Both the position numbers and the translations under genes were made by a program. A stretch of 64,000 nt of DNA from positions 384,001-448,000 of the forward strand of contig OZ241841.1 in NCBI GenBank assembly GCA_965202665.1, in the 5' to 3' direction. This DNA is from Candidatus Spongiisociaceae bacterium. Its GTDB lineage: Bacteria > Actinomycetota > Acidimicrobiia > Spongiisociales > Spongiisociaceae. How positions within the stretch are numbered: the first letter of the stretch is position 1; each line of letters starts with the position of its first letter. This document shows, piece by piece, positions 1 to 64,000 of this stretch. The notes below the pieces were generated by a model, which saw only the letters and a list, made by a program, of their open reading frames with translations, had not been told where the DNA came from and ran no database searches.

Positions 1-776
1 CCGCTTCGGGCGAAGATTCGCAGGGCCCCGGCCAAGTCCAGGCCGCCCGTCCCCAAAGCGACGCACGGCCACCATCCGGCCGGGTCGTCCCGGTCGGCGG
101 CGGCCATGTCGATGTCTTTGACGTGCAGCATCATGACGTGTTCCGCCGTCAGCCGGGCCGCCTGCAGCAAATCCGAGCCGACCCGCACCACGTTGGCGGT
201 GTCGAACACCACCCCCAACCGGGCCTGCGGAAAGCCGCCGTTGGCCCCGTTGACCCGCTCCACAAGTTCCATCAGGGCCGGGACCGACAGGGCGCAGTGG
301 GTTTCCACCGCCAGCGACACCCCCCGCTCCGCCGCGTAACGGCAGGCGAACTCCAGGGCCGGGGCCAGGCGGGCCGCCGCGTCGGCCTCCGGTTCTTTCC
401 GCCAATGGGTGAAAGTGCCGACCACGATCCGCATCAGCGGGATGTCCAGTTCGGCGGCGTATTCGACGCACCGCAGCATTTCCACCAGGCGCGGGGCGGA
501 GCGGCCCATATGCAAACCGCTTTGCGGGCCTTCCGAATGCCCCCAGGCCAGAACCGCTTCCAGCCCGTGTCGGTTCAGGCGGGCGGCCAGTTCCCGCCGC
601 CAAGCCGGGTCGTCCAGGCGGAGGTAGCAGGTTTCCAGGCTGACCCCGTCCGCCCGCAGGGCCGCCGCCCGTTCCAGGAAATCCCAGGTGTCCCAGCGGA
701 GGCCCGGGTCTTCTTCGCCGTCCCGTATCTCCCCGAAGAAGCGGTGATAGGAGTAGGTGTCGATCCCCACCCGCAT
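1..776 (-). CDS. Sugar phosphate isomerase/epimerase (xylose isomerase-like TIM barrel), runs off the left edge
   Basis: Manual translation (absent from the ORF track): MRVGIDTYSYHRFF...LAVETH...VVFDTAN...LHVKD, the typical E/D/H metal motifs; AAAGGAGG RBS upstream of ATG 776. Confidence 0.85.
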   Translation of the reverse strand, partial: MRVGIDTYSYHRFFGEIRDGEEDPGLRWDTWDFLERAAALRADGVSLETCYLRLDDPAWRRELAARLNRHGLEAVLAWGHSEGPQSGLHMGRSAPRLVEMLRCVEYAAELDIPLMRIVVGTFTHWRKEPEADAAARLAPALEFACRYAAERGVSLAVETHCALSVPALMELVERVNGANGGFPQARLGVVFDTANVVRVGSDLLQAARLTAEHVMMLHVKDIDMAAADRDDPAGWWPCVALGTGGLDLAGALRIFARS

Positions 777-828
777 TCGGGGCCTCCTTTCGCCGGCCCG
801 GGTTCGCCCGTCCCGGCGGAGCCGTTTC

Positions 829-1926
829 CTATTCCACGCCGGGGACGGAGGCCAGGCCGCCGGTGCGCACGCTGTCGTAGGCGGCGGCCACCACCTCCAC
901 CGTTTTGGCCCCCACGTCGGCGGGCGACCGGTTGGGGACGTCCAGGCCTTTGGTGAGGTCGATGAGGGCGTTGGGCGGGCCGTCGCACAGGTAAAGGCCG
1001 GCGTGGTCGGGCAGGTTCACTTTGTTGTCGGTTCCGTCCTCCCGGTAGTGCCATAGGAAATCCCGTTCCAAGTCGGCGATCAGCTGGCCTTCCGAGCCGT
1101 AGAAGCGCATCAGCAACTGATGGCGGGGCCACGGCTCCCCTTCCCCGCCGATGGCGTTGGCCGGGGCGGGGCAACTGGCGCCGCTCAGGGTTCCGGTGGC
1201 CCCGGAGGCGTAGCGGATGCTGATGGCGTCGTGCAGGTCCACCCGGGCCCCCACGTTGTTCATCAGGGCGAAAACGTCTTTGGCCCGCTCCCCGCTCAGC
1301 CACAGGGCCAGGCCCATGGCGTGGCTCAACTGGGCGGGCGCGTAGCCGCCGCCGGACATCGCCGGGTCGGTCCAAGTGTCCCAGTCGGGCATGAAATCGG
1401 AGGCCGAACCCTGGTAAGCCCCGGTGGCTTTCAGCAGTTCGCGGGTGCCGGAGGCCATCGCCACCCACATATGTTCGATCTGGCCGATGCCCCCCTCTTC
1501 GGTCATAATTTTTTTCGCCGCTATTCCCAGCGGGCGGTAGTGCCATCCGAAGGAGATGAGGAGATGCCGCCCCAGCCGTTGGGCCGTTTCGTGCAGGTCC
1601 CAGGCTTGGGCCGGGTCGATGGTGACCGGCTTTTCGCACAGCACGTTCAAACCCGCTTCCATGGCCGCTTTGGAATGTTCATGGTGGAACACGGAGGGAC
1701 TGGCCACGATGGCCGCGTCCAAGTCCATCTCCAGCGCCTCCCGGTAGTCTTCGGCGACGTGCTGGAAACCGAACTGGTCTTTCAGCAGTTGCAGTTCGTC
1801 TTGGCCTTTGCGCACCGCCACCACCAGTTCCACATCGTCGCGCTCGCGCAACACGGGGATGTGGTTGCCGGCCGCCCAAGAACCGGCTCCGATGATTCCG
1901 ACCCGCACCCGTTCGTTGGCTCCCAT
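829..1926 (-). CDS. Gfo/Idh/MocA family oxidoreductase
   Basis: GIIGAGSWA Rossmann motif and LCEKP motif; start at MGANERV after AAAGGAGG. Confidence 0.92.
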   Translation of the reverse strand: MGANERVRVGIIGAGSWAAGNHIPVLRERDDVELVVAVRKGQDELQLLKDQFGFQHVAEDYREALEMDLDAAIVASPSVFHHEHSKAAMEAGLNVLCEKPVTIDPAQAWDLHETAQRLGRHLLISFGWHYRPLGIAAKKIMTEEGGIGQIEHMWVAMASGTRELLKATGAYQGSASDFMPDWDTWTDPAMSGGGYAPAQLSHAMGLALWLSGERAKDVFALMNNVGARVDLHDAISIRYASGATGTLSGASCPAPANAIGGEGEPWPRHQLLMRFYGSEGQLIADLERDFLWHYREDGTDNKVNLPDHAGLYLCDGPPNALIDLTKGLDVPNRSPADVGAKTVEVVAAAYDSVRTGGLASVPGVE

Positions 1927-1962
1927 TTGCTCCGACCCTCCTTTGCCGTTTGAGTATCTTGG

Positions 1963-1978
1963 CAGGTATCGTTTCCAA
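1963..1978. promoter_or_regulatory. Putative LacI-family operator in a divergent intergenic region
   Basis: GGTATCGTTTCC (revcomp GGAAACGATACC), CG-centred, 1 mismatch from the core of the 29558 site. Confidence 0.55.
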
Positions 1979-2023
1979 CCATACACCAGCGGGGCCGCCG
2001 GCGGGCGGCGGGACGAGGGAGAA

Positions 2024-2773
2024 ATGACCGACCACGATTTTTACGGGACGTTGCCCGGCTTTGCGGGGCGGACGGCGGTGGTGACCGGGGCGGGGGGCGG
2101 CATCGGGCGGGCGGTGGCCGACGGCTTGGCCGGGCAGGGGGCCCGCACCGCCTATCTGGATGTGGCCCCGCCCCCCGATGTCGCGATGTTCGAAGGGCGG
2201 GCGGACAGGTGTTTCGTGGAATGCGACGTGTCGGACGCCGACTCGGTGGACGCGGCCTTCGGGGCGGTGGAGGCCCGATGGGGGACGGTTTCCATTTTGG
2301 TGAACAACGCCGGTATTTTCCGCATTCAGCCGCTGGAGGAAATGACTTTGGCGGATTGGGAGCGGATGCTGTCCGTCAACCTGACCGGGGTGTTCCTGTG
2401 CGCCAAACGGGCCCTGCCGGGGATGCGGGAGGCGGGTTACGGGCGGATCGTCAACCTGGGGTCCAGCGCCGGGAAAACGGGGGGGAGCAAAAACATGGCC
2501 GCCTACGCCGCCTCCAAAGCGGCGGTGATGTCGTTCACCAAGTCGGTGGCCTCCGAATACGCCGCCCACGGGATCACCAGCAACGCTTTGGCCCCGGCCC
2601 TGATAAACACCAGCATGGCGGAGGGCATAGCCGACCTGAAACATCTCATCCCGGTGGGCCGCCTGGGCGAACCGGAGGATGTGGCCCGGGCGGTCCTGTT
2701 CCTGGCCTCCGAGCAGGCTTCTTTCATAACCGCCGAAGTAATGGACGTAAACGGAGGCTTCCTAGTAGACTAA
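2024..2773 (+). CDS. Short-chain dehydrogenase/reductase (FabG-like SDR)
   Basis: TGAGGGIG, NNAG, YAASK and VNGG motifs; GAGGGAG RBS. Confidence 0.92.
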   Translation: MTDHDFYGTLPGFAGRTAVVTGAGGGIGRAVADGLAGQGARTAYLDVAPPPDVAMFEGRADRCFVECDVSDADSVDAAFGAVEARWGTVSILVNNAGIFRIQPLEEMTLADWERMLSVNLTGVFLCAKRALPGMREAGYGRIVNLGSSAGKTGGSKNMAAYAASKAAVMSFTKSVASEYAAHGITSNALAPALINTSMAEGIADLKHLIPVGRLGEPEDVARAVLFLASEQASFITAEVMDVNGGFLVD

Positions 2774-4015
2774 ACAACACCCGTCCCTGAACCCAACCGC
2801 GCAGAATATCAGGGGCCGAAGGTTTGTTGGGCGGGGGCGGTGGCCTCGTGGGCGTGTTGCAGAAGGTTGTTCCAAGACACGATCAGCGAATTGTAAGCCA
2901 CCGCATCCTCGGTACGGCCAGCGCCGTTGGCCACCTCATATAACAGATAGGCCAGATGACGGGCGTAGTCGCCCAAACCCGGCCCCGCCCGAGCCAGCAA
3001 CACCCCGGCCTGGGCATCCGACCTGCCCTGGCGGGCCACCAAATGCTGAGTAAGCTCCCACACCGTCAACCGCCGATCCTCCGCCGGATCCCACTCCGGG
3101 TCCAACTCATCCCTGGTCAACAACCGCACCTTGCCGCCCTTGGATTCCGCCACCTCCGCCTCCACCACCCCCGACACCGACGTGTTCATCGCCTTCGCCA
3201 ACGTCTCCGCATCCCCAAACGGACCCGGCTGATGCCCAAACTGCCGATACCAAGTCAGGGCGAACCGACTGTCGGCATCCAAATCAGTTTCCTCCTGGGA
3301 CAGGATTTCTTCCAGCACCCCGTTAATCAAGGCAAGGGCGGTGCGCACCCGCATCGTGGAACCGTCCGCTTCCACCACCCGCTTATACCGGGAGAACACC
3401 CGCATACCCGGCCCGATAGCCGACTGCGCCATATCCACCGGCGGAATCGCCTGCTCCTGCAACAGCCCCACCGCCTCCGGTAATTCTTCCCGCAACGCCG
3501 CCAAAAACCCACCCCGCGTCTCCAACCGCGCATCCACAGAACGAGGCCGACAAGCCAACACCACCGACGACGACAACGCCGCGGCACCTTCGGCCACCGC
3601 CCGATTCGCCATCTCAGTTCGAACCGGCCACGTAGCAGTAACCTCTAAGCCAGCATCCACCAAGCCCTGCAAAAACGTCTCCCAACCGGTAGATGTTGTC
3701 GCCCCCTCTTTTATTTCCTGTTGCTTGAAAGCGTAAAAAATGGTTGCAGGAAAATCGGGATGTTGGACGCCAGAAATTTGCTCCATGACTTTGGTCATCT
3801 TCGATTCAAAATAGGACTTCGCCGCCACTTTGGAACCGGCTCGCCAAGGGTTCGCCACTAACTCCTCCTGTTTGGGAGTCAATAATGTCGCACACTCATC
3901 CGGCCATACTCTAGATAAGTTACGACGCAACCACACATAGTAAAAATCAGATATATCCGCATACTGTATATTATCGTAATAAGGCGGATCAGTACAAACT
4001 ACTGGTTTATTAATT

Positions 4016-5431
4016 GGCTCTTCGGATTTGAGGGGGGAGTTGGGGGTTAGGGGGGTTGCGTTGGTTTTGGGGTGGGGTCCTCCATAATCGGGGTTGTAAA
4101 CATATTCCCGAGGGTTAGGAGGACCCCTGTGGTGGCTGATTGTAGGCGGGTGAGTAGGGTTTTGGTGGGGTTGGATGGTGTTGAGGTGGTGGACGCGGAG
4201 GAGACGGCCGGGGGGTTGCTGGTGGTGGGGGTGCGGTTGGTGGGGAGTCCGCGGTGCGGGGGGTGCGGGGGCGGGGTGTTAAGTAAGGGTTGGAAGAGGG
4301 CGCGGTTGGTGGATCAGCCCTGTTTCGGCCGGGCGGTGATTTTGGAGTGGTTCAAACGGCGGTGGCGGTGTCCTGATGCGGGATGCGGGGTGGGGTCGTT
4401 TACGGAGCAGGACCCGCGGGTAGCCCCGCCGCGGGCCCGGTTGACTTCTCGGGCGGCTAGGTGGGCGACGCAGCAGGTGGGCCAGGGGCGGACGGTGTCG
4501 GGGGTGGCGGAGGAGCTTGGTTGCGACTGGCATACGGTGTCCAAGGAGGTGAACCGGTGGGGGGAAGCCCTGCTGGAAGCCGACCAGGATAGGGTGGGGA
4601 TAGTGGAGGCTTTAGGGTTGGACGAGACCCTGTTCCTCCGCCAGGGCCCTTGGCGGCGGCGGATGTGGATAACCGCGGCGGTGGACATCCGCAACCGTCG
4701 GCTGATCGACGTTTTCCCAGGTAAAGACGCTAAAGGAGCCGTACGGTGGCTGCTGGAGCAGCCGGCCGGGTGGCGGGAGAAAATACGATGGGCCACCCTG
4801 GATCTGTCCGGAGCTTACCGGGCCGCCTATAACCAGGCGCTGCCCAACGCCGTTCAGATCGCCGACCCGTTCCACGTCGTCCGGCTGGCCAACCTGTGCC
4901 TGGACCGGGTGCGCCGCCGCGTGCAAGAAGAAACCCTGGGACACCGCGGACGGAAAGGCGACGACCTCTACCGGATACGCAAACTCCTCACCCTCGCCCG
5001 CGAACGGCTCGACCCCCGCAGCGAGCAAAAACTGACCGGCCTCCTCCAAGCAGGAGACCCCCGCGGGGAAGTACGCGATGCATGGCACGCTAAAGAAACC
5101 GTACGGGGAATCTACCAAACCAACCACCCCTCCGAAGGCGACGAATACAACCGTCTGCTCGCCGCGGAACTCCAAGACCAATCATGCTCACCCGAACTCA
5201 ACCAACTCGGACGCACCCTCCACACCTGGCACCAACAGATCGTCGCCTGGCATCACGCCCAAGTAAGCAACGGACCCACCGAATCAGCCAACAACCTCAT
5301 CAAACGCGTCAAACGCGTCGCCTTCGGCTTCCGCAACTTCCGCAACTACCGAACCCGCATCCTCCTCTACGCAGGAAAACCCAACTGGAACCTACTCCCC
5401 AACCTCACTCCCCCCTAAAATCCGAAGAGCC
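4016..5431 (+). mobile_element. ISL3-family insertion sequence (1416 bp) with 8-bp TSD
   Basis: Terminal IRs GGCTCTTCGGATTT(G/T)AGGGGGGAGT match 24/25; TATTAATT duplicated at 4008-4015 and 5432-5439. Confidence 0.95.
4072..5418 (+). CDS. ISL3-family transposase
   Basis: Zn finger CGGCG...RWRC, GLDET, TLDLS, ADPFHVV, SNGPTESANN..KRVAFGFRN. Confidence 0.95.
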   Translation: MGSSIIGVVNIFPRVRRTPVVADCRRVSRVLVGLDGVEVVDAEETAGGLLVVGVRLVGSPRCGGCGGGVLSKGWKRARLVDQPCFGRAVILEWFKRRWRCPDAGCGVGSFTEQDPRVAPPRARLTSRAARWATQQVGQGRTVSGVAEELGCDWHTVSKEVNRWGEALLEADQDRVGIVEALGLDETLFLRQGPWRRRMWITAAVDIRNRRLIDVFPGKDAKGAVRWLLEQPAGWREKIRWATLDLSGAYRAAYNQALPNAVQIADPFHVVRLANLCLDRVRRRVQEETLGHRGRKGDDLYRIRKLLTLARERLDPRSEQKLTGLLQAGDPRGEVRDAWHAKETVRGIYQTNHPSEGDEYNRLLAAELQDQSCSPELNQLGRTLHTWHQQIVAWHHAQVSNGPTESANNLIKRVKRVAFGFRNFRNYRTRILLYAGKPNWNLLPNLTPP

Positions 5432-6585
5432 TATTAATTTCCCCTAAGCGCGCCACCGCATCTCGTTGACATACCTCGCCAAACTGAGAACTTGGTAATA
5501 TAGCGACGGCTCTCGCTACCCATTCAACCTGACCCAACCAATTGCCGGTAGAGGAAGAAAACGGGTTGGCCTCAGCATAATCCCACACCATAGCTACAGC
5601 CTGCCTACCAAAAAGACCTTGAACCTTTTCTCCTCCATCCCACCATCTTGACAGGCTATTCCATCGAACAGCACAACGATCTAAGGCAAAAGATAGGTAA
5701 GTAGTCATTGCATCCGCATAGGCGACATTACCTGTTCCACCATCCCTGAAATTTGCTTTGTCGTTATCCAATCCCGCGTGTAAAGCATCCGCTTCCGCCA
5801 TCGCTCTCACGTCTTCTAGCAAATCGGAAAAAGCATTCAACGCAGACAACTGCCTGTCAGTGAATAAATCTCCCCACTCCGTCATACCATATAAGGGAAC
5901 GTTGTTAGCGGCCTTACCAACCAGTCTACCGGTTGGTTTCCAACCCGCTGGAGAAGCATCCGGTATTTTGGACGGGTTTTGATATATACGACCGGGATTG
6001 CCCTCAAGAACAACACCTATAGGGGATTCACTCATCAATCCTAATCTGCCCTGCTCCCGAATATATTTAAACCCAATGGGCGCGCCGGTAGCTACGCAGA
6101 CGCCGCCTCCCCGACCCATGGTGCCTCCTCTTGGGGTCCCGCCTTCCCTAACCTGATAGGTCACCGTTTGGGTATCCCGATTCACAATCGGCTCCACCCA
6201 TGCTACCGGCTTGTTTTTTTTGGCTTTACGTAACACCCCGGATTTGAGAAGGGGAACATGGCCTTTCCAGGACGGGTCAGGGGACTGGACGGTCCGGGCC
6301 CACAACCAGGCAATTACCGTTTTGCCATCCACCTTCGGATACAGATGGCCGATACGCTCCCATGCCCGCTCTCGCATCCACTGCCCGTAGTATCTGATGT
6401 CCTCTGCCAAACCTTGCGCGCCCTCCCATGTCTTCAACCCCGACTCCGCCCGGCTTCTCGGATTGACCGGCGGCCGTCCCGCAAAGCGGGGCGGAATCTC
6501 CACCATCGCCTTCGTTATGAGAACCGGGACCGGATTTAGGTCGCCCCCGTACGCCGGCAGTCCCAGCCGTTGCGCCTCCAAAGGG

Positions 6586-6600
6586 CCCCCCCCCCCCCCC
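6586..6600. repeat. 15-nt C homopolymer (G15 on the coding strand) in MTase motif I
   Basis: Counted directly; causes the frameshift between ORFs 6277..6963 and 5415..6581. Confidence 0.9.
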
Positions 6601-7085
6601 GCAGAAGGGGTCTAAAACATTGGGCAAGTCATCCCCGCACGACGCCTTAATCTCGGCCTTGGCTTCGGCCAGCACATCCGGGTCGTTGCTGTTTTCCCAC
6701 ACCACCAAACGTTCCAGAATGTCAAACAGCCGCTTGCGCTCCGTCTTCTGGTCTTCCGCCGTGGGGAACCTGCCGGGATGGGCGGACGGGTCGTCCACCA
6801 GCGACGACCACAGCACAGCCCGCACCGCCGCCAGCGGACGGCGGGCCCACCACAGATGCAAAGTGGAAGGATGGCCGTGGCGGATGGACTTCTCGCGGGC
6901 CGACTCCCGGCTTATCGCCTCCAACGGCAACGCCACCTCAATCAGTTTTCGTTTCGGAGCCATCCATCTCCTCGGGGAAGTTTCCTCCAGCCTACCCGTC
7001 CCGCCGGGTCATCGCCCAACCCGGCGCGGGGATAAACCCTCCCCCCACCGGACCCGCTGTCATCCGCCGACGGTGAAACCTCTTC

Positions 7086-8504
7086 CTAGCCTGCCACCAT
7101 TGTGGTGGTCGTAGTCGTTGTGCTAGTAGTCGTAGTGGTGGAAGCAGTCCCGGTGATGACCGGTTCGGCAACGGCCGTAGAATCTACGGGTTCCGTAGTG
7201 GTGGTGGTAACAGCGGGGGTAACCTCGGTGGTAGAAGTCGTGGTAGTGGTCGTTGCCGCCTCCGTTGTGGTTACAATTCCTCCTTCACCAGGATCCCCGG
7301 CGTCGTCAGTCGATGGCGGGACGGTAGTCTCCTCACCCGGTTCCGGTACGGAAGAACTCGTTGTGCCCTCATTAGTTGGAATGGTGGGCGGAGGCGGATC
7401 GCCCTCCCCCGGTACCGGAGGCGGCAAAACAGTAGCCCCCTCCACCGTACCATAAACGGCACCCGCCGCCTCATAATAATCCCGCAGCTCGTAAGCGTCT
7501 GTCATCGCCGGTGGAAGCCTAGTGTCAATGCCAATACGCCCCTCCGTCAAAATATTACGCTCCTCCATCGCTTTTCTAACTCTTTTAACTAAATCCTCTA
7601 ATGGAATAATCAACTGACTTCTCACCTCATCATTAATAGCAAAATCTATATTCTGTGATGTAACTGTTATATCACCTTTATCATTTCTTTGTACAAACCA
7701 AATATCTATTGCAAACCAAGTTTCTACCGCAAGAGTATCAGGAGTAGTAAGGAAAAGCACTAACTCTTTACCTTCAAATTCGTTAGCAGTCCAAGCCTGC
7801 GGATAATCCATATGCTCTTCCTCAGAAATACCCGAACTTATTGCCTCATCAAACAATGCTTTAGATGGATAGATTCCATACAGTGCAACAGTTAATAACG
7901 GTGGACCTTCACCTATAATATAGTCACTAACAATAAAATCAGCAAAACACATATAAAAATACATTCGATCTAGGCTAGGCAAACCCGCCTTTATATCATC
8001 AGGAGCATAGCTTTCTAAAATAAAAGGATACGCTTCACACCGAGTCGAATCATCCTGCACTACACCCCTCACCACCAAGTGCGTCCCCATGGTATCGAGA
8101 CCATCAGGCCCTAACAATCTTGTCAGAAAATTCAACTCAGTAACCCCACTAATTGATGCTGATACACCTTTTGTTTCTCGACGTGAGGGCGAGCTCGGCG
8201 CACAAGGATCACCACCAGAACCGCCATCAACACTACAAGGCGTAACCTCACCCTCCAAATAAGCCCTATCGGAACGATAAACAACACGAGCCCCGGACTC
8301 ATCCGAAACCTGTTGCGACACCTCTATCGATGCCTCACTCCCCGAAGATGCCACACCAGAACCTTCCACACCCACCGAAGAATCCACAGGCAATACCTCG
8401 TCAGGAACCGTTAAGACACCTTCATCTGATACATTCGCGCACGCTTGCGCAAACAAGACCAAAGCCAGTAACATGCAAAGGATATGGCGACCAAACATCT
8501 TCAT
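7086..8504 (-). CDS. Hypothetical lipoprotein with Pro/Thr-rich C-terminus
   Basis: Lipobox-like FAQAC; AT-richer core; PPPVPG and poly-Thr tail. Confidence 0.7.
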   Translation of the reverse strand: MKMFGRHILCMLLALVLFAQACANVSDEGVLTVPDEVLPVDSSVGVEGSGVASSGSEASIEVSQQVSDESGARVVYRSDRAYLEGEVTPCSVDGGSGGDPCAPSSPSRRETKGVSASISGVTELNFLTRLLGPDGLDTMGTHLVVRGVVQDDSTRCEAYPFILESYAPDDIKAGLPSLDRMYFYMCFADFIVSDYIIGEGPPLLTVALYGIYPSKALFDEAISSGISEEEHMDYPQAWTANEFEGKELVLFLTTPDTLAVETWFAIDIWFVQRNDKGDITVTSQNIDFAINDEVRSQLIIPLEDLVKRVRKAMEERNILTEGRIGIDTRLPPAMTDAYELRDYYEAAGAVYGTVEGATVLPPPVPGEGDPPPPTIPTNEGTTSSSVPEPGEETTVPPSTDDAGDPGEGGIVTTTEAATTTTTTSTTEVTPAVTTTTTEPVDSTAVAEPVITGTASTTTTTSTTTTTTTMVAG

Positions 8505-8741
8505 TCAACCTTTCCGTCAACCTATCGGGATTGTAGTCGCCTCCCGTCTTCGGTTGCCTCCATTGTAACACATCCCCCCTCCCGGTGCTAAACAAACCGG
8601 GAAATATTTTACGGCGAATGAATAGCTATTCCGAGTTGCGGATTAGCCGGCGCGATGTTGCCGAGAGTGGGGGGAGGAGGGTTAGCGGCGGAGGATGGGG
8701 GCGATCCAAAACCAGTTCCCATCCCTTGAGGTCATGGGGCG

Positions 8742-8770
8742 GGAACTTTCTTGGGGGGCGGGGTCGTCTA
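8742..8770 (+). promoter_or_regulatory. Putative ECF sigma factor promoter
   Basis: GGAACT-N17-CGTCTA ending about 30 nt upstream of ATG 8800. Confidence 0.55.
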
Positions 8771-8799
8771 AAGGGCAACCTAACCGGAAGGAGGTTGCT

Positions 8800-10578
8800 A
8801 TGAAGAAGATGAAAGCCGCCGTTGCGTTGCTGGCGGCGGGTGCGGTGCTGGCGTCCGCCTGCGGGGGACGGGGCGGCGCGGGCGATGAAACCGTTCCGGC
8901 GGATGCGGGGAACTTGTGGGAAAGGCAGGAGTCCCTGCTGGCCCGGTCCGGCACGGAAGCTGTTACGGCCACCACGGCCGCCCCGGCGGTCACCGCCGCT
9001 CCCGCTACCACGGCGGCCGCGATGGAAACGGAAAGGCATTCTTTCAGCGTCGACGCCGCGGAAGACGACTCGGACTGGTCCATGTCCCGGACCTATACGC
9101 GGGAGTCGGATTGGGGGGCGGCCGAAGAAGCCTGGCCGTCGGAACCGGAGCCCTACCACCGCCCGGAACCGGATGAGACGACCTTCGAAGACTACCGGCG
9201 CGCCGGGTTCGTCCCCACCGAAGTGGACGGCCTCTCCACTTTCAGCCTGGACACCGACCGAACCTCGTTCCAGTTGGCCCTCAACTGGGCCAGATCCGGC
9301 TATGACATAAACCCGGATTCGGTGCGGGCCGAAGAATGGGCCAACTCCTTCGACTACCGCTACCGGCGTCCCGGAAGCGCCGAACGGTTCGCCATCACCT
9401 CCGACTTGGTGCGGCATCCGCTGGACCACGGCAAGCATCTGGTGCGCATCGGGTTCCAAGCCCCGGCCTGGCATGAGGTGGCGGGAAGCGACCGCCCGCT
9501 CAACGTGACGCTGGTGCTGGACTCGTCCGGTTCCATGGCGGAAGGCAACCGGGTGGCCATCGCCCGCTCGGCGGCGGAGATCATTCGCCGCAGCCTGCGC
9601 GACCAGGACCTGATCAGCGTGGTGCAGTTCAGCGAAGACGTCCTGCGCCGCCTGTCGGTCCCCCACTCCTCCCCCGACGACGAACGGATCGTCCAATCCA
9701 TCAGCCGCCTGGAACCACGCAACTCCACCAACGTGCAAGCCGGGCTGGACCTGGGGGTGCGGATGGCCGACCTGGCCCGCCGGGAGCGCCCCACGGCAGC
9801 AAACTACGTCATTCTGATGTCGGACGGGGTGGCCAATGTGGACGCCACCGACCCGTTCTCCATCCTGGAATCGGCCTACGACGCCGACCCGGCCAACCCG
9901 TTGCGGCTGATCACCATCGGAGTGGGGATAGCCAACTACAACGATGAGTTGCTGGAACAACTGGCCCAGTACGGCAACGGCTGGTACCGGTATCTGGACA
10001 CCCCCGAACAGGCCCGGGACGTGTTCGAGCGGGAAAGTTGGCTGTCCCTGTCGGTCCCGTTCGCCGACCAGGCCCGGGCGCAGGTGGCGTGGGACGAAGA
10101 AGCGGTGCGTTCCTGGCGCCTGGTCGGATACGAAAACCGGGTCACCTCCGACCGGTCGTTCTACGAAAACCGGAAAAAGTTCGCCGAAATACCGGCCGGG
10201 ACCGCCACCACCGTCTTCTACGAGGTGGAAATCAACGACTGGGCGGAACAGGGCCGGGACGGCGGGCTGGGCCTGGGACAGGTGCGGTTGCGGTGGGTGA
10301 ACCCGGACAACGGGCGCAACCGGGAGCAGATGTCCTGGATCGTGTCAGAACCGGAAACCGGTTTCTCCGGGGCGGATCCGCTGTTGCGGTTCGGAGCGGT
10401 GGTGGCCCTGTCCGCCGACCGCTACTCCAGCCTCCCCCACGCCGACCCGGACCGGGTGTACGCCGACCTGCGCCGCCTGTCCGATCACCTGCTGGGTTTG
10501 GAAGGGCGGCTGCGCGAAACCGCCGGCTACCGCGACTTCGGATACGTGCTGAACCGCCTGCTCTGGCTCACCGCCTGA
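8800..10578 (+). CDS. YfbK-like von Willebrand factor A domain lipoprotein
   Basis: Lipobox LASAC; STFSLDTD..S, VRAEEW, MIDAS DSSGSM, ILMSDG, WRLVGYENR; AAGGAGG RBS. Confidence 0.88.
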   Translation: MKKMKAAVALLAAGAVLASACGGRGGAGDETVPADAGNLWERQESLLARSGTEAVTATTAAPAVTAAPATTAAAMETERHSFSVDAAEDDSDWSMSRTYTRESDWGAAEEAWPSEPEPYHRPEPDETTFEDYRRAGFVPTEVDGLSTFSLDTDRTSFQLALNWARSGYDINPDSVRAEEWANSFDYRYRRPGSAERFAITSDLVRHPLDHGKHLVRIGFQAPAWHEVAGSDRPLNVTLVLDSSGSMAEGNRVAIARSAAEIIRRSLRDQDLISVVQFSEDVLRRLSVPHSSPDDERIVQSISRLEPRNSTNVQAGLDLGVRMADLARRERPTAANYVILMSDGVANVDATDPFSILESAYDADPANPLRLITIGVGIANYNDELLEQLAQYGNGWYRYLDTPEQARDVFERESWLSLSVPFADQARAQVAWDEEAVRSWRLVGYENRVTSDRSFYENRKKFAEIPAGTATTVFYEVEINDWAEQGRDGGLGLGQVRLRWVNPDNGRNREQMSWIVSEPETGFSGADPLLRFGAVVALSADRYSSLPHADPDRVYADLRRLSDHLLGLEGRLRETAGYRDFGYVLNRLLWLTA

Positions 10579-10618
10579 CCCGGGCTCCCCCTCCCGAAAA
10601 GGCCGGGCCCGGCCTACG

Positions 10619-11698
10619 TCAACCCGGGCCCGGCCCCGGGCCCTCATCTTTTGATCCGGGTTTGGTCAAACCTATGCGGCGGTAAGCCTCCTCGGGGATG
10701 GCCTCCACCGTCTTGTACACCGTCCAAGTGCATTTTTTGGGTTCCGGACCGGAGGTTTCATCCGGGTAGAGGGGCGAATCCACCACCCGCACCGGATGGC
10801 CCCACCGTTCGGCGGGCAGGCGCTCCAAGGCGAAACAGCAGTGGGCGCAGTAGTAGCACACCCCTTTCTCGTTCCAAGCCCAATCGTGTTCCTCCTGCGT
10901 CACGCCGAACCGGTAGGGGGGCAGAACCCGCGACCCGGTGCCCTCCTCCGGGTCGCCCCGCGAGGAGCGCCCGCCGGAGCCGCACGGGTCGAAACTGATC
11001 ACCCATCGGTCCTCGTATTCGTCGAAGTCCATGTCCCCCCGCCGCTCCGGGCCGCACAGGTGGGCCCGCATCGCCTCGACGGCGGTGTACAGATTGCGGA
11101 AGATGGTGTCGGCGTAGTCCCGTTCCCGCAGGTCGAAGGGCATGTAACGTTCCTGGATGTAAGGTTCCAACGTGCGGCGGTACATGTCCTCCAAAGAGGC
11201 CTCCCCGAAGCGGCCGGCGGCGAAAGCCAAAATCCCCGACAAGTAGTCCACCCACCGGTCGTGCAACATCCGCCACCCTTCCCGCAACCCGTCCATGTCG
11301 GAAACGGCCTCCCGCTCCCCGATCTCGCCGGAACGCACCAGGTTACCCAACCGGCCGGCCCGCTCCCCCAGTTCCTCCCACATCGTGAAAGGCAGAAACA
11401 GCGACCCGTCGGGCAACCGCAGCAGCCAGGCCAGCCTGCGCACCTCGGCGTCCAGTTCCTTCTCCCCCACCCCCCGCTCCCGCAGCCAACCCTCAAACCC
11501 CTCCGACCAAATCTTGTAAATGGAAAAAACCACTTTGGCCTCTTCCATGAAGTAGTCGATCAGCTGGGCGGCCGCCTCCGCTTCCCCTTCCCGCACCGCC
11601 TCCTCAATTTTGTCCACGGTGGGGATGATCTGGTCGGCCCAGTCGCCGGTGCGGACCCGTTTCCCCAAATCGTCGGACCAAGTGAGATTAGTAACCAT
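10619..11698 (-). CDS. Uncharacterised Cys-motif protein (paralog A of 20320..21447)
   Basis: EAMRAH, FDPCGSGG, GVCYYCAHC and CTWTVYK, shared with the paralog; AAAGGA RBS. Confidence 0.8.
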   Translation of the reverse strand: MVTNLTWSDDLGKRVRTGDWADQIIPTVDKIEEAVREGEAEAAAQLIDYFMEEAKVVFSIYKIWSEGFEGWLRERGVGEKELDAEVRRLAWLLRLPDGSLFLPFTMWEELGERAGRLGNLVRSGEIGEREAVSDMDGLREGWRMLHDRWVDYLSGILAFAAGRFGEASLEDMYRRTLEPYIQERYMPFDLRERDYADTIFRNLYTAVEAMRAHLCGPERRGDMDFDEYEDRWVISFDPCGSGGRSSRGDPEEGTGSRVLPPYRFGVTQEEHDWAWNEKGVCYYCAHCCFALERLPAERWGHPVRVVDSPLYPDETSGPEPKKCTWTVYKTVEAIPEEAYRRIGLTKPGSKDEGPGPGPG

Positions 11699-11747
11699 GG
11701 TTGCGGGTTCCTTTCTGATATGCTGGCGGTCGCTCCCGGGAGACCCT

Positions 11748-12569
11748 ATCAACGCTACCATTCTTGGGCTGGGAGGCGCAGTCGCGTTCGCGGTCGGGTC
11801 GCTGATGACCAAACATTTCGTGGACCGGCTGCCCCCGTTGCAACTCATCGGCCCGCTTTACCTGCTCAACGCCGCCGTGCTGGCGCCGGCCGCCCCGTTC
11901 ACCGACTGGCATTGGACGCCCCGCATTGGAATATTGCATCTGATCAGCCTAGCCGTCATTTGCATTACCGCTTTGGCCATCTTCCGGTTGCTGGAACACG
12001 GGGCGGCCTCGGCGGTCACCACCGCCGCCGCCACCAGCCCTTTCCCGACCGTGCTGGCCACCGCCCTGCTGATACCGGCCGGGTTCCGATGGGTGGAAGC
12101 GGCGGCGGCGGCGCTGGTGGTGGGCGGGGTGCTGTGGGCGGTGTCCGACTCTTTCCAACGGCTGGGGAGGACGGCCACGGTGCTGACCGCGGCGGCCGCT
12201 TCGGCGGGCACCGGGATGACCACGGTTATGGCCCGCCTGCTCATCGACGAAGGGGCCGGACTGGTGGAAATCTACGTGGTGCGCACCGCGCTGGCCGGGG
12301 CCCTGTTCACCTTGGCCGCCCCGCCCCGGGACATTCCCCGCGGGGCCTGGCGGTGGCTGGCGTTGCGGTCCTGTTTCATCACCGGCGGGTTTTCCCTGTC
12401 CATCATCGGCTTGCGCTACGGAAGCCCGGCCCTGGTGCAAACCATGCTGGCCACCATGCCCCTGTTCGTGATCGGAGGGGAAACGATGCTCTCCCGCCGC
12501 CGCCCCAACCTGCGGGTGGCGGGAGCGGCCGCCCTGGCCGCGGCCGGGGTGGCCCTGGTGTCCTTCTAG
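11748..12569 (+). CDS. DMT/EamA-family membrane transporter (start uncertain)
   Basis: About 10 hydrophobic segments in two repeats; ORF open from 11610. Confidence 0.7.
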   Translation: MNATILGLGGAVAFAVGSLMTKHFVDRLPPLQLIGPLYLLNAAVLAPAAPFTDWHWTPRIGILHLISLAVICITALAIFRLLEHGAASAVTTAAATSPFPTVLATALLIPAGFRWVEAAAAALVVGGVLWAVSDSFQRLGRTATVLTAAAASAGTGMTTVMARLLIDEGAGLVEIYVVRTALAGALFTLAAPPRDIPRGAWRWLALRSCFITGGFSLSIIGLRYGSPALVQTMLATMPLFVIGGETMLSRRRPNLRVAGAAALAAAGVALVSF

Positions 12570-12635
12570 CGCCGGGCGGGCCGCCGCCCCCCGAATTTCA
12601 ACCCCCGCCCAACTGTATGAAACCCGCCTGTTGCC

Positions 12636-12956
12636 TTACGCGGGGCACGACTGCGTCCGGCGGAGAAACTCCTCGCTTTCGGAATCATCCGCGGCCTGGT
12701 TGGGCGGTTGGTTGGTAACCGTCTGCGCCACTTCCGGGATGCCGTTGTCGTGAGCCAGGGTCCGAATCAGGCAGCTGGTGAGAAACTGCTGTTGATGCAG
12801 GACGGAATATATCTCCTTCAGCATCCGCCCGGTGATAGACAGGTGGGCGTCGTCCGCCAAGGCGTAAATGTCCTTGAACTTGCTCTCCGAGTCGGGATGG
12901 TCGGCCTCCAACCCCCGCTCGTCCATCATGCGCCACAGCACTTCCAGCTCGGTCAT
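12636..12956 (-). CDS. Hypothetical protein
   Basis: AGGGAGG RBS before ATG 12956; globular-looking composition. Confidence 0.5.
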   Translation of the reverse strand: MTELEVLWRMMDERGLEADHPDSESKFKDIYALADDAHLSITGRMLKEIYSVLHQQQFLTSCLIRTLAHDNGIPEVAQTVTNQPPNQAADDSESEEFLRRTQSCPA

Positions 12957-13142
12957 TTTCCCCTCCCTATAGCGGACGACTGGGTTGTCCAAAGCATCAT
13001 AACCACCGGGGCGGATCTAGTTGAACAAGTCCGTCTGCAAGGCGGGCGGGGCGGTTTTCCCGGCAACCCCCGGGGGTTTGTCGGAGGGCTGTGCTAAAGT
13101 CCTTCCCGTTACGGAAACGGCGGCGAGACGAGGAGGGCCGAG

Positions 13143-13457
13143 ATGCAGCGAGCCTGCTTCACTTTTGAGATTTATCCGCACATGGCGGACGAGTACAAGA
13201 AGCGCCACGATGAGATCTGGCCGGAGCTGGTGGATCTTATCCGGGAGTCCGGCTTGAAGAACTACACCCTGTTCCGGCGGGGAACGCAGGTGATCGCCTA
13301 TGTGGAATGCCACCCGGATGTGGAAACCGCCTTCGCCAAGGTGGGGGCCTCCGAGGTGAACGCCCGCTGGTCCAAATGGTTCGAGGAGGTGATCGTCAGC
13401 CTGGTGGACGAGGACGGCAACCTCTACTGGGCGGACGAAGTTTGGCACCAGGACTGA
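13143..13457 (+). CDS. rhaM: L-rhamnose mutarotase family protein
   Basis: EYKKRHDEIWPEL..SGLKNYTLF..VNARW motif; 104 aa. Confidence 0.88.
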   Translation: MQRACFTFEIYPHMADEYKKRHDEIWPELVDLIRESGLKNYTLFRRGTQVIAYVECHPDVETAFAKVGASEVNARWSKWFEEVIVSLVDEDGNLYWADEVWHQD

Positions 13458-13476
13458 GCCTCCCCGTCCGCCCCTT

Positions 13477-14934
13477 TTGCCGGTAACGGCGAAGCGGAGC
13501 CCCCGGTTGCTTCTGTCCGAAGGCGCTCCCGCCGGCTCCCGGTTGCGGATCGGGCTGGTGTGCGTCTACTTCGGCCTGTTCGACGAGGCGATGCCCCCCG
13601 AATTCCGGGCCGAGCGGACGGCGGTCGCCGAACGGATGCGGGAACGGCTGGAACGGATGGGGGAAGTGGTCTATCCGGGGCTGGTGGACTCCGAGGAGGC
13701 GGGACGGGCGGCGGCGGCCCTGTTCGCCGAACAACCGGTGGACGTGATCGTGTTCGCCCCCACCATGGCCGCCCCGCCCGGCTACGGATGGGAAGCGATA
13801 CGGGAGTTGGACGGCGTCCCGGTGATCGCAGTGGGGGAACAGGAGTCGCAGGCCGTCCCCGACGACTACCACACCGAGGAGGCCACCCGGCGCAGCCTGA
13901 CCGTGGGCCTGCCGATGTTCACCAACGTGCTGTTCCGGTTCGGGCGCCCTTTCATCGCCTTATTCGGCCATTCCCAAATGCCGGGCATGGACAAAGCCAT
14001 TGGCGATGCGTTGTCGGCGGCGGCGGCCGCGGCGGCGGTGCGCGGTTGCCGGTTGCTGGCGGTGGGCGAGCCCATCCCCGGCTACCTGGATGTGGAAACC
14101 ACCCCGTCGGCCCTGGCTTCCCTGGGGGTGGAAACGGTTGCGGTGGACGCGGACGGGATCGGGGGGGCGTACGAGGCGGTGGACGGATCGGCGGTGCGGG
14201 AACTGGCCGGGCGAATACGGGGCTCCTGCCATTTGGAGGCGGTGGACGAGTCCGTCCTGGAACGTTCCGCCCGCTTGGCGCTGGCTTTGGAAAACTTGTG
14301 CGCCGAACACGGAGCGGCGGGCGGGGCGGTGAACTGCCATGGGGAGGTTCTGCGGCGCAACCCGCGGGTGGGCATCACCGCCTGCCTGGGGGTGACGCGG
14401 TGCAGCGAAATGGGACGGCCTTTCGCCTGCACCGGGGACATCCCGGCCGGGATCGCCCTGCTCATCGGCAAAAAGTTGGCCGGGGCCGCCCTGTATTGCG
14501 AGTTGTATCAACTGGACTTCGCAGGCGACTGGGTGCTGGCGGCCAACGGGGGGGAAGGCGACCCGGCCATCCGCCGCGATGGGGCCCCGTTGCGCCTGCT
14601 CCCCGAAGACCATTACCTGGGGGAGCGGGGGCCGGGCGTGGCGGCCGCTTTTGAACTTCCGGCGGGCCCGGCCACTTTGATGAGCCTGACCCACGTCGAC
14701 CATTCCGACGGATGGGCGCTGACGGTCGCCGAAGGGCAGATTGTAGGGTCCCGCCATCATCGGATGGACGGTCCCAACGGGATGTTCCGGTTCCGGTCCG
14801 GCTCGGTGGCCAAAGGCTACGTCCGCTGGTGCGCGGCGGGGGCCACCCACCACGCCGTCCTCATCCCCGGCCACCGCGCAAAAGATCTGAACAACGTCTC
14901 CAATTTCCTGAAAATTGACTACCGGCCCGTCTGA
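13477..14934 (+). CDS. L-arabinose/L-fucose isomerase-like protein (paralog 1)
   Basis: GAVNCH, C-TGD, GPATL..L, AEG and C-terminal THH, the AraA/FucI fold pattern. Confidence 0.78.
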   Translation: MPVTAKRSPRLLLSEGAPAGSRLRIGLVCVYFGLFDEAMPPEFRAERTAVAERMRERLERMGEVVYPGLVDSEEAGRAAAALFAEQPVDVIVFAPTMAAPPGYGWEAIRELDGVPVIAVGEQESQAVPDDYHTEEATRRSLTVGLPMFTNVLFRFGRPFIALFGHSQMPGMDKAIGDALSAAAAAAAVRGCRLLAVGEPIPGYLDVETTPSALASLGVETVAVDADGIGGAYEAVDGSAVRELAGRIRGSCHLEAVDESVLERSARLALALENLCAEHGAAGGAVNCHGEVLRRNPRVGITACLGVTRCSEMGRPFACTGDIPAGIALLIGKKLAGAALYCELYQLDFAGDWVLAANGGEGDPAIRRDGAPLRLLPEDHYLGERGPGVAAAFELPAGPATLMSLTHVDHSDGWALTVAEGQIVGSRHHRMDGPNGMFRFRSGSVAKGYVRWCAAGATHHAVLIPGHRAKDLNNVSNFLKIDYRPV

Positions 14935-15047
14935 ACCCGTCCGCCTCCATCGTCCGGGAAGCCCCGCTCGGTTAAAATGTCACACCCCCGGTCTAAGTTG
15001 AATTTCGCAAACGGAAAGGCGGCGCGCGCCGCGCCGAGGAGAAGGCC

Positions 15048-16634
15048 ATGACCACGCAACAGGACTCCCCGCATCCGCTTAATCGGCACATGGTGATCGC
15101 CGACAACCTGGAACTGTTGCGGGCGTTGGACAACGAAACGGTGGATCTGATCGTCACCGACCCACCCTTCGCCAAAAACGACGCCTTCACCGGCGACCTG
15201 AAGCCCCCCCTCGGCCCCGAAGAGCTGGCCCTGGAGCAACGCACCCTGGCCGACTGGGGAATCGACGGCCCGGCCGCAGCCGAGGCGGCGGGCGTCGAAT
15301 GGCCGCAAAACGGCGACGCCGCCGCCGCCGGGTTCTCCGACATCTGGGCCTGGGAGAAGGACGTCCACGAGGAGTGGCTGGACAAAATCGAGGCCGAGCG
15401 CCAAGCGGTGGCCAAAGCGATCGACGCCGCCCGCTTCTCGCATTCCGACGGGCACGCCGCCTACCTGTCCTACATGGCCATCCGCCTCATAGAAATGCGC
15501 CGCATCCTGAAACCCACCGGGTCGTTGTTTTTGCACTGCGACTCCACCGCCAACTCCTACCTGCGACAAGTGCTGGATGCGGTGTTCGGACCAAAAAACC
15601 TCCGCAACGAAATCGTTTGGTCTTACCGAACGGGCGGAGCCTCGAGAACCCGTTTCTCCAGCAAGCACGATACCATTTTTTTCTATTCCAAAACCTCGCA
15701 ATGGACATATAACAAACCTAAAGAAAAATCGTACACCAAATCCAAAACGCGCAAACCGGGTGTTGTCAACTACGGAGGCGGCGAGGCCGAATTTTTTCAG
15801 GACGAACAAGGCGTTTACAACCTGGTAAATATGCGGGACGTGTGGGATATTCCCTACATCGGCAGCACCGACCCGGAACGGACCGGCTATCCCACCCAAA
15901 AACCGGTCGCCCTTGCGGAACGGATCATCGGAGCGGCCTCCCGCCCGGGGGATATGGTGTTGGACCCGTTCGCCGGGTGCGCCTATGTACCGGTGGCGGC
16001 GGAACGGCTGGGACGGCAGTGGATCGCGTGCGACATCAACCCCCGCGCCCTGACCGTGGTGCGACGGCAGTTCAACAAGTTCCATTACGCGGTGGACGGC
16101 CAAAATCCGGACTTGGCCATGGAAGAAGGAAAACAGACCGCCCTGCTGGCCGACGCTGAAATCAAAATCGTCCGCCCCGACGCCATACCCCGGCGAACCA
16201 CCCAAGATCCGAAGCCCGCCGCGGCGGCTAAACCGCGCCAACGCAAATTCAAGCATCCCAGCAGTCACATACCGAAGGGGGAAATGCGCGATTTCCTGTT
16301 ACGGCTGTCCGGATGGCGGTGTTGGACCTGCGGATACGCCAACACCGTTGAAGCCTCGCCCGGCGAGTACCGGTTAGACCAGTCGGCGGACAACTTTGAG
16401 TTGGATCATATAACACCCATCACGCAGGGGGGCGACCATCAGATCACCAACCGGGCGGCCTTGTGCCCCTCCTGCAACAGGCGTAAAAGCGGACGGGACA
16501 TCACCCTCACCGCCTTCCGCGATGAAAACATCCGGAAAGGCCGCCTCCGGGTGCCCTCACCCGACCAACTAGTAGACTTAGCCCGGGCCAGACACGAAAC
16601 CCGCGAATACTACGTAAAATACCGCAACCAGTAA
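15048..16634 (+). CDS. Beta-class amino DNA methyltransferase fused to a C-terminal HNH endonuclease
   Basis: DPPF precedes YPTQKP and LDPFAG; C-terminal CWTC..ELDH..GG..N..LCPSCNRRK. Confidence 0.88.
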   Translation: MTTQQDSPHPLNRHMVIADNLELLRALDNETVDLIVTDPPFAKNDAFTGDLKPPLGPEELALEQRTLADWGIDGPAAAEAAGVEWPQNGDAAAAGFSDIWAWEKDVHEEWLDKIEAERQAVAKAIDAARFSHSDGHAAYLSYMAIRLIEMRRILKPTGSLFLHCDSTANSYLRQVLDAVFGPKNLRNEIVWSYRTGGASRTRFSSKHDTIFFYSKTSQWTYNKPKEKSYTKSKTRKPGVVNYGGGEAEFFQDEQGVYNLVNMRDVWDIPYIGSTDPERTGYPTQKPVALAERIIGAASRPGDMVLDPFAGCAYVPVAAERLGRQWIACDINPRALTVVRRQFNKFHYAVDGQNPDLAMEEGKQTALLADAEIKIVRPDAIPRRTTQDPKPAAAAKPRQRKFKHPSSHIPKGEMRDFLLRLSGWRCWTCGYANTVEASPGEYRLDQSADNFELDHITPITQGGDHQITNRAALCPSCNRRKSGRDITLTAFRDENIRKGRLRVPSPDQLVDLARARHETREYYVKYRNQ

Positions 16635-16651
16635 TAGGAAAGGAAATCAAA

Positions 16652-18805
16652 ATGAAGGCAGATGAAACTTTTTTGTTGACATTTCTTAATAATGCTCGGC
16701 AGTTGGCAGTTCCCATCTACCAAAGAACCTACTCTTGGGAGGAGCCTGAGTGCCAGCAGCTGTGGGATGACATCCTTAGAACAGGGAGTAACGATCAGAT
16801 CGAAACTCACTTTCTAGGTTCAATCGTATGCCTTGGTAAAATACAAGCGGTAACAAATCCAGAGCCGATGCTAATCATCGATGGACAACAACGGCTAACT
16901 ACTATAACCCTTTTGTTAGAAGCTATTGCTAGATCCATACAACAAGAGTCAGAAATAGTTACTGGATTCTCGACTAACAAGATCAGGTATAACTATTTAC
17001 ATAATGCAAACGAGTCGGGTGAAAAATATTATAAATTAATACTGAACAAAACTGACAAAGAAACCCTGTTTTCTATAATAGATGATGGTCCGATGCCCTC
17101 TATTCCTTCTATACGAATTAAAGAAAATTTTACCTTCTTTATGAATAAAATAGCGGAAGACAAACAAAAACTTTTAATAATTTGTGAAGGAATAGCAAAG
17201 CTGATGATAGTAGATATTTCATTAGACTGGAGTCAAGATAACCCTCAACTAATATTTGAGAGCTTGAATTCTACAGGAAAAGAGTTAAGTCAAGCTGATT
17301 TAATTCGTAATTTTGTACTGATGGGACAAGAGAAGAGGAAGCAGGATCACTTATATAATCGTTATTGGTATACCATGGAAAGTTCTTTTGGTCAAGAGAA
17401 CTATGCAAATGATTTTGATGATTTTATGCGCTATTATCTAACAGTCAAAAATGGAGTAACACCCAATAAAAGAGATGTATATAAGGAATTCAAGCTCTTA
17501 ACATACAAAGAATCACTTGATATAGAAGCCGTCATAAAAGATGTGCACAAATACTCCCAATACTACTGTTACTTGGCATTCGGCCAAGAAACAAATTCAG
17601 AACTGGATAGTAGCTTTTTTGATTTGCAACAATTGAAAACTTCGGTCACATATCCTCTACTACTTGAACTATATGATGATTATGAGAATAATGTATTGGG
17701 TCTGGAGGATTTTGTTACTGCCGTTGGAATCATAGAAAGTTATATTTTCCGTCGGGCGGTTTGTGATATACCATCAAGTTCAATGAAAAAGACCTTCGAA
17801 TCGTTTGCCAGGAAAATAGATAAATCAAACTATCTAGAAAGCCTTACAGCACAGTTTCTCTTATTGCAAACATATAGACGATTCCCCGATAACCAGGAAT
17901 TTGTGGATAAGCTTATTAAAAAAGATATATATAATTTTCAACGCCGTGAATATCTACTTCGCAAGTTAGAAAACTACGGTCGCAAAGAGGCAGTGTCTGT
18001 TAATGAATATACAATAGAGCATATAATGCCTCAAAACGAGAATCTGTCTTCGGCCTGGCGGGAAGATTTGGGAGAAGATTGGGAAGATATTCACACGAAC
18101 CTGTTACATACTTTGGGTAATCTTACCCTAACAGGATACAACAGCGAGTACAGCGATCGCCCATTTGTCGAAAAAAGAGATATGAAAGGCGGGTTTCGAC
18201 AATCTCCATTACTACTTAATAGAGAATTAGGCTCTTTTGGAAAATGGGACAAGGAAGCAATTCAGCACCGTGCCAATCTCTTATCAAAAAGAGCAACCAA
18301 AGTGTGGCCATTTCCGGACTTACCAGACACTGTTATTGATCGATATCGGCCTGTAAAAGCGAAAGGTGTAAGATTTGCTAATTACACCATTGATGATCAC
18401 AAACATCTTATGAAAGGTGCTGCTATGTACCCTCTCTTTCAACGCTTATCACAAGAAATACAGAACCTTGATCCTACCGTGGTAGAGGTTTTTAGAAAAT
18501 ATTATGTTCCATATAAGGTTGAAGACACCAATTTTACAACCATAGAGGGTTATGCAAATAGTTTACAGATAGGCCTATGTATGCCTCTCGCTAAAATTTA
18601 TGATCCTCGTAAGGTGGCTAAGCCAGTACCCCCCGAACATGACCGGGGACGCTCTGAAGCCAGCGTTCGAATCTACGGCACTGATGATATACCTTATGTT
18701 ATGGGGCTTATTCGTCAGGCCTTCCAGCATTTGATCGAAGACGAGGACGAGGACAACCTCCGCCAACCTGAGCCTCTAGGAGACTTGGATGAAGCCTATT
18801 TTTAG
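16652..18805 (+). CDS. GmrSD-like DUF262/DUF1524 protein with a DUF5655-like C-terminal domain
   Basis: PIYQRTYSW, IDGQQRLTT, FESLNSTG, TIEHIMPQ, LGNLTL..YN; AT-rich. Confidence 0.9.
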   Translation: MKADETFLLTFLNNARQLAVPIYQRTYSWEEPECQQLWDDILRTGSNDQIETHFLGSIVCLGKIQAVTNPEPMLIIDGQQRLTTITLLLEAIARSIQQESEIVTGFSTNKIRYNYLHNANESGEKYYKLILNKTDKETLFSIIDDGPMPSIPSIRIKENFTFFMNKIAEDKQKLLIICEGIAKLMIVDISLDWSQDNPQLIFESLNSTGKELSQADLIRNFVLMGQEKRKQDHLYNRYWYTMESSFGQENYANDFDDFMRYYLTVKNGVTPNKRDVYKEFKLLTYKESLDIEAVIKDVHKYSQYYCYLAFGQETNSELDSSFFDLQQLKTSVTYPLLLELYDDYENNVLGLEDFVTAVGIIESYIFRRAVCDIPSSSMKKTFESFARKIDKSNYLESLTAQFLLLQTYRRFPDNQEFVDKLIKKDIYNFQRREYLLRKLENYGRKEAVSVNEYTIEHIMPQNENLSSAWREDLGEDWEDIHTNLLHTLGNLTLTGYNSEYSDRPFVEKRDMKGGFRQSPLLLNRELGSFGKWDKEAIQHRANLLSKRATKVWPFPDLPDTVIDRYRPVKAKGVRFANYTIDDHKHLMKGAAMYPLFQRLSQEIQNLDPTVVEVFRKYYVPYKVEDTNFTTIEGYANSLQIGLCMPLAKIYDPRKVAKPVPPEHDRGRSEASVRIYGTDDIPYVMGLIRQAFQHLIEDEDEDNLRQPEPLGDLDEAYF

Positions 18806-20206
18806 GTAGTTGGCTACTATCGCTATCTGGTCGGCTAGGCGTCCGGGGGCGCAGGCACTGTGGTGGTTGACTCCGGCCAGCGCCCAGCGACGCCACGCCG
18901 CCTCCACCGGGTCATCGCCCGCAAACCGGAAGGCCCCGCCCGCCGTGGGGCTGTCCGGGAAGGAACGTTCGGTTATCTCCCCTTCGGCGGCTATCAGGCG
19001 GAAACCGCTCGGTTCGGCGTGGTGGGGGGTGAAACCGACCAGGGTGGCCGGGCCGGGGGGCAGTTCGAACCAGGCGCTGACCCCGGTCAGCGGGTCGGAT
19101 AGAAACCAGGGGTTGGGCTGCAGGCGGGGGCGAACATCCTCCGGACACCAGGCCAGGTCGTGCTCGCCGGAGTTGGCGATGGCCGTCTCCCCCCGCACGA
19201 AGTCGATCGCCTCCACCTCGTGATACAGGGCCGCCCCGCCCAGCCGTTTCGCCACCAGCATGGCGACCGCCGTCACCACATCCCCGGTGCATGTCCAAGG
19301 AACGCCGCGGGTGGTTTCCCGTCCCAGCGCGAAACAGGGCGTCACGCCCGGGTCCTCCCCGTAGCGGATCTGGGGGACATGGCAGTTCATCGCCCCGGCG
19401 TGGAACCCGCCTTCCCGGTCCAGATCCTCCAAGGCGGCCGCCAGTCGCAGAGAACGGGTGCGTGCCGGCTCGTCGGGGGCGGCGTCCTCAAACCTTTCTC
19501 CGATTTCCGCCTCCAACCGGGATATGTCCGAACAGCGCCGGTAGCGGTCGGCTATCTCGTCCGGGGAAACCGCCGCCACTTCCAGGCCGATGGCCCGGCG
19601 CAACTCCCCGTCGTCCGCATCCACGCAGGCGTAGCCGTCCACCGGCCGCCCCACCCGGGCGATGCGGGCCCGGGACACGGCCGCCGCCGTAGCCGCCGCC
19701 CGAATGACCCGCACCAGCCGCCGATAGACCTCCCCGTCCTGCACCGCCCCCACCGCCAACTCAAAAGGGCGGCCCTCCCGGCCCAGCACGTTGGTCAGCA
19801 TGGGCGTCCCCACCGTCGCCCCCTGGGTGGTGATGTCGTACTGGTCAAAACCCACCCATACGCTGCGGGAACGTTGCGCCGCCCATACGATCACCGGCGC
19901 CTCCGGCAACCCGTCCAAAGCGGTTTTGGCGTACATCGGGGGAACGGCCATGGTCTGCATCGCCAAAATCACCTCCGTCCCCGCCCGTGCCATCTCCGCC
20001 GCCGCCCGTTCCCCCGCCTCCGCCGAATCAACCAGCCCCCGCCACGCTATATGCAACCCGCCCGACTCCTCCCCCGCCGCCGCCAAAGCATCCGCCGCCT
20101 GCTCCAGCAAGCCTTCCCGCTCTTGGCGGAAGCCGGGTCCGCCCGCGCTCGGCTCCCAGAAAGTCCAGTAGGGCGCAAGCAAAGCCACCCGGGGTTGGTC
20201 GGACAT
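18776..20206 (-). CDS. L-arabinose/L-fucose isomerase-like protein (paralog 2)
   Basis: GAMNCH, C-TGD, GPATL, AEG, NHH; collinear with 13477..14934. Confidence 0.78.
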   Translation of the reverse strand: MSDQPRVALLAPYWTFWEPSAGGPGFRQEREGLLEQAADALAAAGEESGGLHIAWRGLVDSAEAGERAAAEMARAGTEVILAMQTMAVPPMYAKTALDGLPEAPVIVWAAQRSRSVWVGFDQYDITTQGATVGTPMLTNVLGREGRPFELAVGAVQDGEVYRRLVRVIRAAATAAAVSRARIARVGRPVDGYACVDADDGELRRAIGLEVAAVSPDEIADRYRRCSDISRLEAEIGERFEDAAPDEPARTRSLRLAAALEDLDREGGFHAGAMNCHVPQIRYGEDPGVTPCFALGRETTRGVPWTCTGDVVTAVAMLVAKRLGGAALYHEVEAIDFVRGETAIANSGEHDLAWCPEDVRPRLQPNPWFLSDPLTGVSAWFELPPGPATLVGFTPHHAEPSGFRLIAAEGEITERSFPDSPTAGGAFRFAGDDPVEAAWRRWALAGVNHHSACAPGRLADQIAIVANYLKIGFIQVS

Positions 20207-20319
20207 CGTCGCCTCCTCGCTTGCCTCCCGCGCCTTTTCCCCGGCGTCGCCGACGCGCCGGGCGGTTCAAAGACTAGGGTATTCATTGAAACGTCGCCGG
20301 AACCCGCAAAGGAGCGCAT

Positions 20320-21447
20320 ATGACCACCGCAACCGACACCCGAATTGAGTTCTCCGACATACTGGGCCGCCGGGTGCGGCTCGGTTCGTGGGAGGATCAG
20401 AAGATCTCCACCTACCGCAAGATCAAGTCGGCGGTGGCGGAGGGAAACTGGGACCACGCCGCCGAGTTGGCCGACTATTTCACCGACGAGGCCAACGTGT
20501 GTTTCAGCCTCTACCGGCAGTGGATAAACGACCTGAACGGCTTCCTCAAAGAACAGGGAACCCCCGCCGACGAACTGGCGGAAATCAACGCCGCCATCGT
20601 GGACAAAATCGCCCTGCCCGACGGCTCCCCCTGGAACCCGCATCGGCACTGGGACCTCTACAAGCGGCAACAGCGGGAACTGCTGTCCTACATCTACCGG
20701 GGGCGGGCGGACGAAGCCGGCCGGGCCTTGGACGGTATGAAAGAAACCTGGCGGCAGACCCACGACCGGGATGTGGATCACACCTACGGGTTGATGTCGG
20801 AAATCCAGGAACGATTCGGTTCGCAGGGGATAGTGGACATGTTCCAGAAACTGCTGGTGCCCCTGTTCGCCTGGCGATACGAAAAGTTCGACATCGACAA
20901 GCACCCCTGGGATGAGGGCTTGGAGGCCCTGATGCTGGTGGCGTGCGAGGCGATGCGGGGCCATCTGGTGGGCCCGGAGCGGACCGGGGACTTCGAGCTG
21001 GTGGAAACCGACGACCGGTTCATCGTCCGCTTCGACCCGTGCGGCTCCGGGCAGCGCACCATCCGCGGCGACTGGATAGAAAACACGCCGGCCCGCATGA
21101 AACCCCCCTACAACTGGGGCGTCTCCCAGGAGGAGGCCTCCTGGAACCATTATCAGAAAGGGGTGTGCCTGTACTGCGCCCATTGCATCATCCTGATGGA
21201 GGAAATGCCGATGGACCGGTTCGGCTATCCGGTGCGGGTGGTGGACCCGCCGGTCTATCCGGACACCGACCGGGACCCGGAGGCGCGGCAACGTTGCCAG
21301 TGGCAGATGTTCAAAGACCCCACGCAGGTCCCCGCCGAATACTACGAGCGGGTGGGACGCACCAAGCCGGAACAATTCGGCTCGTCCCATTTCGACGCCC
21401 CCGAAATGCCCGACGCCGGGGCCCTCGGCCTGCCCGGACTGGGCTGA
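20320..21447 (+). CDS. Uncharacterised Cys-motif protein (paralog B of 10619..11698)
   Basis: EAMRGH, FDPCGSG, GVCLYCAHC and CQWQMFK; AAAGGAG RBS. Confidence 0.82.
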   Translation: MTTATDTRIEFSDILGRRVRLGSWEDQKISTYRKIKSAVAEGNWDHAAELADYFTDEANVCFSLYRQWINDLNGFLKEQGTPADELAEINAAIVDKIALPDGSPWNPHRHWDLYKRQQRELLSYIYRGRADEAGRALDGMKETWRQTHDRDVDHTYGLMSEIQERFGSQGIVDMFQKLLVPLFAWRYEKFDIDKHPWDEGLEALMLVACEAMRGHLVGPERTGDFELVETDDRFIVRFDPCGSGQRTIRGDWIENTPARMKPPYNWGVSQEEASWNHYQKGVCLYCAHCIILMEEMPMDRFGYPVRVVDPPVYPDTDRDPEARQRCQWQMFKDPTQVPAEYYERVGRTKPEQFGSSHFDAPEMPDAGALGLPGLG

Positions 21448-21492
21448 ACGACCCCGGGACAACTCCGGGAAAACCCTGGGTCAAGGGCCGTC

Positions 21493-22515
21493 ATGCGAGC
21501 CGCCCTGCTACGGGAATACCATCAACCCCTGCAACTTGAGGAACTGCCCGACCCCGTCCCCGGGCCGGGGCAGGTGGTGGTGGACACCCGGGCGGCGGGG
21601 GTGTGCGGGAGCGACGTGTTCCTGCAAAAAGGCGGGTTCGACTCTAGGTTGCCCATCGTGCCCGGCCACGAAGCGGCCGGAGTGGTGTCGGCGGCGGGGC
21701 CGGGGGTGGAAATCCGGATCGGAACCCCGGTGGCCATGTACTACATCGACCACTGCGGGGAATGCCGCACCTGCCGGGCGGGGCGGGTCAACATGTGCCT
21801 GTCGGTGCGCCGCATGGGAGTGGAATTCCATGGGGCGTTCGCCGAAAAGGTGGTGTTGGCGGAACGGAGCGTCATACCGGTTTCACCCGATGACGACCCG
21901 GCCGCCATCGCGGTGCTGACCGATGCGGTAGCCACCCCCTACCACGCCCTGGTGCGCATCGCCCGCGTCGAACCGGGGGAGACGGTGGCGGTGTTCGGAA
22001 TCGGCGGAATAGGTTCCAACGCGGTGCAGTTGGCCGCTCATCTGGGATGCCGGGTGATCGCCGTCAGCCGCACCCCCGCCAAACTGGACTTGGCGGCCCG
22101 GCTGGGGGCGGAGGCGGTCATCCGCAGCGACCGGGGCGTGTTGGAAAACATCGCCGAAGCGGCCGGGGAGGGCGGGCCGGATGTGATCCTGCAGACGGTC
22201 GGTTCGGCGGCGGTGTACGAACAGGCCTTGGCGGCGGCGGGGATCGGATGCCGGGTGATCGCGGTCGGCTCCAGCCTGGAACCGTTGCCGGTGATTCCCA
22301 TGCGCCTCATCTGGAGCGAAGCGGCGGTGGCCGGTTCGCGGGGGTTCACCCCCCGGGACATCAGGGAAGTGATCGAACTGCACCGTTCGGGGGCCATCGC
22401 CACCGGCCATCTGCTGGGCAATCGGATCGAACTGGACGGCATCAACCGGGCCTTGGACGACCTGCGGGCCGGAAAGGTGCTGCGTTCAGTGGTCGCATTC
22501 AAAGACGGCTGGTAA
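21493..22515 (+). CDS. Zn-dependent alcohol dehydrogenase (MDR)
   Basis: GVCGSD, GHE, CxxCxxC-x7-C, GIGGIG. Confidence 0.92.
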   Translation: MRAALLREYHQPLQLEELPDPVPGPGQVVVDTRAAGVCGSDVFLQKGGFDSRLPIVPGHEAAGVVSAAGPGVEIRIGTPVAMYYIDHCGECRTCRAGRVNMCLSVRRMGVEFHGAFAEKVVLAERSVIPVSPDDDPAAIAVLTDAVATPYHALVRIARVEPGETVAVFGIGGIGSNAVQLAAHLGCRVIAVSRTPAKLDLAARLGAEAVIRSDRGVLENIAEAAGEGGPDVILQTVGSAAVYEQALAAAGIGCRVIAVGSSLEPLPVIPMRLIWSEAAVAGSRGFTPRDIREVIELHRSGAIATGHLLGNRIELDGINRALDDLRAGKVLRSVVAFKDGW

Positions 22516-22527
22516 ACGAGCGGACCG

Positions 22528-23589
22528 ATGGGCGGTCGCTACCGGATTGCGGTGATACCCGGGGACGGGGTGGGCCGGGAGGTTGCCGAAGCGGGCTTGG
22601 CGGTGGCGCAGGCGGCGGCCGACCCGGACGGCGTCGTTTTGGAAACCATCGAATATCCCTGGTCGTGCGAATGGTACGCCAAGCACGGGCGGATGATGCC
22701 CGGCGACTGGCGGGAGCGCTTGGAGGCGGCGGATGCCATTTTCCTGGGGGCGGTCGGCTATCCGGGGGTGCCCGACCATGTTTCACTGTGGGGATTGCTG
22801 CTTCCCATCCGCCAGGCTTTCGACCAGTACGTCAACCTGCGCCCCATCCGGGCTTTGCCGGGCATCCGCCCCACCTTGGCCCGCAAAGACCACCGCCACA
22901 TCGACATAATGCTGGTGCGGGAAAACACGGAAGGGGAATACGCCGGGCAGGGCGGGCGGCTGGCGGCCGGAACCGAATGGGAGGTGGCCACCCAAACCTC
23001 CGTTTACACCCGGCGGGGGGTGGAGCGGCTGGTGCGCTACGGGTTTGAAACCGCCCGCGCCCGCTCCGGGCGGCTGGCTTCGGCCACCAAATCCAACGCC
23101 CTGCAATACGCTTCGGTGATGTGGGACGAGGTGGTGGAGGAAACGGCGGGGGACTATCCGGATGTGCAGGTTTCCCCCTATCTGATCGACGCTTTGGCGG
23201 CCGCTTTCATCTCCCATCCGGAAAACTTCGACGTGGTGGTCGCCTCCAACCTGTTCGGGGACGTCCTGGCCGACATCGGAGCGGCCCTGATGGGGTCCAT
23301 GGGGATGGCACCTTCCGCCAACCTGAACCCGGCAGGAACCGCCCCCAGCCTGTTCGAACCGGTGCACGGCTCCGCCCCCGACATCGCCGGGCGGGGCGAA
23401 GCCAACCCGCTGGCGGCGGTGTGGAGCGCCTCCCTGATGCTGGACCACTTGGGGGAGGCGGAAGCCGCCCGGCGGGTGATGGCATCTGTGGAACAGGTGG
23501 CCGAATCCGGCCCGCACACCCCCGACCTGGGCGGAACCGGATCCACCGCCCAAGTAACCGACGCCCTACTGCAAGCCGTCCCCAAATAG
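22528..23589 (+). CDS. Tartrate/D-malate dehydrogenase (decarboxylating), isocitrate/isopropylmalate DH family
   Basis: IPGDGVG, PDHVSLWGLLL, TKSN, SNLFGD, EPVHGSAPDIAG. Confidence 0.88.
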   Translation: MGGRYRIAVIPGDGVGREVAEAGLAVAQAAADPDGVVLETIEYPWSCEWYAKHGRMMPGDWRERLEAADAIFLGAVGYPGVPDHVSLWGLLLPIRQAFDQYVNLRPIRALPGIRPTLARKDHRHIDIMLVRENTEGEYAGQGGRLAAGTEWEVATQTSVYTRRGVERLVRYGFETARARSGRLASATKSNALQYASVMWDEVVEETAGDYPDVQVSPYLIDALAAAFISHPENFDVVVASNLFGDVLADIGAALMGSMGMAPSANLNPAGTAPSLFEPVHGSAPDIAGRGEANPLAAVWSASLMLDHLGEAEAARRVMASVEQVAESGPHTPDLGGTGSTAQVTDALLQAVPK

Positions 23590-23639
23590 GCGAAAACAGA
23601 GCATCCGCATAAATCCCAAACCGTTTTACCATCGGGGGC

Positions 23640-24224
23640 ATGATTGAAAAATTCTACCGATGGCGGGCAGCGGCGGGCCGCGAAGCTTACGTACGAGAGC
23701 TGGAGGCAAGCCTGACCCGAGGCTGGAAACAGGCTTACGTCAACGAAACGGCCGATGGCCATAAAATGAAAGACAGTGATATGAGCTACGCTATTGATCA
23801 CATGGTCCTCGGTTTGGAATACGGACCTGCGAATAGCAACCCCTATGCACTGCGGATTCGACACATAGGGCTTAAGAAACATGGAGGCTTGCTGGATATT
23901 GGTTTTGAGGAGACCTTGGATAGACGGGAGGGGCATATTTTTCACGCTCAGGAACCCAACCCAAGATGGATGAAACTTTTAAGGGCGAAGGGGCTACAAT
24001 GGTTAGATATGAAAACGGAAATAACCACCCCCGCCCCGCCGGAGGACTTTTCGGGGCTGTACGATGTCAACGACGAAATTTTTATCGAAGGGCTCAGGAC
24101 CATCCTGGAACGATTGCCCGACGGATACCGATTCGACCCCGACACCGGAATCCTGCTCCGCGACGACCCCACCCTGGACCCCCACCCCTACCTGGGCACC
24201 CTCTACCCCTCGGAAGAGGACTAG
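23640..24224 (+). CDS. Hypothetical protein: BrnT/RelE-like toxin-resembling domain plus a C-terminal module duplicated downstream
   Basis: H..D..YA...IG...GGLLDIG...IFHA...W..LL pattern; internal in-frame ATG at 24009. Confidence 0.5.
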   Translation: MIEKFYRWRAAAGREAYVRELEASLTRGWKQAYVNETADGHKMKDSDMSYAIDHMVLGLEYGPANSNPYALRIRHIGLKKHGGLLDIGFEETLDRREGHIFHAQEPNPRWMKLLRAKGLQWLDMKTEITTPAPPEDFSGLYDVNDEIFIEGLRTILERLPDGYRFDPDTGILLRDDPTLDPHPYLGTLYPSEED

Positions 24225-24473
24225 GGGGGCTAGGTCAGTTCGAACAAGGATGGCGACCGCCCCAGCCCCGCCGGAGAACTTTGCGGGGCTGTACGATGTC
24301 AACGACGAAATGTTCACGGCGGGGTTCTTAGCCGCTCTGGAACGATTGCCCGACGGATACCGATTCGACCCCGACACCGGAATCCTGCTCCGCGACGACC
24401 CCACCCTGGACCCCTACCCCTACCTGGGCGCCCTCTACTCTTCGGAAGAGGGCCAGGGGGGCTAGGTCAGTTC
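24024..24473 (+). repeat. Tandem direct repeat, ~218-bp copies (24024-24241 and 24256-24473), period 232 bp
   Basis: Manual alignment; long identical core plus one strongly diverged ~25-nt block. Confidence 0.93.
24250..24465 (+). CDS. Small hypothetical protein (71 aa), stand-alone copy of the upstream C-terminal module
   Basis: MATAPAPPENFAGLYDVNDE... matches the tail of 23640..24224. Confidence 0.55.
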   Translation: MATAPAPPENFAGLYDVNDEMFTAGFLAALERLPDGYRFDPDTGILLRDDPTLDPYPYLGALYSSEEGQGG

Positions 24474-25469
24474 TCCGGCTCGCCAGGCTTTCAGGTAGTT
24501 CATGCAGAACTCGTCCCGGCCGAGCAGGGTGTCGCAAGCCAGCCGGTAGCCGGGCGACTCCCGGTCGGCGGCCCAAACTTCGGCCACCGGATTCATCACC
24601 GGGTCGATAATCCCGCTGTCCGCCCCCGCCTCCGTCGCCAGGTTGATGAAGGCGGCGTTCATCAACTTGCGGGCCGGGATCCCGAAAGAAACGTTGCTGA
24701 GGCCGCCGGTGATGTGAATGCCGGAACCGAACCGCTCCCTCAAACCGCGGATGGCGTCCAACACGTGCAACCCGTACGACCCATCCACCGAAATGGGGAA
24801 AACCAACGGGTCCACGTAAATGTCGTCCTCCGCCAGCCCCCCCGCCAAAGCCGCCTCCACCATCCGGGAGGCGTTGTCGATGCGCTCCCCGGCGTCGGAA
24901 GGCATGCCCTCCGACCCCGACGAGGTAACTATCACCCGGGCCCCATGCTCCACCGCCAATTCCAAAGCGTCGATCCGTTCCAGGGAAGCCGAGTTGAGCA
25001 TGGGACGGGCCCCGTTGCCGGCCGCCGCCCGCAAACCGGCCGCGATGGACTGCACGTCGGAGGAATCGACCGACACCGGCAACTGGGAGTGTTCCCGCAC
25101 GAACCCGACCAGCCACACCATCGCCTCCCGTTGCTCGGCGGGCCGCAGGGAAATCTCATCCACGTTCACATCCAGGAAATGGGCCCCCGCCCGTTCCTGA
25201 TCGCGGATCACCCGTCGCAGGTACTCCTCCCCCTCTGGGGCGCCCCTCATCGCCTCCCGCACCGCCAAGGCGATGTGCTTGACGCGGCCCTGTTGAAACT
25301 CTTTGCCGGCCGTCATCCATTCCGTCACCGGCAGAAACCCCTCCTCGCCCCCGATGGTGGTGAAAACCACTCCCCCCCGTCCGTCCCGCTCCGCGAACCG
25401 TTTGCCTTTGCGCAACAGGATGCGGCTGGCGTGGATGTTCTCCCCGATGACGATGAAAGGGCCGCTCAC
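24462..25469 (-). CDS. Methylcorrinoid:tetrahydrofolate methyltransferase (pterin-binding, AcsE/MetH-type)
   Basis: VIGENI, LDVN, SVDS, LNS, DPLV, GLSNVSFG; GTG start overlaps the upstream stop. Confidence 0.87.
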   Translation of the reverse strand: MSGPFIVIGENIHASRILLRKGKRFAERDGRGGVVFTTIGGEEGFLPVTEWMTAGKEFQQGRVKHIALAVREAMRGAPEGEEYLRRVIRDQERAGAHFLDVNVDEISLRPAEQREAMVWLVGFVREHSQLPVSVDSSDVQSIAAGLRAAAGNGARPMLNSASLERIDALELAVEHGARVIVTSSGSEGMPSDAGERIDNASRMVEAALAGGLAEDDIYVDPLVFPISVDGSYGLHVLDAIRGLRERFGSGIHITGGLSNVSFGIPARKLMNAAFINLATEAGADSGIIDPVMNPVAEVWAADRESPGYRLACDTLLGRDEFCMNYLKAWRAGELT

Positions 25470-27172
25470 CGCCCCGCTCCCGCCAGCGCCGGCTCCGCAG
25501 GCCCCGCCGGGCCGTCGGAAACGGGGGCGAACGGAAATACTTCCGGCATCGGCTTCAGTTGGCATCCCTCCACGAACACATCGAAGAAGTCGGTAGAGGT
25601 TTCCAGTTCAATGTGGGTTACGTCTTTCACCCGTTCCTCCAGGGCCGCCCGGCGGGAGGCGGACAGCAACACCCGGCGGGCCCCGTCGATGGCCGCATTG
25701 CCCACCCGCGTGATGCGTTCCGGCGGAATGGGCGGTATCAGGCCGATTTCCGCCGCGTTGCGGGCGTTGATGTAGGAGGCGAACCCCCCGGCCAGAAACA
25801 GCCGTTCCACATCGGCGGGCTGCACCCCGGCCGCCCGCATGACGATCAGCTGGCCGCTGTAGTTGGCGGCTTTCGCCTGGGCCAGATTGCCGACGTCCTG
25901 CTTGGAAAAAGTAATGCCCCGTTCGGGGAAGAGATCCATCTGGAAACGGCGCCGGTCGGCGGAGAACACCCCCCGTTCGGTCATAATCCCGTGCCGCCGC
26001 ACTTCGGCCAACAGGTCGATCAGGCCCGACCCGCACAACCCCGCCGGGGGTTGGCCGCCGATGGTGGCGTATTCGGCGGGGGTTCCGTCCGGGGCGAGGC
26101 GGATGGATTCGACGGCCCCCTCGTAGGCCCGCATCCCGTAGGAGACCAGCCCCCCTTCGAAGGCGGGCCCGGCCGGGCAGGAAGCGGCGAACAGCCGCCC
26201 CCGGTGGTGGAGGAGCACCTCGGTGTTGGTGCCGATGTCCACCAGCATGTTGGTTCCGCCCCCGGCCGCCAGATCCACCGACTCCAAACAGGCGGCGGCG
26301 TCGCCCCCCACATGGCTGGCCACCAGCGGCAACCCGTAGACCCGCGCCCGCCGGTTGGCCCGGATGCCCAACTCTTCGCTGCGGGCCAGCAGGGCGGTGG
26401 TGGGGCGGCGGCCGTCCAAATATTCGCGCTCCGTCAGCGACTTGTAAGGTTTGGAGCCGATGCTCTGCACGTCCCAGCCGAACAGGATGTCCCGCATGGT
26501 GGAGTTGCCCGCAACCGTGATCTCGTACACGCAGGGCGGGCGGCGCCCGACGGAGGCGGTCAACTCCCGGATGCCCTGATTGAGGTAGGTGACCGCCGCC
26601 TTCTGCAACTCCCCCGCCGCCCCGGGCTGGGCTTCGTAGGAGATGCGGTTCATCACGTCGCTCCCCCCGAACCGTTGCGGGTTCTCGAAACTGGCCACCG
26701 CCGCCGGGCGGCCGGTTTCCAAATCCACCAGTTCCATCACCACGGTGGTGGTGCCCAAATCCACCGCCAGCCCGAAAATCGCCCCCCGGTAGGAGTCCAC
26801 CCGCTCCCCGTCGTACAACACCGACTCCCCCGCCCGGACGACCAGCGGATCCAACGGGCCGGGAGGGGCGGCGGGGGACTGCGGTTCCAAGATGCGGGGG
26901 CGGCGGCGCAGGGCGGCGAATTCGATGGGGGAGGCCGGGTCCATGATGCGGGCCTGGCAGGCCAGGCGGTAGTCGTCCCGCAGGAAAGCCTCCGCGGCGG
27001 TGGGGGGGAGCAGCGATTCCATGCCGGAAATGATTTCCACCACGCATTCGTGGCATTGGCCGGTGCGGCGGCAGGAAGTGGGCACCTCCACCGCCAGTTC
27101 GTCGGCGTAATCGAAGATGGTCTTGCCCGCCTCCGCCGGACGGGCCTCCCCGCCGTGCCGAACCTCGCTCAT
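25466..27172 (-). CDS. ASKHA-type ATP-dependent reductive activator of corrinoid proteins (RACE, DUF4445) with an N-terminal [2Fe-2S] domain
   Basis: SCRRTGQCHEC..RLACQ, DLGTTT, G.DVMNRI, DIGTNTE, AGPAFEG, GLCGSG, LAGGF, GNAA. Confidence 0.92.
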   Translation of the reverse strand: MSEVRHGGEARPAEAGKTIFDYADELAVEVPTSCRRTGQCHECVVEIISGMESLLPPTAAEAFLRDDYRLACQARIMDPASPIEFAALRRRPRILEPQSPAAPPGPLDPLVVRAGESVLYDGERVDSYRGAIFGLAVDLGTTTVVMELVDLETGRPAAVASFENPQRFGGSDVMNRISYEAQPGAAGELQKAAVTYLNQGIRELTASVGRRPPCVYEITVAGNSTMRDILFGWDVQSIGSKPYKSLTEREYLDGRRPTTALLARSEELGIRANRRARVYGLPLVASHVGGDAAACLESVDLAAGGGTNMLVDIGTNTEVLLHHRGRLFAASCPAGPAFEGGLVSYGMRAYEGAVESIRLAPDGTPAEYATIGGQPPAGLCGSGLIDLLAEVRRHGIMTERGVFSADRRRFQMDLFPERGITFSKQDVGNLAQAKAANYSGQLIVMRAAGVQPADVERLFLAGGFASYINARNAAEIGLIPPIPPERITRVGNAAIDGARRVLLSASRRAALEERVKDVTHIELETSTDFFDVFVEGCQLKPMPEVFPFAPVSDGPAGPAEPALAGAGR

Positions 27173-27549
27173 TCCGCCGCCTCCGAATCGGCCCCGTCCG
27201 CCTCCCGCCGTTGGGCGGCTTCCCGTTTGATGGAGGCTATCTTGTCTTTGGTGCGGCGGTAGGCCCGGGCGTCGGTCTCCCAGGCGGTGCGGTAGTCGAA
27301 GGTTCCGTCGTGGCCGCAGAACAGCTCCTCCGGGTCGGCCTCCTCCGCCCGCTGGTTGCGGCATCGGAACAGGGCGGTGCATCGGTCCAGGCGGTCCCGG
27401 TAGGGGCACCGCAACCGGGACACCTCCTCGGCGTGCGAGGCCACCCCGGTGAAAATCTGGTTGATCCGGTCCAGGCGGAGGCGTATCTCCTCCGGGTCCA
27501 ACGGCTCCGGATGGGGGGGCTCGGAGGCGGGGGGCGGGGATTCGGCCAT
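27169..27549 (-). CDS. Small 4-Cys hypothetical protein in the corrinoid operon
   Basis: C-x8-C-x5-C-x14-C; 3 nt after the corrinoid gene stop; ATGA overlap with RACE. Confidence 0.75.
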   Translation of the reverse strand: MAESPPPASEPPHPEPLDPEEIRLRLDRINQIFTGVASHAEEVSRLRCPYRDRLDRCTALFRCRNQRAEEADPEELFCGHDGTFDYRTAWETDARAYRRTKDKIASIKREAAQRREADGADSEAAE

Positions 27550-27552
27550 CGG

Positions 27553-28302
27553 CTACGCCCCCGCTACGGCCAGTTCTTTGGCCAAAGCCACGCAGGCCAG
27601 GGCGTCTTTGCCGTAGCCGTCAGCCCCCACATCCTCGCCGAATTCGGGAGTGACCGGGGCGCCGCCCACCATGAAACGAACTTGCTCCCGCAGTCCCTCG
27701 TCTTTGAAAGCCTCCACCGTTTTGGCCATGTTGGGCATGGTGGTGGTGAGCAGGGCGGACATTCCGATCACCATGGCGTTGTTCTCTTTGAAAGCGGCGA
27801 TGAACTCTTCCGGGGAGGTGTCCACCCCCAGGTCCACCACCGTGAAACCGCCCCCCCGCAACATCATTATGCACAGGTTTTTGCCTATGTCGTGCAGGTC
27901 GCCTTTGACGGTGCCCATGATCACCGTTCCAACCGGCTCGGAACCGGAGGCGGCCAGGATCGGCTCGATGTGGGCCATTCCGGCTTTCATCGCCCGGGCG
28001 CACACCAGCACCTCCGGCACGAAAATGAAACCTTCGCGGAATTTGATCCCTACGATCCCCATTCCGGCGATGAGGCCGTCGTCCATAATCTCCAAAGCCC
28101 CCACCCCGTTGTCCAAAGATTCCCGGGTCATCTCGTCCACCGCCTCGTTGTCGCCCATGATCAGGGCGGCGGCGATGTCCTGCATCTCCGGCGAGGCGGC
28201 CGCGAACAGTTCTATGTTGCGTTCGATCTCCTCCGGGTCATCGAGGAACTCCTCTATTTCCTCCCGGATGATTTCGCTTACGATATCGGAAAGTTGCGCC
28301 AT
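27553..28302 (-). CDS. Methyltransferase cognate corrinoid (B12-binding) protein
   Basis: GTVKGDLHDIGKN, DLGVD, SALLTTTM, VGGAPVT; N-terminal cap with FVPE. Confidence 0.95.
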   Translation of the reverse strand: MAQLSDIVSEIIREEIEEFLDDPEEIERNIELFAAASPEMQDIAAALIMGDNEAVDEMTRESLDNGVGALEIMDDGLIAGMGIVGIKFREGFIFVPEVLVCARAMKAGMAHIEPILAASGSEPVGTVIMGTVKGDLHDIGKNLCIMMLRGGGFTVVDLGVDTSPEEFIAAFKENNAMVIGMSALLTTTMPNMAKTVEAFKDEGLREQVRFMVGGAPVTPEFGEDVGADGYGKDALACVALAKELAVAGA

Positions 28303-28341
28303 TGTCCCGTTCGGTTGCGTTGCTGCGGCCTGCTCGGCCCC

Positions 28342-28370
28342 ACATTACTGGAAACGTTTCCAGTAGGCAA
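28342..28370 (-). promoter_or_regulatory. Sigma70-type promoter with a perfect 20-bp LacI-type operator covering the spacer
   Basis: TTGCCT-N17-TAATGT on the minus strand; palindrome TACTGGAAACGTTTCCAGTA at 28346-28365. Confidence 0.85.
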
Positions 28371-28427
28371 GCCGCCGGCTAAAAAGGTGCTGCGGCCCCG
28401 CCTCGGAAAAGGGCCTCTTGCCGGGCT

Positions 28428-29546
28428 TTACCCTCCGTTGTGGGTTACAAAACGCCCGTCGGGACGGTGGGCGTTGGAATAGTCCCGGCAGGAGTCGGCC
28501 AAAGCCCGCAACACTTCCATTTTGGTGCCCAGCGGCACCGAACCCTCCGGGGCGATCCCCTGCACCCCCGCCTCCAGCACCGCCATACAGGCGTCGTAGG
28601 TGTCCTGGTAGGTGCCGCTGAACAGGGTGGTCGGGTTATTGATGTTGCCCATCAGGGACATGCGCCCGTCGGTGATGCTCATGGCCTTATACGGGTCCAC
28701 CTGCGATTCGAAGTGGAAGCAGTCCCATCCCGCTTCGGCGAAGTAGTCGATGCGGTCGGTGGTTTCCCCGCAACAGTGCAGGATGCCGGGCCCGCCCATC
28801 TCGGCGGAAATGTGCTGGTGCATTTCCAGCAGGAAATCCCGGTAGGTTTCGGGGCTGACCAACTCCCGGTTGGCGTGGTCGCACCACATCACCGCGTCCG
28901 CCCCCGCCTCGAACTGGGCGTGGGCCGACATCATGGAGGCGGGCAGCAGCACTTCCAGAAAACGGCGGATCTTGTCCGGCTCGGTGAGGGTGCCCATCAG
29001 CCAGTTCTCGATGCCCACCATATGGAACCCCACCGACCAGGCTCCGTACACCTTGCCCACGATGGCCACATCCGGATAACGTTTGCGCAACAGCCGGATG
29101 GCCCCCAGGACCGCCTGAAAAGAGCGCCTGTTCAGATAGTCGGAGGGGACTTTGAAATCCTCCGGGTCGGTCAGCACGTGGCTTTTAGTGGCGGGCCAGT
29201 TGTCCCGCTCCCCCCACCAGGTGTCGGCGTCCAAAGCGTCGGCTTCCAGCTGGGAGTGGAACACCGGCATAACCGTGTCCAAACCCAGGTTTTCGTGGGC
29301 GGTGGCGGCCAGGCGGGCCATTTTCTCCGCATCCAGATGGGCTTCGGGGAAGTCGGCGTCGGCGATGTCCATGGCCTCCAACGTCACCACCGAACTGAGG
29401 GTCATGGCCGGCACCTTGTCCACCCGCCCCCCGTACAGGGCCGACAGAAAGCGGCGGCGGGGGGTCATCCACTCCCCCGACAGCCGAGCCGTGCGGGGAG
29501 GTTCGGCCACCTCCGGTTTGCGCGCCTTGTCCCTGGTGTAAGCCAT
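28428..29546 (-). CDS. MtaA/CmuA-family (UroD-fold) methyltransferase
   Basis: FPEAHLDAEKMARLA, EADAL, ILHCCG, LMGNIN. Confidence 0.88.
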   Translation of the reverse strand: MAYTRDKARKPEVAEPPRTARLSGEWMTPRRRFLSALYGGRVDKVPAMTLSSVVTLEAMDIADADFPEAHLDAEKMARLAATAHENLGLDTVMPVFHSQLEADALDADTWWGERDNWPATKSHVLTDPEDFKVPSDYLNRRSFQAVLGAIRLLRKRYPDVAIVGKVYGAWSVGFHMVGIENWLMGTLTEPDKIRRFLEVLLPASMMSAHAQFEAGADAVMWCDHANRELVSPETYRDFLLEMHQHISAEMGGPGILHCCGETTDRIDYFAEAGWDCFHFESQVDPYKAMSITDGRMSLMGNINNPTTLFSGTYQDTYDACMAVLEAGVQGIAPEGSVPLGTKMEVLRALADSCRDYSNAHRPDGRFVTHNGG

Positions 29547-29557
29547 ACATCCCTTTC

Positions 29558-29588
29558 CTGGAAACGTTACCGGAAATTAAGGATACCA
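29558..29588 (-). promoter_or_regulatory. Extended -10 promoter plus a second LacI-type operator
   Basis: TGGTATCCT (minus strand, 29588-29580); CTGGAAACGTTACCGG at 29558-29573 next to the RBS. Confidence 0.72.
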
Positions 29589-29626
29589 TCCCCCGCCGTC
29601 TTCCCCAAAGGACGGGGCCGAAAAAC

Positions 29627-29875
29627 CTATTCGGGCGGGGGCGGGTCCACCAGCAGGGTGACCGTGTTGTCCACGATCTGCATGAAACCCCCGGCGGCCG
29701 CCACTTTGATGCGGTCGGAGCCGGATTGGATTTCCACCTCCCCGGCGGCCAAGGCGGCCATCAACGGCTCATGATGGGCCAAAATCCCCATCTCCCCTTC
29801 CAGAGTGCGGGCCACCACGAACTCGGCCTCCCCCGACCACTGCACGGCCTCCGGCGAAACCACGTCCACCCGCAT
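29627..29875 (-). CDS. atpC: ATP synthase F1 epsilon (short, beta-domain only)
   Basis: VVSPE..W, GEMGILAHH.P, GGF; position in operon. Confidence 0.92.
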   Translation of the reverse strand: MRVDVVSPEAVQWSGEAEFVVARTLEGEMGILAHHEPLMAALAAGEVEIQSGSDRIKVAAAGGFMQIVDNTVTLLVDPPPPE

Positions 29876-29878
29876 CGG

Positions 29879-31294
<1,416 letters not shown>

Positions 31295-31326
31295 TTATTC
31301 TCCCGATCTGGCTTCGCTTGGTTCGT

Positions 31327-32247
31327 TCAGCTCGCGGAGAGGGCCTGCGCGCCCCCCACGATTTCGGCTATTTCGGTGGTGATCTCCGCCTGCCGGGCCT
31401 GGTTGGCCGTGCGTGTCAGCACCTTGATCAACTCGTCGGCGTTTTCGGTGGCGGCTTTCATCGCCCGTTGCCGGCTGGCGTGTTCGGAGGCGGAACTTTC
31501 CAACAGCCTGCCGAAGATGGAGGCCTCCACGTAGCGGGGCAGCAGGCGCCCCAGAATCAGCGCCGGGTCCGGCTCGTATTCGTAGGACACCGACGACTCC
31601 CCGACAGGGACGGGCCTCTCCCCCGTTGAATCGAACCCGGTCGGCCCGGCCGGGTCGTCCCCGGAGTCCACCGGCAACAGTTGAAAAAGGGCGGGCTGTT
31701 GCGTCAAAGCCGACTGGAACACCGTGTAGAAAACCTCCACCGCATCCACCGCGCCGCCCGCGTAATCCTCCATCACCCGGGCCGCGATCCCTTCGGCGTC
31801 GGCGAAACGGGGCTGGTCGGTCACCGCCAGGAAAGATTGGGCGATGTCGTAACGGCGGAAAGCGAAATAACTCTGGGCTTTTTTTCCCACCACGTACAGG
31901 CGCACCGCCGCCCCCCCGTCCCGCAGTTCCATGATGCGCCGTTCGGCCATGCGCATGATCGACGAATTGTAGGCCCCGGCCAGTCCCCGATCGGAGGTAA
32001 TGACCAGCACCCCCGCCGTATTCGGCGCCCGCTTCTCCAAAAGGGGGTGGGTTACGTCGCCGGAGGCCCGGCCCACGTTGCGTATCACCTCCGCCATTTT
32101 TTCGGCGTAGGGGCGAGCGGCCCGCACCCGCTCCTGGGCTTTCACGATGCGGGAAGCGGCGATCAACTCCATGGCCCGGGTGATCTTTTTGGTCGATTCC
32201 ACGCTGCGGATGCGGCGGCGGATGAGGCGCAGTTCGGCGCTGGCCAT
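31327..32247 (-). CDS. atpG: ATP synthase F1 gamma
   Basis: KKITRAMEL, SDRGL, RQAEITTEI. Confidence 0.98.
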   Translation of the reverse strand: MASAELRLIRRRIRSVESTKKITRAMELIAASRIVKAQERVRAARPYAEKMAEVIRNVGRASGDVTHPLLEKRAPNTAGVLVITSDRGLAGAYNSSIMRMAERRIMELRDGGAAVRLYVVGKKAQSYFAFRRYDIAQSFLAVTDQPRFADAEGIAARVMEDYAGGAVDAVEVFYTVFQSALTQQPALFQLLPVDSGDDPAGPTGFDSTGERPVPVGESSVSYEYEPDPALILGRLLPRYVEASIFGRLLESSASEHASRQRAMKAATENADELIKVLTRTANQARQAEITTEIAEIVGGAQALSAS

Positions 32248-32253
32248 CGGGCG

Positions 32254-33786
32254 TTACTCCCCGGCGGCGAGAGTCTGCTTGAAGGCGGCGATGGCGTCCG
32301 CTATTTCATCCCCCTCCGGGAGGGCCCCGGTGCGCCGAATGACATCCAACACATGGCCGCGGCGCAACCGAACGAACTCCCGCAACTCGGCCTCGGTTCG
32401 GGAAATGTCCTCCACCGCCACATCGTCCAACAGGCCTTCGGTCACCGCGTAGATGGCCAGCACCTGCTCCTCCACCGGCGCCGGGGCGAACTGGGGCTGT
32501 TTGAGGACTTCCACCACCCGCCGCCCCCGCTCCAGCTGGGCCAGGGAAGCGTCGTCCAACTCGGAGCCGAACTCGGCGAAGGCCTCCAGTTCCCGGTACT
32601 GGGCCAAGTTGAGCCGCAACGGGCCGGCCACCTTCTTCATCGCCCCGATCTGGGCGTTGCCCCCCACCCGGGAAACTGAAATGCCGGCGTTCATCGCCGG
32701 GCGTATGCCGGAGAAAAACAGGTCGGTCTCCAAGAAAATCTGGCCGTCGGTGATGGAAATCACGTTGGTGGGAATGTAGGCGGAAACATCGTTGGCCTTG
32801 GTTTCGATCAGGGGCAGGCCGGTGAGCGAACCGCCCCCCAGTTCGTCGGACAGTTTGGCGCACCGTTCCAGCAGGCGGCTGTGCAGATAGAACACGTCCC
32901 CCGGATAGGCTTCCCGCCCCGGCGGGCGGCGCAACAGAAGCGAAATCTCCCGATAGGCCACCGCCTGCTTGGACAGATCGTCGAACACCACCAGGGAATG
33001 TCCGCCGTTGTACATCCAGTGCTGGCCGATGGCCGAACCCGCATAGGGGGCGTACATCTGCAAGGAGGGCGTGACGGAGGCCGGGGCGGCCACCACCACC
33101 GTGTACTCCATGGCCCCCGCCTCCTCCAAGGCGGCCACCACCTCCGCCACCGTGGAAGCCTTCTGGCCGATGGCCACGTACACGCATTTCACCTCGTCGG
33201 GGGTGCCCTGGAACTGCTTCTGGTTGATGATGGTGTCCACCACGATGGCCGTTTTGCCGGTTTGCCGGTCGCCGATGATCAGCTGGCGCTGGCCCCGCCC
33301 GATGGGGGTCATGGAATCGATGGCTTTGATGCCGGTCTGCAACGGCTCATGCACCGGCTGGCGCTCCACCACCGACGGGGCCTGGGTTTCCAAAAGCCGC
33401 CGTTCGTCGTGGGGGATGTCGCCTTTGCCGTCCAAAGGCTCGCCCAGCGGGTCCACCACCCGTCCCAGCAACCCGTCCCCCACCGGCACCGACAGCACAT
33501 GGCCGGTCTGCTTCACCGGGTCGCCCTCTTCGATGTGGGAGGCTTCGCCCATCACCACCACCCCCAGGTCGTCCTCGTCCAAGTTGAGGGCCACTCCCAT
33601 CAGCCCGCCGGGGAACTCCAAAAGTTCGGAGGCGGCCGCGTTGGGCAGGCCGGACACCCGGGCCACCCCGTCGGCGATGGCCGTCACGTGCCCCACCGTC
33701 TCCTCCTCCAAACTGGGCGCCCACTCCTCGACGTGACGGCGCAGGGCGGCGGTTATGTCTTGGGTGTCAATCGTCAGTTCTGCCAT
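32254..33786 (-). CDS. atpA: ATP synthase F1 alpha
   Basis: [20 protein letters not shown]. Confidence 0.99.
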
Positions 33787-33803
33787 TGCGCGTCTCCTGT
33801 TTT

Positions 33804-34337
33804 CTATCCTGCGACCGTTTCCCGGAGTTGCTCCAAGCGGCGCCGCACCGAACCGTCGATCACGGTGTCCCCCACCCGGGCTACCAGGCCGCCCAGCACC
33901 GACTCGTCCACCACCACCCGCACCTCCACTTCGTTGCCCACCCGCTTGGCCAAAGCGGCGGCCAGTTTCTCCACCGTTTCATCGTCCAAGGGGACGGCGC
34001 TGCGCACCTCCGCCACCGACCGGTTGCGGGCCTCGGCGGCCCTGGCCAAAAAGCGATCGGCGATCTGCGGCAGGTCGCCCGACCGCCCCAAACCGACCGC
34101 GAAGCCGACGAAGGCGGTGGTCAGGGGGTGGGCGCGGAGGGCCAGCAGGTCCTCCACCACCGCCTGTTTGCGCTCCATCGGCAACCGCCGATCCGCCAAG
34201 GCTTCGGCCAGCTCCTCGGAGGACTGCAGGGCGCGGGCCACTCGGAAAAGTTCGCCTTCCACCCGCTCCAAGGCCCCCTCCCCTTGGGCGATCTCGAAGA
34301 TGGCGGCCGCGTAGCCTTCGATGCGTGGGTCGGCCAT
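33804..34337 (-). CDS. atpH: ATP synthase delta
   Basis: YAAA.F, VD..VLGG..VGD.VIDGS. Confidence 0.96.
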
Positions 34338-34907
34338 TTACCGGTCCGACTCCAGTTCGGCCAGGTATTCGTCCACCAAGCCCTGTTGCGCCTGCCGGTC
34401 CAAGTTGCGGCCCACCACCTTCTCGGCCAAATCGAGGGACAGGTCGGCCACCTCCCGGCGGGCGGCGGACAAAGCGCGCTCCGACTCGGCGACGGCTTCC
34501 TCCCGGGCCCGGCTGACGATCTCCTCGGCCTCCGCCTGCGCCCTTTCCACCGTCTCGGTGCGCACCGCTTCGGCGGCGGAACGGGCCTCCTCTACGATGC
34601 CCGCCGCCTCCGACTGGGCCCCCGCCAACTGCTGGCGGTATTCGTCGGCCAGTTTCCCGGCTTCCAGTTTGGCGTCCTCCGCCTCCTGCAGGCGGGAACG
34701 CTCCGCTTCCTGGCGCTTGGCCAACGTGGCGTTCAAAGTGGGAATCACCCACTTCCACACCACCAGGAAAATAACCGCGAAGGCGATGATCCCGGCCCAC
34801 AGTTCGGAGCTGGCGGGGAGCAACAGATCCAAACCGCTGCTGCTGCTTTCCGCCTCCTCCTCCGCGGCCAGGACGGCCTGGGCCAAAATATGCGGACCCA
34901 TATCCAA
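34338..34907 (-). CDS. atpF: ATP synthase F0 subunit b
   Basis: N-terminal TM plus coiled coil; position in operon. Confidence 0.95.
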   Translation of the reverse strand: MDMGPHILAQAVLAAEEEAESSSSGLDLLLPASSELWAGIIAFAVIFLVVWKWVIPTLNATLAKRQEAERSRLQEAEDAKLEAGKLADEYRQQLAGAQSEAAGIVEEARSAAEAVRTETVERAQAEAEEIVSRAREEAVAESERALSAARREVADLSLDLAEKVVGRNLDRQAQQGLVDEYLAELESDR

Positions 34908-34935
34908 ACCTCCTAGTCCTAGTAGACCCGTCGTA

Positions 34936-35256
<321 letters not shown>

Positions 35257-35285
35257 CTAACCGTCGTCCTCCCGCATCCCGGCTT

Positions 35286-36110
35286 TCAGTGGGCCGGTTC
35301 CAGCGAAGTCTGGATGTAAACCGCCGACAGCAGGGTGAAAATGTAGGCCTGCAGCACCGCCACCACGATCTCGAACACGTAGATGGCCAGCCCGAACAGG
35401 AACCACACCACCCCGATCCCGGCTTTGGCCCCGATGTCGCCCACGCTGATGACGAACACCCACCCGGAGGCCAGAAGCAAAGTGAGCATCAGATGTCCGG
35501 CCACCATGTTGGCGAACAGCCGCACCGCCAACGTGATGGGGCGCAACACGAAGATGGACACCAACTCAATCAAGCCAACCAGCCAGCGCAGGGCGATGGG
35601 AACCGATTTGGGCCAGATGGTGTCCAACACGTAATGACCCCCGTTTTTGGCGAAGCCGACCGCCACGAACACCACCCAGGTGATGATGGCCATGAAAGCG
35701 GGCAGGGCCATGCGGGAAGTGATCGGGAAGTTGATGAGCGGGGTGACTTCGAACAGGTTCCCGATGAGGATGAAAATAAAAAGGGACAGCAGGTAGGGCA
35801 GGTATTTGGCCCCATGGGCGGGGCCGATCACCCCTTTGGCCACATCGTCGCGCACGAACCCGATCAGGGACTCCACGATGATCTCGAACTTGGAAGGAAC
35901 CAAACGGCGGCGGCGCAGGCCGAAGAAAAGAAAGGCCAGCGCCCCCAACATGGCTAGAAAAATGAGGAAAACGGTGCGGGTGAAATGGAAGCCGCCGATG
36001 CTGAACAGCGGGTCGGTGAACTCGAACAACTCGTTGACGTTGGCCGGAGCGCAGATCACCTCGCTTCGTACGTCACAGCCTTCCGCCGCCAGGATCATCC
36101 CGTTGTTCAT
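35286..36110 (-). CDS. atpB: ATP synthase F0 subunit a
   Basis: RLFANM.AGH, LQAYIF; start MNNGM. Confidence 0.97.
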   Translation of the reverse strand: MNNGMILAAEGCDVRSEVICAPANVNELFEFTDPLFSIGGFHFTRTVFLIFLAMLGALAFLFFGLRRRRLVPSKFEIIVESLIGFVRDDVAKGVIGPAHGAKYLPYLLSLFIFILIGNLFEVTPLINFPITSRMALPAFMAIITWVVFVAVGFAKNGGHYVLDTIWPKSVPIALRWLVGLIELVSIFVLRPITLAVRLFANMVAGHLMLTLLLASGWVFVISVGDIGAKAGIGVVWFLFGLAIYVFEIVVAVLQAYIFTLLSAVYIQTSLEPAH

Positions 36111-36571
36111 CTTGTCCGCTTCTCCTTGCTTTTGGCGGCTTTCGCCCGCCGCCCCGGCCCGCCCGCCCCCGTCTCCCACAGGAGCAGGGCCAGGTAGGCG
36201 ACGACCACGGTCAGCCCCAGCGCGATCCGATCCAAATCGAACAGGGCGGCCAAGACGAACATAGTAACCGTTATCAGGCCCAGCCGTACCAGAAACCCGA
36301 GCAGGGCACCGGCATGGTAGGCACCGAGGGACACTTTCGCCAAACCGGAGAGTATCAGGCCGCCCAGCAGATAATAACCGGTCACCAGCCCGATCCCAAT
36401 TGCGGAGGCGGCCAGCCCCGCCCATCCCCGCACCAGGCCGAAGACGAGGAGCAGAACCGGGCCGACGATCGCCGCCCGGCGCACGATGCTGCGGGCCATC
36501 ATCATTTCCACCGCCGGGCGTCCGGCGATGTATTCCTCCACTTCGGCGCGGGACAGGCCGGGGTCAGGCAT
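36107..36571 (-). CDS. atpI: ATP synthase subunit I-like membrane protein
   Basis: Four TM segments, directly upstream of atpB. Confidence 0.75.
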   Translation of the reverse strand: MPDPGLSRAEVEEYIAGRPAVEMMMARSIVRRAAIVGPVLLLVFGLVRGWAGLAASAIGIGLVTGYYLLGGLILSGLAKVSLGAYHAGALLGFLVRLGLITVTMFVLAALFDLDRIALGLTVVVAYLALLLWETGAGGPGRRAKAAKSKEKRTR

Positions 36572-36851
36572 CGGCGGTTTCCCCGGCTTCGGGGCCGAGG
36601 CGGGGGGCGTGCGGGGCGGAGTCGGGGCGGGAATTTTTGCCGGTGGGGGTGCGTATCAGATCCCACATCCGGTAGAAACCGGCCACCGAACCGACGATGA
36701 CCCCGGTTGCCACCAGCCACGGGTCGGTGTCCAGCCAACGGTCGGCCAGCCAGCCCAGCAAAGTCCCGGCCATGATGGAACCGAAGAAAGAACCGCCCGC
36801 CATCCACCCGTCGGACACGGCCGCCGTCGCCCCCCGGTGCGCCTCCCGCAT
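36564..36851 (-). CDS. AtpZ/AtpI-family (gene 1) membrane protein, start uncertain
   Basis: G..LGWLADRWLDTDPW motif. Confidence 0.8.
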   Translation of the reverse strand: MREAHRGATAAVSDGWMAGGSFFGSIMAGTLLGWLADRWLDTDPWLVATGVIVGSVAGFYRMWDLIRTPTGKNSRPDSAPHAPRLGPEAGETADA

Positions 36852-36903
36852 TTTGCCCGCGGTTTTCCCCGTCCCGGGCGGGGCGCCGTCCGGCGGCGCC
36901 GTC

Positions 36904-37227
36904 TCAAGACCCATTGGCCATCCCGACAATGACAATCAGCGTCCAAATGAGGATACCGGGGGCGGCGACGCTGTTCATAACCAAACCGGCGATGGCAAAA
37001 CCCCGTCCCTGGCATACGGCCTGCCCTTCCTCGTCGACCCGGCTTGAGTTGCGCAACCCGAGGGCGGAAGCGACTATTCCGACGACCACGATCGCCACTA
37101 GCGCGGGCGGTAACCAAAAAAGCGGCCAACCGATGGTCCAAATGGCGATCCCCAGGATCATGCCGGTGAGGGCCCATCCGTTGCTTGACTGGCGGGCCGG
37201 GGGAGGTTCGGGCGGGGTGACGGACAT
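36904..37227 (-). CDS. DUF4190-like membrane protein
   Basis: NGWA..G.ILGI...G..AL...QGRGFAIAGL. Confidence 0.65.
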   Translation of the reverse strand: MSVTPPEPPPARQSSNGWALTGMILGIAIWTIGWPLFWLPPALVAIVVVGIVASALGLRNSSRVDEEGQAVCQGRGFAIAGLVMNSVAAPGILIWTLIVIVGMANGS

Positions 37228-37244
37228 AGGGGGTCTCCTTTCAG

Positions 37245-38516
37245 TTATACATGGCCTGGGAAGTGGGGCGGGTAGGGGGGGAATCGCCGGGCCAAATCCC
37301 GGGCCTCTTCCCCGGCCGCCGCCACTTTACCCTGCTGGGCGCGGCCCCGCAGGGCCTGGGTAATGATACGGGCGATGCGGCGGGACTCGGATTCTTTCAT
37401 CCCGCAGGTGGTGATGCCGGGGGTGCCGATGCGCAGGCCGCTGGTGATGTAGGGGGGACGGGGGTCGTAGGGGATGCCGTTGCGGTTGAGGGTGATGCCG
37501 ATGGAGTCCAGCAAAGTCGCCGCCTCCTTGCCGGTCAGGTCCTGGTCGATGGAGCGCATATCCAACAGCATCAGATGGTTGTCGGTGCCGCCCGACACCA
37601 CCCGCACCCCCTCCTCCATGAAAGCTTCGGCCATGGCGGCGGCGTTGGCGATGATTTGGGCGGCGTAGTTTTGGAATTCGGGGGTGTCGGCTTCGCGGAA
37701 GCACACCGCCTTGCCCGCGATCTGGTTGATCAGGGGACCGCCCTGCATATCCGGGAAAACCCCTTTGTCCAGGCCTTTTCCGAATTCTTCTTTGGCCATG
37801 ATCATTCCGCCGCGGGGGCCGCGCAGTGCCTTGTGGGTGGTGGCGGTGACGATATCGGCCAGCGGGGCGGGGTTGGGCATGGCTTTGCCCGCCACCAACC
37901 CGATGAAATGGGCGGCGTCCACCATGAACAGGGCGCCCGCCTCGTCGGCGATGTCCCGGAAGGCCCGGTAGTCCAGGTGGCGGGAGTAGGCGGAGTAACC
38001 GGCCAGCAGAATTTTGGGACGATGCCGCAAGGCTTTGTCCCGCACCTCGTCCATGTCGATCTGCTCGGTTTGGGGGTCCACCCCGTAGGCGGCGAAGTTG
38101 TAGAGGCGGCCGGAGAAGTTGACCGGGGAGCCGTGGGTGAGGTGGCCGCCTTCGGCCAGGCTGAGGCCGAGCACCGTGTCGCCCGGTTGCAGATGGGCGA
38201 AGTAGACCCCCATGTTGGCCTGGGCCCCCGAGTGGGGCTGGACATTGACGTATTCGGCTTCGAACAGGGCCCGCGCCCGGGCGATGGCCAGGCTTTCCAG
38301 TTGGTCCACCACCTCGCACCCCTCGTAGTAGCGGCGACCCGGATAGCCTTCGGCGTATTTGTTGGTGTAGACCGACCCGCAGGCCTGCATCACCGCCGGG
38401 GAGGCGAAGTTCTCGGAGGCGATCAGGTGGATGTGGGTGTTCTGCCGGTCGACATCGGCCCGGATCAGATCGGCCACCGCCCCATCCACCTGCCCGAGGG
38501 AACGCATATCAGTCAT
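37245..38516 (-). CDS. glyA: Serine hydroxymethyltransferase
   Basis: LIASENF, YAEGYPGRRYY, TTHKALRGPRGG, SGLRIGT. Confidence 0.98.
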   Translation of the reverse strand: MTDMRSLGQVDGAVADLIRADVDRQNTHIHLIASENFASPAVMQACGSVYTNKYAEGYPGRRYYEGCEVVDQLESLAIARARALFEAEYVNVQPHSGAQANMGVYFAHLQPGDTVLGLSLAEGGHLTHGSPVNFSGRLYNFAAYGVDPQTEQIDMDEVRDKALRHRPKILLAGYSAYSRHLDYRAFRDIADEAGALFMVDAAHFIGLVAGKAMPNPAPLADIVTATTHKALRGPRGGMIMAKEEFGKGLDKGVFPDMQGGPLINQIAGKAVCFREADTPEFQNYAAQIIANAAAMAEAFMEEGVRVVSGGTDNHLMLLDMRSIDQDLTGKEAATLLDSIGITLNRNGIPYDPRPPYITSGLRIGTPGITTCGMKESESRRIARIITQALRGRAQQGKVAAAGEEARDLARRFPPYPPHFPGHV

Positions 38517-38727
38517 ATACCCGCCAGACTAGCCGATTTCAAAAGACGGCAAATTCGACCTTCACCGTTTTTGCCGAATAGTTGCTCTCCCGGCTCGAAA
38601 ACTGCAAGCCCGGGAGCGCGCCCATCTCCCACCACATGAGAATCCTACAACGGTTACTACGAACAAGGTCTGCCGTGAATGGGAACGCTATCATCATCAA
38701 CATCGAGAACGACGGACAAGCGCACAG

Positions 38728-39177
38728 TCAAACCAGCCACCCTTCATCGTCGTCTGGTTCTTCATCTTCGTGGTAATCTGACAACATTTCCAACGATACT
38801 GGAAGACTAGGTTGGGGTCGTATGACCTTATACACTACTCGTAATACGAGCCTTGCTGAGATTAACACTAAGGTCAAGGCAAAAAGCGTTGAAACAGTGT
38901 AGTAGATAATGTCTGGAACGGGCAACTGGAGGGGCAAATATATTTCTTCTGCCCAGGGCCAAACTATTTTTGCAATGGTAGGAACGAGAAGACAGAGCAC
39001 CGCTACTTTTACGAATGTAGGCGCCAGCCACAACCCAGGGGTTCTGGGATATCGGAGACGAACCTTGTAATCAACACTACGATAGGCAAGGACCCACACC
39101 CCGGCTAGGATAAATACACCGAACCCACCGAGTCCTAATACCACATCCATAGATAACGTAAAGTAGTCAGAAGTCAT
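38728..39177 (-). CDS. Hypothetical membrane protein (about 3 TM, acidic tail)
   Basis: AT-richer ORF; 4-nt overlap with the upstream gene. Confidence 0.65.
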   Translation of the reverse strand: MTSDYFTLSMDVVLGLGGFGVFILAGVWVLAYRSVDYKVRLRYPRTPGLWLAPTFVKVAVLCLLVPTIAKIVWPWAEEIYLPLQLPVPDIIYYTVSTLFALTLVLISARLVLRVVYKVIRPQPSLPVSLEMLSDYHEDEEPDDDEGWLV

Positions 39178-39650
39178 AAGTGGCGTGTGTCAAAATACTC
39201 GGAAACCCGTCGTTTCAATGGAGGTGGCAAGATCAACAAAACGATACGACGGGAAATATCGCAGACGATATCATGGAGATTACGATATTCCATAATCCAC
39301 TCAATTAGGATTTCGGTCCGACCCGCCCCCGGAGTTCTTTCTACCAGAAAAAGAGAATCCACCCGCTTAGCCGTATAAACACAGTAGCGCACTATATGCG
39401 GATCAGCGCAACTCAGAGCCCCTTCCGTCCATTTCGCATCACCAGGTCGTGTGCCGACTATCAACGCGTCGGGGTCCATCGCTAATCTCTCACGCGGATC
39501 ATCTTGGACACGAAAGGTAAGTCTAGTCTTTGCCAGGAGCAGATCCGGTAGCACCCACTCTATAAGAGGTCGGCCGCCACTCTCTGGGTAAAACACGGTC
39601 CAAGCCCCGGTAACTTTACACAGGAACCGCTGTTTATCAGTCATCATCAT
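39174..39650 (-). CDS. Hypothetical soluble protein, probably leaderless
   Basis: AT-richer ORF; extended -10 directly upstream. Confidence 0.6.
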   Translation of the reverse strand: MMMTDKQRFLCKVTGAWTVFYPESGGRPLIEWVLPDLLLAKTRLTFRVQDDPRERLAMDPDALIVGTRPGDAKWTEGALSCADPHIVRYCVYTAKRVDSLFLVERTPGAGRTEILIEWIMEYRNLHDIVCDISRRIVLLILPPPLKRRVSEYFDTRHL

Positions 39651-39653
39651 CTT

Positions 39654-39662
39654 ATTATAACA
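39654..39662 (-). promoter_or_regulatory. Extended -10 promoter TGTTATAAT
   Basis: Consensus TGnTATAAT, 3 nt before an ATGATGATG run; no SD. Confidence 0.65.
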
Positions 39663-39735
39663 TACTTGTAAACTAATAGTGACACTTCGCCTTGTGAACT
39701 TCCGTCTTCAGGTTGGTGAATGTTGACGTTTTCTT

Positions 39736-40323
39736 TCACCAACCGTGCGCGGGGGGGTACGGGGTGATTTTTGCCGGGCCGGGGCGGAGGGTTTGCGGGG
39801 GGTGGACGGTTAGGTCGGCCACGGTGGAGGGGACGCCGCCCGGGCAACGGCCCGGCAGATAGACTTCTATCCCGTCGCCGAATATGCGGCGGGCGGCGGC
39901 GTGGTCGGCCACCGGCGGCTGGCCGCTGCGGTTGGCGCTGGTTACCGCCAGCGGGCCGTACCCGTCCAGCAACTCCAGGAGCAACGGCTGGTCGGGGATG
40001 CGCACCGCCAGGGTGCCTTGGGAATGGTCGCCCACCAGCGGGGCCAGCGTGACTTTGGAGTTGAGCACCGCCGTCAGCGGGCCCGGCCAGTGCTTTTCCA
40101 GCAGAGGGCGATGCCGGTCCGGTATTTCCACCAGTTGCTCCACTTGGGCGATGGAGGCGGCCAGAACCACCAGCGGCAGATGCTCGCCCCGGCCTTTGAG
40201 GGTGAAAAGCCGGTTCACCGCGCTGGGTGAAGACGGGTCCGCCGCCAACCCGTAGACGGTGTCGGTGGGAACTCCCGCCACCTGCTCTCCGGACAGGGCG
40301 TTCCGGGCGGCTTCCAACGACAT
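39736..40323 (-). CDS. tsaC: L-threonylcarbamoyladenylate synthase (Sua5/YrdC)
   Basis: PTDTVYGL, KGR, WPGPLT, TSANRSG. Confidence 0.93.
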   Translation of the reverse strand: MSLEAARNALSGEQVAGVPTDTVYGLAADPSSPSAVNRLFTLKGRGEHLPLVVLAASIAQVEQLVEIPDRHRPLLEKHWPGPLTAVLNSKVTLAPLVGDHSQGTLAVRIPDQPLLLELLDGYGPLAVTSANRSGQPPVADHAAARRIFGDGIEVYLPGRCPGGVPSTVADLTVHPPQTLRPGPAKITPYPPAHGW

Positions 40324-41132
40324 CAGGCCGTCCTCGCCGTCAGAAACCGATCCCGGTCGGTCAGGTCCCGGGAAATCTCCGCCTCCCAACCGCTTGCCCC
40401 GAAAATAGATGTGATTTCCGCCCCTTGCGTTTCCCCTATTTCGGCCATAAGTACCCCGTCCGGGGCCAACCAGGGACCGGCCTCCGCCGCCAGGCGACGG
40501 TAGAACAGCAGGCCATCCTCGCCGCCTACCAGAGCGACCTTCGGTTCAAAGTCGCGCACTTCGGCGGGCAACCCTTCCCACTCGCACTCCGCTATATAGG
40601 GGGGATTGGAGACCATCACATCCACCGCCCCCCGCAAACTGGCATCTAAAGGGGCCAGCAGGTCGCCCAGGAAAAAATCTATTTCCAAACCGAGCCGGCG
40701 GGCGTTGCGCCGGGCCAGGGCCAGCGCGCCGGGATCGATGTCGACGGCGACCACCCGCAGGTCGGGCCGCCGGTGTTTGACCGCCAACGCCAAGCACCCG
40801 CAACCGGTTCCCACATCCGCCACCGTCCCCGCCCCGGAGGGCAGACGGGCCATCACCCGCTCCCACAGCTGTTCGGTCTCCGGCCGGGGAATCAACACCC
40901 GCCGGTCCACATTCACCTCAATCGGCCCAAAAGCGGCCGTCCCCTCCAAATACTGCAACGGCTCCCCCGCCCGCCGCCGGGCCAGTAGCTCCGCCAACCG
41001 CACCCGTTGCCCGTCGTCCAACGCCGCCCCGCCCCCCGCCCAAGCCCGCCCCTCCCCAACAACCGCCCGCAGCAACCGATCCGCTTCATGCCGAAGCAAT
41101 CCGTCATTTCCTAATATTTCAAACATAGCCAT
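40323..41132 (-). CDS. prmC: Release factor glutamine methyltransferase
   Basis: GEPLQY, LIPRPETE, DVGTGCG, SNPPY; TGATG overlaps at both ends. Confidence 0.93.
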   Translation of the reverse strand: MAMFEILGNDGLLRHEADRLLRAVVGEGRAWAGGGAALDDGQRVRLAELLARRRAGEPLQYLEGTAAFGPIEVNVDRRVLIPRPETEQLWERVMARLPSGAGTVADVGTGCGCLALAVKHRRPDLRVVAVDIDPGALALARRNARRLGLEIDFFLGDLLAPLDASLRGAVDVMVSNPPYIAECEWEGLPAEVRDFEPKVALVGGEDGLLFYRRLAAEAGPWLAPDGVLMAEIGETQGAEITSIFGASGWEAEISRDLTDRDRFLTARTA

Positions 41133-42199
41133 CAATCGTTTGATACTGGTATCACTCCGTTCCACAGAACGAGACCAGCAACTATGACTATTGCCACGCC
41201 TGTCATTACAACTAATATACCCTTTTTACGCCACCTCTCACCCGGTTGGATAAGTTCCATAAAGGCACCGAACACAACTAGTATCAAACCGGCCATAATT
41301 GTCATCAAGATACCAGCCTCTGCGCTTTGCAAGTTGGAAACCAACTGTACACTGGAAACCACGAAAGCGATCACCGCCGCTAGTAATCCAAGTAGGGTAA
41401 GCGTCTCGCCTCGCATAGCGGCCATCTGCTTCCGAGCTCGCTCCTGTTCCTGTTTCATTTCATCTGCTTGTTGTTCTATTTCCACCGAACGTTGTTGAAG
41501 GCGAACCTTGATCCGAATCTCCTCATAACTGGTCACCCGCCACAATGTGTGCTCATCAAAGATTTCTATCTCAATAGCCTTATCAATATCCTGATAAGAA
41601 TTATTATAATTCCCTTGAAGGGCAAGTATGCGGGCTCGGTTGGCATAATATTTGGCATATTTAGGATCTGTATCTATCGCTTTTTCGATAGAAAGCATCG
41701 CTTGCTCCAATTGCTCCTCCTCCACTTGACCTCTCTCTCCTATTACCGCAACCACTTCTGTATACAGGTTCAGCGCACCCGGAGTATTCGGCAACACCTC
41801 TTTAGCCTCTTTGGCTGATTCCAAAGCCTGTTTTAAGCCACCCGGACTTGACACCTGACTCAAATCATACATACCCTGATATAATGATTTCAGTGATGAA
41901 TCGGCGTCTTGGAATGTACTACGATACTTAACAAACACTTTGCGAAACAGTTGATAATAGCGTCGCCTCCACAAGTAAGCTAGTGAAGAAGCGAGAGCGA
42001 TGACTCTAACCCCCGCTTCCTGTTCCTTGTTGCCCGCGATTTTGTTCAACCTCTCCACAAGGTCAGTCTGCAGGCTTTCGGGATCTATACGATACGGCAG
42101 ACCACGTATCGCAAGATGATACTCGTGGGAGTCTTCCTCATGCTCTTCTACTATCTCAGCAAGTAGTTGCACCAATGTGCTTGCTTCATGTTCGTTCAT
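41132..42199 (-). CDS. TPR-repeat protein with a coiled coil and 3 C-terminal TM helices
   Basis: KAI..DPKYAKYYANRARI..GNY..A..DIDKAI TPR pattern; AT-richer; AAAGGAG RBS. Confidence 0.75.
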   Translation of the reverse strand: MNEHEASTLVQLLAEIVEEHEEDSHEYHLAIRGLPYRIDPESLQTDLVERLNKIAGNKEQEAGVRVIALASSLAYLWRRRYYQLFRKVFVKYRSTFQDADSSLKSLYQGMYDLSQVSSPGGLKQALESAKEAKEVLPNTPGALNLYTEVVAVIGERGQVEEEQLEQAMLSIEKAIDTDPKYAKYYANRARILALQGNYNNSYQDIDKAIEIEIFDEHTLWRVTSYEEIRIKVRLQQRSVEIEQQADEMKQEQERARKQMAAMRGETLTLLGLLAAVIAFVVSSVQLVSNLQSAEAGILMTIMAGLILVVFGAFMELIQPGERWRKKGILVVMTGVAIVIVAGLVLWNGVIPVSND

Positions 42200-42273
42200 G
42201 GAACACTCCTTTACCGGATTTTAGGAACTAGCCTAACAGAGTACGGGAGTTACTTGTACGCGGGACGCTGGGG

Positions 42274-42534
42274 TTAGAAGTCTTGGATTCCTAGGCGGCG
42301 GCCGGTGGCTGGGACGTCTAGCTGGGTGGCGGGGGGGAGGCCCAGGTCCCGCAGGGCTTCGGCTAGGGATCGCATTACATCCTCTACCTGGTCGGGGTCG
42401 GACACTTCTAGGTCTATGGACGACTCGGTGGCGCCTATCACCGTCCCGGAGCGGCCGGCGGCTCCTTGCACGGCGCTTTCTATCACACCCGGGTCCAGGC
42501 CGGCCTCGGCGGGGAAACGGACGAACACGATCAT
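42274..42534 (-). CDS. Small hypothetical protein (86 aa) coupled to prfA
   Basis: ATGA overlap with the prfA stop; GGAGGAGG RBS; MIVFVRFPAEAG... Confidence 0.6.
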   Translation of the reverse strand: MIVFVRFPAEAGLDPGVIESAVQGAAGRSGTVIGATESSIDLEVSDPDQVEDVMRSLAEALRDLGLPPATQLDVPATGRRLGIQDF

Positions 42535-43628
42535 CCGCCCTCCTCCAAACGGCGGGCCGACTCTTCGGACGCCGCCGCGTCCACCATTTGATCCAAATTC
42601 CCTTCCAAAATCTGCGGCAACCTTTTCACGGTCAGGCCGATGCGATGGTCGGTCACCCGGTTCTCCTTGAAATTGTAGGTTCGGATCTTCTCGGAGCGGT
42701 CGCCGCTTCCGATCTGCGACCGGCGCCCGGAGGCCTCCGAGGCCTGTTGTTCTTCCAGCATCGCCTGATACAACCGGGCCCGCAACACCCGAAAAGCCTT
42801 CTCCTTGTTCTGCAACTGCGACTTCTCGTCCTGGCAGGTGACCGTCAGGCCGGTGGGCAGAAATGTGAGACGCACCGCCGAATCGGTGGTGTTCACCGAC
42901 TGGCCCCCCGGTCCCGAAGAGCGGAAAGTGTCCACTTTCACATCCGCCGGGTCGAGGGCCACCTCCACTTCTTCGGCTTCGGCCATCACCGCCACCGTGG
43001 CCGTGGAAGTGTGCACCCGCCCCTGCGACTCGGTTTGGGGGACACGTTGCACCCGATGCACGCCCGCCTCGTATTTGAACCGGGAAAACGCCCCTTTGCC
43101 TTTCACCGCGAAGGCGACCCTGCTCAACCCTCCGGCTTCCGAGGCGGAACTGCCCATCGGCTCCACCCCGAATCCCCGCCGCTCCGCGTACCGCTCGTAC
43201 ATTCGCAACAGATCCCGGGCCCACAAAGCGGCCTCCGCCCCGCCGGCCGCGGCCCGTATTTCCACGATCACGTCTTTGCCGTCATCGGGGTCGGCGGACA
43301 ACAAGGCGGCTCGCAACTGGTCGGACAGGCGGGCCGCCTCCTCCCGCCGGGCGGCGGCCATGTCCCGGAAGCCGGCCGCCAACTCCGGGTCGGCCTCCGC
43401 CTCGGCCAACTCCAGGGCCTCCCCGGCCTCCTCCCAACCGGCTTTGATCTCCCGAAAAGAGGCCACCAAAGGGCGCAGTTCGGCGTAGCGGCGGCTGGCC
43501 TCCTCGTAGCGGGCAAGGTCGGCCAGCACCGCCGGGTCGGCCAGCTCCCGTCCGGTGCTCTCAAAAGACTCCTCCATCTCCGCCATGCGCGCCCGCAACC
43601 GCTCGTCCATCGTCCCGTCTCCGCTCAT
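42531..43628 (-). CDS. prfA: Peptide chain release factor 1
   Basis: VQRVPQTE (PxT), GPGGQSVNTTDSAVR, RSEKIRTYN. Confidence 0.97.
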   Translation of the reverse strand: MSGDGTMDERLRARMAEMEESFESTGRELADPAVLADLARYEEASRRYAELRPLVASFREIKAGWEEAGEALELAEAEADPELAAGFRDMAAARREEAARLSDQLRAALLSADPDDGKDVIVEIRAAAGGAEAALWARDLLRMYERYAERRGFGVEPMGSSASEAGGLSRVAFAVKGKGAFSRFKYEAGVHRVQRVPQTESQGRVHTSTATVAVMAEAEEVEVALDPADVKVDTFRSSGPGGQSVNTTDSAVRLTFLPTGLTVTCQDEKSQLQNKEKAFRVLRARLYQAMLEEQQASEASGRRSQIGSGDRSEKIRTYNFKENRVTDHRIGLTVKRLPQILEGNLDQMVDAAASEESARRLEEGG

Positions 43629-44566
43629 CCGCCGAAGGCGCGCCAGGCCCCGTCCGCCACCGTCCCCCGGGCTTTTACCTCCTCTACCTCCTCCGGGGTG
43701 AGGGCGAACAGCAGGGAAGCCACCGCCACTTCCATCATCGACGGCTCCGGGGGGCGGGTGGTCAGCCGTTGCAGCCACAGGCCGGGGGCGGCCAGAATGC
43801 GGCTGAACCAACCGTCGGGGCGCAACGCCCCCAGTTTCAGCACCTCGTAGGAAATGCCGGCGATGACCGGCAGCAAAAGCACCCGGCTGGCTATCAGCCA
43901 AAACCAGGGCAACTCCCCCACCAAGCCGAACACCACGATGGCGGTCAGCATCACTATCAGCAAAAAGCTGGTTCCGCATCGCGGGTGTTGCGGTGGGTGG
44001 GAGCCGATGTGCTCCAAATCCAAAGGCTGGTCGGCTTCGTAAGCGTGGATGGTCATATGCTCGGCGCCGTGATAGGCGAACACCCGGCGGATGTCCTCCA
44101 TCCGCCCGATGGCCCATATGTAACCGACGAACAGGGCGATGCGTATCCCCGCTTCTATCGCCTGAAACGCCAAAGTGTCGGCCCCGAAACCGGTGAGGCG
44201 CACCGCCAGCAGGGGCAGAACGATGAACACCCCCACGAAAAAGGCCAGGGCGACCGCCATGGACAAGCTGATCTGGCGTTTGGAAATCGTCTCCTCCGGC
44301 GCGTCCGGTTCCTCCGTCGACTTGTGGGCCGACCAAGCCAGCGCCCGGTAGCCCAGCACCAGGCTCTCCCCCAACACCATCACCCCCCGCACCAACGGCA
44401 CCCGGGCCCAAACGGAACGGGAACTGAGGCGGGGCAGATGGTGGGCTTGGGCGACGATTTCCCCGGACGGGGCGCGCACCGCCACCGCCCACCCGGACGG
44501 GGCGCGCATCATCACCCCCTCCAAGACGGCCTGGCCGCCGACTTTGGCACCCGGAGGGCGCGCCAC
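43625..44566 (-). CDS. DUF1385 domain membrane protein
   Basis: [25 protein letters not shown]. Confidence 0.92.
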
Positions 44567-44583
44567 CGGCTGGTTCCCCTGAG

Positions 44584-44874
44584 TTAGGAGTCGGCTTCGG
44601 AGCCCGCGTCCTTGTTTTTGGAGTCGCGGGCCAGTTTGCCGTAGCGCCGCTCGAAGCGTTCCACCCGTCCGCCGGTGTCCACCAGTTTCTGCTTGCCGGT
44701 GTAGAACGGGTGGCTGGCGCTGGAAATCTCCACCCGGGCCATCGGGTAGGTTTCACCGTCCTCCCATTCGATGGTTTCCGTGGCGGGAATGGTGGAACGG
44801 GTCAGAAACGCAAAGTCGACCGAGGTGTCCCGGAACACGACCGGGCGGTATTCGGGGTGGATGTCAGGTTTCAC
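44584..44874 (-). CDS. rpmE2: 50S ribosomal protein L31 type B (Cys-free)
   Basis: [29 protein letters not shown]. Confidence 0.96.
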
Positions 44875-44991
44875 GATACTCCTGCTTATGCGTTCTTATG
44901 CGTTGCGACCGCGGCGCGGGAAGCGCGCCGGTCGGGCAGATGACAGGCCGATTATGCCACAATCCGGGCGCTTTGGGAAATCAACCCCCGC

Positions 44992-45600
44992 TCAACGTTG
45001 GGAAAGGTCCACCGGGACCGCATGGCGGGGCCCAATCGGGTCGCCCGGGCGGGGCGGCTCCAAAAAGGTGATGCTCTCGTAGAAATCATCCAGCTCCACG
45101 AACTTGCCCGCCTGCTCGGCCCACTGCCGCATCCGATTGTTGCAACTGTGTTGCCACGACAGAACCTCGATCCCCCAACCCCGGCTGTGCATGCGTTCCA
45201 AATCAGCGTGAAAACCAACCCCGTCGTGGAAACCGGATCCGTCGCCGGTGAGCATTACCACCGTGCCGGGATTTCCGCTGTAATCCAAAGCATCGCGCAA
45301 CATGGCGCTTTGCAAAATCGCATCCGCGCCTTGTTCCCCGCTCCGCCCCGCACCGCGATCCAGCAGGTGAACGGCGACGCCCTCCCTTTCCAAGCCGTTC
45401 CAAACATGCCTCAGCTCGGGCGGTACGGAACCCACCGCTACCGCGTGCTCAATTTCCCGCCCGGCGCGGGCCAGTTCCAACAGATTGCGGAAATGGATGC
45501 GCACCCGGTAGCGGGCGTCGTCGCCTTCCCGCCCAGCCGCTGCCTCTTGGCCGCCGATATAGATATTGGAGTTGTCCCAGTAGATGAAAGCTTTGTGCAC
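44992..45600 (-). CDS. NYN (LabA/DUF88, PIN-like) domain protein
   Basis: YWDNSNI, EQGAD, LTGDG..F, GW.IEV.SW. Confidence 0.85.
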   Translation of the reverse strand: MHKAFIYWDNSNIYIGGQEAAAGREGDDARYRVRIHFRNLLELARAGREIEHAVAVGSVPPELRHVWNGLEREGVAVHLLDRGAGRSGEQGADAILQSAMLRDALDYSGNPGTVVMLTGDGSGFHDGVGFHADLERMHSRGWGIEVLSWQHSCNNRMRQWAEQAGKFVELDDFYESITFLEPPRPGDPIGPRHAVPVDLSQR

Positions 45601-45650
45601 TCCCTGCCTCCGGTGTCGGAACGGGTCATTATAGGGGGCTTGCGCGGGGC

Positions 45651-47357
45651 TTAGGCGCGGAGGGCGGCGGTGGCTGGTTCGTCTACTTCCAGCGTGTCGG
45701 GGTTTACGGCCACCCCGTAGTCGCGCTGGGCGGACTCGGGGGAAACGAAGCCGTTGCGGACGTCGCGGGCCACCTTTTGCGGGTCGCGTTGGCGGGGGTC
45801 GCCCCAGCCGCCTCCGCCTCCGGTGTTGTTGGCCAGGGCCGTGTCGGCGGGCAGGAGGTTGTAACTGCCCCCTTTGCGCTCCTCCTGTTCCGTGCCGGGA
45901 TTAATGACGATGTGGTTGGGGTCGCCTTCCCCGCCGCCGTTGATGCCCCATGGGGCGCTCTTCGTCTTGTAGAGGATGGAGATGGCGGTGGTGGGCGCGT
46001 TGAACCGGTACACCCGGCTCACCCCCACCCCGCCCCGGAACTGTCCCAGCCCGCCGGTGTCGGCGCGGTAGCCGTAACTTTCGATCAGCATGGGGCCTTT
46101 CACTTCCAGCACCTCCACCGGGTTGTTGCGGCAACCGGGCTCGGTGAGGTGCATGATGCCGTCTTCGCCGTCCCCCCCGGCGTGCGCCCCGAACCCGACC
46201 GCGTCGTTGGTGGCCTCCAGCCAGGGCCCGTCGGTGCGGGGGTTGTGTCCCAGGGCCATCACCGAACAGACATCCCCGCCGGAGCAGGCGGGAACCCGAT
46301 CCGGCATCCCCTGCGCCAAAGCCTTCAGCATCACCTCCCCGCCCAACAGCCCCGTCCACAGGGTGAAAGTGGGCATGGGGGGCACGGCGTGCATCACCGA
46401 CCCCTCTTTGGTGATGATGCGCAACGGCCGGAAGTTGCCAGCCGTAACCCCCGTGTCCGGGGTGGTGAGGGCTTTGAAAATCAGGCAGTTGAAGGCCTCG
46501 GTCATTCCCCGGGGCAGGTTGATCGGCCCCCGCACATCGTCGGCGCTTTCCGTCCAGTCCACCACCATCTCTTGGTCGGTGATGGTGATGGTCACCGCCA
46601 TCTTCACCAGTTTGTCCAAATCCACCCCGTCGTGGTCCACGTAATCCACCGCGCTCCACGTGCCTTTCGGCATCCGCTTCAAAGCCGCCAGCGCCAGCCG
46701 TTCCCCATGGTCGTTGATGGCGATCATCGCTTCGGTCAGGGTTTCCGTCCCGAATTTGGCCACGATCTCCTGAGTGCGGCGCACGCCGGTCACCACCGCC
46801 GACACCTGCGCCTGCAAGTCGCCGATGGTGTGGTTGGGGAGGCGGCTGTTGAAACGCACGATGTTGAAAATGTCTTCGTTGATTTCCCCCTCCCGGTACA
46901 GTCTCACCACCGGGAAGAAAATCCCTTCCTGGTACATGTCGGTGGAGTCCAACACGTAGCCGGGGTCTTTTTGCTTCAGATCCAAGACGTGCACCCGGCA
47001 GGAGGTGAAACCCACCAGCTCCCCGTCCACGTGGACAGGGGCGAAAATCAGCGGGTCCAAGGTGTGGGCGGAGGACCAGTAGGGGTAGTTGTTGAGGAAA
47101 ATGTCCCCCGGTTTCATCGCCTCTTTGCCCAGGAACTCGATGGAACGTTTGATCCCGTAGTCGTTGCCCCGGGTGAACACCGCTATGCCGGGGGCGTCGG
47201 CCACGATATCCCCGTTCGCATCGTGCACCCCCACCCCGTAGTCGTGAATCTCGTACACCACCGTGTTGTAGGAGGTGCGGCACAGGTTGCGGGCCATCTC
47301 CTCGCAGGCCGACAGCAACCCGTGGCGGATAATCTCGATGGTGATGGGGTCAATCAT
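45651..47357 (-). CDS. Hydantoinase B/oxoprolinase family subunit
   Basis: DPITIEII, GDIFL.NYPY..H..D, GDLQAQ, G.G.FRGG.G, GGGGWGDP. Confidence 0.93.
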   Translation of the reverse strand: MIDPITIEIIRHGLLSACEEMARNLCRTSYNTVVYEIHDYGVGVHDANGDIVADAPGIAVFTRGNDYGIKRSIEFLGKEAMKPGDIFLNNYPYWSSAHTLDPLIFAPVHVDGELVGFTSCRVHVLDLKQKDPGYVLDSTDMYQEGIFFPVVRLYREGEINEDIFNIVRFNSRLPNHTIGDLQAQVSAVVTGVRRTQEIVAKFGTETLTEAMIAINDHGERLALAALKRMPKGTWSAVDYVDHDGVDLDKLVKMAVTITITDQEMVVDWTESADDVRGPINLPRGMTEAFNCLIFKALTTPDTGVTAGNFRPLRIITKEGSVMHAVPPMPTFTLWTGLLGGEVMLKALAQGMPDRVPACSGGDVCSVMALGHNPRTDGPWLEATNDAVGFGAHAGGDGEDGIMHLTEPGCRNNPVEVLEVKGPMLIESYGYRADTGGLGQFRGGVGVSRVYRFNAPTTAISILYKTKSAPWGINGGGEGDPNHIVINPGTEQEERKGGSYNLLPADTALANNTGGGGGWGDPRQRDPQKVARDVRNGFVSPESAQRDYGVAVNPDTLEVDEPATAALRA

Positions 47358-49402
47358 TGCCCGCCTCCTTCCAAGTTTCCCAGGGTGATGATCAGTTCTC
47401 CATGCTCGCCCACCTGCAAACCGTCCCCGTCGTGGATGACGGTGGTGGCGGTGTGCTCCACGATCACCGCCGGGCCGGCGATCCGGTCCCCGGCGAACAG
47501 GTCGTCCCGGGCGTAGACCGCCGTCTCCCCGCGGGAGGCCCCCGCCTCGGTGATCACGGTCCGCACCCCCAGCGGGCGCGGTTCGCCGTCGGCGCGGGAC
47601 CCCCGCGCCGGCAAACGGGGCTTGTCCACCACCCCCACCGCGCTCAGGCGGAAGGTGGTGACCTGCACCGGGTCGGTCAGGGTGTGCCCGTAATGCTGCT
47701 TGTGCATTTCGGCGAACTTTTCTTCCAGGAAACCGAGCGGGTCCTGCGCATCGGCGGGGAGATGAACGGAAACGGTGTGTTCCTGGCCGGTGTAGCGCAG
47801 GTCCACCGCCCGCGTCAGCCGATGGCGGGAAGCCTCGAATCCTTCCGCTTCCAGCAACCGCCCCGCTTCGGCCCCCATTTCTTCGTACACCGCCTCCAGC
47901 CGTTCCAAGGTCAGATCCGACAGGCCCATGACCGAGGTCTGGGCCAAGTCGTGCTGGACGTCGGTGAGCAACATTCCGAAAGCGGAGAAGGCGCCCTGGC
48001 CGGGGGGGATGATCACTTTGCGCATGCCCAGTTGCTGCGCCACGTCCACCGCCACGATGCCGCCCGCCCCGCCGAAGGCCAGCAGGGCGAAATCTTTCGG
48101 GTCCCGGCCCAGTTCGATGGTGATGGAACGCACCGCCCCCGCTACTTTGGCGGCGGAAATCTGCACCACCCCGCCCGCCAACTTCTCCACCGACATTTCC
48201 ATCCGTTCCGCTATCGGCTGCAAGGCGCGCCGGGCAAAATCCTCATCCAAGGCCAAGGTTCCCCCCAGCGGGGTTTCCGGCCCCAGATAACCGACCACCA
48301 GGGCGGCGTCGGTGAAAGTGGGCAACTCTCCCCCTGCTCCGTAGGAGGCGGGACCGGGGTCGGCCCCGGCGCTCTGCGGGCCGACCTGCAGGCCGCCCGC
48401 CTCGTCCACCCACACGATGGAACCGCCCCCCGCCCCGATGGTGTGAATGTAGAGGGAGGTGGTGTTGATGGGCAGGCCTTCGAAGTTGGCGCCCTGGTAC
48501 AGCACCGGCCGTCCGTCGATGACCAGCGAGGCGTCCAAGCTGGTGCCCCCCATGTCCACCGTGATCAGGTTCGGCTCCCCCACCAGCCGGGAAAAGTTGG
48601 CCGCCCCGATCACCCCGCCCGCCGGACCGGACAGCACCAGGTTGACCGGCTGTTCGCGGGCCGCCACGGCGGTCATCGCCCCGCCCCCGGAGCGCATCAT
48701 CAGAAACTCGCCCGCGAAGTCCTCGGCCGCCAAACGGTTTTCCATGTCGTACAGATAGGTGCGCATTATCGGCTTGATGTAGGCGTCGAGCACGGTGGTG
48801 CTGGTCCGTTCGTATTCCCGGTATTCGCGGGACAGGTCCGAGGACAGCGACACTTCCACCCCCGGGGCCACTTCGGACAGGACCTCCCGCATGGCCCGCT
48901 CGTGGGCCGGGTTGGAGTAGGAATGGAGGAAGGCCACCGCCGCCGACTGATAGCCGCCGTCCCGCACCGCCTCCGCCGCCCGCCGGGCGTGCTCCCGGTC
49001 GAATTCGGCGTGTACGGTTCCGTCGAACAGCATCCGCCCCCGCACCCCGAAGGTGTCGCTGCGCTCCACCAAGGCCGGGGGTTTGCGGTAGAGGATGTTG
49101 TAGTTGCCTTCCCGGTCGGTGCGGCCCAACAGAAACACGTCCCGGAAACCTTCGGTGGCGATGACCGCGGTGCGGGCCCCGGTGCGGGTCAGGAGGGCGT
49201 TCAGTCCCAGGGTGGTGCCGTGGGTGAACAAGGTGGCGTCGGACAGGGCCGCCTCCGCTTTAGCGAAGGAGTCGATCACGCCCAAAGTGGGCTCCGCCGG
49301 GGTGGTGGGAACCTTCTCGAACAGCAGTCGGCCGTCTTCGTCCAGCCGCACCACATCGGTGAAAGTGCCGCCCACGTCCACTGCCAGCCTGGTTTTGCCC
49401 AT
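47354..49402 (-). CDS. Hydantoinase A/oxoprolinase family subunit (ATP-dependent)
   Basis: DVGGTFTD, HGTT, SGPAGGV, DMGGTS, GPQSAGADPGPA. Confidence 0.95.
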   Translation of the reverse strand: MGKTRLAVDVGGTFTDVVRLDEDGRLLFEKVPTTPAEPTLGVIDSFAKAEAALSDATLFTHGTTLGLNALLTRTGARTAVIATEGFRDVFLLGRTDREGNYNILYRKPPALVERSDTFGVRGRMLFDGTVHAEFDREHARRAAEAVRDGGYQSAAVAFLHSYSNPAHERAMREVLSEVAPGVEVSLSSDLSREYREYERTSTTVLDAYIKPIMRTYLYDMENRLAAEDFAGEFLMMRSGGGAMTAVAAREQPVNLVLSGPAGGVIGAANFSRLVGEPNLITVDMGGTSLDASLVIDGRPVLYQGANFEGLPINTTSLYIHTIGAGGGSIVWVDEAGGLQVGPQSAGADPGPASYGAGGELPTFTDAALVVGYLGPETPLGGTLALDEDFARRALQPIAERMEMSVEKLAGGVVQISAAKVAGAVRSITIELGRDPKDFALLAFGGAGGIVAVDVAQQLGMRKVIIPPGQGAFSAFGMLLTDVQHDLAQTSVMGLSDLTLERLEAVYEEMGAEAGRLLEAEGFEASRHRLTRAVDLRYTGQEHTVSVHLPADAQDPLGFLEEKFAEMHKQHYGHTLTDPVQVTTFRLSAVGVVDKPRLPARGSRADGEPRPLGVRTVITEAGASRGETAVYARDDLFAGDRIAGPAVIVEHTATTVIHDGDGLQVGEHGELIITLGNLEGGGQ

Positions 49403-49439
49403 GTTCTTTACCTCCTGTCGCGGATGTCTGTCTCGCCGT

Positions 49440-49772
49440 TCATTCGCCGCCCGGCCGCTCGGAGCCGGTGCGGTGCGCCACCCGGAAAACGCCGCCCCGG
49501 GTGGCGGCCGAAATCGGCTCCTCCAAAAGCGGATTGAGCTCCGCCGCCAAATCCCCCCGGTCGGAACGCCCCACCCACCGATCGTAGGCCTCTTGATCGT
49601 CCCAGGCGGCTGTGACAATAACCCGCCGGCCGTCCTCGGAGACGGTGAACTCGGCGGTGCGGCAGCCCGGATGATCGGCCGAAGTCTCCAAAATCCGCAA
49701 CTCCCGGAACTTGTCCAGCAACGGGGCCGCCCGCCCCCCTTTGGGACGGAACTCCAGGTAGGTGCGGATCAT
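49440..49772 (-). CDS. ABM (antibiotic biosynthesis monooxygenase-like) protein
   Basis: PGC..AE..V..TAAWDDQEAYDRW; ATGA overlap with the upstream gene. Confidence 0.7.
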   Translation of the reverse strand: MIRTYLEFRPKGGRAAPLLDKFRELRILETSADHPGCRTAEFTVSEDGRRVIVTAAWDDQEAYDRWVGRSDRGDLAAELNPLLEEPISAATRGGVFRVAHRTGSERPGGE

Positions 49773-50977
49773 GGGCCCTCCTCCACCGGTACCCCCCCTT
49801 GGACGACGGTGCGGCTCGGCGACCACAACACCGATGCGTCGCGCCACGGGTCGCCGTCCAGAATCACCAGGTCGGCCGCGGCCCCTTCCCGTATGACGCC
49901 CAAATCGGGGCGGCCGATGATGGCCGCGTTCACCGAAGTGGCGGAGCGCAAAATGGCGTCCACCCCCTCCTCTTCCGACCGCAGTTGGAACTCCAGCAAC
50001 TGGTCTTCCTCCAAATCCCCCATCAGGTCGGTGCCCAGCCCGATTTCCACCCCGGCCGCCCGGGCGATTTTTATGGAATCCAATCCCGCCTCCAGCACCT
50101 CCTCGTTTTTGACGCGGGAAACTTCGGGCAGGCCCAGTTCCGAACCCCGCCGTTGCATGGCGCGGTAGGCGATGAGGGTGGGCACCAAAAACGCCCCCCG
50201 CTCGGCCATAAGTTCGGCGGTGTCCGCATCCAGCAGGTTGCCGTGTTCGATGGTGCGCACCCCGTTGACGACCGCGTGCGCGATCGCCTCCGGGGAGTAG
50301 GCGTGCGAAGCCACGTAGGAACCGCGGCGGGACGCCTCGTCCACCACCGCCCGCACCTCCCCCGCGGAGTACTGGGGGATGCGGATGGGGTCGGTGGGGG
50401 ACACCACCCCCCCGGAAGTGAAAATTTTGACGGCGTGGGCCCCGGTGCGCATCCGTTCCCGCACCGCCCGCCGCAGATTGTCCTCCCCGTCCACGATCTC
50501 CCCCATGTGCCCGCACCCGCAGGCGGTTTCCAGGTGGAGATGGCCGGGGCGGGGGTCGGCGTGGCCGCCGGTCTGGGTGAGGGCCCGTCCGGTGAAAAAG
50601 TAGCGGGGGCCGGAAAACACCCCTTCCCGCAGGGCCTTCTGCAAGCCGATGTCGCCGCCGGCCACGTCCCGCACGGTGGTGAAACCCCGCCGCAGGGCGC
50701 GGCGCAACCGGACGGAGGCTTTGGCGGTCACGTAACTGAGCGGTTGCGCCTCCAGTTCCAGCAGGTCCAAGCCGATCCCGTAGGCGTGGAAATGGCAGTC
50801 GATCAATCCGGGGACGACCGTCCGCCCGCCGGCGTCGATCACCCGCGCCTCCGCCGGGGGCGGGCCCTCCAAGCCGACGATCTTGCCGCCCGCGGCGTGC
50901 ACCGGATGCTCGGCCGGGGCGGCGGAGGCCCCGTCGAACACCAGGCCGTTGACGACGGACAGCGGCGGGCGGGTCAT
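49769..50977 (-). CDS. Metal-dependent amidohydrolase (Xaa-Pro dipeptidase/ochratoxinase-like)
   Basis: PGLIDCHFH, GFTTVRD, K..SGGV.S, HAY, IEHG, GTD. Confidence 0.9.
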   Translation of the reverse strand: MTRPPLSVVNGLVFDGASAAPAEHPVHAAGGKIVGLEGPPPAEARVIDAGGRTVVPGLIDCHFHAYGIGLDLLELEAQPLSYVTAKASVRLRRALRRGFTTVRDVAGGDIGLQKALREGVFSGPRYFFTGRALTQTGGHADPRPGHLHLETACGCGHMGEIVDGEDNLRRAVRERMRTGAHAVKIFTSGGVVSPTDPIRIPQYSAGEVRAVVDEASRRGSYVASHAYSPEAIAHAVVNGVRTIEHGNLLDADTAELMAERGAFLVPTLIAYRAMQRRGSELGLPEVSRVKNEEVLEAGLDSIKIARAAGVEIGLGTDLMGDLEEDQLLEFQLRSEEEGVDAILRSATSVNAAIIGRPDLGVIREGAAADLVILDGDPWRDASVLWSPSRTVVQGGVPVEEGP

Positions 50978-51993
50978 CGCCGCTTCTTTCCGGCGCTGAG
51001 GGCCACCGCGAACACGATGATGGCCCCGGTGGTCAGATCCTTGTAGAAGGGGTTGACGCTCAAAATGTTGAACCCGTTGTTGATGAGGGCCAGCAGCATC
51101 ACACCGGTGAAGGAGCGCCACACCGCCCCCTCCCCGCCGTAGATGCTGGTTCCGCCCAAGATGATGGCCGCTATGGCCTGCAATTCGAAGCCGATTCCCA
51201 GCTGGGCGGAACCGGTGGCCACCCGGGACACGGTGATCACCCCCGCCAACCCGGCCGCCAGCCCGCTCAGCATGAAAGTCAGCACCTGGATGCGGGCGTT
51301 GCGCACCCCGGACAGGGTGGCGGCCATCGGGTTGCCGCCCACCGCGAAAATATGCCGTCCGGCCACCGTCCGGTTCAGGAAAAAGGTGAGGAGGGCGAAC
51401 ACGGCCAGCAGGACGAAAACCACGTAGTTGATCCCCCAGACGCGGCCCCGTCCCAGGGCGGAGAAAGTTTCGTTGCCGGTCAGGGAAATCAGCGAACCGC
51501 CGGTGATGAGAATGGCCAACCCCCGATAGACCAGGCTGGTGGCCAACGTGGCCAAAAAGGAATGGACTTTCAAACCGGTGATGACCAGCCCGTTGACCAG
51601 GCCCAGGCCCAATCCGATGAGCGGTCCGATCAGGATGCCCAAAACTTCGTTTTCCAGGTTGAGTCCGATCCAGGCGGCCGCCACCCCCGCCACCGCGAAA
51701 ATGGATCCGGTGGAAAGATCGAAGCCGCCGGAGATGATCACCAACGTGCCCGCCATGGCGATGATGGCCAAAGGCGCGTTCTGGTTGAGGATGTTGAGCA
51801 AATTGCGGAAAGAAAGAAAAGAGTCGCTGGCGAAGATGAGGGTTACGAACAGGGCGGCGAACAGAAGCAACACCCCGTAGCGCCGAATCCATTCCAACAA
51901 ATTCTGTACATCGAACCCGCCAAAGGCGGGGCCGTCCCCCTCCCCGGCGGGGGCCGTATCGCGTCGCCCGGGCAGTTTGCCCATCCAACTCAT
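50974..51993 (-). CDS. Monosaccharide-type ABC transporter permease
   Basis: GGFDLS.GS, FAVGGN..AA.LSG, ELQAIAAIILGG. Confidence 0.92.
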   Translation of the reverse strand: MSWMGKLPGRRDTAPAGEGDGPAFGGFDVQNLLEWIRRYGVLLLFAALFVTLIFASDSFLSFRNLLNILNQNAPLAIIAMAGTLVIISGGFDLSTGSIFAVAGVAAAWIGLNLENEVLGILIGPLIGLGLGLVNGLVITGLKVHSFLATLATSLVYRGLAILITGGSLISLTGNETFSALGRGRVWGINYVVFVLLAVFALLTFFLNRTVAGRHIFAVGGNPMAATLSGVRNARIQVLTFMLSGLAAGLAGVITVSRVATGSAQLGIGFELQAIAAIILGGTSIYGGEGAVWRSFTGVMLLALINNGFNILSVNPFYKDLTTGAIIVFAVALSAGKKRR

Positions 51994-53501
51994 GCGGCCG
52001 ACCTCCCGGCGTTGAACAAGCCTTGCAGCACATCCCCCACCGAGGTTCGTTGCGAATCCATCTCGCCGATGATTCGCCCTTCGGACATTAGAAGGATGCG
52101 GTGCGACAAACGCACCACCTCCTCCAACTCGGAGGAGATGAGCAACACCGCGCTCCCCCCGGCGGCCACTTCCGCCACCGCGTCGTAGATGCTGCGTTTG
52201 GCCCCGATGTCCACCCCCCGGGTGGGCTCGTCCAACAGGATCACCTTCGGCTTCTGCAAAGTCCACTTGCCGAACAGGGACTTCTGCTGGTTGCCCCCCG
52301 AGTAGAACTGCAACTCCCCTTCCGGATCGGGGGGGACGATGTTTAAACGGGTGATGGTTTCCGCCACCGCCCGCCGTTCGTCGGCGCGGGACACCCGCCC
52401 CCCTTGGGCGAAGTTGCGCAGACGGGGCAGGGAAATGTTTTCCCGCACGTTTTGGGTCATCACCAACCCCAGATGGCGGCGATCTTCGGGGAGCATGACT
52501 ATTCCCCGGTCGATGGCGGTGCGGGGGCGCAGGGCGGGCATCTCCTCCCCGTCCAGCCGGATGAGGCCCGACAGGGCCGCGTCCGCCCCGAAGATGAGCC
52601 GGGCCACTTCGGTGCGTCCGCTGCCCACCAGCCCGGCCAAGGCCACGATCTCCCCTTCCCGGATGTTGAAACTGATGTACTTGGGAATTTCCCCGGTCAG
52701 CTCCTCCACTTCCAACACCACCGGGGCGTCTTCCGCCACCGGGGGAACCTCGGGGAAGGTGGCCTCAAAAGTCCGGCCCAGCATCCCTTCGATCAGGGAC
52801 TGCTTGGTCTCGGCGGCGGCCGGGGCGGTGCGGGTTATGACGCCGTCCCGCATGATGGTCACCGTGTCCGCCACTTCCAGCACATCCTCCAGGAAATGAC
52901 TGACGTAGACGATGGTGCGGCCTTCGGAACGCAAGCGGATCATTATCTCGTGCAACCGGTCGGTTTCGTCTTTGGTGAGGGAGGAGGTGGGTTCGTCCAT
53001 CACGATCATCCGGGCGCTGCGGGCCAAGGCGCGCAACACTTCCACCTTCTGTTGGTCGGCCAGTCGCAACTGCCCCACTTCCGCCTCCGGGGGGATGCCG
53101 AAACCCACTTCGGCTTCCAGTTCTTCGTAACGTTCCCGTTGGACGCCGGACAGCACCCCCATCCGCGACCGCTCGATCCCCAGGAAAACATTTTCGGCCA
53201 CCGAACGACGGGGAACCAGCGACAGCTCCTGCTGGATGGTGGCTATCCCGGCAGCCAGGGCGGCCGGCGGGTCCCATCTTCCCACCGGCCGGCCGTCCAA
53301 AAGCAAGGATCCCCGGTCGGGAATGTAGATTCCGCCGATGATTTTGCCCAAGGTGGATTTGCCAGCCCCGTTCTCCCCCACCAAGGCGTGAATCTCACCG
53401 GCTCCGATGCGCAGGTTAATGTCATCCAAGGCCTGGGTGGCGCCGAACCGTTTGGACACTCCCTCCAATGTCACCGTGGCGCCGAAAACCGCGGTCGTCA
53501 T
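51990..53501 (-). CDS. Monosaccharide-type ABC transporter ATPase (tandem domains)
   Basis: GENGAGKST, DEPT, SGGNQQK, DEPTRGVD. Confidence 0.95.
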   Translation of the reverse strand: MTTAVFGATVTLEGVSKRFGATQALDDINLRIGAGEIHALVGENGAGKSTLGKIIGGIYIPDRGSLLLDGRPVGRWDPPAALAAGIATIQQELSLVPRRSVAENVFLGIERSRMGVLSGVQRERYEELEAEVGFGIPPEAEVGQLRLADQQKVEVLRALARSARMIVMDEPTSSLTKDETDRLHEIMIRLRSEGRTIVYVSHFLEDVLEVADTVTIMRDGVITRTAPAAAETKQSLIEGMLGRTFEATFPEVPPVAEDAPVVLEVEELTGEIPKYISFNIREGEIVALAGLVGSGRTEVARLIFGADAALSGLIRLDGEEMPALRPRTAIDRGIVMLPEDRRHLGLVMTQNVRENISLPRLRNFAQGGRVSRADERRAVAETITRLNIVPPDPEGELQFYSGGNQQKSLFGKWTLQKPKVILLDEPTRGVDIGAKRSIYDAVAEVAAGGSAVLLISSELEEVVRLSHRILLMSEGRIIGEMDSQRTSVGDVLQGLFNAGRSAA

Positions 53502-53603
53502 GCTACCAGCCGACGGGTCAGGCAAGCGACGGCGGCGCGGTGCGGGACCGGACCAGCGGCCCCGCACCGTGCGCCCCCGTCATGGTTGAACCGGAAACTG
53601 GGT

Positions 53604-54707
53604 TTAGCCTTCCCACTCCGCCTTCCAGTCGGGATTGGCGGCCAGCACTTCGGCGGTGACGATGGACACGCCCAAGTCGTTGACCACGTTCACATCGTTG
53701 ACGTCCTCAAATCTCTCACCGCGGATCTTGGCGATCACGTTTTTGGCCGCCAAATAGCCTTCGGTCTCTGGGAAGAAGGCCATGGAGGCGTCCCACAGCC
53801 CGGAGTTGATTCCGTCGATGGCCACCTGCGAGGCCCCGCCCCCGGAGATCCACATCGGCTCGATGTCCACTCCGGCGTCCTGCAGGGCGACCACCGCCCC
53901 GGTCACGTGCTGGTCGGCGTTGGACAGCAACACTTCGAATTCGGGATTGGCCTGCAACAGGTCCTGCATGACGGTCAAGGACTGGTCCTGGGAATAGTTG
54001 CCTTCCCCGACGGCCAGGACCTCTATGTTGGACTCGGCGTCCAGCACCTCCCGGAAGGTCTGCAGACGCAGGTTGTCGAACGGGAACTGCAACTGCCCGA
54101 TCATGATGATCACCCGGCACGGGTCCTTGTCGGCGCAGAAGTCAACCACCAGATTGGCCGAATCGCGGGACGACACCGACACCTGGCCGGCGGAGGTGAT
54201 TAACCCCTCCACCTGCGGCTGTATGGAATCAAGGTCGGGACCGATGGGGAACAGGGAGGTGGCCACCGGACCTGCCGTCAACGCATCCGCAATCGCCGGG
54301 GCGATTCCCACCGGATCGTTGGGAACTATCACGTAGCCGTCGAACCGTCCGGAGGCAACCGCGTCCTCCACCTGGTTGAACTGCACCTCTGCGTTAAACT
54401 CGCCGTCCCACATCTCCGTGGTCACGTTACCCGCCTCTTCAGCCGCGCGTTGCACTCCCGTAAAGGTGGCTTGGTTGTAACCGTTCTGACTGGACGAGGC
54501 GAAGAAAACCAGCGAGAGTTCCTCGTCCATCATCTCGGTGGTGGTGGTCGCCGCCGCCGTAGTGGTAGGCGCCGCCGCCGTGGTAGTGGGCGCCGCCGTG
54601 GTAGTGGGCGCCGCCGTAGTAGTGGGCGCCGTGTCGTCGCCGCCGCAAGCGGCCGCCGCCAAGCCCAGGATCAGGCCCAAGCTCAGTAGTTTCCATCGTG
54701 TGCTCAT
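53604..54707 (-). CDS. ABC substrate-binding lipoprotein (RbsB-like)
   Basis: Lipobox AAAC, Thr-rich linker, type I periplasmic binding pattern. Confidence 0.9.
   Translation of the reverse strand: MSTRWKLLSLGLILGLAAAACGGDDTAPTTTAAPTTTAAPTTTAAAPTTTAAATTTTEMMDEELSLVFFASSSQNGYNQATFTGVQRAAEEAGNVTTEMWDGEFNAEVQFNQVEDAVASGRFDGYVIVPNDPVGIAPAIADALTAGPVATSLFPIGPDLDSIQPQVEGLITSAGQVSVSSRDSANLVVDFCADKDPCRVIIMIGQLQFPFDNLRLQTFREVLDAESNIEVLAVGEGNYSQDQSLTVMQDLLQANPEFEVLLSNADQHVTGAVVALQDAGVDIEPMWISGGGASQVAIDGINSGLWDASMAFFPETEGYLAAKNVIAKIRGERFEDVNDVNVVNDLGVSIVTAEVLAANPDWKAEWEG
54552..54632. repeat. About four 18/21-bp coding tandem repeats (APTTTA linker)
   Basis: GGCGCCGCCGT(G/A)GTAGTG units. Confidence 0.8.
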
Positions 54708-54842
54708 TTTCTTCCTCCTCCATCAGTTTCAACTCGGGCGGGAAGGTCTCTCTCGCGTCAACCGAGTCTTTTCTGATTTAAGCAAGACTTGATATTAGCC
54801 GAGCCGCCGCCCGCGCGCTACCCCGGATGGGGGATTAAAAAA

Positions 54843-56336
54843 TCAGTTGCCGGTTTTGGCTACTTCCGCTAGGAACTCGGCGTTGGATTTGGAGGTGCGC
54901 AGTTTGTCGATCAGCAACTCGATGGCCGCCCCCGGTTGCTCCAAAGCCAGCAGCACTTTGCGCAACTTCCACACATGCTTCAACTCGTTCGGTTCGAACA
55001 GCAACTCCTCGCGGCGGGTGCCGGAGGAGGCGATGTCGATGGCCGGGTAAACCCGCTTGTCGGCCAGTTTGCGGTCCAGGCGCAACTCCATGTTGCCGGT
55101 GCCTTTGAACTCTTCGAAGATCACCTCGTCCATCTTGGAGCCGGTTTCCACCAGGGCGGTGCCGATGATGGTCAGGCTGCCCCCTTCTTCGATGTTGCGG
55201 GCCGCCCCGAAGAACCGCTTGGGCGGGTAGAGGGCGGTGGAATCCACCCCTCCGGACAGGATGCGCCCCGAGGCGGGGGCGGCCAGGTTGTGGGCCCGGG
55301 CCAGCCGGGTGATGGAATCCAGCAGGATCACCACGTCGGTGCCCATCTCCACCTTTCGCTTGGCCCGTTCGATGGCCAGCTCCGAAACCTGGGTGTGCTC
55401 CTCGGCGGGGCGGTCGAAGGTGGAGAAAATAACCTCTCCTTTGACCGACCGTTGCATGTCGGTCACTTCCTCCGGCCGTTCATCCACCAGCACCACCATC
55501 AGATGGCATTCCGGGTTGTTGGCGGTGATGGAGGCGGCGATGTCTTTGAGGACGGTGGTCTTGCCCGCCTTGGGGGGGGACACCACCAGGCCGCGTTGCC
55601 CTTTCCCGATGGGGGCGATGAGATCTATCACCCGGGCCAGGGTGTCGTCTTTGCGTCCGTCCACTTCCAAGCGCAGGCGCATGTCGGGGAACAGCGGCGT
55701 CAGTTCGGAGAACTTGGGGCGGCGGCGGGCGTCCTCCACCGTCATTTCATTGCTGGTCTCGATGCGGATCAGGGCCGGGAACTTCTCCTGGCTGCGGGGG
55801 GAGCGCACCGGGCCCCGGATCATGTCCCCTTTGCGCAGGCCGAACTTGCGAATCTGCCCGGCGGAAACGTACACATCCCGGTCGCCGGGCAGGTATCCGG
55901 TGCACCGCAGGAACCCGTAGCCTTCCGGCAGGGTGTCCAAAATGCCCTCCCGTTCCTCCAGCGGAACTTCGGGCCGCTGGTTGGGACGGGGCCGGCGGCG
56001 CCGGTCGTCCTGCTCCCGGAACTCGCGGGCCGGGCGCCGCTCCGGGCGTTCCAGGCGGCGGGCGGGCGGCTCCTCCGGCCCGCTTCGCTCCTCCTCCCAG
56101 TCGGGCGGGCCGTCGGGGGCCTCCGCCTGCCGGAGGTCCGTCCGCTCCTCGGTGACGGCAATGGCCGGACCGGGCAGGGAAGCCATCAAAGACCCCAGTT
56201 CTTCGGGGCTGACCGTGCTCATAATGGCCTCAATCAGTTTGGCTTTCTGCAGGCCGTTGGCTTCCACGCCCGCCTTGCGGGCCAGGCTCCGCAAATCCCG
56301 GACGGTTTTTGCTTGCAATTCCGATCTGAAGTTCAT
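54843..56336 (-). CDS. rho: Transcription termination factor Rho
   Basis: [34 protein letters not shown]. Confidence 0.98.
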
Positions 56337-56661
56337 CTGCTTATCCGCTCCTCGGTTGTGAATGTTGGTTTGATGTTCGCCGGCGCCGTTTGGTAAATCG
56401 GGGGTGGCGCCTGGAGTTGCGCCGGTGGCCCCCGGACATCGCATCGCGCTTCCCGCGGAACTTTGCCATCGCCGCCCGGCCTGATGCGGGGTCGGGTCCG
56501 ACCGCAACCGCTTGCGCGGGCCGCAATCGGGACATAATCGAACGCGATGAAAATCGCGGGATCAAAGCCGCCGAACTGACGGATGGCTTCAGGTTAGCCC
56601 ATCGCCCCCGCCCGTGCAACTCAAAACCGGGATGGCCGCCGCTCTCCGGCGGGCGGGCGGG

Positions 56662-58074
56662 CTATCCGGCCCGGGCCCCCACCTCCCGCAACACCTCCGT
56701 CAACTCCCCGAAGTCGGCCCGCAACGGCATCACCCGCTCCGGTAAATCCCCGATTCCGGACAGCCGTTCGGGGAGGGGCGGCTCCGTCCCCAGGGCCTCC
56801 CGCACCGCCTCCGGAAACTTGGCCGGGTGGGCGGTGCCCAGGCACACCACCGGGCCCTCCCCGCCCGACTCGCCCACCGCGTCGCGGGCGGCCCCCACCC
56901 CGATGGCGGTGTGCGGGTCCAGAATCGGACCGCCCGCCTGGTAGGTCTCGGCCATGATCCGCAACGTGTCCCGGTCGTCGTACCAGCGGGAAGCGAATCC
57001 GTTCAGCGCCTCCCCGCCCGGGGACCGCAACCGCCCGGCGGCCCGCAACTCCTCCATGGCCGCCCGCAACCGGGGGCCGTCCCCCCGGTACAGGTCGTAC
57101 AGCAGCCGCTCCAGGTTGGAGGGGATCTGAATGTCCATGGAGGGGCTGAGGGTGGGGACCACCTCCCCCAGGGTCAACATCCGTTCTCGAAAAAATCCGT
57201 CCAGGGACCGGTTGGAGTTGCTGCCCACGATCAGGCGGCGCACCTCCAGGCCCATCCGCCGCGCCGCGTAGCCGGAGTAGACATTGCCGAAGTTGCCGCT
57301 GGGGACCGCCAAAGTCAGCGGGGCGCCGACCCGCAGGGCGGCCCAGTAGTAGTAGGCCGCTTGGGCCAGCAGGCGGCCGAAGTTGATGGAGTTGGCGGTG
57401 GTCAGGTAATAAGCGTCCCGCAGATGCGGATCGGCCAGGGCCCGCTTGCACAGATCCTGGCAGTCGTCGAATGTTCCCTCCACCGCCACCGCATGCACGT
57501 TGGGCGAGGGGATGGTGGTCATCTGACGGCGCTGCACTTCGCTGGTCCGGCCCTGCGGGAACAGGATCACCACCTCCGTCCGTTCCCGGTCGCGGAAGGC
57601 TTCCATGGCGGCCGAACCGGTGTCCCCGGAGGTGGCCCCGATGATCGTCGCCCGGCCCCCCCGCTGTTGCAGGGCCCGGTCCATCAGGACGCCCAGCATC
57701 TGCAAGGCGAAGTCTTTGAAGGCCAATGTCGGCCCCCAGAACAACTCCATTAAATAGAAGGCCGGGGCGTCTTGCCGGTTGAACCGGGCGGGGAGGGGAA
57801 GGGGAACCAGGGGGGCGACCTGCGGATGGTCGAAACGGGCGTACACCCGGGCCGACTCCTCTTGCAACTGGTCGGGGTCCAGCAACTCCCCGGTGAAAGG
57901 TTCCATCACCCGCGCCGCCGCCTCCGCAAAATTCATATTTTCGTCCAGGTCGGATATCTCCAGGCGGGGCCATTGGACGGGAACGTACAGTCCGCCGTCG
58001 GGGGCCAAGCCGGTCAGGATGGCGGCGGGGACGTCCACCGGCGGGCAGCCGCCCCGGGTGGAAGCCAGCAACAT
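56662..58074 (-). CDS. thrC: Threonine synthase (long type)
   Basis: STRG, GLAPDGGL, GPTLAFKDFA, ATSGDTG, PSGNFGN, TAHPAKF. Confidence 0.95.
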   Translation of the reverse strand: MLLASTRGGCPPVDVPAAILTGLAPDGGLYVPVQWPRLEISDLDENMNFAEAAARVMEPFTGELLDPDQLQEESARVYARFDHPQVAPLVPLPLPARFNRQDAPAFYLMELFWGPTLAFKDFALQMLGVLMDRALQQRGGRATIIGATSGDTGSAAMEAFRDRERTEVVILFPQGRTSEVQRRQMTTIPSPNVHAVAVEGTFDDCQDLCKRALADPHLRDAYYLTTANSINFGRLLAQAAYYYWAALRVGAPLTLAVPSGNFGNVYSGYAARRMGLEVRRLIVGSNSNRSLDGFFRERMLTLGEVVPTLSPSMDIQIPSNLERLLYDLYRGDGPRLRAAMEELRAAGRLRSPGGEALNGFASRWYDDRDTLRIMAETYQAGGPILDPHTAIGVGAARDAVGESGGEGPVVCLGTAHPAKFPEAVREALGTEPPLPERLSGIGDLPERVMPLRADFGELTEVLREVGARAG

Positions 58075-58108
58075 GGCCCGCCCCCTTACCCGGAGGGGGG
58101 GCGGCCGG

Positions 58109-59392
58109 TCATGGACCGTCGCCGAGCACCCGCAGCACCGCCCCCACCTCCGACACCACATCCAGTTCCATAAGCGCGGAAGCCGCCGCCCGCAGGTCGC
58201 CCTCCCGGGTGTCGTGGGTTACCAGAATCAGGGTGGCCTCGTCCCCCCGTCCCTCCTGCCGCACCGACTTGATGGACACCTGATGCCGCCCGAAGCAGTC
58301 GGCGATTTTGGCCAGCACGCCGGGGCGGTCGGTGACCGTCATCCGCAGATACCATTTGGCCTCCGACTCGGAGGCGTCCCGCAGCCGGCCGGGGGCGAAG
58401 CGTATGCGGGACCTGACCTGGGTGCCGGAGAGGCGCTCCCGGGCCGACATGATCACATCCCCCAGCACGGCGGTGGCGGTGGGATCGCCGCCCGCCCCCG
58501 GGCCGGTGAAAAGCAACTCCCCCAGGGCCGGGCCGCTCACGAAGACCGCGTTGGCCGCGCCCCGCACCGAAGCCAGCGGATGGTCGGCGGGCACCAAAGC
58601 GGGGGCGACCAGAACCGACGCCCCGTCGGGGTGGTCTTCGGCCGCCGCCAGCAGTTTGATTTTGTAACCCAGGTCGCCCGCCAGCCGATGATCCAGCAGG
58701 GACAGGCCTTCTATGCCCTCCCGGCGCACCTGTTCACCGCCCACCCAGGTTCCGAAAGCCAGGCTGGCCAGGATGGCCGCTTTGGCGGCCGCATCCCCGC
58801 CCCCCACATCGGCCGTGGGATCCGCCTCCGCGTATCCGAGGGCCTGCGCCCCGGCCAAGGCCTCTTCGTAGGAGATGTCGTCCTCCACCATGCGGGTCAG
58901 GATGTAGTTGGTGGTCCCGTTGACGATGCCCAGCAGGGACGTGATCCTTTCGCCCGCCAGCGACTCGGAGAGGGGGCGGATGATGGGAATCCCCCCGCCC
59001 ACCGCCGCTTCGAACAGCAACGACACCCCGGCTTCTTCGGCCGCGGCCAGCAATTCGCTCCCCCGGGCCGCCACCAGTTCCTTGTTGGCGGTGACCACCG
59101 CCTTGCCGGAACGCAAAGCCCGCATGACCAGCGACCCGGCCGGTTCCAGGCCGCCCATCAGTTCGATGATGATGGCCGCCTGCGGGTCGCCCACCACCTC
59201 CTGCGGGCGGTCGGTGAGCAGTCCGGGGGGGATGTCCGCCGGGCGGGGTTTGCCCAAGTCGCGTACCGCCACCCCCCGCACCTCCAAATTGAGTCCGGTT
59301 TTGGCGGCCACCGCATCGGCTTCGGACACCAAGCGGCGGATGAGGGCCGCCCCCACGTTGCCCGCGCCCAAAACGCCCACTCCTATCCGCAT
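58109..59392 (-). CDS. hom: Homoserine dehydrogenase with ACT domain
   Basis: GAGNVG, VTANK, EAAVGGGIP, NGTTNYIL, D.PGVLA. Confidence 0.96.
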   Translation of the reverse strand: MRIGVGVLGAGNVGAALIRRLVSEADAVAAKTGLNLEVRGVAVRDLGKPRPADIPPGLLTDRPQEVVGDPQAAIIIELMGGLEPAGSLVMRALRSGKAVVTANKELVAARGSELLAAAEEAGVSLLFEAAVGGGIPIIRPLSESLAGERITSLLGIVNGTTNYILTRMVEDDISYEEALAGAQALGYAEADPTADVGGGDAAAKAAILASLAFGTWVGGEQVRREGIEGLSLLDHRLAGDLGYKIKLLAAAEDHPDGASVLVAPALVPADHPLASVRGAANAVFVSGPALGELLFTGPGAGGDPTATAVLGDVIMSARERLSGTQVRSRIRFAPGRLRDASESEAKWYLRMTVTDRPGVLAKIADCFGRHQVSIKSVRQEGRGDEATLILVTHDTREGDLRAAASALMELDVVSEVGAVLRVLGDGP

Positions 59393-60750
59393 TGTCCTCC
59401 CGTCGGTCGGCTGTCCGGTTCGTCCTCCGGCGACCAGGCGGGGGCGGCGCGCAGTCCGCGCTGTCCGCCCAGCAAATCGGCGGGGGATTCCCTGCAGACT
59501 ACCTCCCTCGCCTCCCCGTTTTTGACGAACAGTACCGGGGGGCGGGGCAGGGCGTTGTAGCGGGAGGACATGGAATAAGCGTAGGCCCCGGCGGCGGGCA
59601 TGGCCACCGTCCGTCCCGGCCCCATATCGGCGGGGAGCTCCGCCCCGTCCAGCAGCAGGTCCGATTCGCAACTGCGCCCGAACACTTGGAAGCGGGCGGT
59701 CTCCCCGCCCGGGGAGCGCACCGCGGGCAACAGTTCGTAACGGGAGCCGTAGAGGGCGGGGCGGGGGTTGTCGGTCATCCCCCCGTCCAAGGCCAGCATC
59801 TCCCCGCCTCCGGGCAGGGTTTTGCGCACCCCGGCGGTGTACAGCAGAACCCCGGCGTTGGCGACCAGCGACCGGCCCGGTTCCATCATTACGGTCACCG
59901 GCCCCAGGCGTTCTTCCGCCCGGCAGTCGGCCAAGGCGGCGGCGATGGCCCCGGCTGTTTGGCCGGGGGTCGGGAAAGGATCGGAGCGCAAGTAGGGGGC
60001 GGCCATCCCCCCGCCCACGTTGAGCAAAATGGGCTCCTCGCGGAAGGCCGGGCGATGGGCGGCGGCGAACTCCACTAGGGCGGAGACGATGGCCCCGTAG
60101 ACGGCCGGGTCGGCGATGTGGCTGCCGGCGTGCAGGTGCGCCCCCCGCAGGCGCAAGCCGGGGGCGTCCGCCAAACGGGAGGCCGCCTCCCCGGCTACGG
60201 CGGGGGGCATCCCGAATTTGGCGTCGGCGCCGCTGGTCAAAACTTTGCGATGGGTGCGCAGGCCGGTCTCCACGTTGAGCCGCACCATCACCGCGGCCGG
60301 CTCCGGGGATTGGGCGGTTTCGGCCAGCCGTCGCAGGCGCCCGGCCTCGTGGAGGGAGTCGACCGCGATGAGTCCCACCGACCCGTCGACCGCCAGCCGC
60401 AACTCCTCATCCGTTTTCAAATTGCCGTGCAGGAGCAATCTCCCGGCCGCCACCCCCCCGGAGCGGGCCAGGGCGACTTCCCCGGCCGAGGCGGCGTCCA
60501 CCCACCAGCCGGCCTCCGCCAGCAGCTCGGCCAGGGCGGTGCACATGAAAGCCTTGGAGGCGTAAACGGGGATCCCCCATCCGGCGAAGGCCTCGGTGAA
60601 TTCGGCCAGGCGGTTTTCCAGGTGGGCCAGGTCGTATACGTAGGCGGGGGTGCCGTAGCGGCGGGCCAGGTCGTCCAGCGGGACGCCGCCCATTTCCGCC
60701 CGGCCGTCGGTTTCGGTCCAAGTTTGGGGAAGCACGTCTTGCAGGGCCAT
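59383..60750 (-). CDS. lysA: Diaminopimelate decarboxylase
   Basis: YGTP.YVYD, YASKAF, KFG, H.GS, EPGRS, CES, GAY..SM.S.YN. Confidence 0.92.
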   Translation of the reverse strand: MALQDVLPQTWTETDGRAEMGGVPLDDLARRYGTPAYVYDLAHLENRLAEFTEAFAGWGIPVYASKAFMCTALAELLAEAGWWVDAASAGEVALARSGGVAAGRLLLHGNLKTDEELRLAVDGSVGLIAVDSLHEAGRLRRLAETAQSPEPAAVMVRLNVETGLRTHRKVLTSGADAKFGMPPAVAGEAASRLADAPGLRLRGAHLHAGSHIADPAVYGAIVSALVEFAAAHRPAFREEPILLNVGGGMAAPYLRSDPFPTPGQTAGAIAAALADCRAEERLGPVTVMMEPGRSLVANAGVLLYTAGVRKTLPGGGEMLALDGGMTDNPRPALYGSRYELLPAVRSPGGETARFQVFGRSCESDLLLDGAELPADMGPGRTVAMPAAGAYAYSMSSRYNALPRPPVLFVKNGEAREVVCRESPADLLGGQRGLRAAPAWSPEDEPDSRPTGGQCG

Positions 60751-60774
60751 CGGGAATCCAGGGTAGTGGGCGGG

Positions 60775-60846
<72 letters not shown>

Positions 60847-60898
60847 AACGGAGGGGCCGGGCCCCATCTTACCGGACCGCCCCCCTCTAAGGATAATT

Positions 60899-60952
60899 AA
60901 AAAAAGATGGCCGGGGCTGGTTCTAGGGGGAGAGAACCTTGTAGCCCCGGCC
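60899..60952 (-). terminator. Intrinsic terminator
   Basis: GGCCGGGGCT/AGCCCCGGCC 10-bp stem plus a 6-bp inner stem, then ATC-T7. Confidence 0.8.
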
Positions 60953-60986
60953 TTGGCAGGTGGGTGTATCCTGCCTTTTGGTGGGT
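60899..60986 (-). ncRNA. Candidate ~88-nt small RNA with two C-rich-loop hairpins
   Basis: Bounded by a consensus promoter and an intrinsic terminator; no start codon inside. Confidence 0.6.
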
Positions 60987-60992
60987 GCCGCC

Positions 60993-61022
60993 ATTATACA
61001 CATGCTTCAAAAAGCGTGTCAA
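60993..61022 (-). promoter_or_regulatory. Consensus housekeeping-sigma promoter
   Basis: TTGACA-N18-TATAAT followed by a GGCGGC discriminator. Confidence 0.85.
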
Positions 61023-61136
61023 TTCTAAATACCACATTTTTGCCTGGCCGTTCGCGGAGCGGGCGGGGCCGCCCGGACGGGGAGGGGCGGGACAAGTTCT
61101 TTGGGGAGCGGGGGCGGGCAGGTTAGGATTGCGTTT

Positions 61137-61931
61137 ATGAGACCCATCTGGTCCGGGGCGGTGTCCTTCGGCTTGGTCACCATCCCGGTGAAACTCTACC
61201 CGGCCACCGAGGATCGCCGTCCCCGGTTCCGGCAGTTGCGCCGCGAGGACCACAGCCCCATCCGCTACCGCAAAGTGGCGGAGGCGGACGGGGCGGAGGT
61301 GACGGCGGCGGACATCGTGCGCGGCTACGAAGTGGAAAAAGACCGCTACGTGATCTTCTCCGAAGAGGAACTGGCCATCGGGTCCGATGTGGCCCCCAAA
61401 ATGGTGGAGGTGATGCAGTTCGTAGACGGGCGGGAAATCGACCCCATCTACTACCGGTCGGCCTACTACCTGGCCCCGGAGGCCAGCGGGGTGAAAGCCT
61501 ACCGGCTGATGCTCCGCACCTTGGCCGACAAGGATCGGGTGGCCATCGCCAAAGTGGCCCTGCGCGAACGGGCGCACTTGGCGGTGGTGCGCCCCCGGGA
61601 GGAGTTGCTGGTGCTGGAAACCATGCATTGGCCGGACGAGATCCGAACCGCCGAGTTTGAGGAACTGGCCGCCGGCCAAACCGAAATCCGCGCCGAGGAG
61701 ACGGCCATGGCCGAAATGCTGATCGACAGCCTCACCGCCGAGTTCGACCCCTCCCAATGGTCCGACCGCCGGAGGGAGACGATCGAGTCGCTGGCCCGGC
61801 AGAAGGTTGAGGGCAAGGAAATCGTGGCCCCCGAGTCCCCGGAGCCGACCAAAGTGGTGGATCTGATGGAGGCTTTGGCCGCCTCGGTGGAAGCCGCCGC
61901 GGCCCGCAAGGCGCAACGGAAGGCCGGATGA
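61137..61931 (+). CDS. ku: Non-homologous end-joining protein Ku
   Basis: MRPIWSGAVSFGLVTIPVKLY, IVRGYE, YYLAP, VVDLMEAL. Confidence 0.96.
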   Translation: MRPIWSGAVSFGLVTIPVKLYPATEDRRPRFRQLRREDHSPIRYRKVAEADGAEVTAADIVRGYEVEKDRYVIFSEEELAIGSDVAPKMVEVMQFVDGREIDPIYYRSAYYLAPEASGVKAYRLMLRTLADKDRVAIAKVALRERAHLAVVRPREELLVLETMHWPDEIRTAEFEELAAGQTEIRAEETAMAEMLIDSLTAEFDPSQWSDRRRETIESLARQKVEGKEIVAPESPEPTKVVDLMEALAASVEAAAARKAQRKAG

Positions 61932-61993
61932 CAACGGACGATGATGACAAAGGGTGAGATGACAACGGACGATAACGAAAGGACGGAGCGACG

Positions 61994-62215
61994 GTGAAGG
62001 CGCGTATCGGAATAGCGGACGCCGGACGGGAAGTGGAGGTGGAAGTGGAGGACCGCTCCGAGTTCATGGAGCGTATCGACAAGGCCCACCGCAAAGGCGA
62101 GCCCATGCTGTGGTTCACCGACTTGAAAGGCAACGACTTCGGGTTGCCGTTGCAACGGATCGCCTATATAGAGTTGGTGGACGAGCAGGACCGCTCAGTG
62201 GGCTTCTCCCTCTGA
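61994..62215 (+). CDS. DUF3107 family protein
   Basis: RIGI....RE..., L..TD.KG..., IAYIE...RSVGF. Confidence 0.8.
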   Translation: MKARIGIADAGREVEVEVEDRSEFMERIDKAHRKGEPMLWFTDLKGNDFGLPLQRIAYIELVDEQDRSVGFSL

Positions 62216-62267
62216 AACTGGTTCGGGGCGTCCCCCGGTTCAGATCACGGCCGGGGTGAAAGCCGGT

Positions 62268-62558
62268 TCAAACGGCGGCCCGGCGGCGCTCGGCCAGCCA
62301 GCGTTTGCGCAATCGCCGGCGTTCGTCTTCGGCGTATCCGCCCCACACTCCGGCCTCCTGATTGGTGTTCAGGGAGAACTGCAGACAATCCTCCCGGACG
62401 ATGCAGGCTTCACAGACGGCTTTGGCTTCTTCTATCTGCTCGATGGCCGGGCCGGTGGTCCCGATGGGGAAAAACAGGTCCGGGTCGGAATCGCGGCAGG
62501 CGGCCAGTTCCCGCCATTGCCGGAGGTTCACGGTCGGGGCTTGGGCTAACAGGGTCAC
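62268..62558 (-). CDS. whiB: WhiB-family transcriptional regulator (WhiB1-like)
   Basis: W...AAC..DPDLFFPIGTTGPA..AKAVC..C.VR..C, GVWGG; GTG start with AGAGGA RBS. Confidence 0.95.
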   Translation of the reverse strand: MTLLAQAPTVNLRQWRELAACRDSDPDLFFPIGTTGPAIEQIEEAKAVCEACIVREDCLQFSLNTNQEAGVWGGYAEDERRRLRKRWLAERRRAAV

Positions 62559-62660
62559 TTGTTGTTCCTCTAGTTCGTCTTGGGGTTTCGTGCTTGGGTG
62601 TTTACGTGCTTGTTTTTCGTTCCGCCCGGCGGGGCGGAGCCGAGCGGAACCCGCCGACTT

Positions 62661-62676
62661 TGTGATTTTTTTCACA
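62661..62676. promoter_or_regulatory. CRP/GlxR-type binding site
   Basis: Perfect TGTGA-N6-TCACA about 100 nt upstream of whiB. Confidence 0.75.
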
Positions 62677-62842
62677 ATCGCCCCCGCCAGGTTTCGGCGG
62701 GGAAAGGTCGGTTCCGAACGACTTGTTCAGCCACTTTACCCTATGCAACATCCAAGCGCAAGGGAAATTTCCAATTTTTTCCAAATTTTTTTGCGGTGGA
62801 AACCCCCTTGAAAATGTCACAGGCTTTGTTTATGTTAACGAT

Positions 62843-63406
62843 ATGTTGCGAAATACTACTACCGATAAGCAATCATTCTCCGGCAAGCCGGGGCGGGTAA
62901 CCGGGAGATGGAAGACAACGTTGGCGACACTGGCGGCGTGGGCGACGGCGATCGTCTTGGCATCCGCCCCGCTGGCAGCGGGGAAGGCCCGGGCCGCCGC
63001 GCCGCCGCCGGTTCCCGTCGTCGCCGGACGCGTCCTCCCCGCCCCGGACTCCCCCGGCCTCCGCGCCGGGACGGCCGGGCCGGGCTTTCTGCTGCCCCGG
63101 GCCGCCCCGGTCATGAGGGGGACGGCCCTCCCGGTTCCCCGCCGGGCGGGCCCGGCCGGAGGAGACGGGGGCGGGAGCGGGGGCGGCAGCGGCAGCGTTC
63201 ATATCGTGCGGGCGGGCGAGAGCCTGTGGGCGGTGGCCCTCCTCCATGCCGGCGACGGCGACCGGCGGAGAGCGCAAGCCATGTTCGAGGCCATTCTCCG
63301 GGCCAACCGCGACCGGTTCGGGACGGGCGGCCCGGACCTGATTTTCCCCGGGGAGCGGCTGCTCATCCCCGCTTACGAATCTTACGGGAGTTCCTCCCAT
63401 GGATAG
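62843..63406 (+). CDS. Secreted LysM-domain protein (start uncertain)
   Basis: Signal-like N-terminus; HIVRAGESLWAVA...I..AN...PDLIFPGERL.IP. Confidence 0.75.
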   Translation: MLRNTTTDKQSFSGKPGRVTGRWKTTLATLAAWATAIVLASAPLAAGKARAAAPPPVPVVAGRVLPAPDSPGLRAGTAGPGFLLPRAAPVMRGTALPVPRRAGPAGGDGGGSGGGSGSVHIVRAGESLWAVALLHAGDGDRRRAQAMFEAILRANRDRFGTGGPDLIFPGERLLIPAYESYGSSSHG

Positions 63407-63836
63407 GCGGCCGGCCATCTCCTCCCCCGTTCCCCGGCCCGCCCCCGCCCCGGGGCCGCCGCCTGCTCCGGCCCGGCCCAGCGCGGGGAACCGGAAAGGC
63501 CGGCGCCGGACGGCGATTGCGGCGGCGGCGTCCGCGCTGGGGTTGACGTTGGCCGGGGCCGGGCTTCTCATTTTCCGGGAAAGTGTTTCCCCCGGCCCGC
63601 CCGCCGCCTCGGAGGTCCGCCGGATGGCGGCTCATCTGCAGGGGGCGTTCAACGCCGTTCTGCCCGATCCGGGCCTGGCGGTGGAATCAGTTCGGTTGCT
63701 GCATCCGATCCGAGGGCCGTGGCTGGTGGCGGCCGCCGACCCCGACGGGGAAATCCGCTTCTATCAGGTGACGATGACCCGCACCGCCGCCGACTGGTCC
63801 ATCACCGCCCGATTAACCGACCCGCGCCCCCCTTAA
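63399..63836 (+). CDS. Hypothetical membrane-anchored protein
   Basis: Overlaps the LysM gene stop; one TM segment. Confidence 0.5.
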   Translation: MDRRPAISSPVPRPAPAPGPPPAPARPSAGNRKGRRRTAIAAAASALGLTLAGAGLLIFRESVSPGPPAASEVRRMAAHLQGAFNAVLPDPGLAVESVRLLHPIRGPWLVAAADPDGEIRFYQVTMTRTAADWSITARLTDPRPP

Positions 63837-63837
63837 C

Positions 63838-64000
63838 TGTACTTGACCAGGGACGTTGGTGACGGTTCGGTTGTTGCATAGGTGAAGACCTCCTGGTGTT
63901 ATGGGGAGTGAAAAGCACCCTATAGCACGGGAGGAGGTCTTCAGGGATACATGGTAACGCGAGATCGTCGCCTTGGGACGTTTGGGGATGATGTTACGGG
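63838..64000 (+). mobile_element. Left end of a probable IS481-family element (truncated by the window)
   Basis: Starts TGT(ACTTGACCAGGGACGTTGGTGAC); internal GAAGACCTCC...GGAGGTCTTC inverted repeat followed by an ATG. Confidence 0.6.

What the first reader, a model, noticed from the sequence alone, without database searches (positions are those of the whole stretch)
1963..29588. Shared LacI-type operator links the B12 methyl-transfer module to sugar/polyol catabolic genes
Seen: the perfect palindrome TACTGGAAACGTTTCCAGTA (28346-28365) fills the spacer of a TTGCCT-N17-TAATGT promoter for the corrinoid gene. CTGGAAACGTTACCGG (29558-29573) lies between the extended -10 and the RBS of the MtaA-like gene. 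GGAAACGATACC (revcomp, 1965-1976) lies between the divergent Gfo/Idh and SDR genes. Weaker copies follow -10-like hexamers at 20286 (TTGAAACGTCGCCGG) and about 13113 (half-site, rhaM). Known: AAAC|GTTT CG-centred palindromes are typical LacI/GalR operators, usually sugar-responsive. Inference: one regulon couples corrinoid-dependent demethylation to carbohydrate catabolism, for example of O-methyl sugars or O-methyl inositols. I do not know of such a pathway described in Actinomycetota. No LacI gene lies in this window.
Basis: partly seen in the sequence, partly recalled or inferred. Interest (0 to 1): 0.82.

Follow-up and report, generated by a model that had tools for sequence, protein, structure and literature searches.

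The report
Sugar repressor controls B12 demethylase module
In a sponge-associated actinobacterium and in Chloroflexota, the same palindromic DNA site sits in front of both a vitamin-B12 methyl-transfer operon and a set of sugar uptake and breakdown genes next to one LacI-type repressor gene, so the B12 machine likely strips methyl groups from methylated sugars, a route my literature searches did not find.

Summary
The three strong sites are real; the two weak ones (13113, 20286) are not supported. A matrix built from the three strong sites ranks two further sites 3rd and 4th in the 2.77-Mb genome. Among 23 Spongiisociaceae genomes with an intact MtaA-like gene, the operator before the corrinoid gene is present in 16 of 16 with the LacI ortholog and 1 of 7 without; where LacI is deleted, the promoter stays and the operator decays. 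In Chloroflexota, orthologs of up to 19 of 30 cluster genes form one cluster with LacI, and the same motif emerges de novo in 2 of 3 clusters. So the regulon is local and shared across two phyla. The module is a four-part corrinoid methyltransferase, likely a demethylase feeding folate. An O-methyl sugar or cyclitol is the likeliest substrate (about 0.55) but is untested; nitrogen-handling neighbours allow an amino-sugar reading.

The parts
1..776 (-). Xylose-isomerase-like TIM-barrel protein; runs 120 nt past the window start. Beyond it lie an operator (G000 383831-383846), E1beta/E1alpha/lipoyl genes, LacI (380410-381456), a lactonase, an operator (379292-379307), a sugar ABC transporter, SDR, VOC, an enolase-family enzyme and SDR
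829..1926 (-). Gfo/Idh/MocA oxidoreductase; its Chloroflexota ortholog directly precedes the MtaA-like gene on the same strand
1963..1978 (.). Operator CAGGTATCGTTTCCAA between the divergent Gfo and SDR promoters; weakest of the five sites, right half kept in G001
2024..2773 (+). Short-chain dehydrogenase (SDR_c)
10619..11698 (-). Uncharacterised 359-aa protein, 42% paralog of the 375-aa protein
11805..12569 (+). EamA-family transporter; ortholog in the Chloroflexota cluster
13111..13126 (.).
13143..13457 (+). RhaM-family mutarotase
13507..14934 (+). L-arabinose/L-fucose-isomerase-like protein (ISOM1)
18776..20206 (-). Second arabinose/fucose-isomerase-like protein (ISOM2)
20285..20300 (.).
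20320..21447 (+). Uncharacterised conserved Cys/His-rich 375-aa protein; 64-67% ortholog in the Chloroflexota cluster
21493..22515 (+). Zn-dependent alcohol/polyol dehydrogenase
22528..23589 (+). Tartrate dehydrogenase (TIGR02089 over cut-off)
24462..25469 (-). Pterin-binding methyltransferase (MT2, corrinoid-to-tetrahydrofolate type)
25466..27172 (-). RACo-type corrinoid reactivating ATPase with a 2Fe-2S domain
27169..27549 (-). Small Cys-containing protein, conserved between the corrinoid and RACo genes in Acidimicrobiia
27553..28302 (-). Corrinoid protein with the DxHxxG motif (DLHDIG at residue 135)
28342..28370 (-). Predicted promoter TTGCCT-N17-TAATGT with the perfect 20-bp operator (28346-28365) in its spacer; top-scoring site in the genome
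28428..29546 (-). URO-D/MtaA-family methyltransferase (MT1), metal site H-C-C-G ... P-E-G
29558..29573 (.). Operator CTGGAAACGTTACCGG between the predicted -10 and the RBS of MT1

Best explanation
Five copies of one palindromic site (consensus CTGGAAACGTTTCCAG) lie in the promoter regions of a sugar ABC transporter, sugar-oxidation genes and a four-part corrinoid methyltransferase operon around one LacI gene, and this LacI likely represses all of them until an O-methylated sugar or cyclitol, or its first product, appears. Shown by sequence: the sites, their overlap with predicted promoters, the neighbouring LacI, joint presence or loss of LacI and operator, and the same cluster in Chloroflexota. 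Inferred steps: (1) the RbsB-type ABC system imports the sugar; (2) the effector releases LacI; (3) the Zn-dependent MtaA-like MT1 moves the O-methyl group to the Co(I) corrinoid protein, possibly after the Gfo enzyme has oxidised a neighbouring hydroxyl (speculative); (4) the pterin-binding MT2 passes it to tetrahydrofolate, and RACo re-reduces oxidised cobalt using ATP; (5) methyl-THF is oxidised through MTHFR, FolD and formyl-THF synthetase, or used for methionine; (6) the unblocked sugar goes through mutarotase, isomerase, dehydrogenase, lactonase, enolase-family dehydratase and a thiamine-dependent E1 complex. My odds: regulon real 0.93; this LacI is the regulator 0.9; the module demethylates a substrate of this pathway 0.7; O-methyl sugar or cyclitol 0.55; a methyl-rhamnose/fucose-type 6-deoxyhexose 0.3.
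For: Held-out sites rank 3 and 4 in the genome; 0 matches in each of 8 simulations against 4 real. LacI gene at G000 380410; the other two LacI genes lie 0.37 and 1.07 Mb away and have different palindromes nearby. With a matrix from G000's five sites only, 17 of 23 MT1 loci carry a site: all 16 genomes with the LacI ortholog plus G012, whose contig ends where LacI would lie. In G007, G016, G020, G024 and G028, LacI is missing from between SDR and the lipoyl gene (G025 not examined in situ). In these five and in G025 the -35/-10 boxes persist while the operator decays. G018 (LacI present) lost the old site and has a shifted new one. G004 and G009 have LacI, lipoyl, E1, operator, MT1, operator and corrinoid gene contiguous, and G002 has the cluster within about 40 kb. 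In one Chloroflexota order, 11 of 201 genomes have MT1; all 11 have the enolase ortholog and 9 have the LacI ortholog. In 7 of 7 newly mapped loci the order is site, Gfo, MT1, corrinoid gene. G627 shares 19 of 30 cluster genes as reciprocal best hits. De novo search gave CTGGnAACGTTnCCAG-like motifs in 2 of 3 Chloroflexota clusters (log-likelihood 53 against 20-27 for shuffles), and these rank the five G000 sites within the top 8 intergenic positions. The recognition helix is V-A-L/I-S-S-V-S-R in both phyla. Sugar character: RhaM, isomerase, RbsB-like binding protein, lactonase nearest to the L-fucono-lactonase model, sugar-acid dehydratase family; RhaS-like binding protein and ApnL-like lactonase in Chloroflexota. 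Direction: MTHFR follows RACo behind a site in G078, G079 and G080, with FolD nearby in G078. G000 has MTHFR and Fhs, cytochrome oxidase and no CdhC match. The module has its own RACo and MT2, separate from a second, glycine-betaine-type module.
Against: No binding, expression or enzyme data. Except for tartrate dehydrogenase, no catabolic enzyme reaches an NCBIfam substrate-specific cut-off, so the sugar is not identified. Sixteen other Acidimicrobiia genomes (G062-G077) keep the module at 82-86% identity with no LacI ortholog, no operator and no Gfo ortholog. They do keep a 51-53% enolase in 13 of 16, and in the 5 genomes mapped it lies beside an isomerase-like gene. In genus g7 the sugar-side operators score low even with LacI present, and in most of g2 they are weak (9-13). 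The g7 tree is unresolved (support 37-52), so the six LacI-less genomes may be a single loss. Amine-dehydrogenase-like, creatininase, DMFase-like, amidohydrolase, MlrC and RidA genes recur in the cluster variants. The de novo search failed in G652. Eight Chloroflexota genomes have the enolase and six have LacI without a detected MT1. The cluster's P450 does not match the known sugar-demethylating P450 at E 1e-30. Aliphatic methyl ethers are harder to cleave than aryl ethers (own knowledge).
Confidence: 0.55

Rival explanations
1. The regulon is real, but the substrate is a nitrogen- or sulfur-methylated carbohydrate-like compound, such as an N-methyl amino sugar or aminocyclitol, and MT1 removes that methyl group.
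For: 2,4-diaminopentanoate-dehydrogenase-like, creatininase-family, DMFase-like, amidohydrolase, MlrC, PALP and RidA genes recur in cluster variants of both phyla; a DMFase-like gene lies a few genes before MT1 in G013.
Against: None of these genes is in the G000 cluster itself. Known corrinoid N-demethylases are MttB-family (PMC12478193 passages), and G000 keeps its two MttB genes elsewhere. URO-D-type first methyltransferases act on O-, S- or halide-methyl donors (recalled).
Confidence: 0.17
2. MT1 does not touch the sugar. Another enzyme of the pathway releases a small methyl carrier (methanol, methanethiol or methylamine), and the module scavenges that into folate.
For: The module persists at 82-86% identity in 16 genomes without LacI or the Gfo ortholog, beside unrelated genes. 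Oxidation followed by elimination could free methanol from a methyl sugar (inference).
Against: Methanol systems use an MtaB-family first enzyme (PMC13391211 passages) and none lies in the module. In Moorella, solitary mtaA-type genes are strongly down on methanol relative to glucose; I could not match the 52% Moorella homolog to a locus tag.
Confidence: 0.12
3. The module runs the other way: methyl-THF donates through the corrinoid to a thiol or sugar acceptor, as a methionine-synthase substitute or for making a methylated compound.
For: MT1's nearest solved relative is the thiol-methylating MtaA (E 6.5e-45). G000 has no PF02574 homocysteine methyltransferase match. Such MT2 enzymes can work in both directions (PMC12478193).
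Against: MtaA's third zinc cysteine is replaced (P-E-G in 78 of 82 homologs at 58% identity or more, the other 4 lacking that stretch). 21 of 28 family genomes carry PF02574, and G000 has a MetE-C-terminal-like gene. Control by a sugar-type repressor together with uptake genes fits catabolism (PMC4052901).
Confidence: 0.08
4. The module was captured by a neighbouring sugar regulon and has no chemical link to it, or the motif is a global catabolite site or chance.
For: Gene order is scrambled in Spongiisociaceae, and in G001 the module and LacI are 1.3 Mb apart.
Against: The operators persist at the module after separation from LacI (G001, G008, G013, G015). One was rebuilt in G018. The link is present in a second phylum. 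The strong sites are confined to 35 kb.
Confidence: 0.08

Closest known systems
Local LacI-family sugar regulons (Ravcheev et al. 2014, PMC4052901; passages seen)
   Same: Even palindrome of 16-20 bp with a CG centre in G000, most sites 30-140 bp before start codons, regulator gene inside the cluster, ABC transporter and catabolic genes as targets.
   Different: Targets include a corrinoid methyltransferase operon; the only 'methyl' word in that paper's main text is a taxon name. The corrinoid-gene site of most relatives has a GG/CC centre.
Corrinoid O-demethylase systems of anaerobes (Moorella Mtv, Acetobacterium Odm, Desulfitobacterium; PMC13391211 passages)
   Same: MT1, corrinoid protein, MT2 to tetrahydrofolate, and an ATP-dependent activating enzyme.
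   Different: Known donors are methanol and aryl methyl ethers and the methyl group feeds acetogenesis. This host has cytochrome oxidase and no CdhC match, and the context is sugar catabolism.
MtaA, methylcobamide:CoM methyltransferase of Methanosarcina (PDB 4AY7)
   Same: Nearest solved structure (E 6.5e-45), URO-D family, H-x-C motif kept.
   Different: Third zinc cysteine replaced (P-E-G), extra cysteine in H-C-C-G. A separate pterin-binding MT2 is present, so this protein is more likely the substrate-side enzyme.
MtgBCD glycine-betaine demethylase of aerobic Ruegeria pomeroyi (PMC12478193 passages)
   Same: Corrinoid demethylation to folate in an aerobe, with MetF proposed to oxidise the methyl group; G000 has such a module at 953-960 kb.
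   Different: MttB-family first enzyme and an N-methyl donor; the window module is a separate copy with a URO-D-family enzyme.
P450 demethylation of 6-O-methyl-D-galactose in marine bacteria (PMC6292453 passages)
   Same: Removes a blocking methyl group so that a sugar can be catabolised.
   Different: Oxidative, releases formaldehyde (abstracts listed) and accepts only 6-O-methyl-galactose. The system here would keep the methyl group on folate and need no oxygen for that step.

Membership tests
LacI/GalR local regulon | Even palindrome of 16-22 bp with central CG | tested here: met
   All five G000 sites have a CG centre; the corrinoid-gene site of most relatives has a GG/CC centre.
LacI/GalR local regulon | Sites in promoter regions of the target operons | tested here: met
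   19-85 nt from the nearest start codon, at or near predicted -35/-10 boxes that are conserved in relatives.
LacI/GalR local regulon | LacI-family gene in the cluster whose presence tracks the sites | tested here: met
   PF00356 and PF13377 protein at G000 380410; site in 16 of 16 genomes with the ortholog and 1 of 7 without.
LacI/GalR local regulon | Direct binding and release by a sugar effector | not testable with these tools
   Needs EMSA or reporter assays.
Global catabolite regulon (CcpA/cre type) | Many sites across the genome and a CcpA-type regulator | tested here: not met
   The four top sites lie within 35 kb; TIGR01481 score 142.6 against cut-off 442.
Four-component corrinoid methyltransferase system | MT1, corrinoid protein with DxHxxG, pterin-binding MT2, RACo activator | tested here: met
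   PF01208; PF02310 and PF02607 with DLHDIG; PF00809; PF14574, PF17651 and PF00111.
Four-component corrinoid methyltransferase system | Methyl transfer from an O-methyl donor to tetrahydrofolate | not testable with these tools
   Direction and donor are inferred from context only.
MtaA methylcobamide:CoM methyltransferase | Zinc site His-x-Cys ... Cys and score above the MtaA model | tested here: not met
   P-E-G where MtaA has P-G-C-G; NF040654 222.7 against 400; TIGR01463 234.6 against 235.4.
Non-phosphorylative L-rhamnose/L-fucose pathway | Mutarotase, 1-dehydrogenase, lactonase and dehydratase of the specific subfamilies | tested here: inconclusive
   All four enzyme classes are present, but each scores below its substrate-specific NCBIfam cut-off; the RhaS-like protein scores 278 against 342.
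Inositol pathway of the IolG/IolM/IolN/IolO type (gene set recalled) | Gfo, Zn-dehydrogenase, creatininase-family hydrolase and TIM-barrel epimerase of the inositol subfamilies | tested here: inconclusive
   Best NCBIfam hits are IolG (67.9 against 355) and IolM (187 against 450), both far below cut-off; the creatininase-family gene occurs only in relatives.

The most novel reading that the evidence does not exclude
This is a vitamin-B12-dependent demethylase for O-methylated sugars, run as part of an inducible sugar pathway that sponge Acidimicrobiia and Chloroflexota share. It would be an oxygen-independent way to unblock the methylated sugars that resist breakdown in seawater and soil, salvaging the methyl group on folate instead of releasing formaldehyde. 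The regulon also defines the rest of an undescribed pathway, including a protein family with no matching solved structure.
Probability: 0.5. Interest if true: 0.82.

Novelty: new variant of a known kind. Interest (0 to 1): 0.68.

Why it matters
Methylated sugars resist bacterial breakdown and accumulate in ocean surface water; the sugar demethylase that paper describes is a P450 specific for one sugar (PMC6292453 passages). A corrinoid route tied to sugar uptake would be a new chemistry for this step and a new role for B12 in oxygen-respiring sponge symbionts. The regulon makes the question testable: the LacI and the binding protein can serve as ligand sensors to find the substrate of an orphan methyltransferase clade and of several unnamed enzymes. 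It also records regulatory evolution: repressor loss with operator decay, and a rebuilt site in one genome.

Tried and rejected
Weak sites at 13113 and 20286: rejected as operators in G000. Other two LacI genes as regulator: rejected, distant and with different nearby palindromes. Module as shared service for the MttB enzymes: rejected, the second module has its own RACo and MT2. The matrix from Chloroflexota sites is not independent, because those sites were picked with my own matrix; one search is the independent test. The matrix used includes four sites from relatives, so the family count rests. The LacI recognition-code paper (PMC2978694, passages) covers TVSR helices; ours is SVSR, so no test was possible. 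Fold searches for the 375-aa protein found no clear match. The cluster's P450 gave no hit to the sugar-demethylating P450 at E 1e-30. Sequencing runs: no RNA holder listed, so no reads were laid. ISOM1 has no solved relative by sequence. Literature: searches found no corrinoid-dependent sugar demethylation; two found no account of this module in sponge Acidimicrobiia, and PMC12008989 (passages) has no 'corrinoid' but reports B12 synthesis genes enriched in sponge lineages. The library lacks most subscription papers. A Desulfitobacterium O-demethylase paper was not held, so the claim that O-demethylase MT1 enzymes are URO-D-like is recalled. G019 was left out of the family count because its MT1 is fragmentary and its LacI has an internal stop. 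G061 (1.6 Mb) has sites but no LacI hit and is outside the 23. MT1 was not found in 32 genomes of other families of the order (this count includes G043, flagged unpublished) or in 400 sampled Actinomycetota at E 1e-85.
Full report
Setting. The window is G000:C1:384001-448000 of a 2.77-Mb, 64% GC genome. Record titles of the closest relatives name Candidatus Spongiisociaceae, class Acidimicrobiia. I called genes with a dicodon model and annotated them with Pfam and NCBIfam.

The observation. The site before the corrinoid gene is a perfect 20-bp palindrome inside TTGCCT-N17-TAATGT. The consensus scanner did not call that promoter, but G001 has TTGCCA-17-TAAAAT around the same operator. A matrix from the three sites ranks two unseen intergenic sites 3rd and 4th in the genome: one between the sugar-binding-protein and lactonase genes, one before the E1beta gene. 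Four positions reach that score, all within 35 kb; eight Markov simulations of the intergenic DNA gave none. The two weak sites rank 1147th and 25458th. The 20286 site is absent in G001, and no site precedes rhaM in the three relatives printed. I treat both weak sites as unsupported.

The regulator. A LacI gene lies 2.5 kb upstream of the window, between the two new sites. The genome's other two LacI genes are far away and have different palindromes nearby. The upstream cluster also holds an RbsB-type ABC transporter, two SDRs, a VOC protein, an enolase-family enzyme, an amidohydrolase-2 lactonase, and E1alpha, E1beta and lipoyl genes.

Footprinting in the family. Of 28 other family genomes, 22 have an intact MT1 ortholog at 81-93%. 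With a matrix from G000's five sites, 17 of the 23 loci, G000 included, carry a site between MT1 and the corrinoid gene. These are all 16 genomes with the LacI ortholog plus G012, where the contig ends inside the lactonase gene that normally precedes LacI. The six without a site all belong to genus g7. In five of them LacI is missing from its usual place; G025 was not examined in situ. Their -35 and -10 boxes persist while the operator carries different substitutions, and G018, which keeps LacI, has lost the old site and shows a new overlapping one. The g7 tree is unresolved, so this may be one loss. In G004 and G009 LacI, the E1 genes and the module are contiguous; in G002 the cluster spans about 40 kb. 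Against a tidy picture: sugar-side operators are strong in G000, G001, G002 and one G009 locus, weak in most other g2 genomes and low-scoring in g7. Sixteen further Acidimicrobiia genomes keep the module without LacI, operator or the Gfo ortholog; 13 of them keep a more distant enolase, which lies beside an isomerase-like gene in the 5 genomes mapped.

A second phylum. MT1 orthologs at 53-67% occur in Chloroflexota. In the order of G080, 11 of 201 genomes have MT1; all 11 have the enolase ortholog and 9 have the LacI ortholog, while 8 have the enolase and 6 have LacI without a detected MT1. I mapped 7 of the 8 newly found genomes. In all 7 the order is site, Gfo, MT1, corrinoid gene, and in 6 LacI adjoins RACo. 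The four most complete clusters share 16-19 of 30 G000 cluster genes as reciprocal best hits, including rhaM, ISOM2, the 375-aa protein, EamA and the Zn dehydrogenase, with related sites before most operons. A de novo palindrome search recovered the motif in G623 and G627 but not in G652, and the two recovered matrices place the five G000 sites among the top 8 intergenic positions. The LacI recognition helix is nearly the same in both phyla. Six metagenome contigs also show this LacI beside E1, enolase-family, Gfo or sugar-binding genes, five of them with sites.

The module. It has the four parts of a corrinoid methyltransferase system plus a small Cys protein. MT1 is nearest to MtaA among solved structures but lacks its third zinc cysteine; H-C-C-G with P-E-G marks 78 of 82 homologs at 58% identity or more, while the Moorella homolog keeps the cysteine. 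With a separate pterin-binding enzyme present, MT1 is more likely the substrate-side enzyme. G000 has a second, glycine-betaine-type module with its own RACo and MT2, MTHFR and Fhs, a FolD-like gene, cytochrome oxidase and no CdhC match. In three Chloroflexota, MTHFR follows RACo behind a site. This favours demethylation with oxidation of the methyl group, as proposed for aerobic Ruegeria (PMC12478193, passages).

The substrate. About 90% of LacI regulons are local sugar regulons (PMC4052901, passages). The targets here are sugar-type: mutarotase, isomerases, dehydrogenases, lactonases, dehydratases, and a RhaS-like binding protein in Chloroflexota. None but tartrate dehydrogenase reaches a substrate-specific cut-off. 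An O-methyl sugar or cyclitol explains a methyltransferase in such a regulon most simply, and the rhamnose-like parts point weakly to methylated 6-deoxyhexoses. Recurrent amine-dehydrogenase-like, creatininase, DMFase-like and MlrC genes keep an amino-sugar reading open. In Moorella, two URO-D genes around a transporter are expressed on glucose and off on methanol (PMC13391211, passages and four supplement rows), but I could not tie the 52% homolog to either locus tag.

Novelty. The machine and the regulator are each of known kinds; their coupling is not described in what I could search, which omits most subscription journals. The known sugar demethylase in those results is a P450 for 6-O-methyl-galactose (PMC6292453, passages). 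The scan reported this operon three times on other genomes, once suggesting a methylated sugar, and the 375-aa family four times; those notes are leads, not support.

Verdict. Observation partly confirmed; interpretation supported. The regulon is well established computationally, the chemistry is untested. New variant of a known kind; interest 0.68.

Noticed in passing
G000:C1:950463-960293: A second complete corrinoid module of the glycine-betaine type (corrinoid protein, pterin-binding protein, RACo, MttB, MTHFR and small genes), with a second MttB at 1755825; no PF02574 match in this genome.
   Followed up: partly
window 20320-21447 and 10619-11698: Two paralogs of an unnamed Cys/His-rich family (647 homologs found, confident model, no structural match), part of the regulon in Chloroflexota.
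   Followed up: partly
window 27169-27549: Small Cys-containing protein between the corrinoid and RACo genes in Acidimicrobiia; G078 and G079 have a DUF1638 gene after the corrinoid gene instead.
   Followed up: no
window 15048-18805: Low-GC (48%) insert with an N6/N4 methyltransferase-HNH fusion and a GmrSD nuclease, splitting the two isomerase genes.
   Followed up: no
window 2800-8700: Lower-GC (57%) stretch with an ISL3 transposase interrupting the cluster.
   Followed up: no
window 24009-24465: Two tandem similar 71-aa ORFs with no family match, just after MT2 on the opposite strand.
   Followed up: no
window 45651-54707: A second sugar-type ABC transporter with hydantoinase A/B and amidohydrolase genes; no strong site of this motif.
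   Followed up: no
G000:C1:1613966-1615489: About 22 copies of a repeat containing a 20-bp palindrome at 72-75 nt spacing, likely a CRISPR array.
   Followed up: no
G000:C1:741813 and 1445564: Candidate operators for the other two LacI genes: TTCCGCAATCGTTTGCGGAA and GATGAAAGCGTATTCATAC.
   Followed up: no
G000:C1:168262-168277: Isolated intergenic match CTGAAAACGATTCCAG, ranked just below the five cluster sites, far from the cluster; probably chance.
   Followed up: no
L089:5422-7270 (G015) and L090 (G008): Genus g2 carries a second MtaA-like gene (40-42%) with its own corrinoid gene (73%) and no operator.
   Followed up: no
L041 and L067 (G019): LacI with an internal stop and a fragmentary MT1 in the same genome, suggesting decay of the pathway or assembly error.
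   Followed up: no
L181:12899-14209 (G623) and orthologs: A cytochrome P450 follows the rhaM-like and isomerase genes in several Chloroflexota clusters; it could be a second demethylase, but nothing here shows that.
   Followed up: partly
P0241 (Moorella thermoacetica, AKX95200.1): Homolog of MT1 (cluster at 52%) in a cultured acetogen; URO-D genes MOTHE_c24190 and c24210 are on with glucose and off with methanol.
   Followed up: partly

Follow-up and report, generated by a model that had tools for sequence, protein, structure and literature searches.

The operon and its genes

The locus raises the question of which methyl donor would be served by genes that resemble a complete corrinoid-dependent methyl-transfer system and that stand at the end of a group of carbohydrate genes. 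We analyzed the 64,000 nucleotides around these genes (that whole stretch being referred to as the window) together with the source genome, G000, which was available as one contig, 94% complete. The closest named relatives of the host are Ca. Spongiisociaceae, a sponge-associated family within the Acidimicrobiia; it is an actinobacterium, as had been supposed from the sequence.

The five open reading frames that the original prediction had placed at 24462..29546 are all intact, lie on the minus strand, and carry domains in agreement with it (Table 1). The gaps are of 80 nt between atpC and the MT gene, 125 nt between the MT and CP genes, and 3 nt between the CP and 4-Cys genes, while the 4-Cys/RACE and RACE/MT2 junctions each overlap by 4 nt, which spacing corresponds to the compact arrangement described for the last four genes. 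The CP exhibits the motif DxHxxG...SxL, with DxHxxG at 135; the RACE protein has the order Fer2, RACo middle, and RACo C-terminal domain; and the MT2, which scored 195 bits against PRK07535 (under the cut-off of 259), is predicted to be a methyl-corrinoid:H4folate methyltransferase. The small 4-Cys protein gave zero family matches in Pfam and NCBIfam profile searches; with C48, C57, C63, C78, and H80 invariant in 61 homologs, it is possibly a metal-binding accessory. An MT1, a CP with DxHxxG, an MT2, and an ATP-dependent activator are accordingly co-encoded, as in the four-component systems, so that the MT, CP, RACE, and MT2 likely constitute a corrinoid-dependent methyl-transfer system of that kind, with the UroD-fold MT as its likely substrate-side enzyme (MT1)—a proposal that the domain content upholds.

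Scans for sigma-70 promoters and terminators performed no better than chance. The position of the operon behind atpC, to which attention had been drawn, is real but not conserved, L035 being the only one of 43 related loci to show it; we therefore reject a functional link with atpC and regard the adjacency as incidental.

Table 1. Coordinates of the operon, the candidate operators, and the island genes within the window.
Feature	Position	Strand	Remarks
Xylose-isomerase-like TIM-barrel gene	1..776	-	Runs past window edge
GFO/IDH/MocA dehydrogenase	829..1926	-	
Weaker palindrome copy, 3 mismatches	1964..1977		Divergent GFO/SDR gap
SDR dehydrogenase	2024..2773	+	
U375 paralog	10619..11698	-	About 43% identical
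EamA-family transporter	11805..12569	+	
L-rhamnose-mutarotase-like protein	13143..13457	+	PF05336; TIGR02625 under cut-off
L-arabinose-isomerase-like protein 1	13507..14934	+	ORF opens at 13477
L-arabinose-isomerase-like protein 2	18776..20206	-	
U375, 375-aa protein, no known family	20320..21447	+	
Zn-dependent dehydrogenase	21493..22515	+	Pfam; reciprocal best matches in relatives
Pterin-binding MT (MT2)	24462..25469	-	335 aa; PF00809; GTG start
RACE/RamA-type ATP-dependent corrinoid reductive activator	25466..27172	-	568 aa; PF00111, PF17651, PF14574
Small 4-Cys protein	27169..27549	-	126 aa
Corrinoid (B12-binding) protein (CP)	27553..28302	-	249 aa; PF02310+PF02607
Perfect palindrome copy (TGGAAACGTTTCCA)	28349..28362		Upstream of CP gene
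UroD-fold, MtaA-like methyltransferase (MT)	28428..29546	-	372 aa; PF01208 191 bits
Candidate LacI-type operator	29559..29572		Upstream of MT gene
atpC	29627..29875	-	Neighbor only; right border of island, outside system

The methyltransferase and its metal site

The predicted model of the MT (pLDDT 93.8) is a UroD TIM barrel nearest to MtaA, as is characteristic of the MtaA/MtbA CoM methyltransferases, the top match in sequence and fold being MtaA 4ay8 from Methanosarcina mazei (TM 0.86/0.94, rmsd 1.4 Å, 29% identity, E 6.5e-45). The MT scored 234.6 bits against TIGR01463 (MtaA/CmuA family), whose curated cut-off is 235.4, and stayed under the equivalog cut-offs of NF040654 (222.7 vs 400) and NF041608 (156.2 vs 600). 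The motif H257-x-C259 is retained, and Gly335 aligns with the third zinc Cys of MtaA, whose PGCG reads PEGS in the MT; the complete His-Cys-Cys zinc site of the CoM methyltransferases is thus not found. At position 335, Gly is carried by 83 of the 86 clade proteins and Cys by 34 of the 35 outer relatives, and an extra Cys258 (HCC) is invariant in the clade (86/86). On the alignments from which the ligands were read, the metal site is predicted to be His/Cys/carboxylate. His-Cys-Cys has been described as a mark of S-methyltransferases and its loss as a mark of O-methyltransferases (PMC10418091). Moorella carries a 52% relative, which might be the mtaA-like gene reported to drop on methanol (PMC13391211).

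These residues bear on an alternative that we consider unlikely, in which the island and the direction of transfer would be the same and the bond cleaved would be an S-CH3 or N-CH3 bond within a sugar-like compound, for instance a methylthio-sugar, an N-methylated amino sugar, or part of a nucleoside. The island and regulon evidence set out below fits that possibility equally, and the nearest fold being that of an S-methyltransferase, the invariant Cys258, and the existence of thioether demethylases in the MtaA family (MtpA, MtsA) speak for it; against it, the MT has lost the third Cys that S-methyltransferases typically have, and sulfur-handling genes are not recurrent next to the operon in the loci compared.

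The genomic background

The metF-like, folD, and fhs genes that had been named as worth searching for are all encoded in G000, as is a heme-copper oxidase subunit I. Because of that oxidase, which fits an oxygen-respiring host, and because such systems are known in marine aerobes (PMC12478193), the label "acetogen-style" applied earlier is apt for the architecture only. The queries for cobT, cobH, cobI, and cobJ had no match in G000, which suggests that the host may take up B12.

As had been remarked, the window contains no MttB- or MtaB-type MT1: the two MttB matches in G000, at 957.9 and 1,755.8 kb, are outside it, the former within a second corrinoid module, MttB-type with DUF1638, at 953-960 kb; and MtaB was found in 0 of 29 family genomes. 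The UroD gene is the only one in G000.

The operon might instead be a split methionine synthase, whose carrier, pterin, and RamA modules are the same (PMC12478193), or else a methyl-CoM transferase tied to the XcbA and CoM-synthesis-like cluster at 2.52-2.53 Mb, an idea favored by the nearest solved relative of the MT, which methylates CoM. We judge both highly improbable. A homocysteine methyltransferase domain (PF02574) was not found in G000, nor in 5 more of the 23 MT-bearing family genomes, which answers the earlier call to look for a separate MetH or homocysteine partner; the presence patterns of PF02574 and of XcbA each agree with that of the MT in only 19 of 29 family genomes, the latter figure leading us to reject the CoM cluster as an operon partner; genus g4 has the MT and no XcbA (0/3); the thiol-binding third Cys is missing; and an MttB-type module is already present elsewhere in the genome.

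The sugar island and its putative operator

The operon forms the right end of an island of ~41 kb (372,219-413,546 in G000) whose gene types comprise an ABC importer, a LacI repressor, a mutarotase, isomerases, dehydrogenases, an enolase-family dehydratase, and a 2-oxoacid dehydrogenase. The island extends ~12 kb to the left of the window, where E1 beta/alpha, a lipoyl domain, LacI, an amidohydrolase, the sugar ABC importer, SDRs, a VOC protein, and the enolase-family dehydratase are encoded. In the Chloroflexota genome G201 a single contig around the MT holds reciprocal best matches for 17 of 35 island genes and for none of the nine genes to the left of the island. The low-GC locus L139 presents one same-strand run, SDR-VOC-dehydratase-SDR-MT-CP-4Cys-RACE-MT2-E1b-E1a; the GFO/IDH/MocA ortholog immediately precedes the MT gene in the Chloroflexota-type loci L122, L141, and L144; and among 80 metagenome loci the island SDR adjoins the MT in 6 of the 12 with a Gly-type enzyme and in none of the 66 with a Cys-type one. 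All island enzymes, for their part, score well under the cut-offs of the nearest named families, which we count against the demethylation scheme proposed below. For the U375 model (pLDDT 92.5), Foldseek returned nothing at E<=0.001 and structural comparison yielded solely generic helical bundles (Z<=8.7), and the protein had zero sequence matches in Pfam, NCBIfam, and PDB; in the Atlas it falls in unnamed clusters, with a 0.80 lead to PF14196.

A LacI-type palindrome with a central CG, TGGAAACGTTTCCA, occurs upstream of the MT, CP, importer, and E1 genes. In a genome scan allowing <=2 mismatches, 4 of 6 intergenic matches fell inside the island, which represents 1.6% of the intergenic DNA (p=1.5e-3 with the two discovery sites removed). 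Of 21 lineage-A loci, 11 have the palindrome close to the MT, versus 2 of 1026 background windows; it is missing there in the other 10 and in 5 of 6 Chloroflexota loci. LacI orthologs adjoin the operon in L045, L046, L121, and L141. Operators of LacI-family repressors look alike, and G000 has three LacI-like genes. With a candidate palindromic operator before genes that would be co-regulated and a LacI gene nearby, the arrangement is that of a LacI regulon, and the operon and the genes for sugar uptake and breakdown share this putative operator.

Among the donors originally entertained, the island, the operator, and the joint losses described below favor a methylated sugar and disfavor a methyl halide or methyl sulfide. 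The use of a methyl halide or dimethylsulfide, as by Cmu, Cdm, and Mts, would suit the marine setting, and CmuA and CdmB are UroD-superfamily MT1s with a CP and a folate MT2 (PMC13222342); but the MT is just 25% identical to CmuA, no MT-corrinoid fusion is present, and a gaseous substrate requires neither a sugar importer nor LacI control, so that we give this possibility the slimmest chance of those weighed.

Distribution and joint loss

The operon is conserved in Ca. Spongiisociaceae and is also found in Chloroflexota relatives. In the 29 family genomes an intact MT is present in 23, U375 in the same 23, and the dehydratase in 22, the presence patterns of these two thus agreeing with that of the MT in 29/29 and 28/29 genomes. 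Joint loss occurred in G011 and G019, in the latter through a deletion that removes the MT and reaches into the corrinoid gene. Among 401 sampled Acidimicrobiia, 10 have the dehydratase, which is present in 8 of the 9 MT genomes; among 201 genomes of the class of G045, 5 have U375, which is present in 3/3 MT genomes. This co-occurrence rests on few events, because kin genomes are non-independent.

A second Acidimicrobiia lineage (lineage B, 16 loci) has an operon 82-85% identical, with the palindrome near the MT in 0/16 loci, U375 in 0/6 genomes, and the island Zn-dehydrogenase in 0/5; the dehydratase and one isomerase are kept, solely at a distant locus. The operon there has hydantoinase-like, M24, and nucleotidase genes among its neighbors, which favors an S-CH3 or N-CH3 bond, and its unlinking counts against the sugar-island reading. 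A quick, unfinished MT tree hinted at a transfer of the operon from Spongiisociaceae to lineage B; we claim no donor, because an AU test on MT+CP+MT2 with 19 chosen rows leaves a single lineage-A clade standing (p 0.74).

A proposed route for the methyl group

Because the operon shares its putative operator with sugar genes and is gained and lost along with them, the donor is likely a methylated sugar. We lean towards the view that the MT is an MT1 demethylating an O-methylated sugar or sugar acid, with the methyl passing to tetrahydrofolate, in which proposal we infer both substrate and direction. At the sequence level, the canonical components, the position at the island's end, the common palindrome, the way in which the genes are kept and lost together, and the altered metal site support that view; alkyl methyl ethers, which are poor methyl donors, count against it. 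The methylated sugar would be taken up by the ABC importer, upon which the LacI repressor would come off; the MT, at its predicted metal site, would activate the O-CH3 bond and methylate Co(I) on the CP; and the MT2 would pass the methyl to H4folate, for oxidation through MetF, FolD, Fhs, and formate dehydrogenase for energy or for use as C1. The RACE, perhaps with the 4-Cys protein, would re-reduce oxidized cobalt at the cost of ATP, and the freed sugar skeleton would proceed through the island isomerase, dehydrogenase, lactonase, dehydratase, and 2-oxoacid dehydrogenase steps.

Two other schemes use the same genes. In one, which we find distinctly unlikely, the MT would capture a small donor released downstream—methanol, for instance, that the dehydratase might split off a 3-O-methyl aldonate—and would be a non-MtaB methanol:corrinoid methyltransferase. 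Of all partners, the dehydratase is retained most widely, also in lineage B, whose unlinking of the operon would thereby be accounted for, and MtaB was found in none of the family genomes; against this stands that we know of no UroD-family methanol MT1. In the other, a very unlikely one, methyl would run from CH3-H4folate through the corrinoid to an acceptor in a biosynthetic methylation. The transfer direction cannot be fixed from gene content. This scheme is favored in that MtaA-type enzymes normally demethylate the corrinoid, and the operon of the Chloroflexota loci L070 and L073 includes MetF-like genes, an arrangement compatible with either direction; the importer, the LacI repressor, and the catabolic enzymes of the regulon nevertheless argue against synthesis.

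Under the sugar O-demethylation that we favor, this would be, tentatively and with a little short of an even chance, the first B12-dependent carbohydrate O-demethylase, in which a methanogen-type MtaA fold, its third zinc Cys swapped for an oxygen-friendly site, became part of a LacI-controlled pathway made up of uncharacterized enzymes. A literature search, conducted mostly without subscription papers, returned no account of the operon or of a corrinoid sugar demethylase. Methylated sugars are described as blocking carbohydrate breakdown and accumulating in ocean surface waters, the marine route described being a P450 (PMC6292453). If true, a B12-dependent route would bring new chemistry to the MtaA family and mark an unrecognized methylated-sugar sink, through which sponge symbionts, and Chloroflexota elsewhere, could use these degradation-resistant compounds, with the methyl staying on folate and no formaldehyde released. 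Through its LacI repressor and the binding protein of its importer, the regulon makes the ligand question testable without culture of the symbiont, and gives context to two conserved proteins without known family.

Comparison with known systems

The best match in sequence and fold, MtaA of M. mazei (PDB 4AY7/4AY8), has the H-x-C motif in common with the MT, which differs in the lost third Cys, in a folate MT2 as partner, and in having no tie to CoM synthesis. The MtpA/MtpC pair of Methanosarcina acetivorans, in which an MtaA-family protein is the substrate-specific MT1, provides a precedent for the MT by its published description, although it is archaeal, acts on a thioether, and passes the methyl on to CoM (10.1101/548461). 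Cdm of Acetobacterium dehalogenans and the aryl O-demethylases display the same four-component logic towards H4folate, with a UroD-superfamily MT1, in anaerobic acetogens and with haloalkane or aryl-ether substrates (PMC13222342); the G000 operon has in addition a 4-Cys gene and a sugar regulon. CdmB is described as nearest to O-demethylases and as without zinc (PMC13222342), whereas the G000 MT is MtaA-like, and CdmB was not among the fold matches listed for its model.

MtgBCD(E) of marine aerobes exemplifies cobalamin-dependent demethylation towards H4folate, with reductive reactivation, in oxygen-respiring bacteria; its MT1 is of the MttB family and its substrate glycine betaine (PMC12478193), in contrast to the UroD-fold MT1 of the operon, and it is the second module of G000 that resembles it. 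A split methionine synthase differs by the homocysteine module that G000 lacks in our searches. CmuA/CmuB of Methylorubrum extorquens CM4 likewise combines a UroD-fold MT1 with a folate acceptor in an aerobe, but CmuA is fused to its corrinoid domain and retains the PGC motif, whereas the MT is a separate gene. The type 1 mlp clusters contain MtaA-like proteins outside methanogens, with CP and RACE, His-Cys-Cys sites, and obligately anaerobic hosts, and are defined by >=2 Mlps and by the lack of any H4folate methylase gene within 20 kb (PMC10418091); G000, with one UroD gene and a pterin MT in the operon, falls outside that definition. Finally, the P450 CYP236A, a 6-O-methyl-galactose demethylase, would do the same job that we propose, the unblocking of methylated sugars in marine bacteria, by an oxidative, O2-dependent reaction on an unrelated fold, without retaining the methyl on folate through B12 (PMC6292453).

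The corrinoid operon, its host and its distribution

The five genes of the corrinoid operon are all intact and lie on the minus strand at the positions that the original prediction had assigned to them. A gap of 80 nt separates atpC from the gene of the UroD-fold methyltransferase (MT), followed by 125 nt between the MT and the corrinoid protein (CP) and 3 nt between the CP and the four-cysteine protein (4-Cys), and the last two junctions are 4-nt overlaps.

Locations of the operon genes and of other features mentioned in the text
Feature	Location	Strand	Remarks
MT, UroD-fold methyltransferase	window 29546-28428	-	
CP, corrinoid protein	window 28302-27553	-	DxHxxG present
Four-cysteine protein, 126 aa	window 27549-27169	-	
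RACE activator	window 27172-25466	-	N-terminal Cys cluster; DxGTT/DxGTN motifs
MT2, pterin-binding methyltransferase	window 25469-24462	-	
Direct repeat, 220 nt	window 24024-24241 and 24256-24473		copies 89% identical; spans the MT2 stop codon; yields two short convergent ORFs
Tartrate dehydrogenase gene	window 22528-23589		TIGR02089 above cut-off; adjoins the operon in G000 and the closest relative, nowhere else
U375 paralogs	window 20320-21447 and 10619-11698		often two per island
Low-GC insertion	window 15048-18805		splits island; DNA-methylase-like and DUF262-like genes, as labeled from reading the sequence
vWA protein	window 8800-10578		insertion, splits island
ISL3 transposase	window 4477-5418		insertion, splits island
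Palindrome sites upstream of the CP and the MT	window 28349 and 29559		
Fifth, weaker palindrome site	window 1964		
Hydantoinase A/B, amidohydrolase and sugar-type ABC transporter cluster	window 45651-54533		beyond the ATP synthase operon
Island, ~41 kb	G000 372,219-413,546 (window -11.8 kb to 29,546)		operon included, at its right end
Island sugar-binding protein	G000 378,142-379,212		
Island LacI	G000 380,410-381,456		
MtgBCD-type module	G000 950-960 kb (L001:4464-14294)		MttB-type module at 953-960 kb
Second MttB gene	G000 1,755.8 kb		
Coenzyme M cluster	L004, G000:C1:2,516,459-2,530,563		

The host genome (G000), a single contig of 2.77 Mb that is 94% complete, has its closest named relatives in Ca. 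Spongiisociaceae (Acidimicrobiia), with MT identities of up to 93%, and the names of those relatives suggest that the host is sponge-associated. The genome encodes a heme-copper oxidase; and the C1 genes for which the original prediction had advised a search are present in the form of a MetF-like gene, FolD, and an Fhs adjoining formate dehydrogenase genes. Among 43 related loci—37 of the Acidimicrobiia type and six from Chloroflexota—gene calling recovered the RACE and the MT2 in 34/37 of the Acidimicrobiia type, the remaining three stopping at contig ends, and the 4-Cys in 30/37. Only in locus L035 do ATP synthase genes adjoin the operon, so that atpC is a border and not a partner. An intact MT was found in 23 of the 29 family genomes compared, in 9/401 sampled Acidimicrobiia, and in 3/201 genomes of the Chloroflexota class of G045.

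Other corrinoid genes were also observed. G000 carries a second module, of the MtgBCD type, with a corrinoid protein, a DUF1638 protein, a pterin methyltransferase, a RACE, an MttB and a MetF-like protein, which module adjoins a dimethylglycine-dehydrogenase-like gene and ETF. The genomes of genus g2 (L029-L032) possess an extra MtaA-like gene of the Cys type (PECA), about 41% identical, flanked by a corrinoid gene alone.

The methyltransferase and its metal site

The predicted model of the MT (pLDDT 93.8) has its best fold match in the M. mazei MtaA (TM 0.86/0.94, rmsd 1.4 A), and the protein scores 234.6 against TIGR01463 (cut-off 235.4) and far under the equivalog cut-offs of MtaA and MtbA. 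An MtaA-family protein serving as the substrate-side methyltransferase has a precedent in MtpA, as described in the available part of 10.1101/548461. MtaB was found in none of the 29 family genomes; methanol released downstream would be the methyl donor on a reading that we consider improbable. The identity to CmuA is 25%, and a halide or DMS as the substrate appears to us exceedingly improbable.

Of the metal-site residues, H257 and C259 are retained, and the PGCG of MtaA aligns with PEGS. In an alignment of the query with the best 120 of 1249 homologs, the 86 closest proteins have Gly at position 335 in 83 cases and a gap in the other three, the 35 outer proteins have Cys there in 34 cases, and E280, H97 and C258 are almost invariant in the inner clade. 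A His-Cys-Cys site is the mark of UroD-family S-methyltransferases, the O-methyltransferases swapping one or both Cys, according to the portion of Kountz and Balskus (PMC10418091) available to us. Because the third Cys is replaced, a thiol substrate is, under that rule, less likely; the altered motif, with its putative ligands taken from the alignment, thus points away from such a substrate.

The sugar-type island

The operon forms the end of an island containing a LacI regulator, a sugar-type ABC importer, three SDRs, a GFO dehydrogenase, a Zn-dehydrogenase, an enolase-family dehydratase (best match galactonate dehydratase, under the cut-off), a xylose-isomerase-like protein, a mutarotase, two L-arabinose-isomerase-like proteins, a VOC protein, an amidohydrolase, a lipoyl domain with E1 alpha/beta, and two paralogs of U375, a 375-aa protein. 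Since none of the island enzymes attains the cut-off of a named family, the label "sugar" holds at the family level only. A sugar-like compound methylated on S or N seems to us an unlikely substrate. The U375 family comprises 801 cluster representatives at E<=0.001, with conserved Cys/His/Glu, and its confident model matched no known family or fold.

The Chloroflexota genome G201 gave reciprocal best hits for 17/35 island genes, on one contig around its MT, versus none on that contig for the nine genes left of the island. In the low-GC locus L139 a single same-strand run reads SDR-VOC-dehydratase-SDR-MT-CP-4Cys-RACE-MT2-E1b-E1a. On the low-GC (0.42-0.45) metagenome contigs L138-L140, where the MT is 75-78% identical, the operon shares a single run of genes with the dehydratase and the E1 genes. 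Among 80 metagenome loci, many on short contigs (12 Gly-type MTs, 66 Cys-type, and two unreadable), the island SDR adjoins 6/12 Gly-type versus 0/66 Cys-type MTs, and the dehydratase adjoins 5/12 Gly-type MTs, with a single weak match of 26% among the 66 of the Cys type.

A candidate operator

A palindrome upstream of the MT and the CP, first spotted by eye, occurs twice in the window against 0.31 expected, which count 4/100 shuffles attain. The 14-mer TGGAAACGTTTCCA, at <=2 mismatches, has six intergenic matches genome-wide, four of them within the island. These four lie upstream of the MT, of the CP and of the E1 genes, and between the importer and its divergently oriented neighbor. When the two discovery sites were left out, the p value was 1.5e-3 (2/4), or 7.8e-4 (3/12 at 3 mismatches). 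Near the MT, the palindrome is present in 11/21 lineage-A loci (the Acidimicrobiia group including Spongiisociaceae), 1/6 Chloroflexota loci and 0/16 loci of lineage B, the second Acidimicrobiia lineage, with 2/1026 among background windows; and similar sites stand upstream of the genes for U375, the mutarotase, the SDR and the binding protein in the islands of Chloroflexota. Orthologs of the island LacI adjoin the operon in L045, L046, L121 and L141. From its form, we regard the palindrome as a candidate LacI operator.

Co-occurrence and its limits

U375 is present in exactly the same 23/29 family genomes as the intact MT, and the dehydratase in 22 of those 23, the exception being an 83%-complete draft. 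G011 is devoid of MT, U375 and dehydratase; and in G019, at L033:6417-10164, the bulk of the MT has been lost together with the beginning of the CP through an internal deletion that left the RACE and the MT2, and U375 and the dehydratase were not found in that genome. In the Acidimicrobiia sample the dehydratase occurs in 8/9 MT genomes and 10/401 overall, and in the class of G045 U375 occurs in 3/3 MT genomes and 5/201 overall. Because kin are not independent, these counts reflect few separate events and do not have the weight of a formal test. The homocysteine methyltransferase and XcbA, a marker of CoM synthesis, each match the MT in only 19/29 family genomes, and PF02574, the homocysteine methyltransferase, was not found in G000 (94% complete, one contig). 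Methionine or coenzyme M chemistry we deem very improbable.

XcbA itself occurs in 23/29 family genomes. The CoM cluster of G000 contains XcbA (358 bits, above cut-off), lyase and PLP genes, a MetE-like 368-aa protein that, judged by context, is probably an epoxyalkane:CoM transferase, an SDR, a CoA transferase, an acyl-CoA synthetase, and two genes that we take to be ComA-like and 2-ketopropyl-CoM carboxylase-like.

Lineage B counts against the proposed pathway. Its operon is 82-85% identical and has different neighbors, namely M24 peptidase, hydantoinase-like and nucleotidase genes; the candidate operator is absent there, and U375 was found in 0/6 genomes and the Zn-dehydrogenase in 0/5. The dehydratase and one isomerase are retained elsewhere in all five regions examined, accompanied in one of the five by the SDR and E1 genes. 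A transfer of the operon was unsupported by a tree test.

Proposed pathway

We lean toward an O-methyl sugar or sugar acid, demethylated by the MT, as the substrate. A methylated sugar would be imported, relieving the LacI repression; the MT would transfer its methyl group to the Co(I)-CP, from which the MT2 would methylate H4folate; the downstream MetF, FolD and Fhs may then oxidize the methyl on the folate, while the RACE would repair oxidized cobalt and the island enzymes would break down the freed sugar skeleton. The direction of the methyl transfer cannot be read from the genes, and the reverse one seems to us quite unlikely.

Comparison with known systems

The MT falls outside MtaA by its zinc site and outside CmuA by fusion and identity; the operon differs from the type 1 mlp clusters in having one Mlp and a folate methyltransferase, and from a split MetH in that no homocysteine module was found in G000 (94% complete). 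In its working it resembles the MT1/CP/MT2/activator systems of acetogens and the MtgBCD of marine aerobes, as far as the available parts of PMC13222342 and PMC12478193 describe them, and therefore neither the architecture nor the occurrence in an aerobe is new. The literature searched—titles and abstract openings, with subscription journals thinly covered—contained no description of this operon or of a corrinoid carbohydrate demethylase; the demethylase for carbohydrates that we did find described, in the available part of PMC6292453, is a P450.
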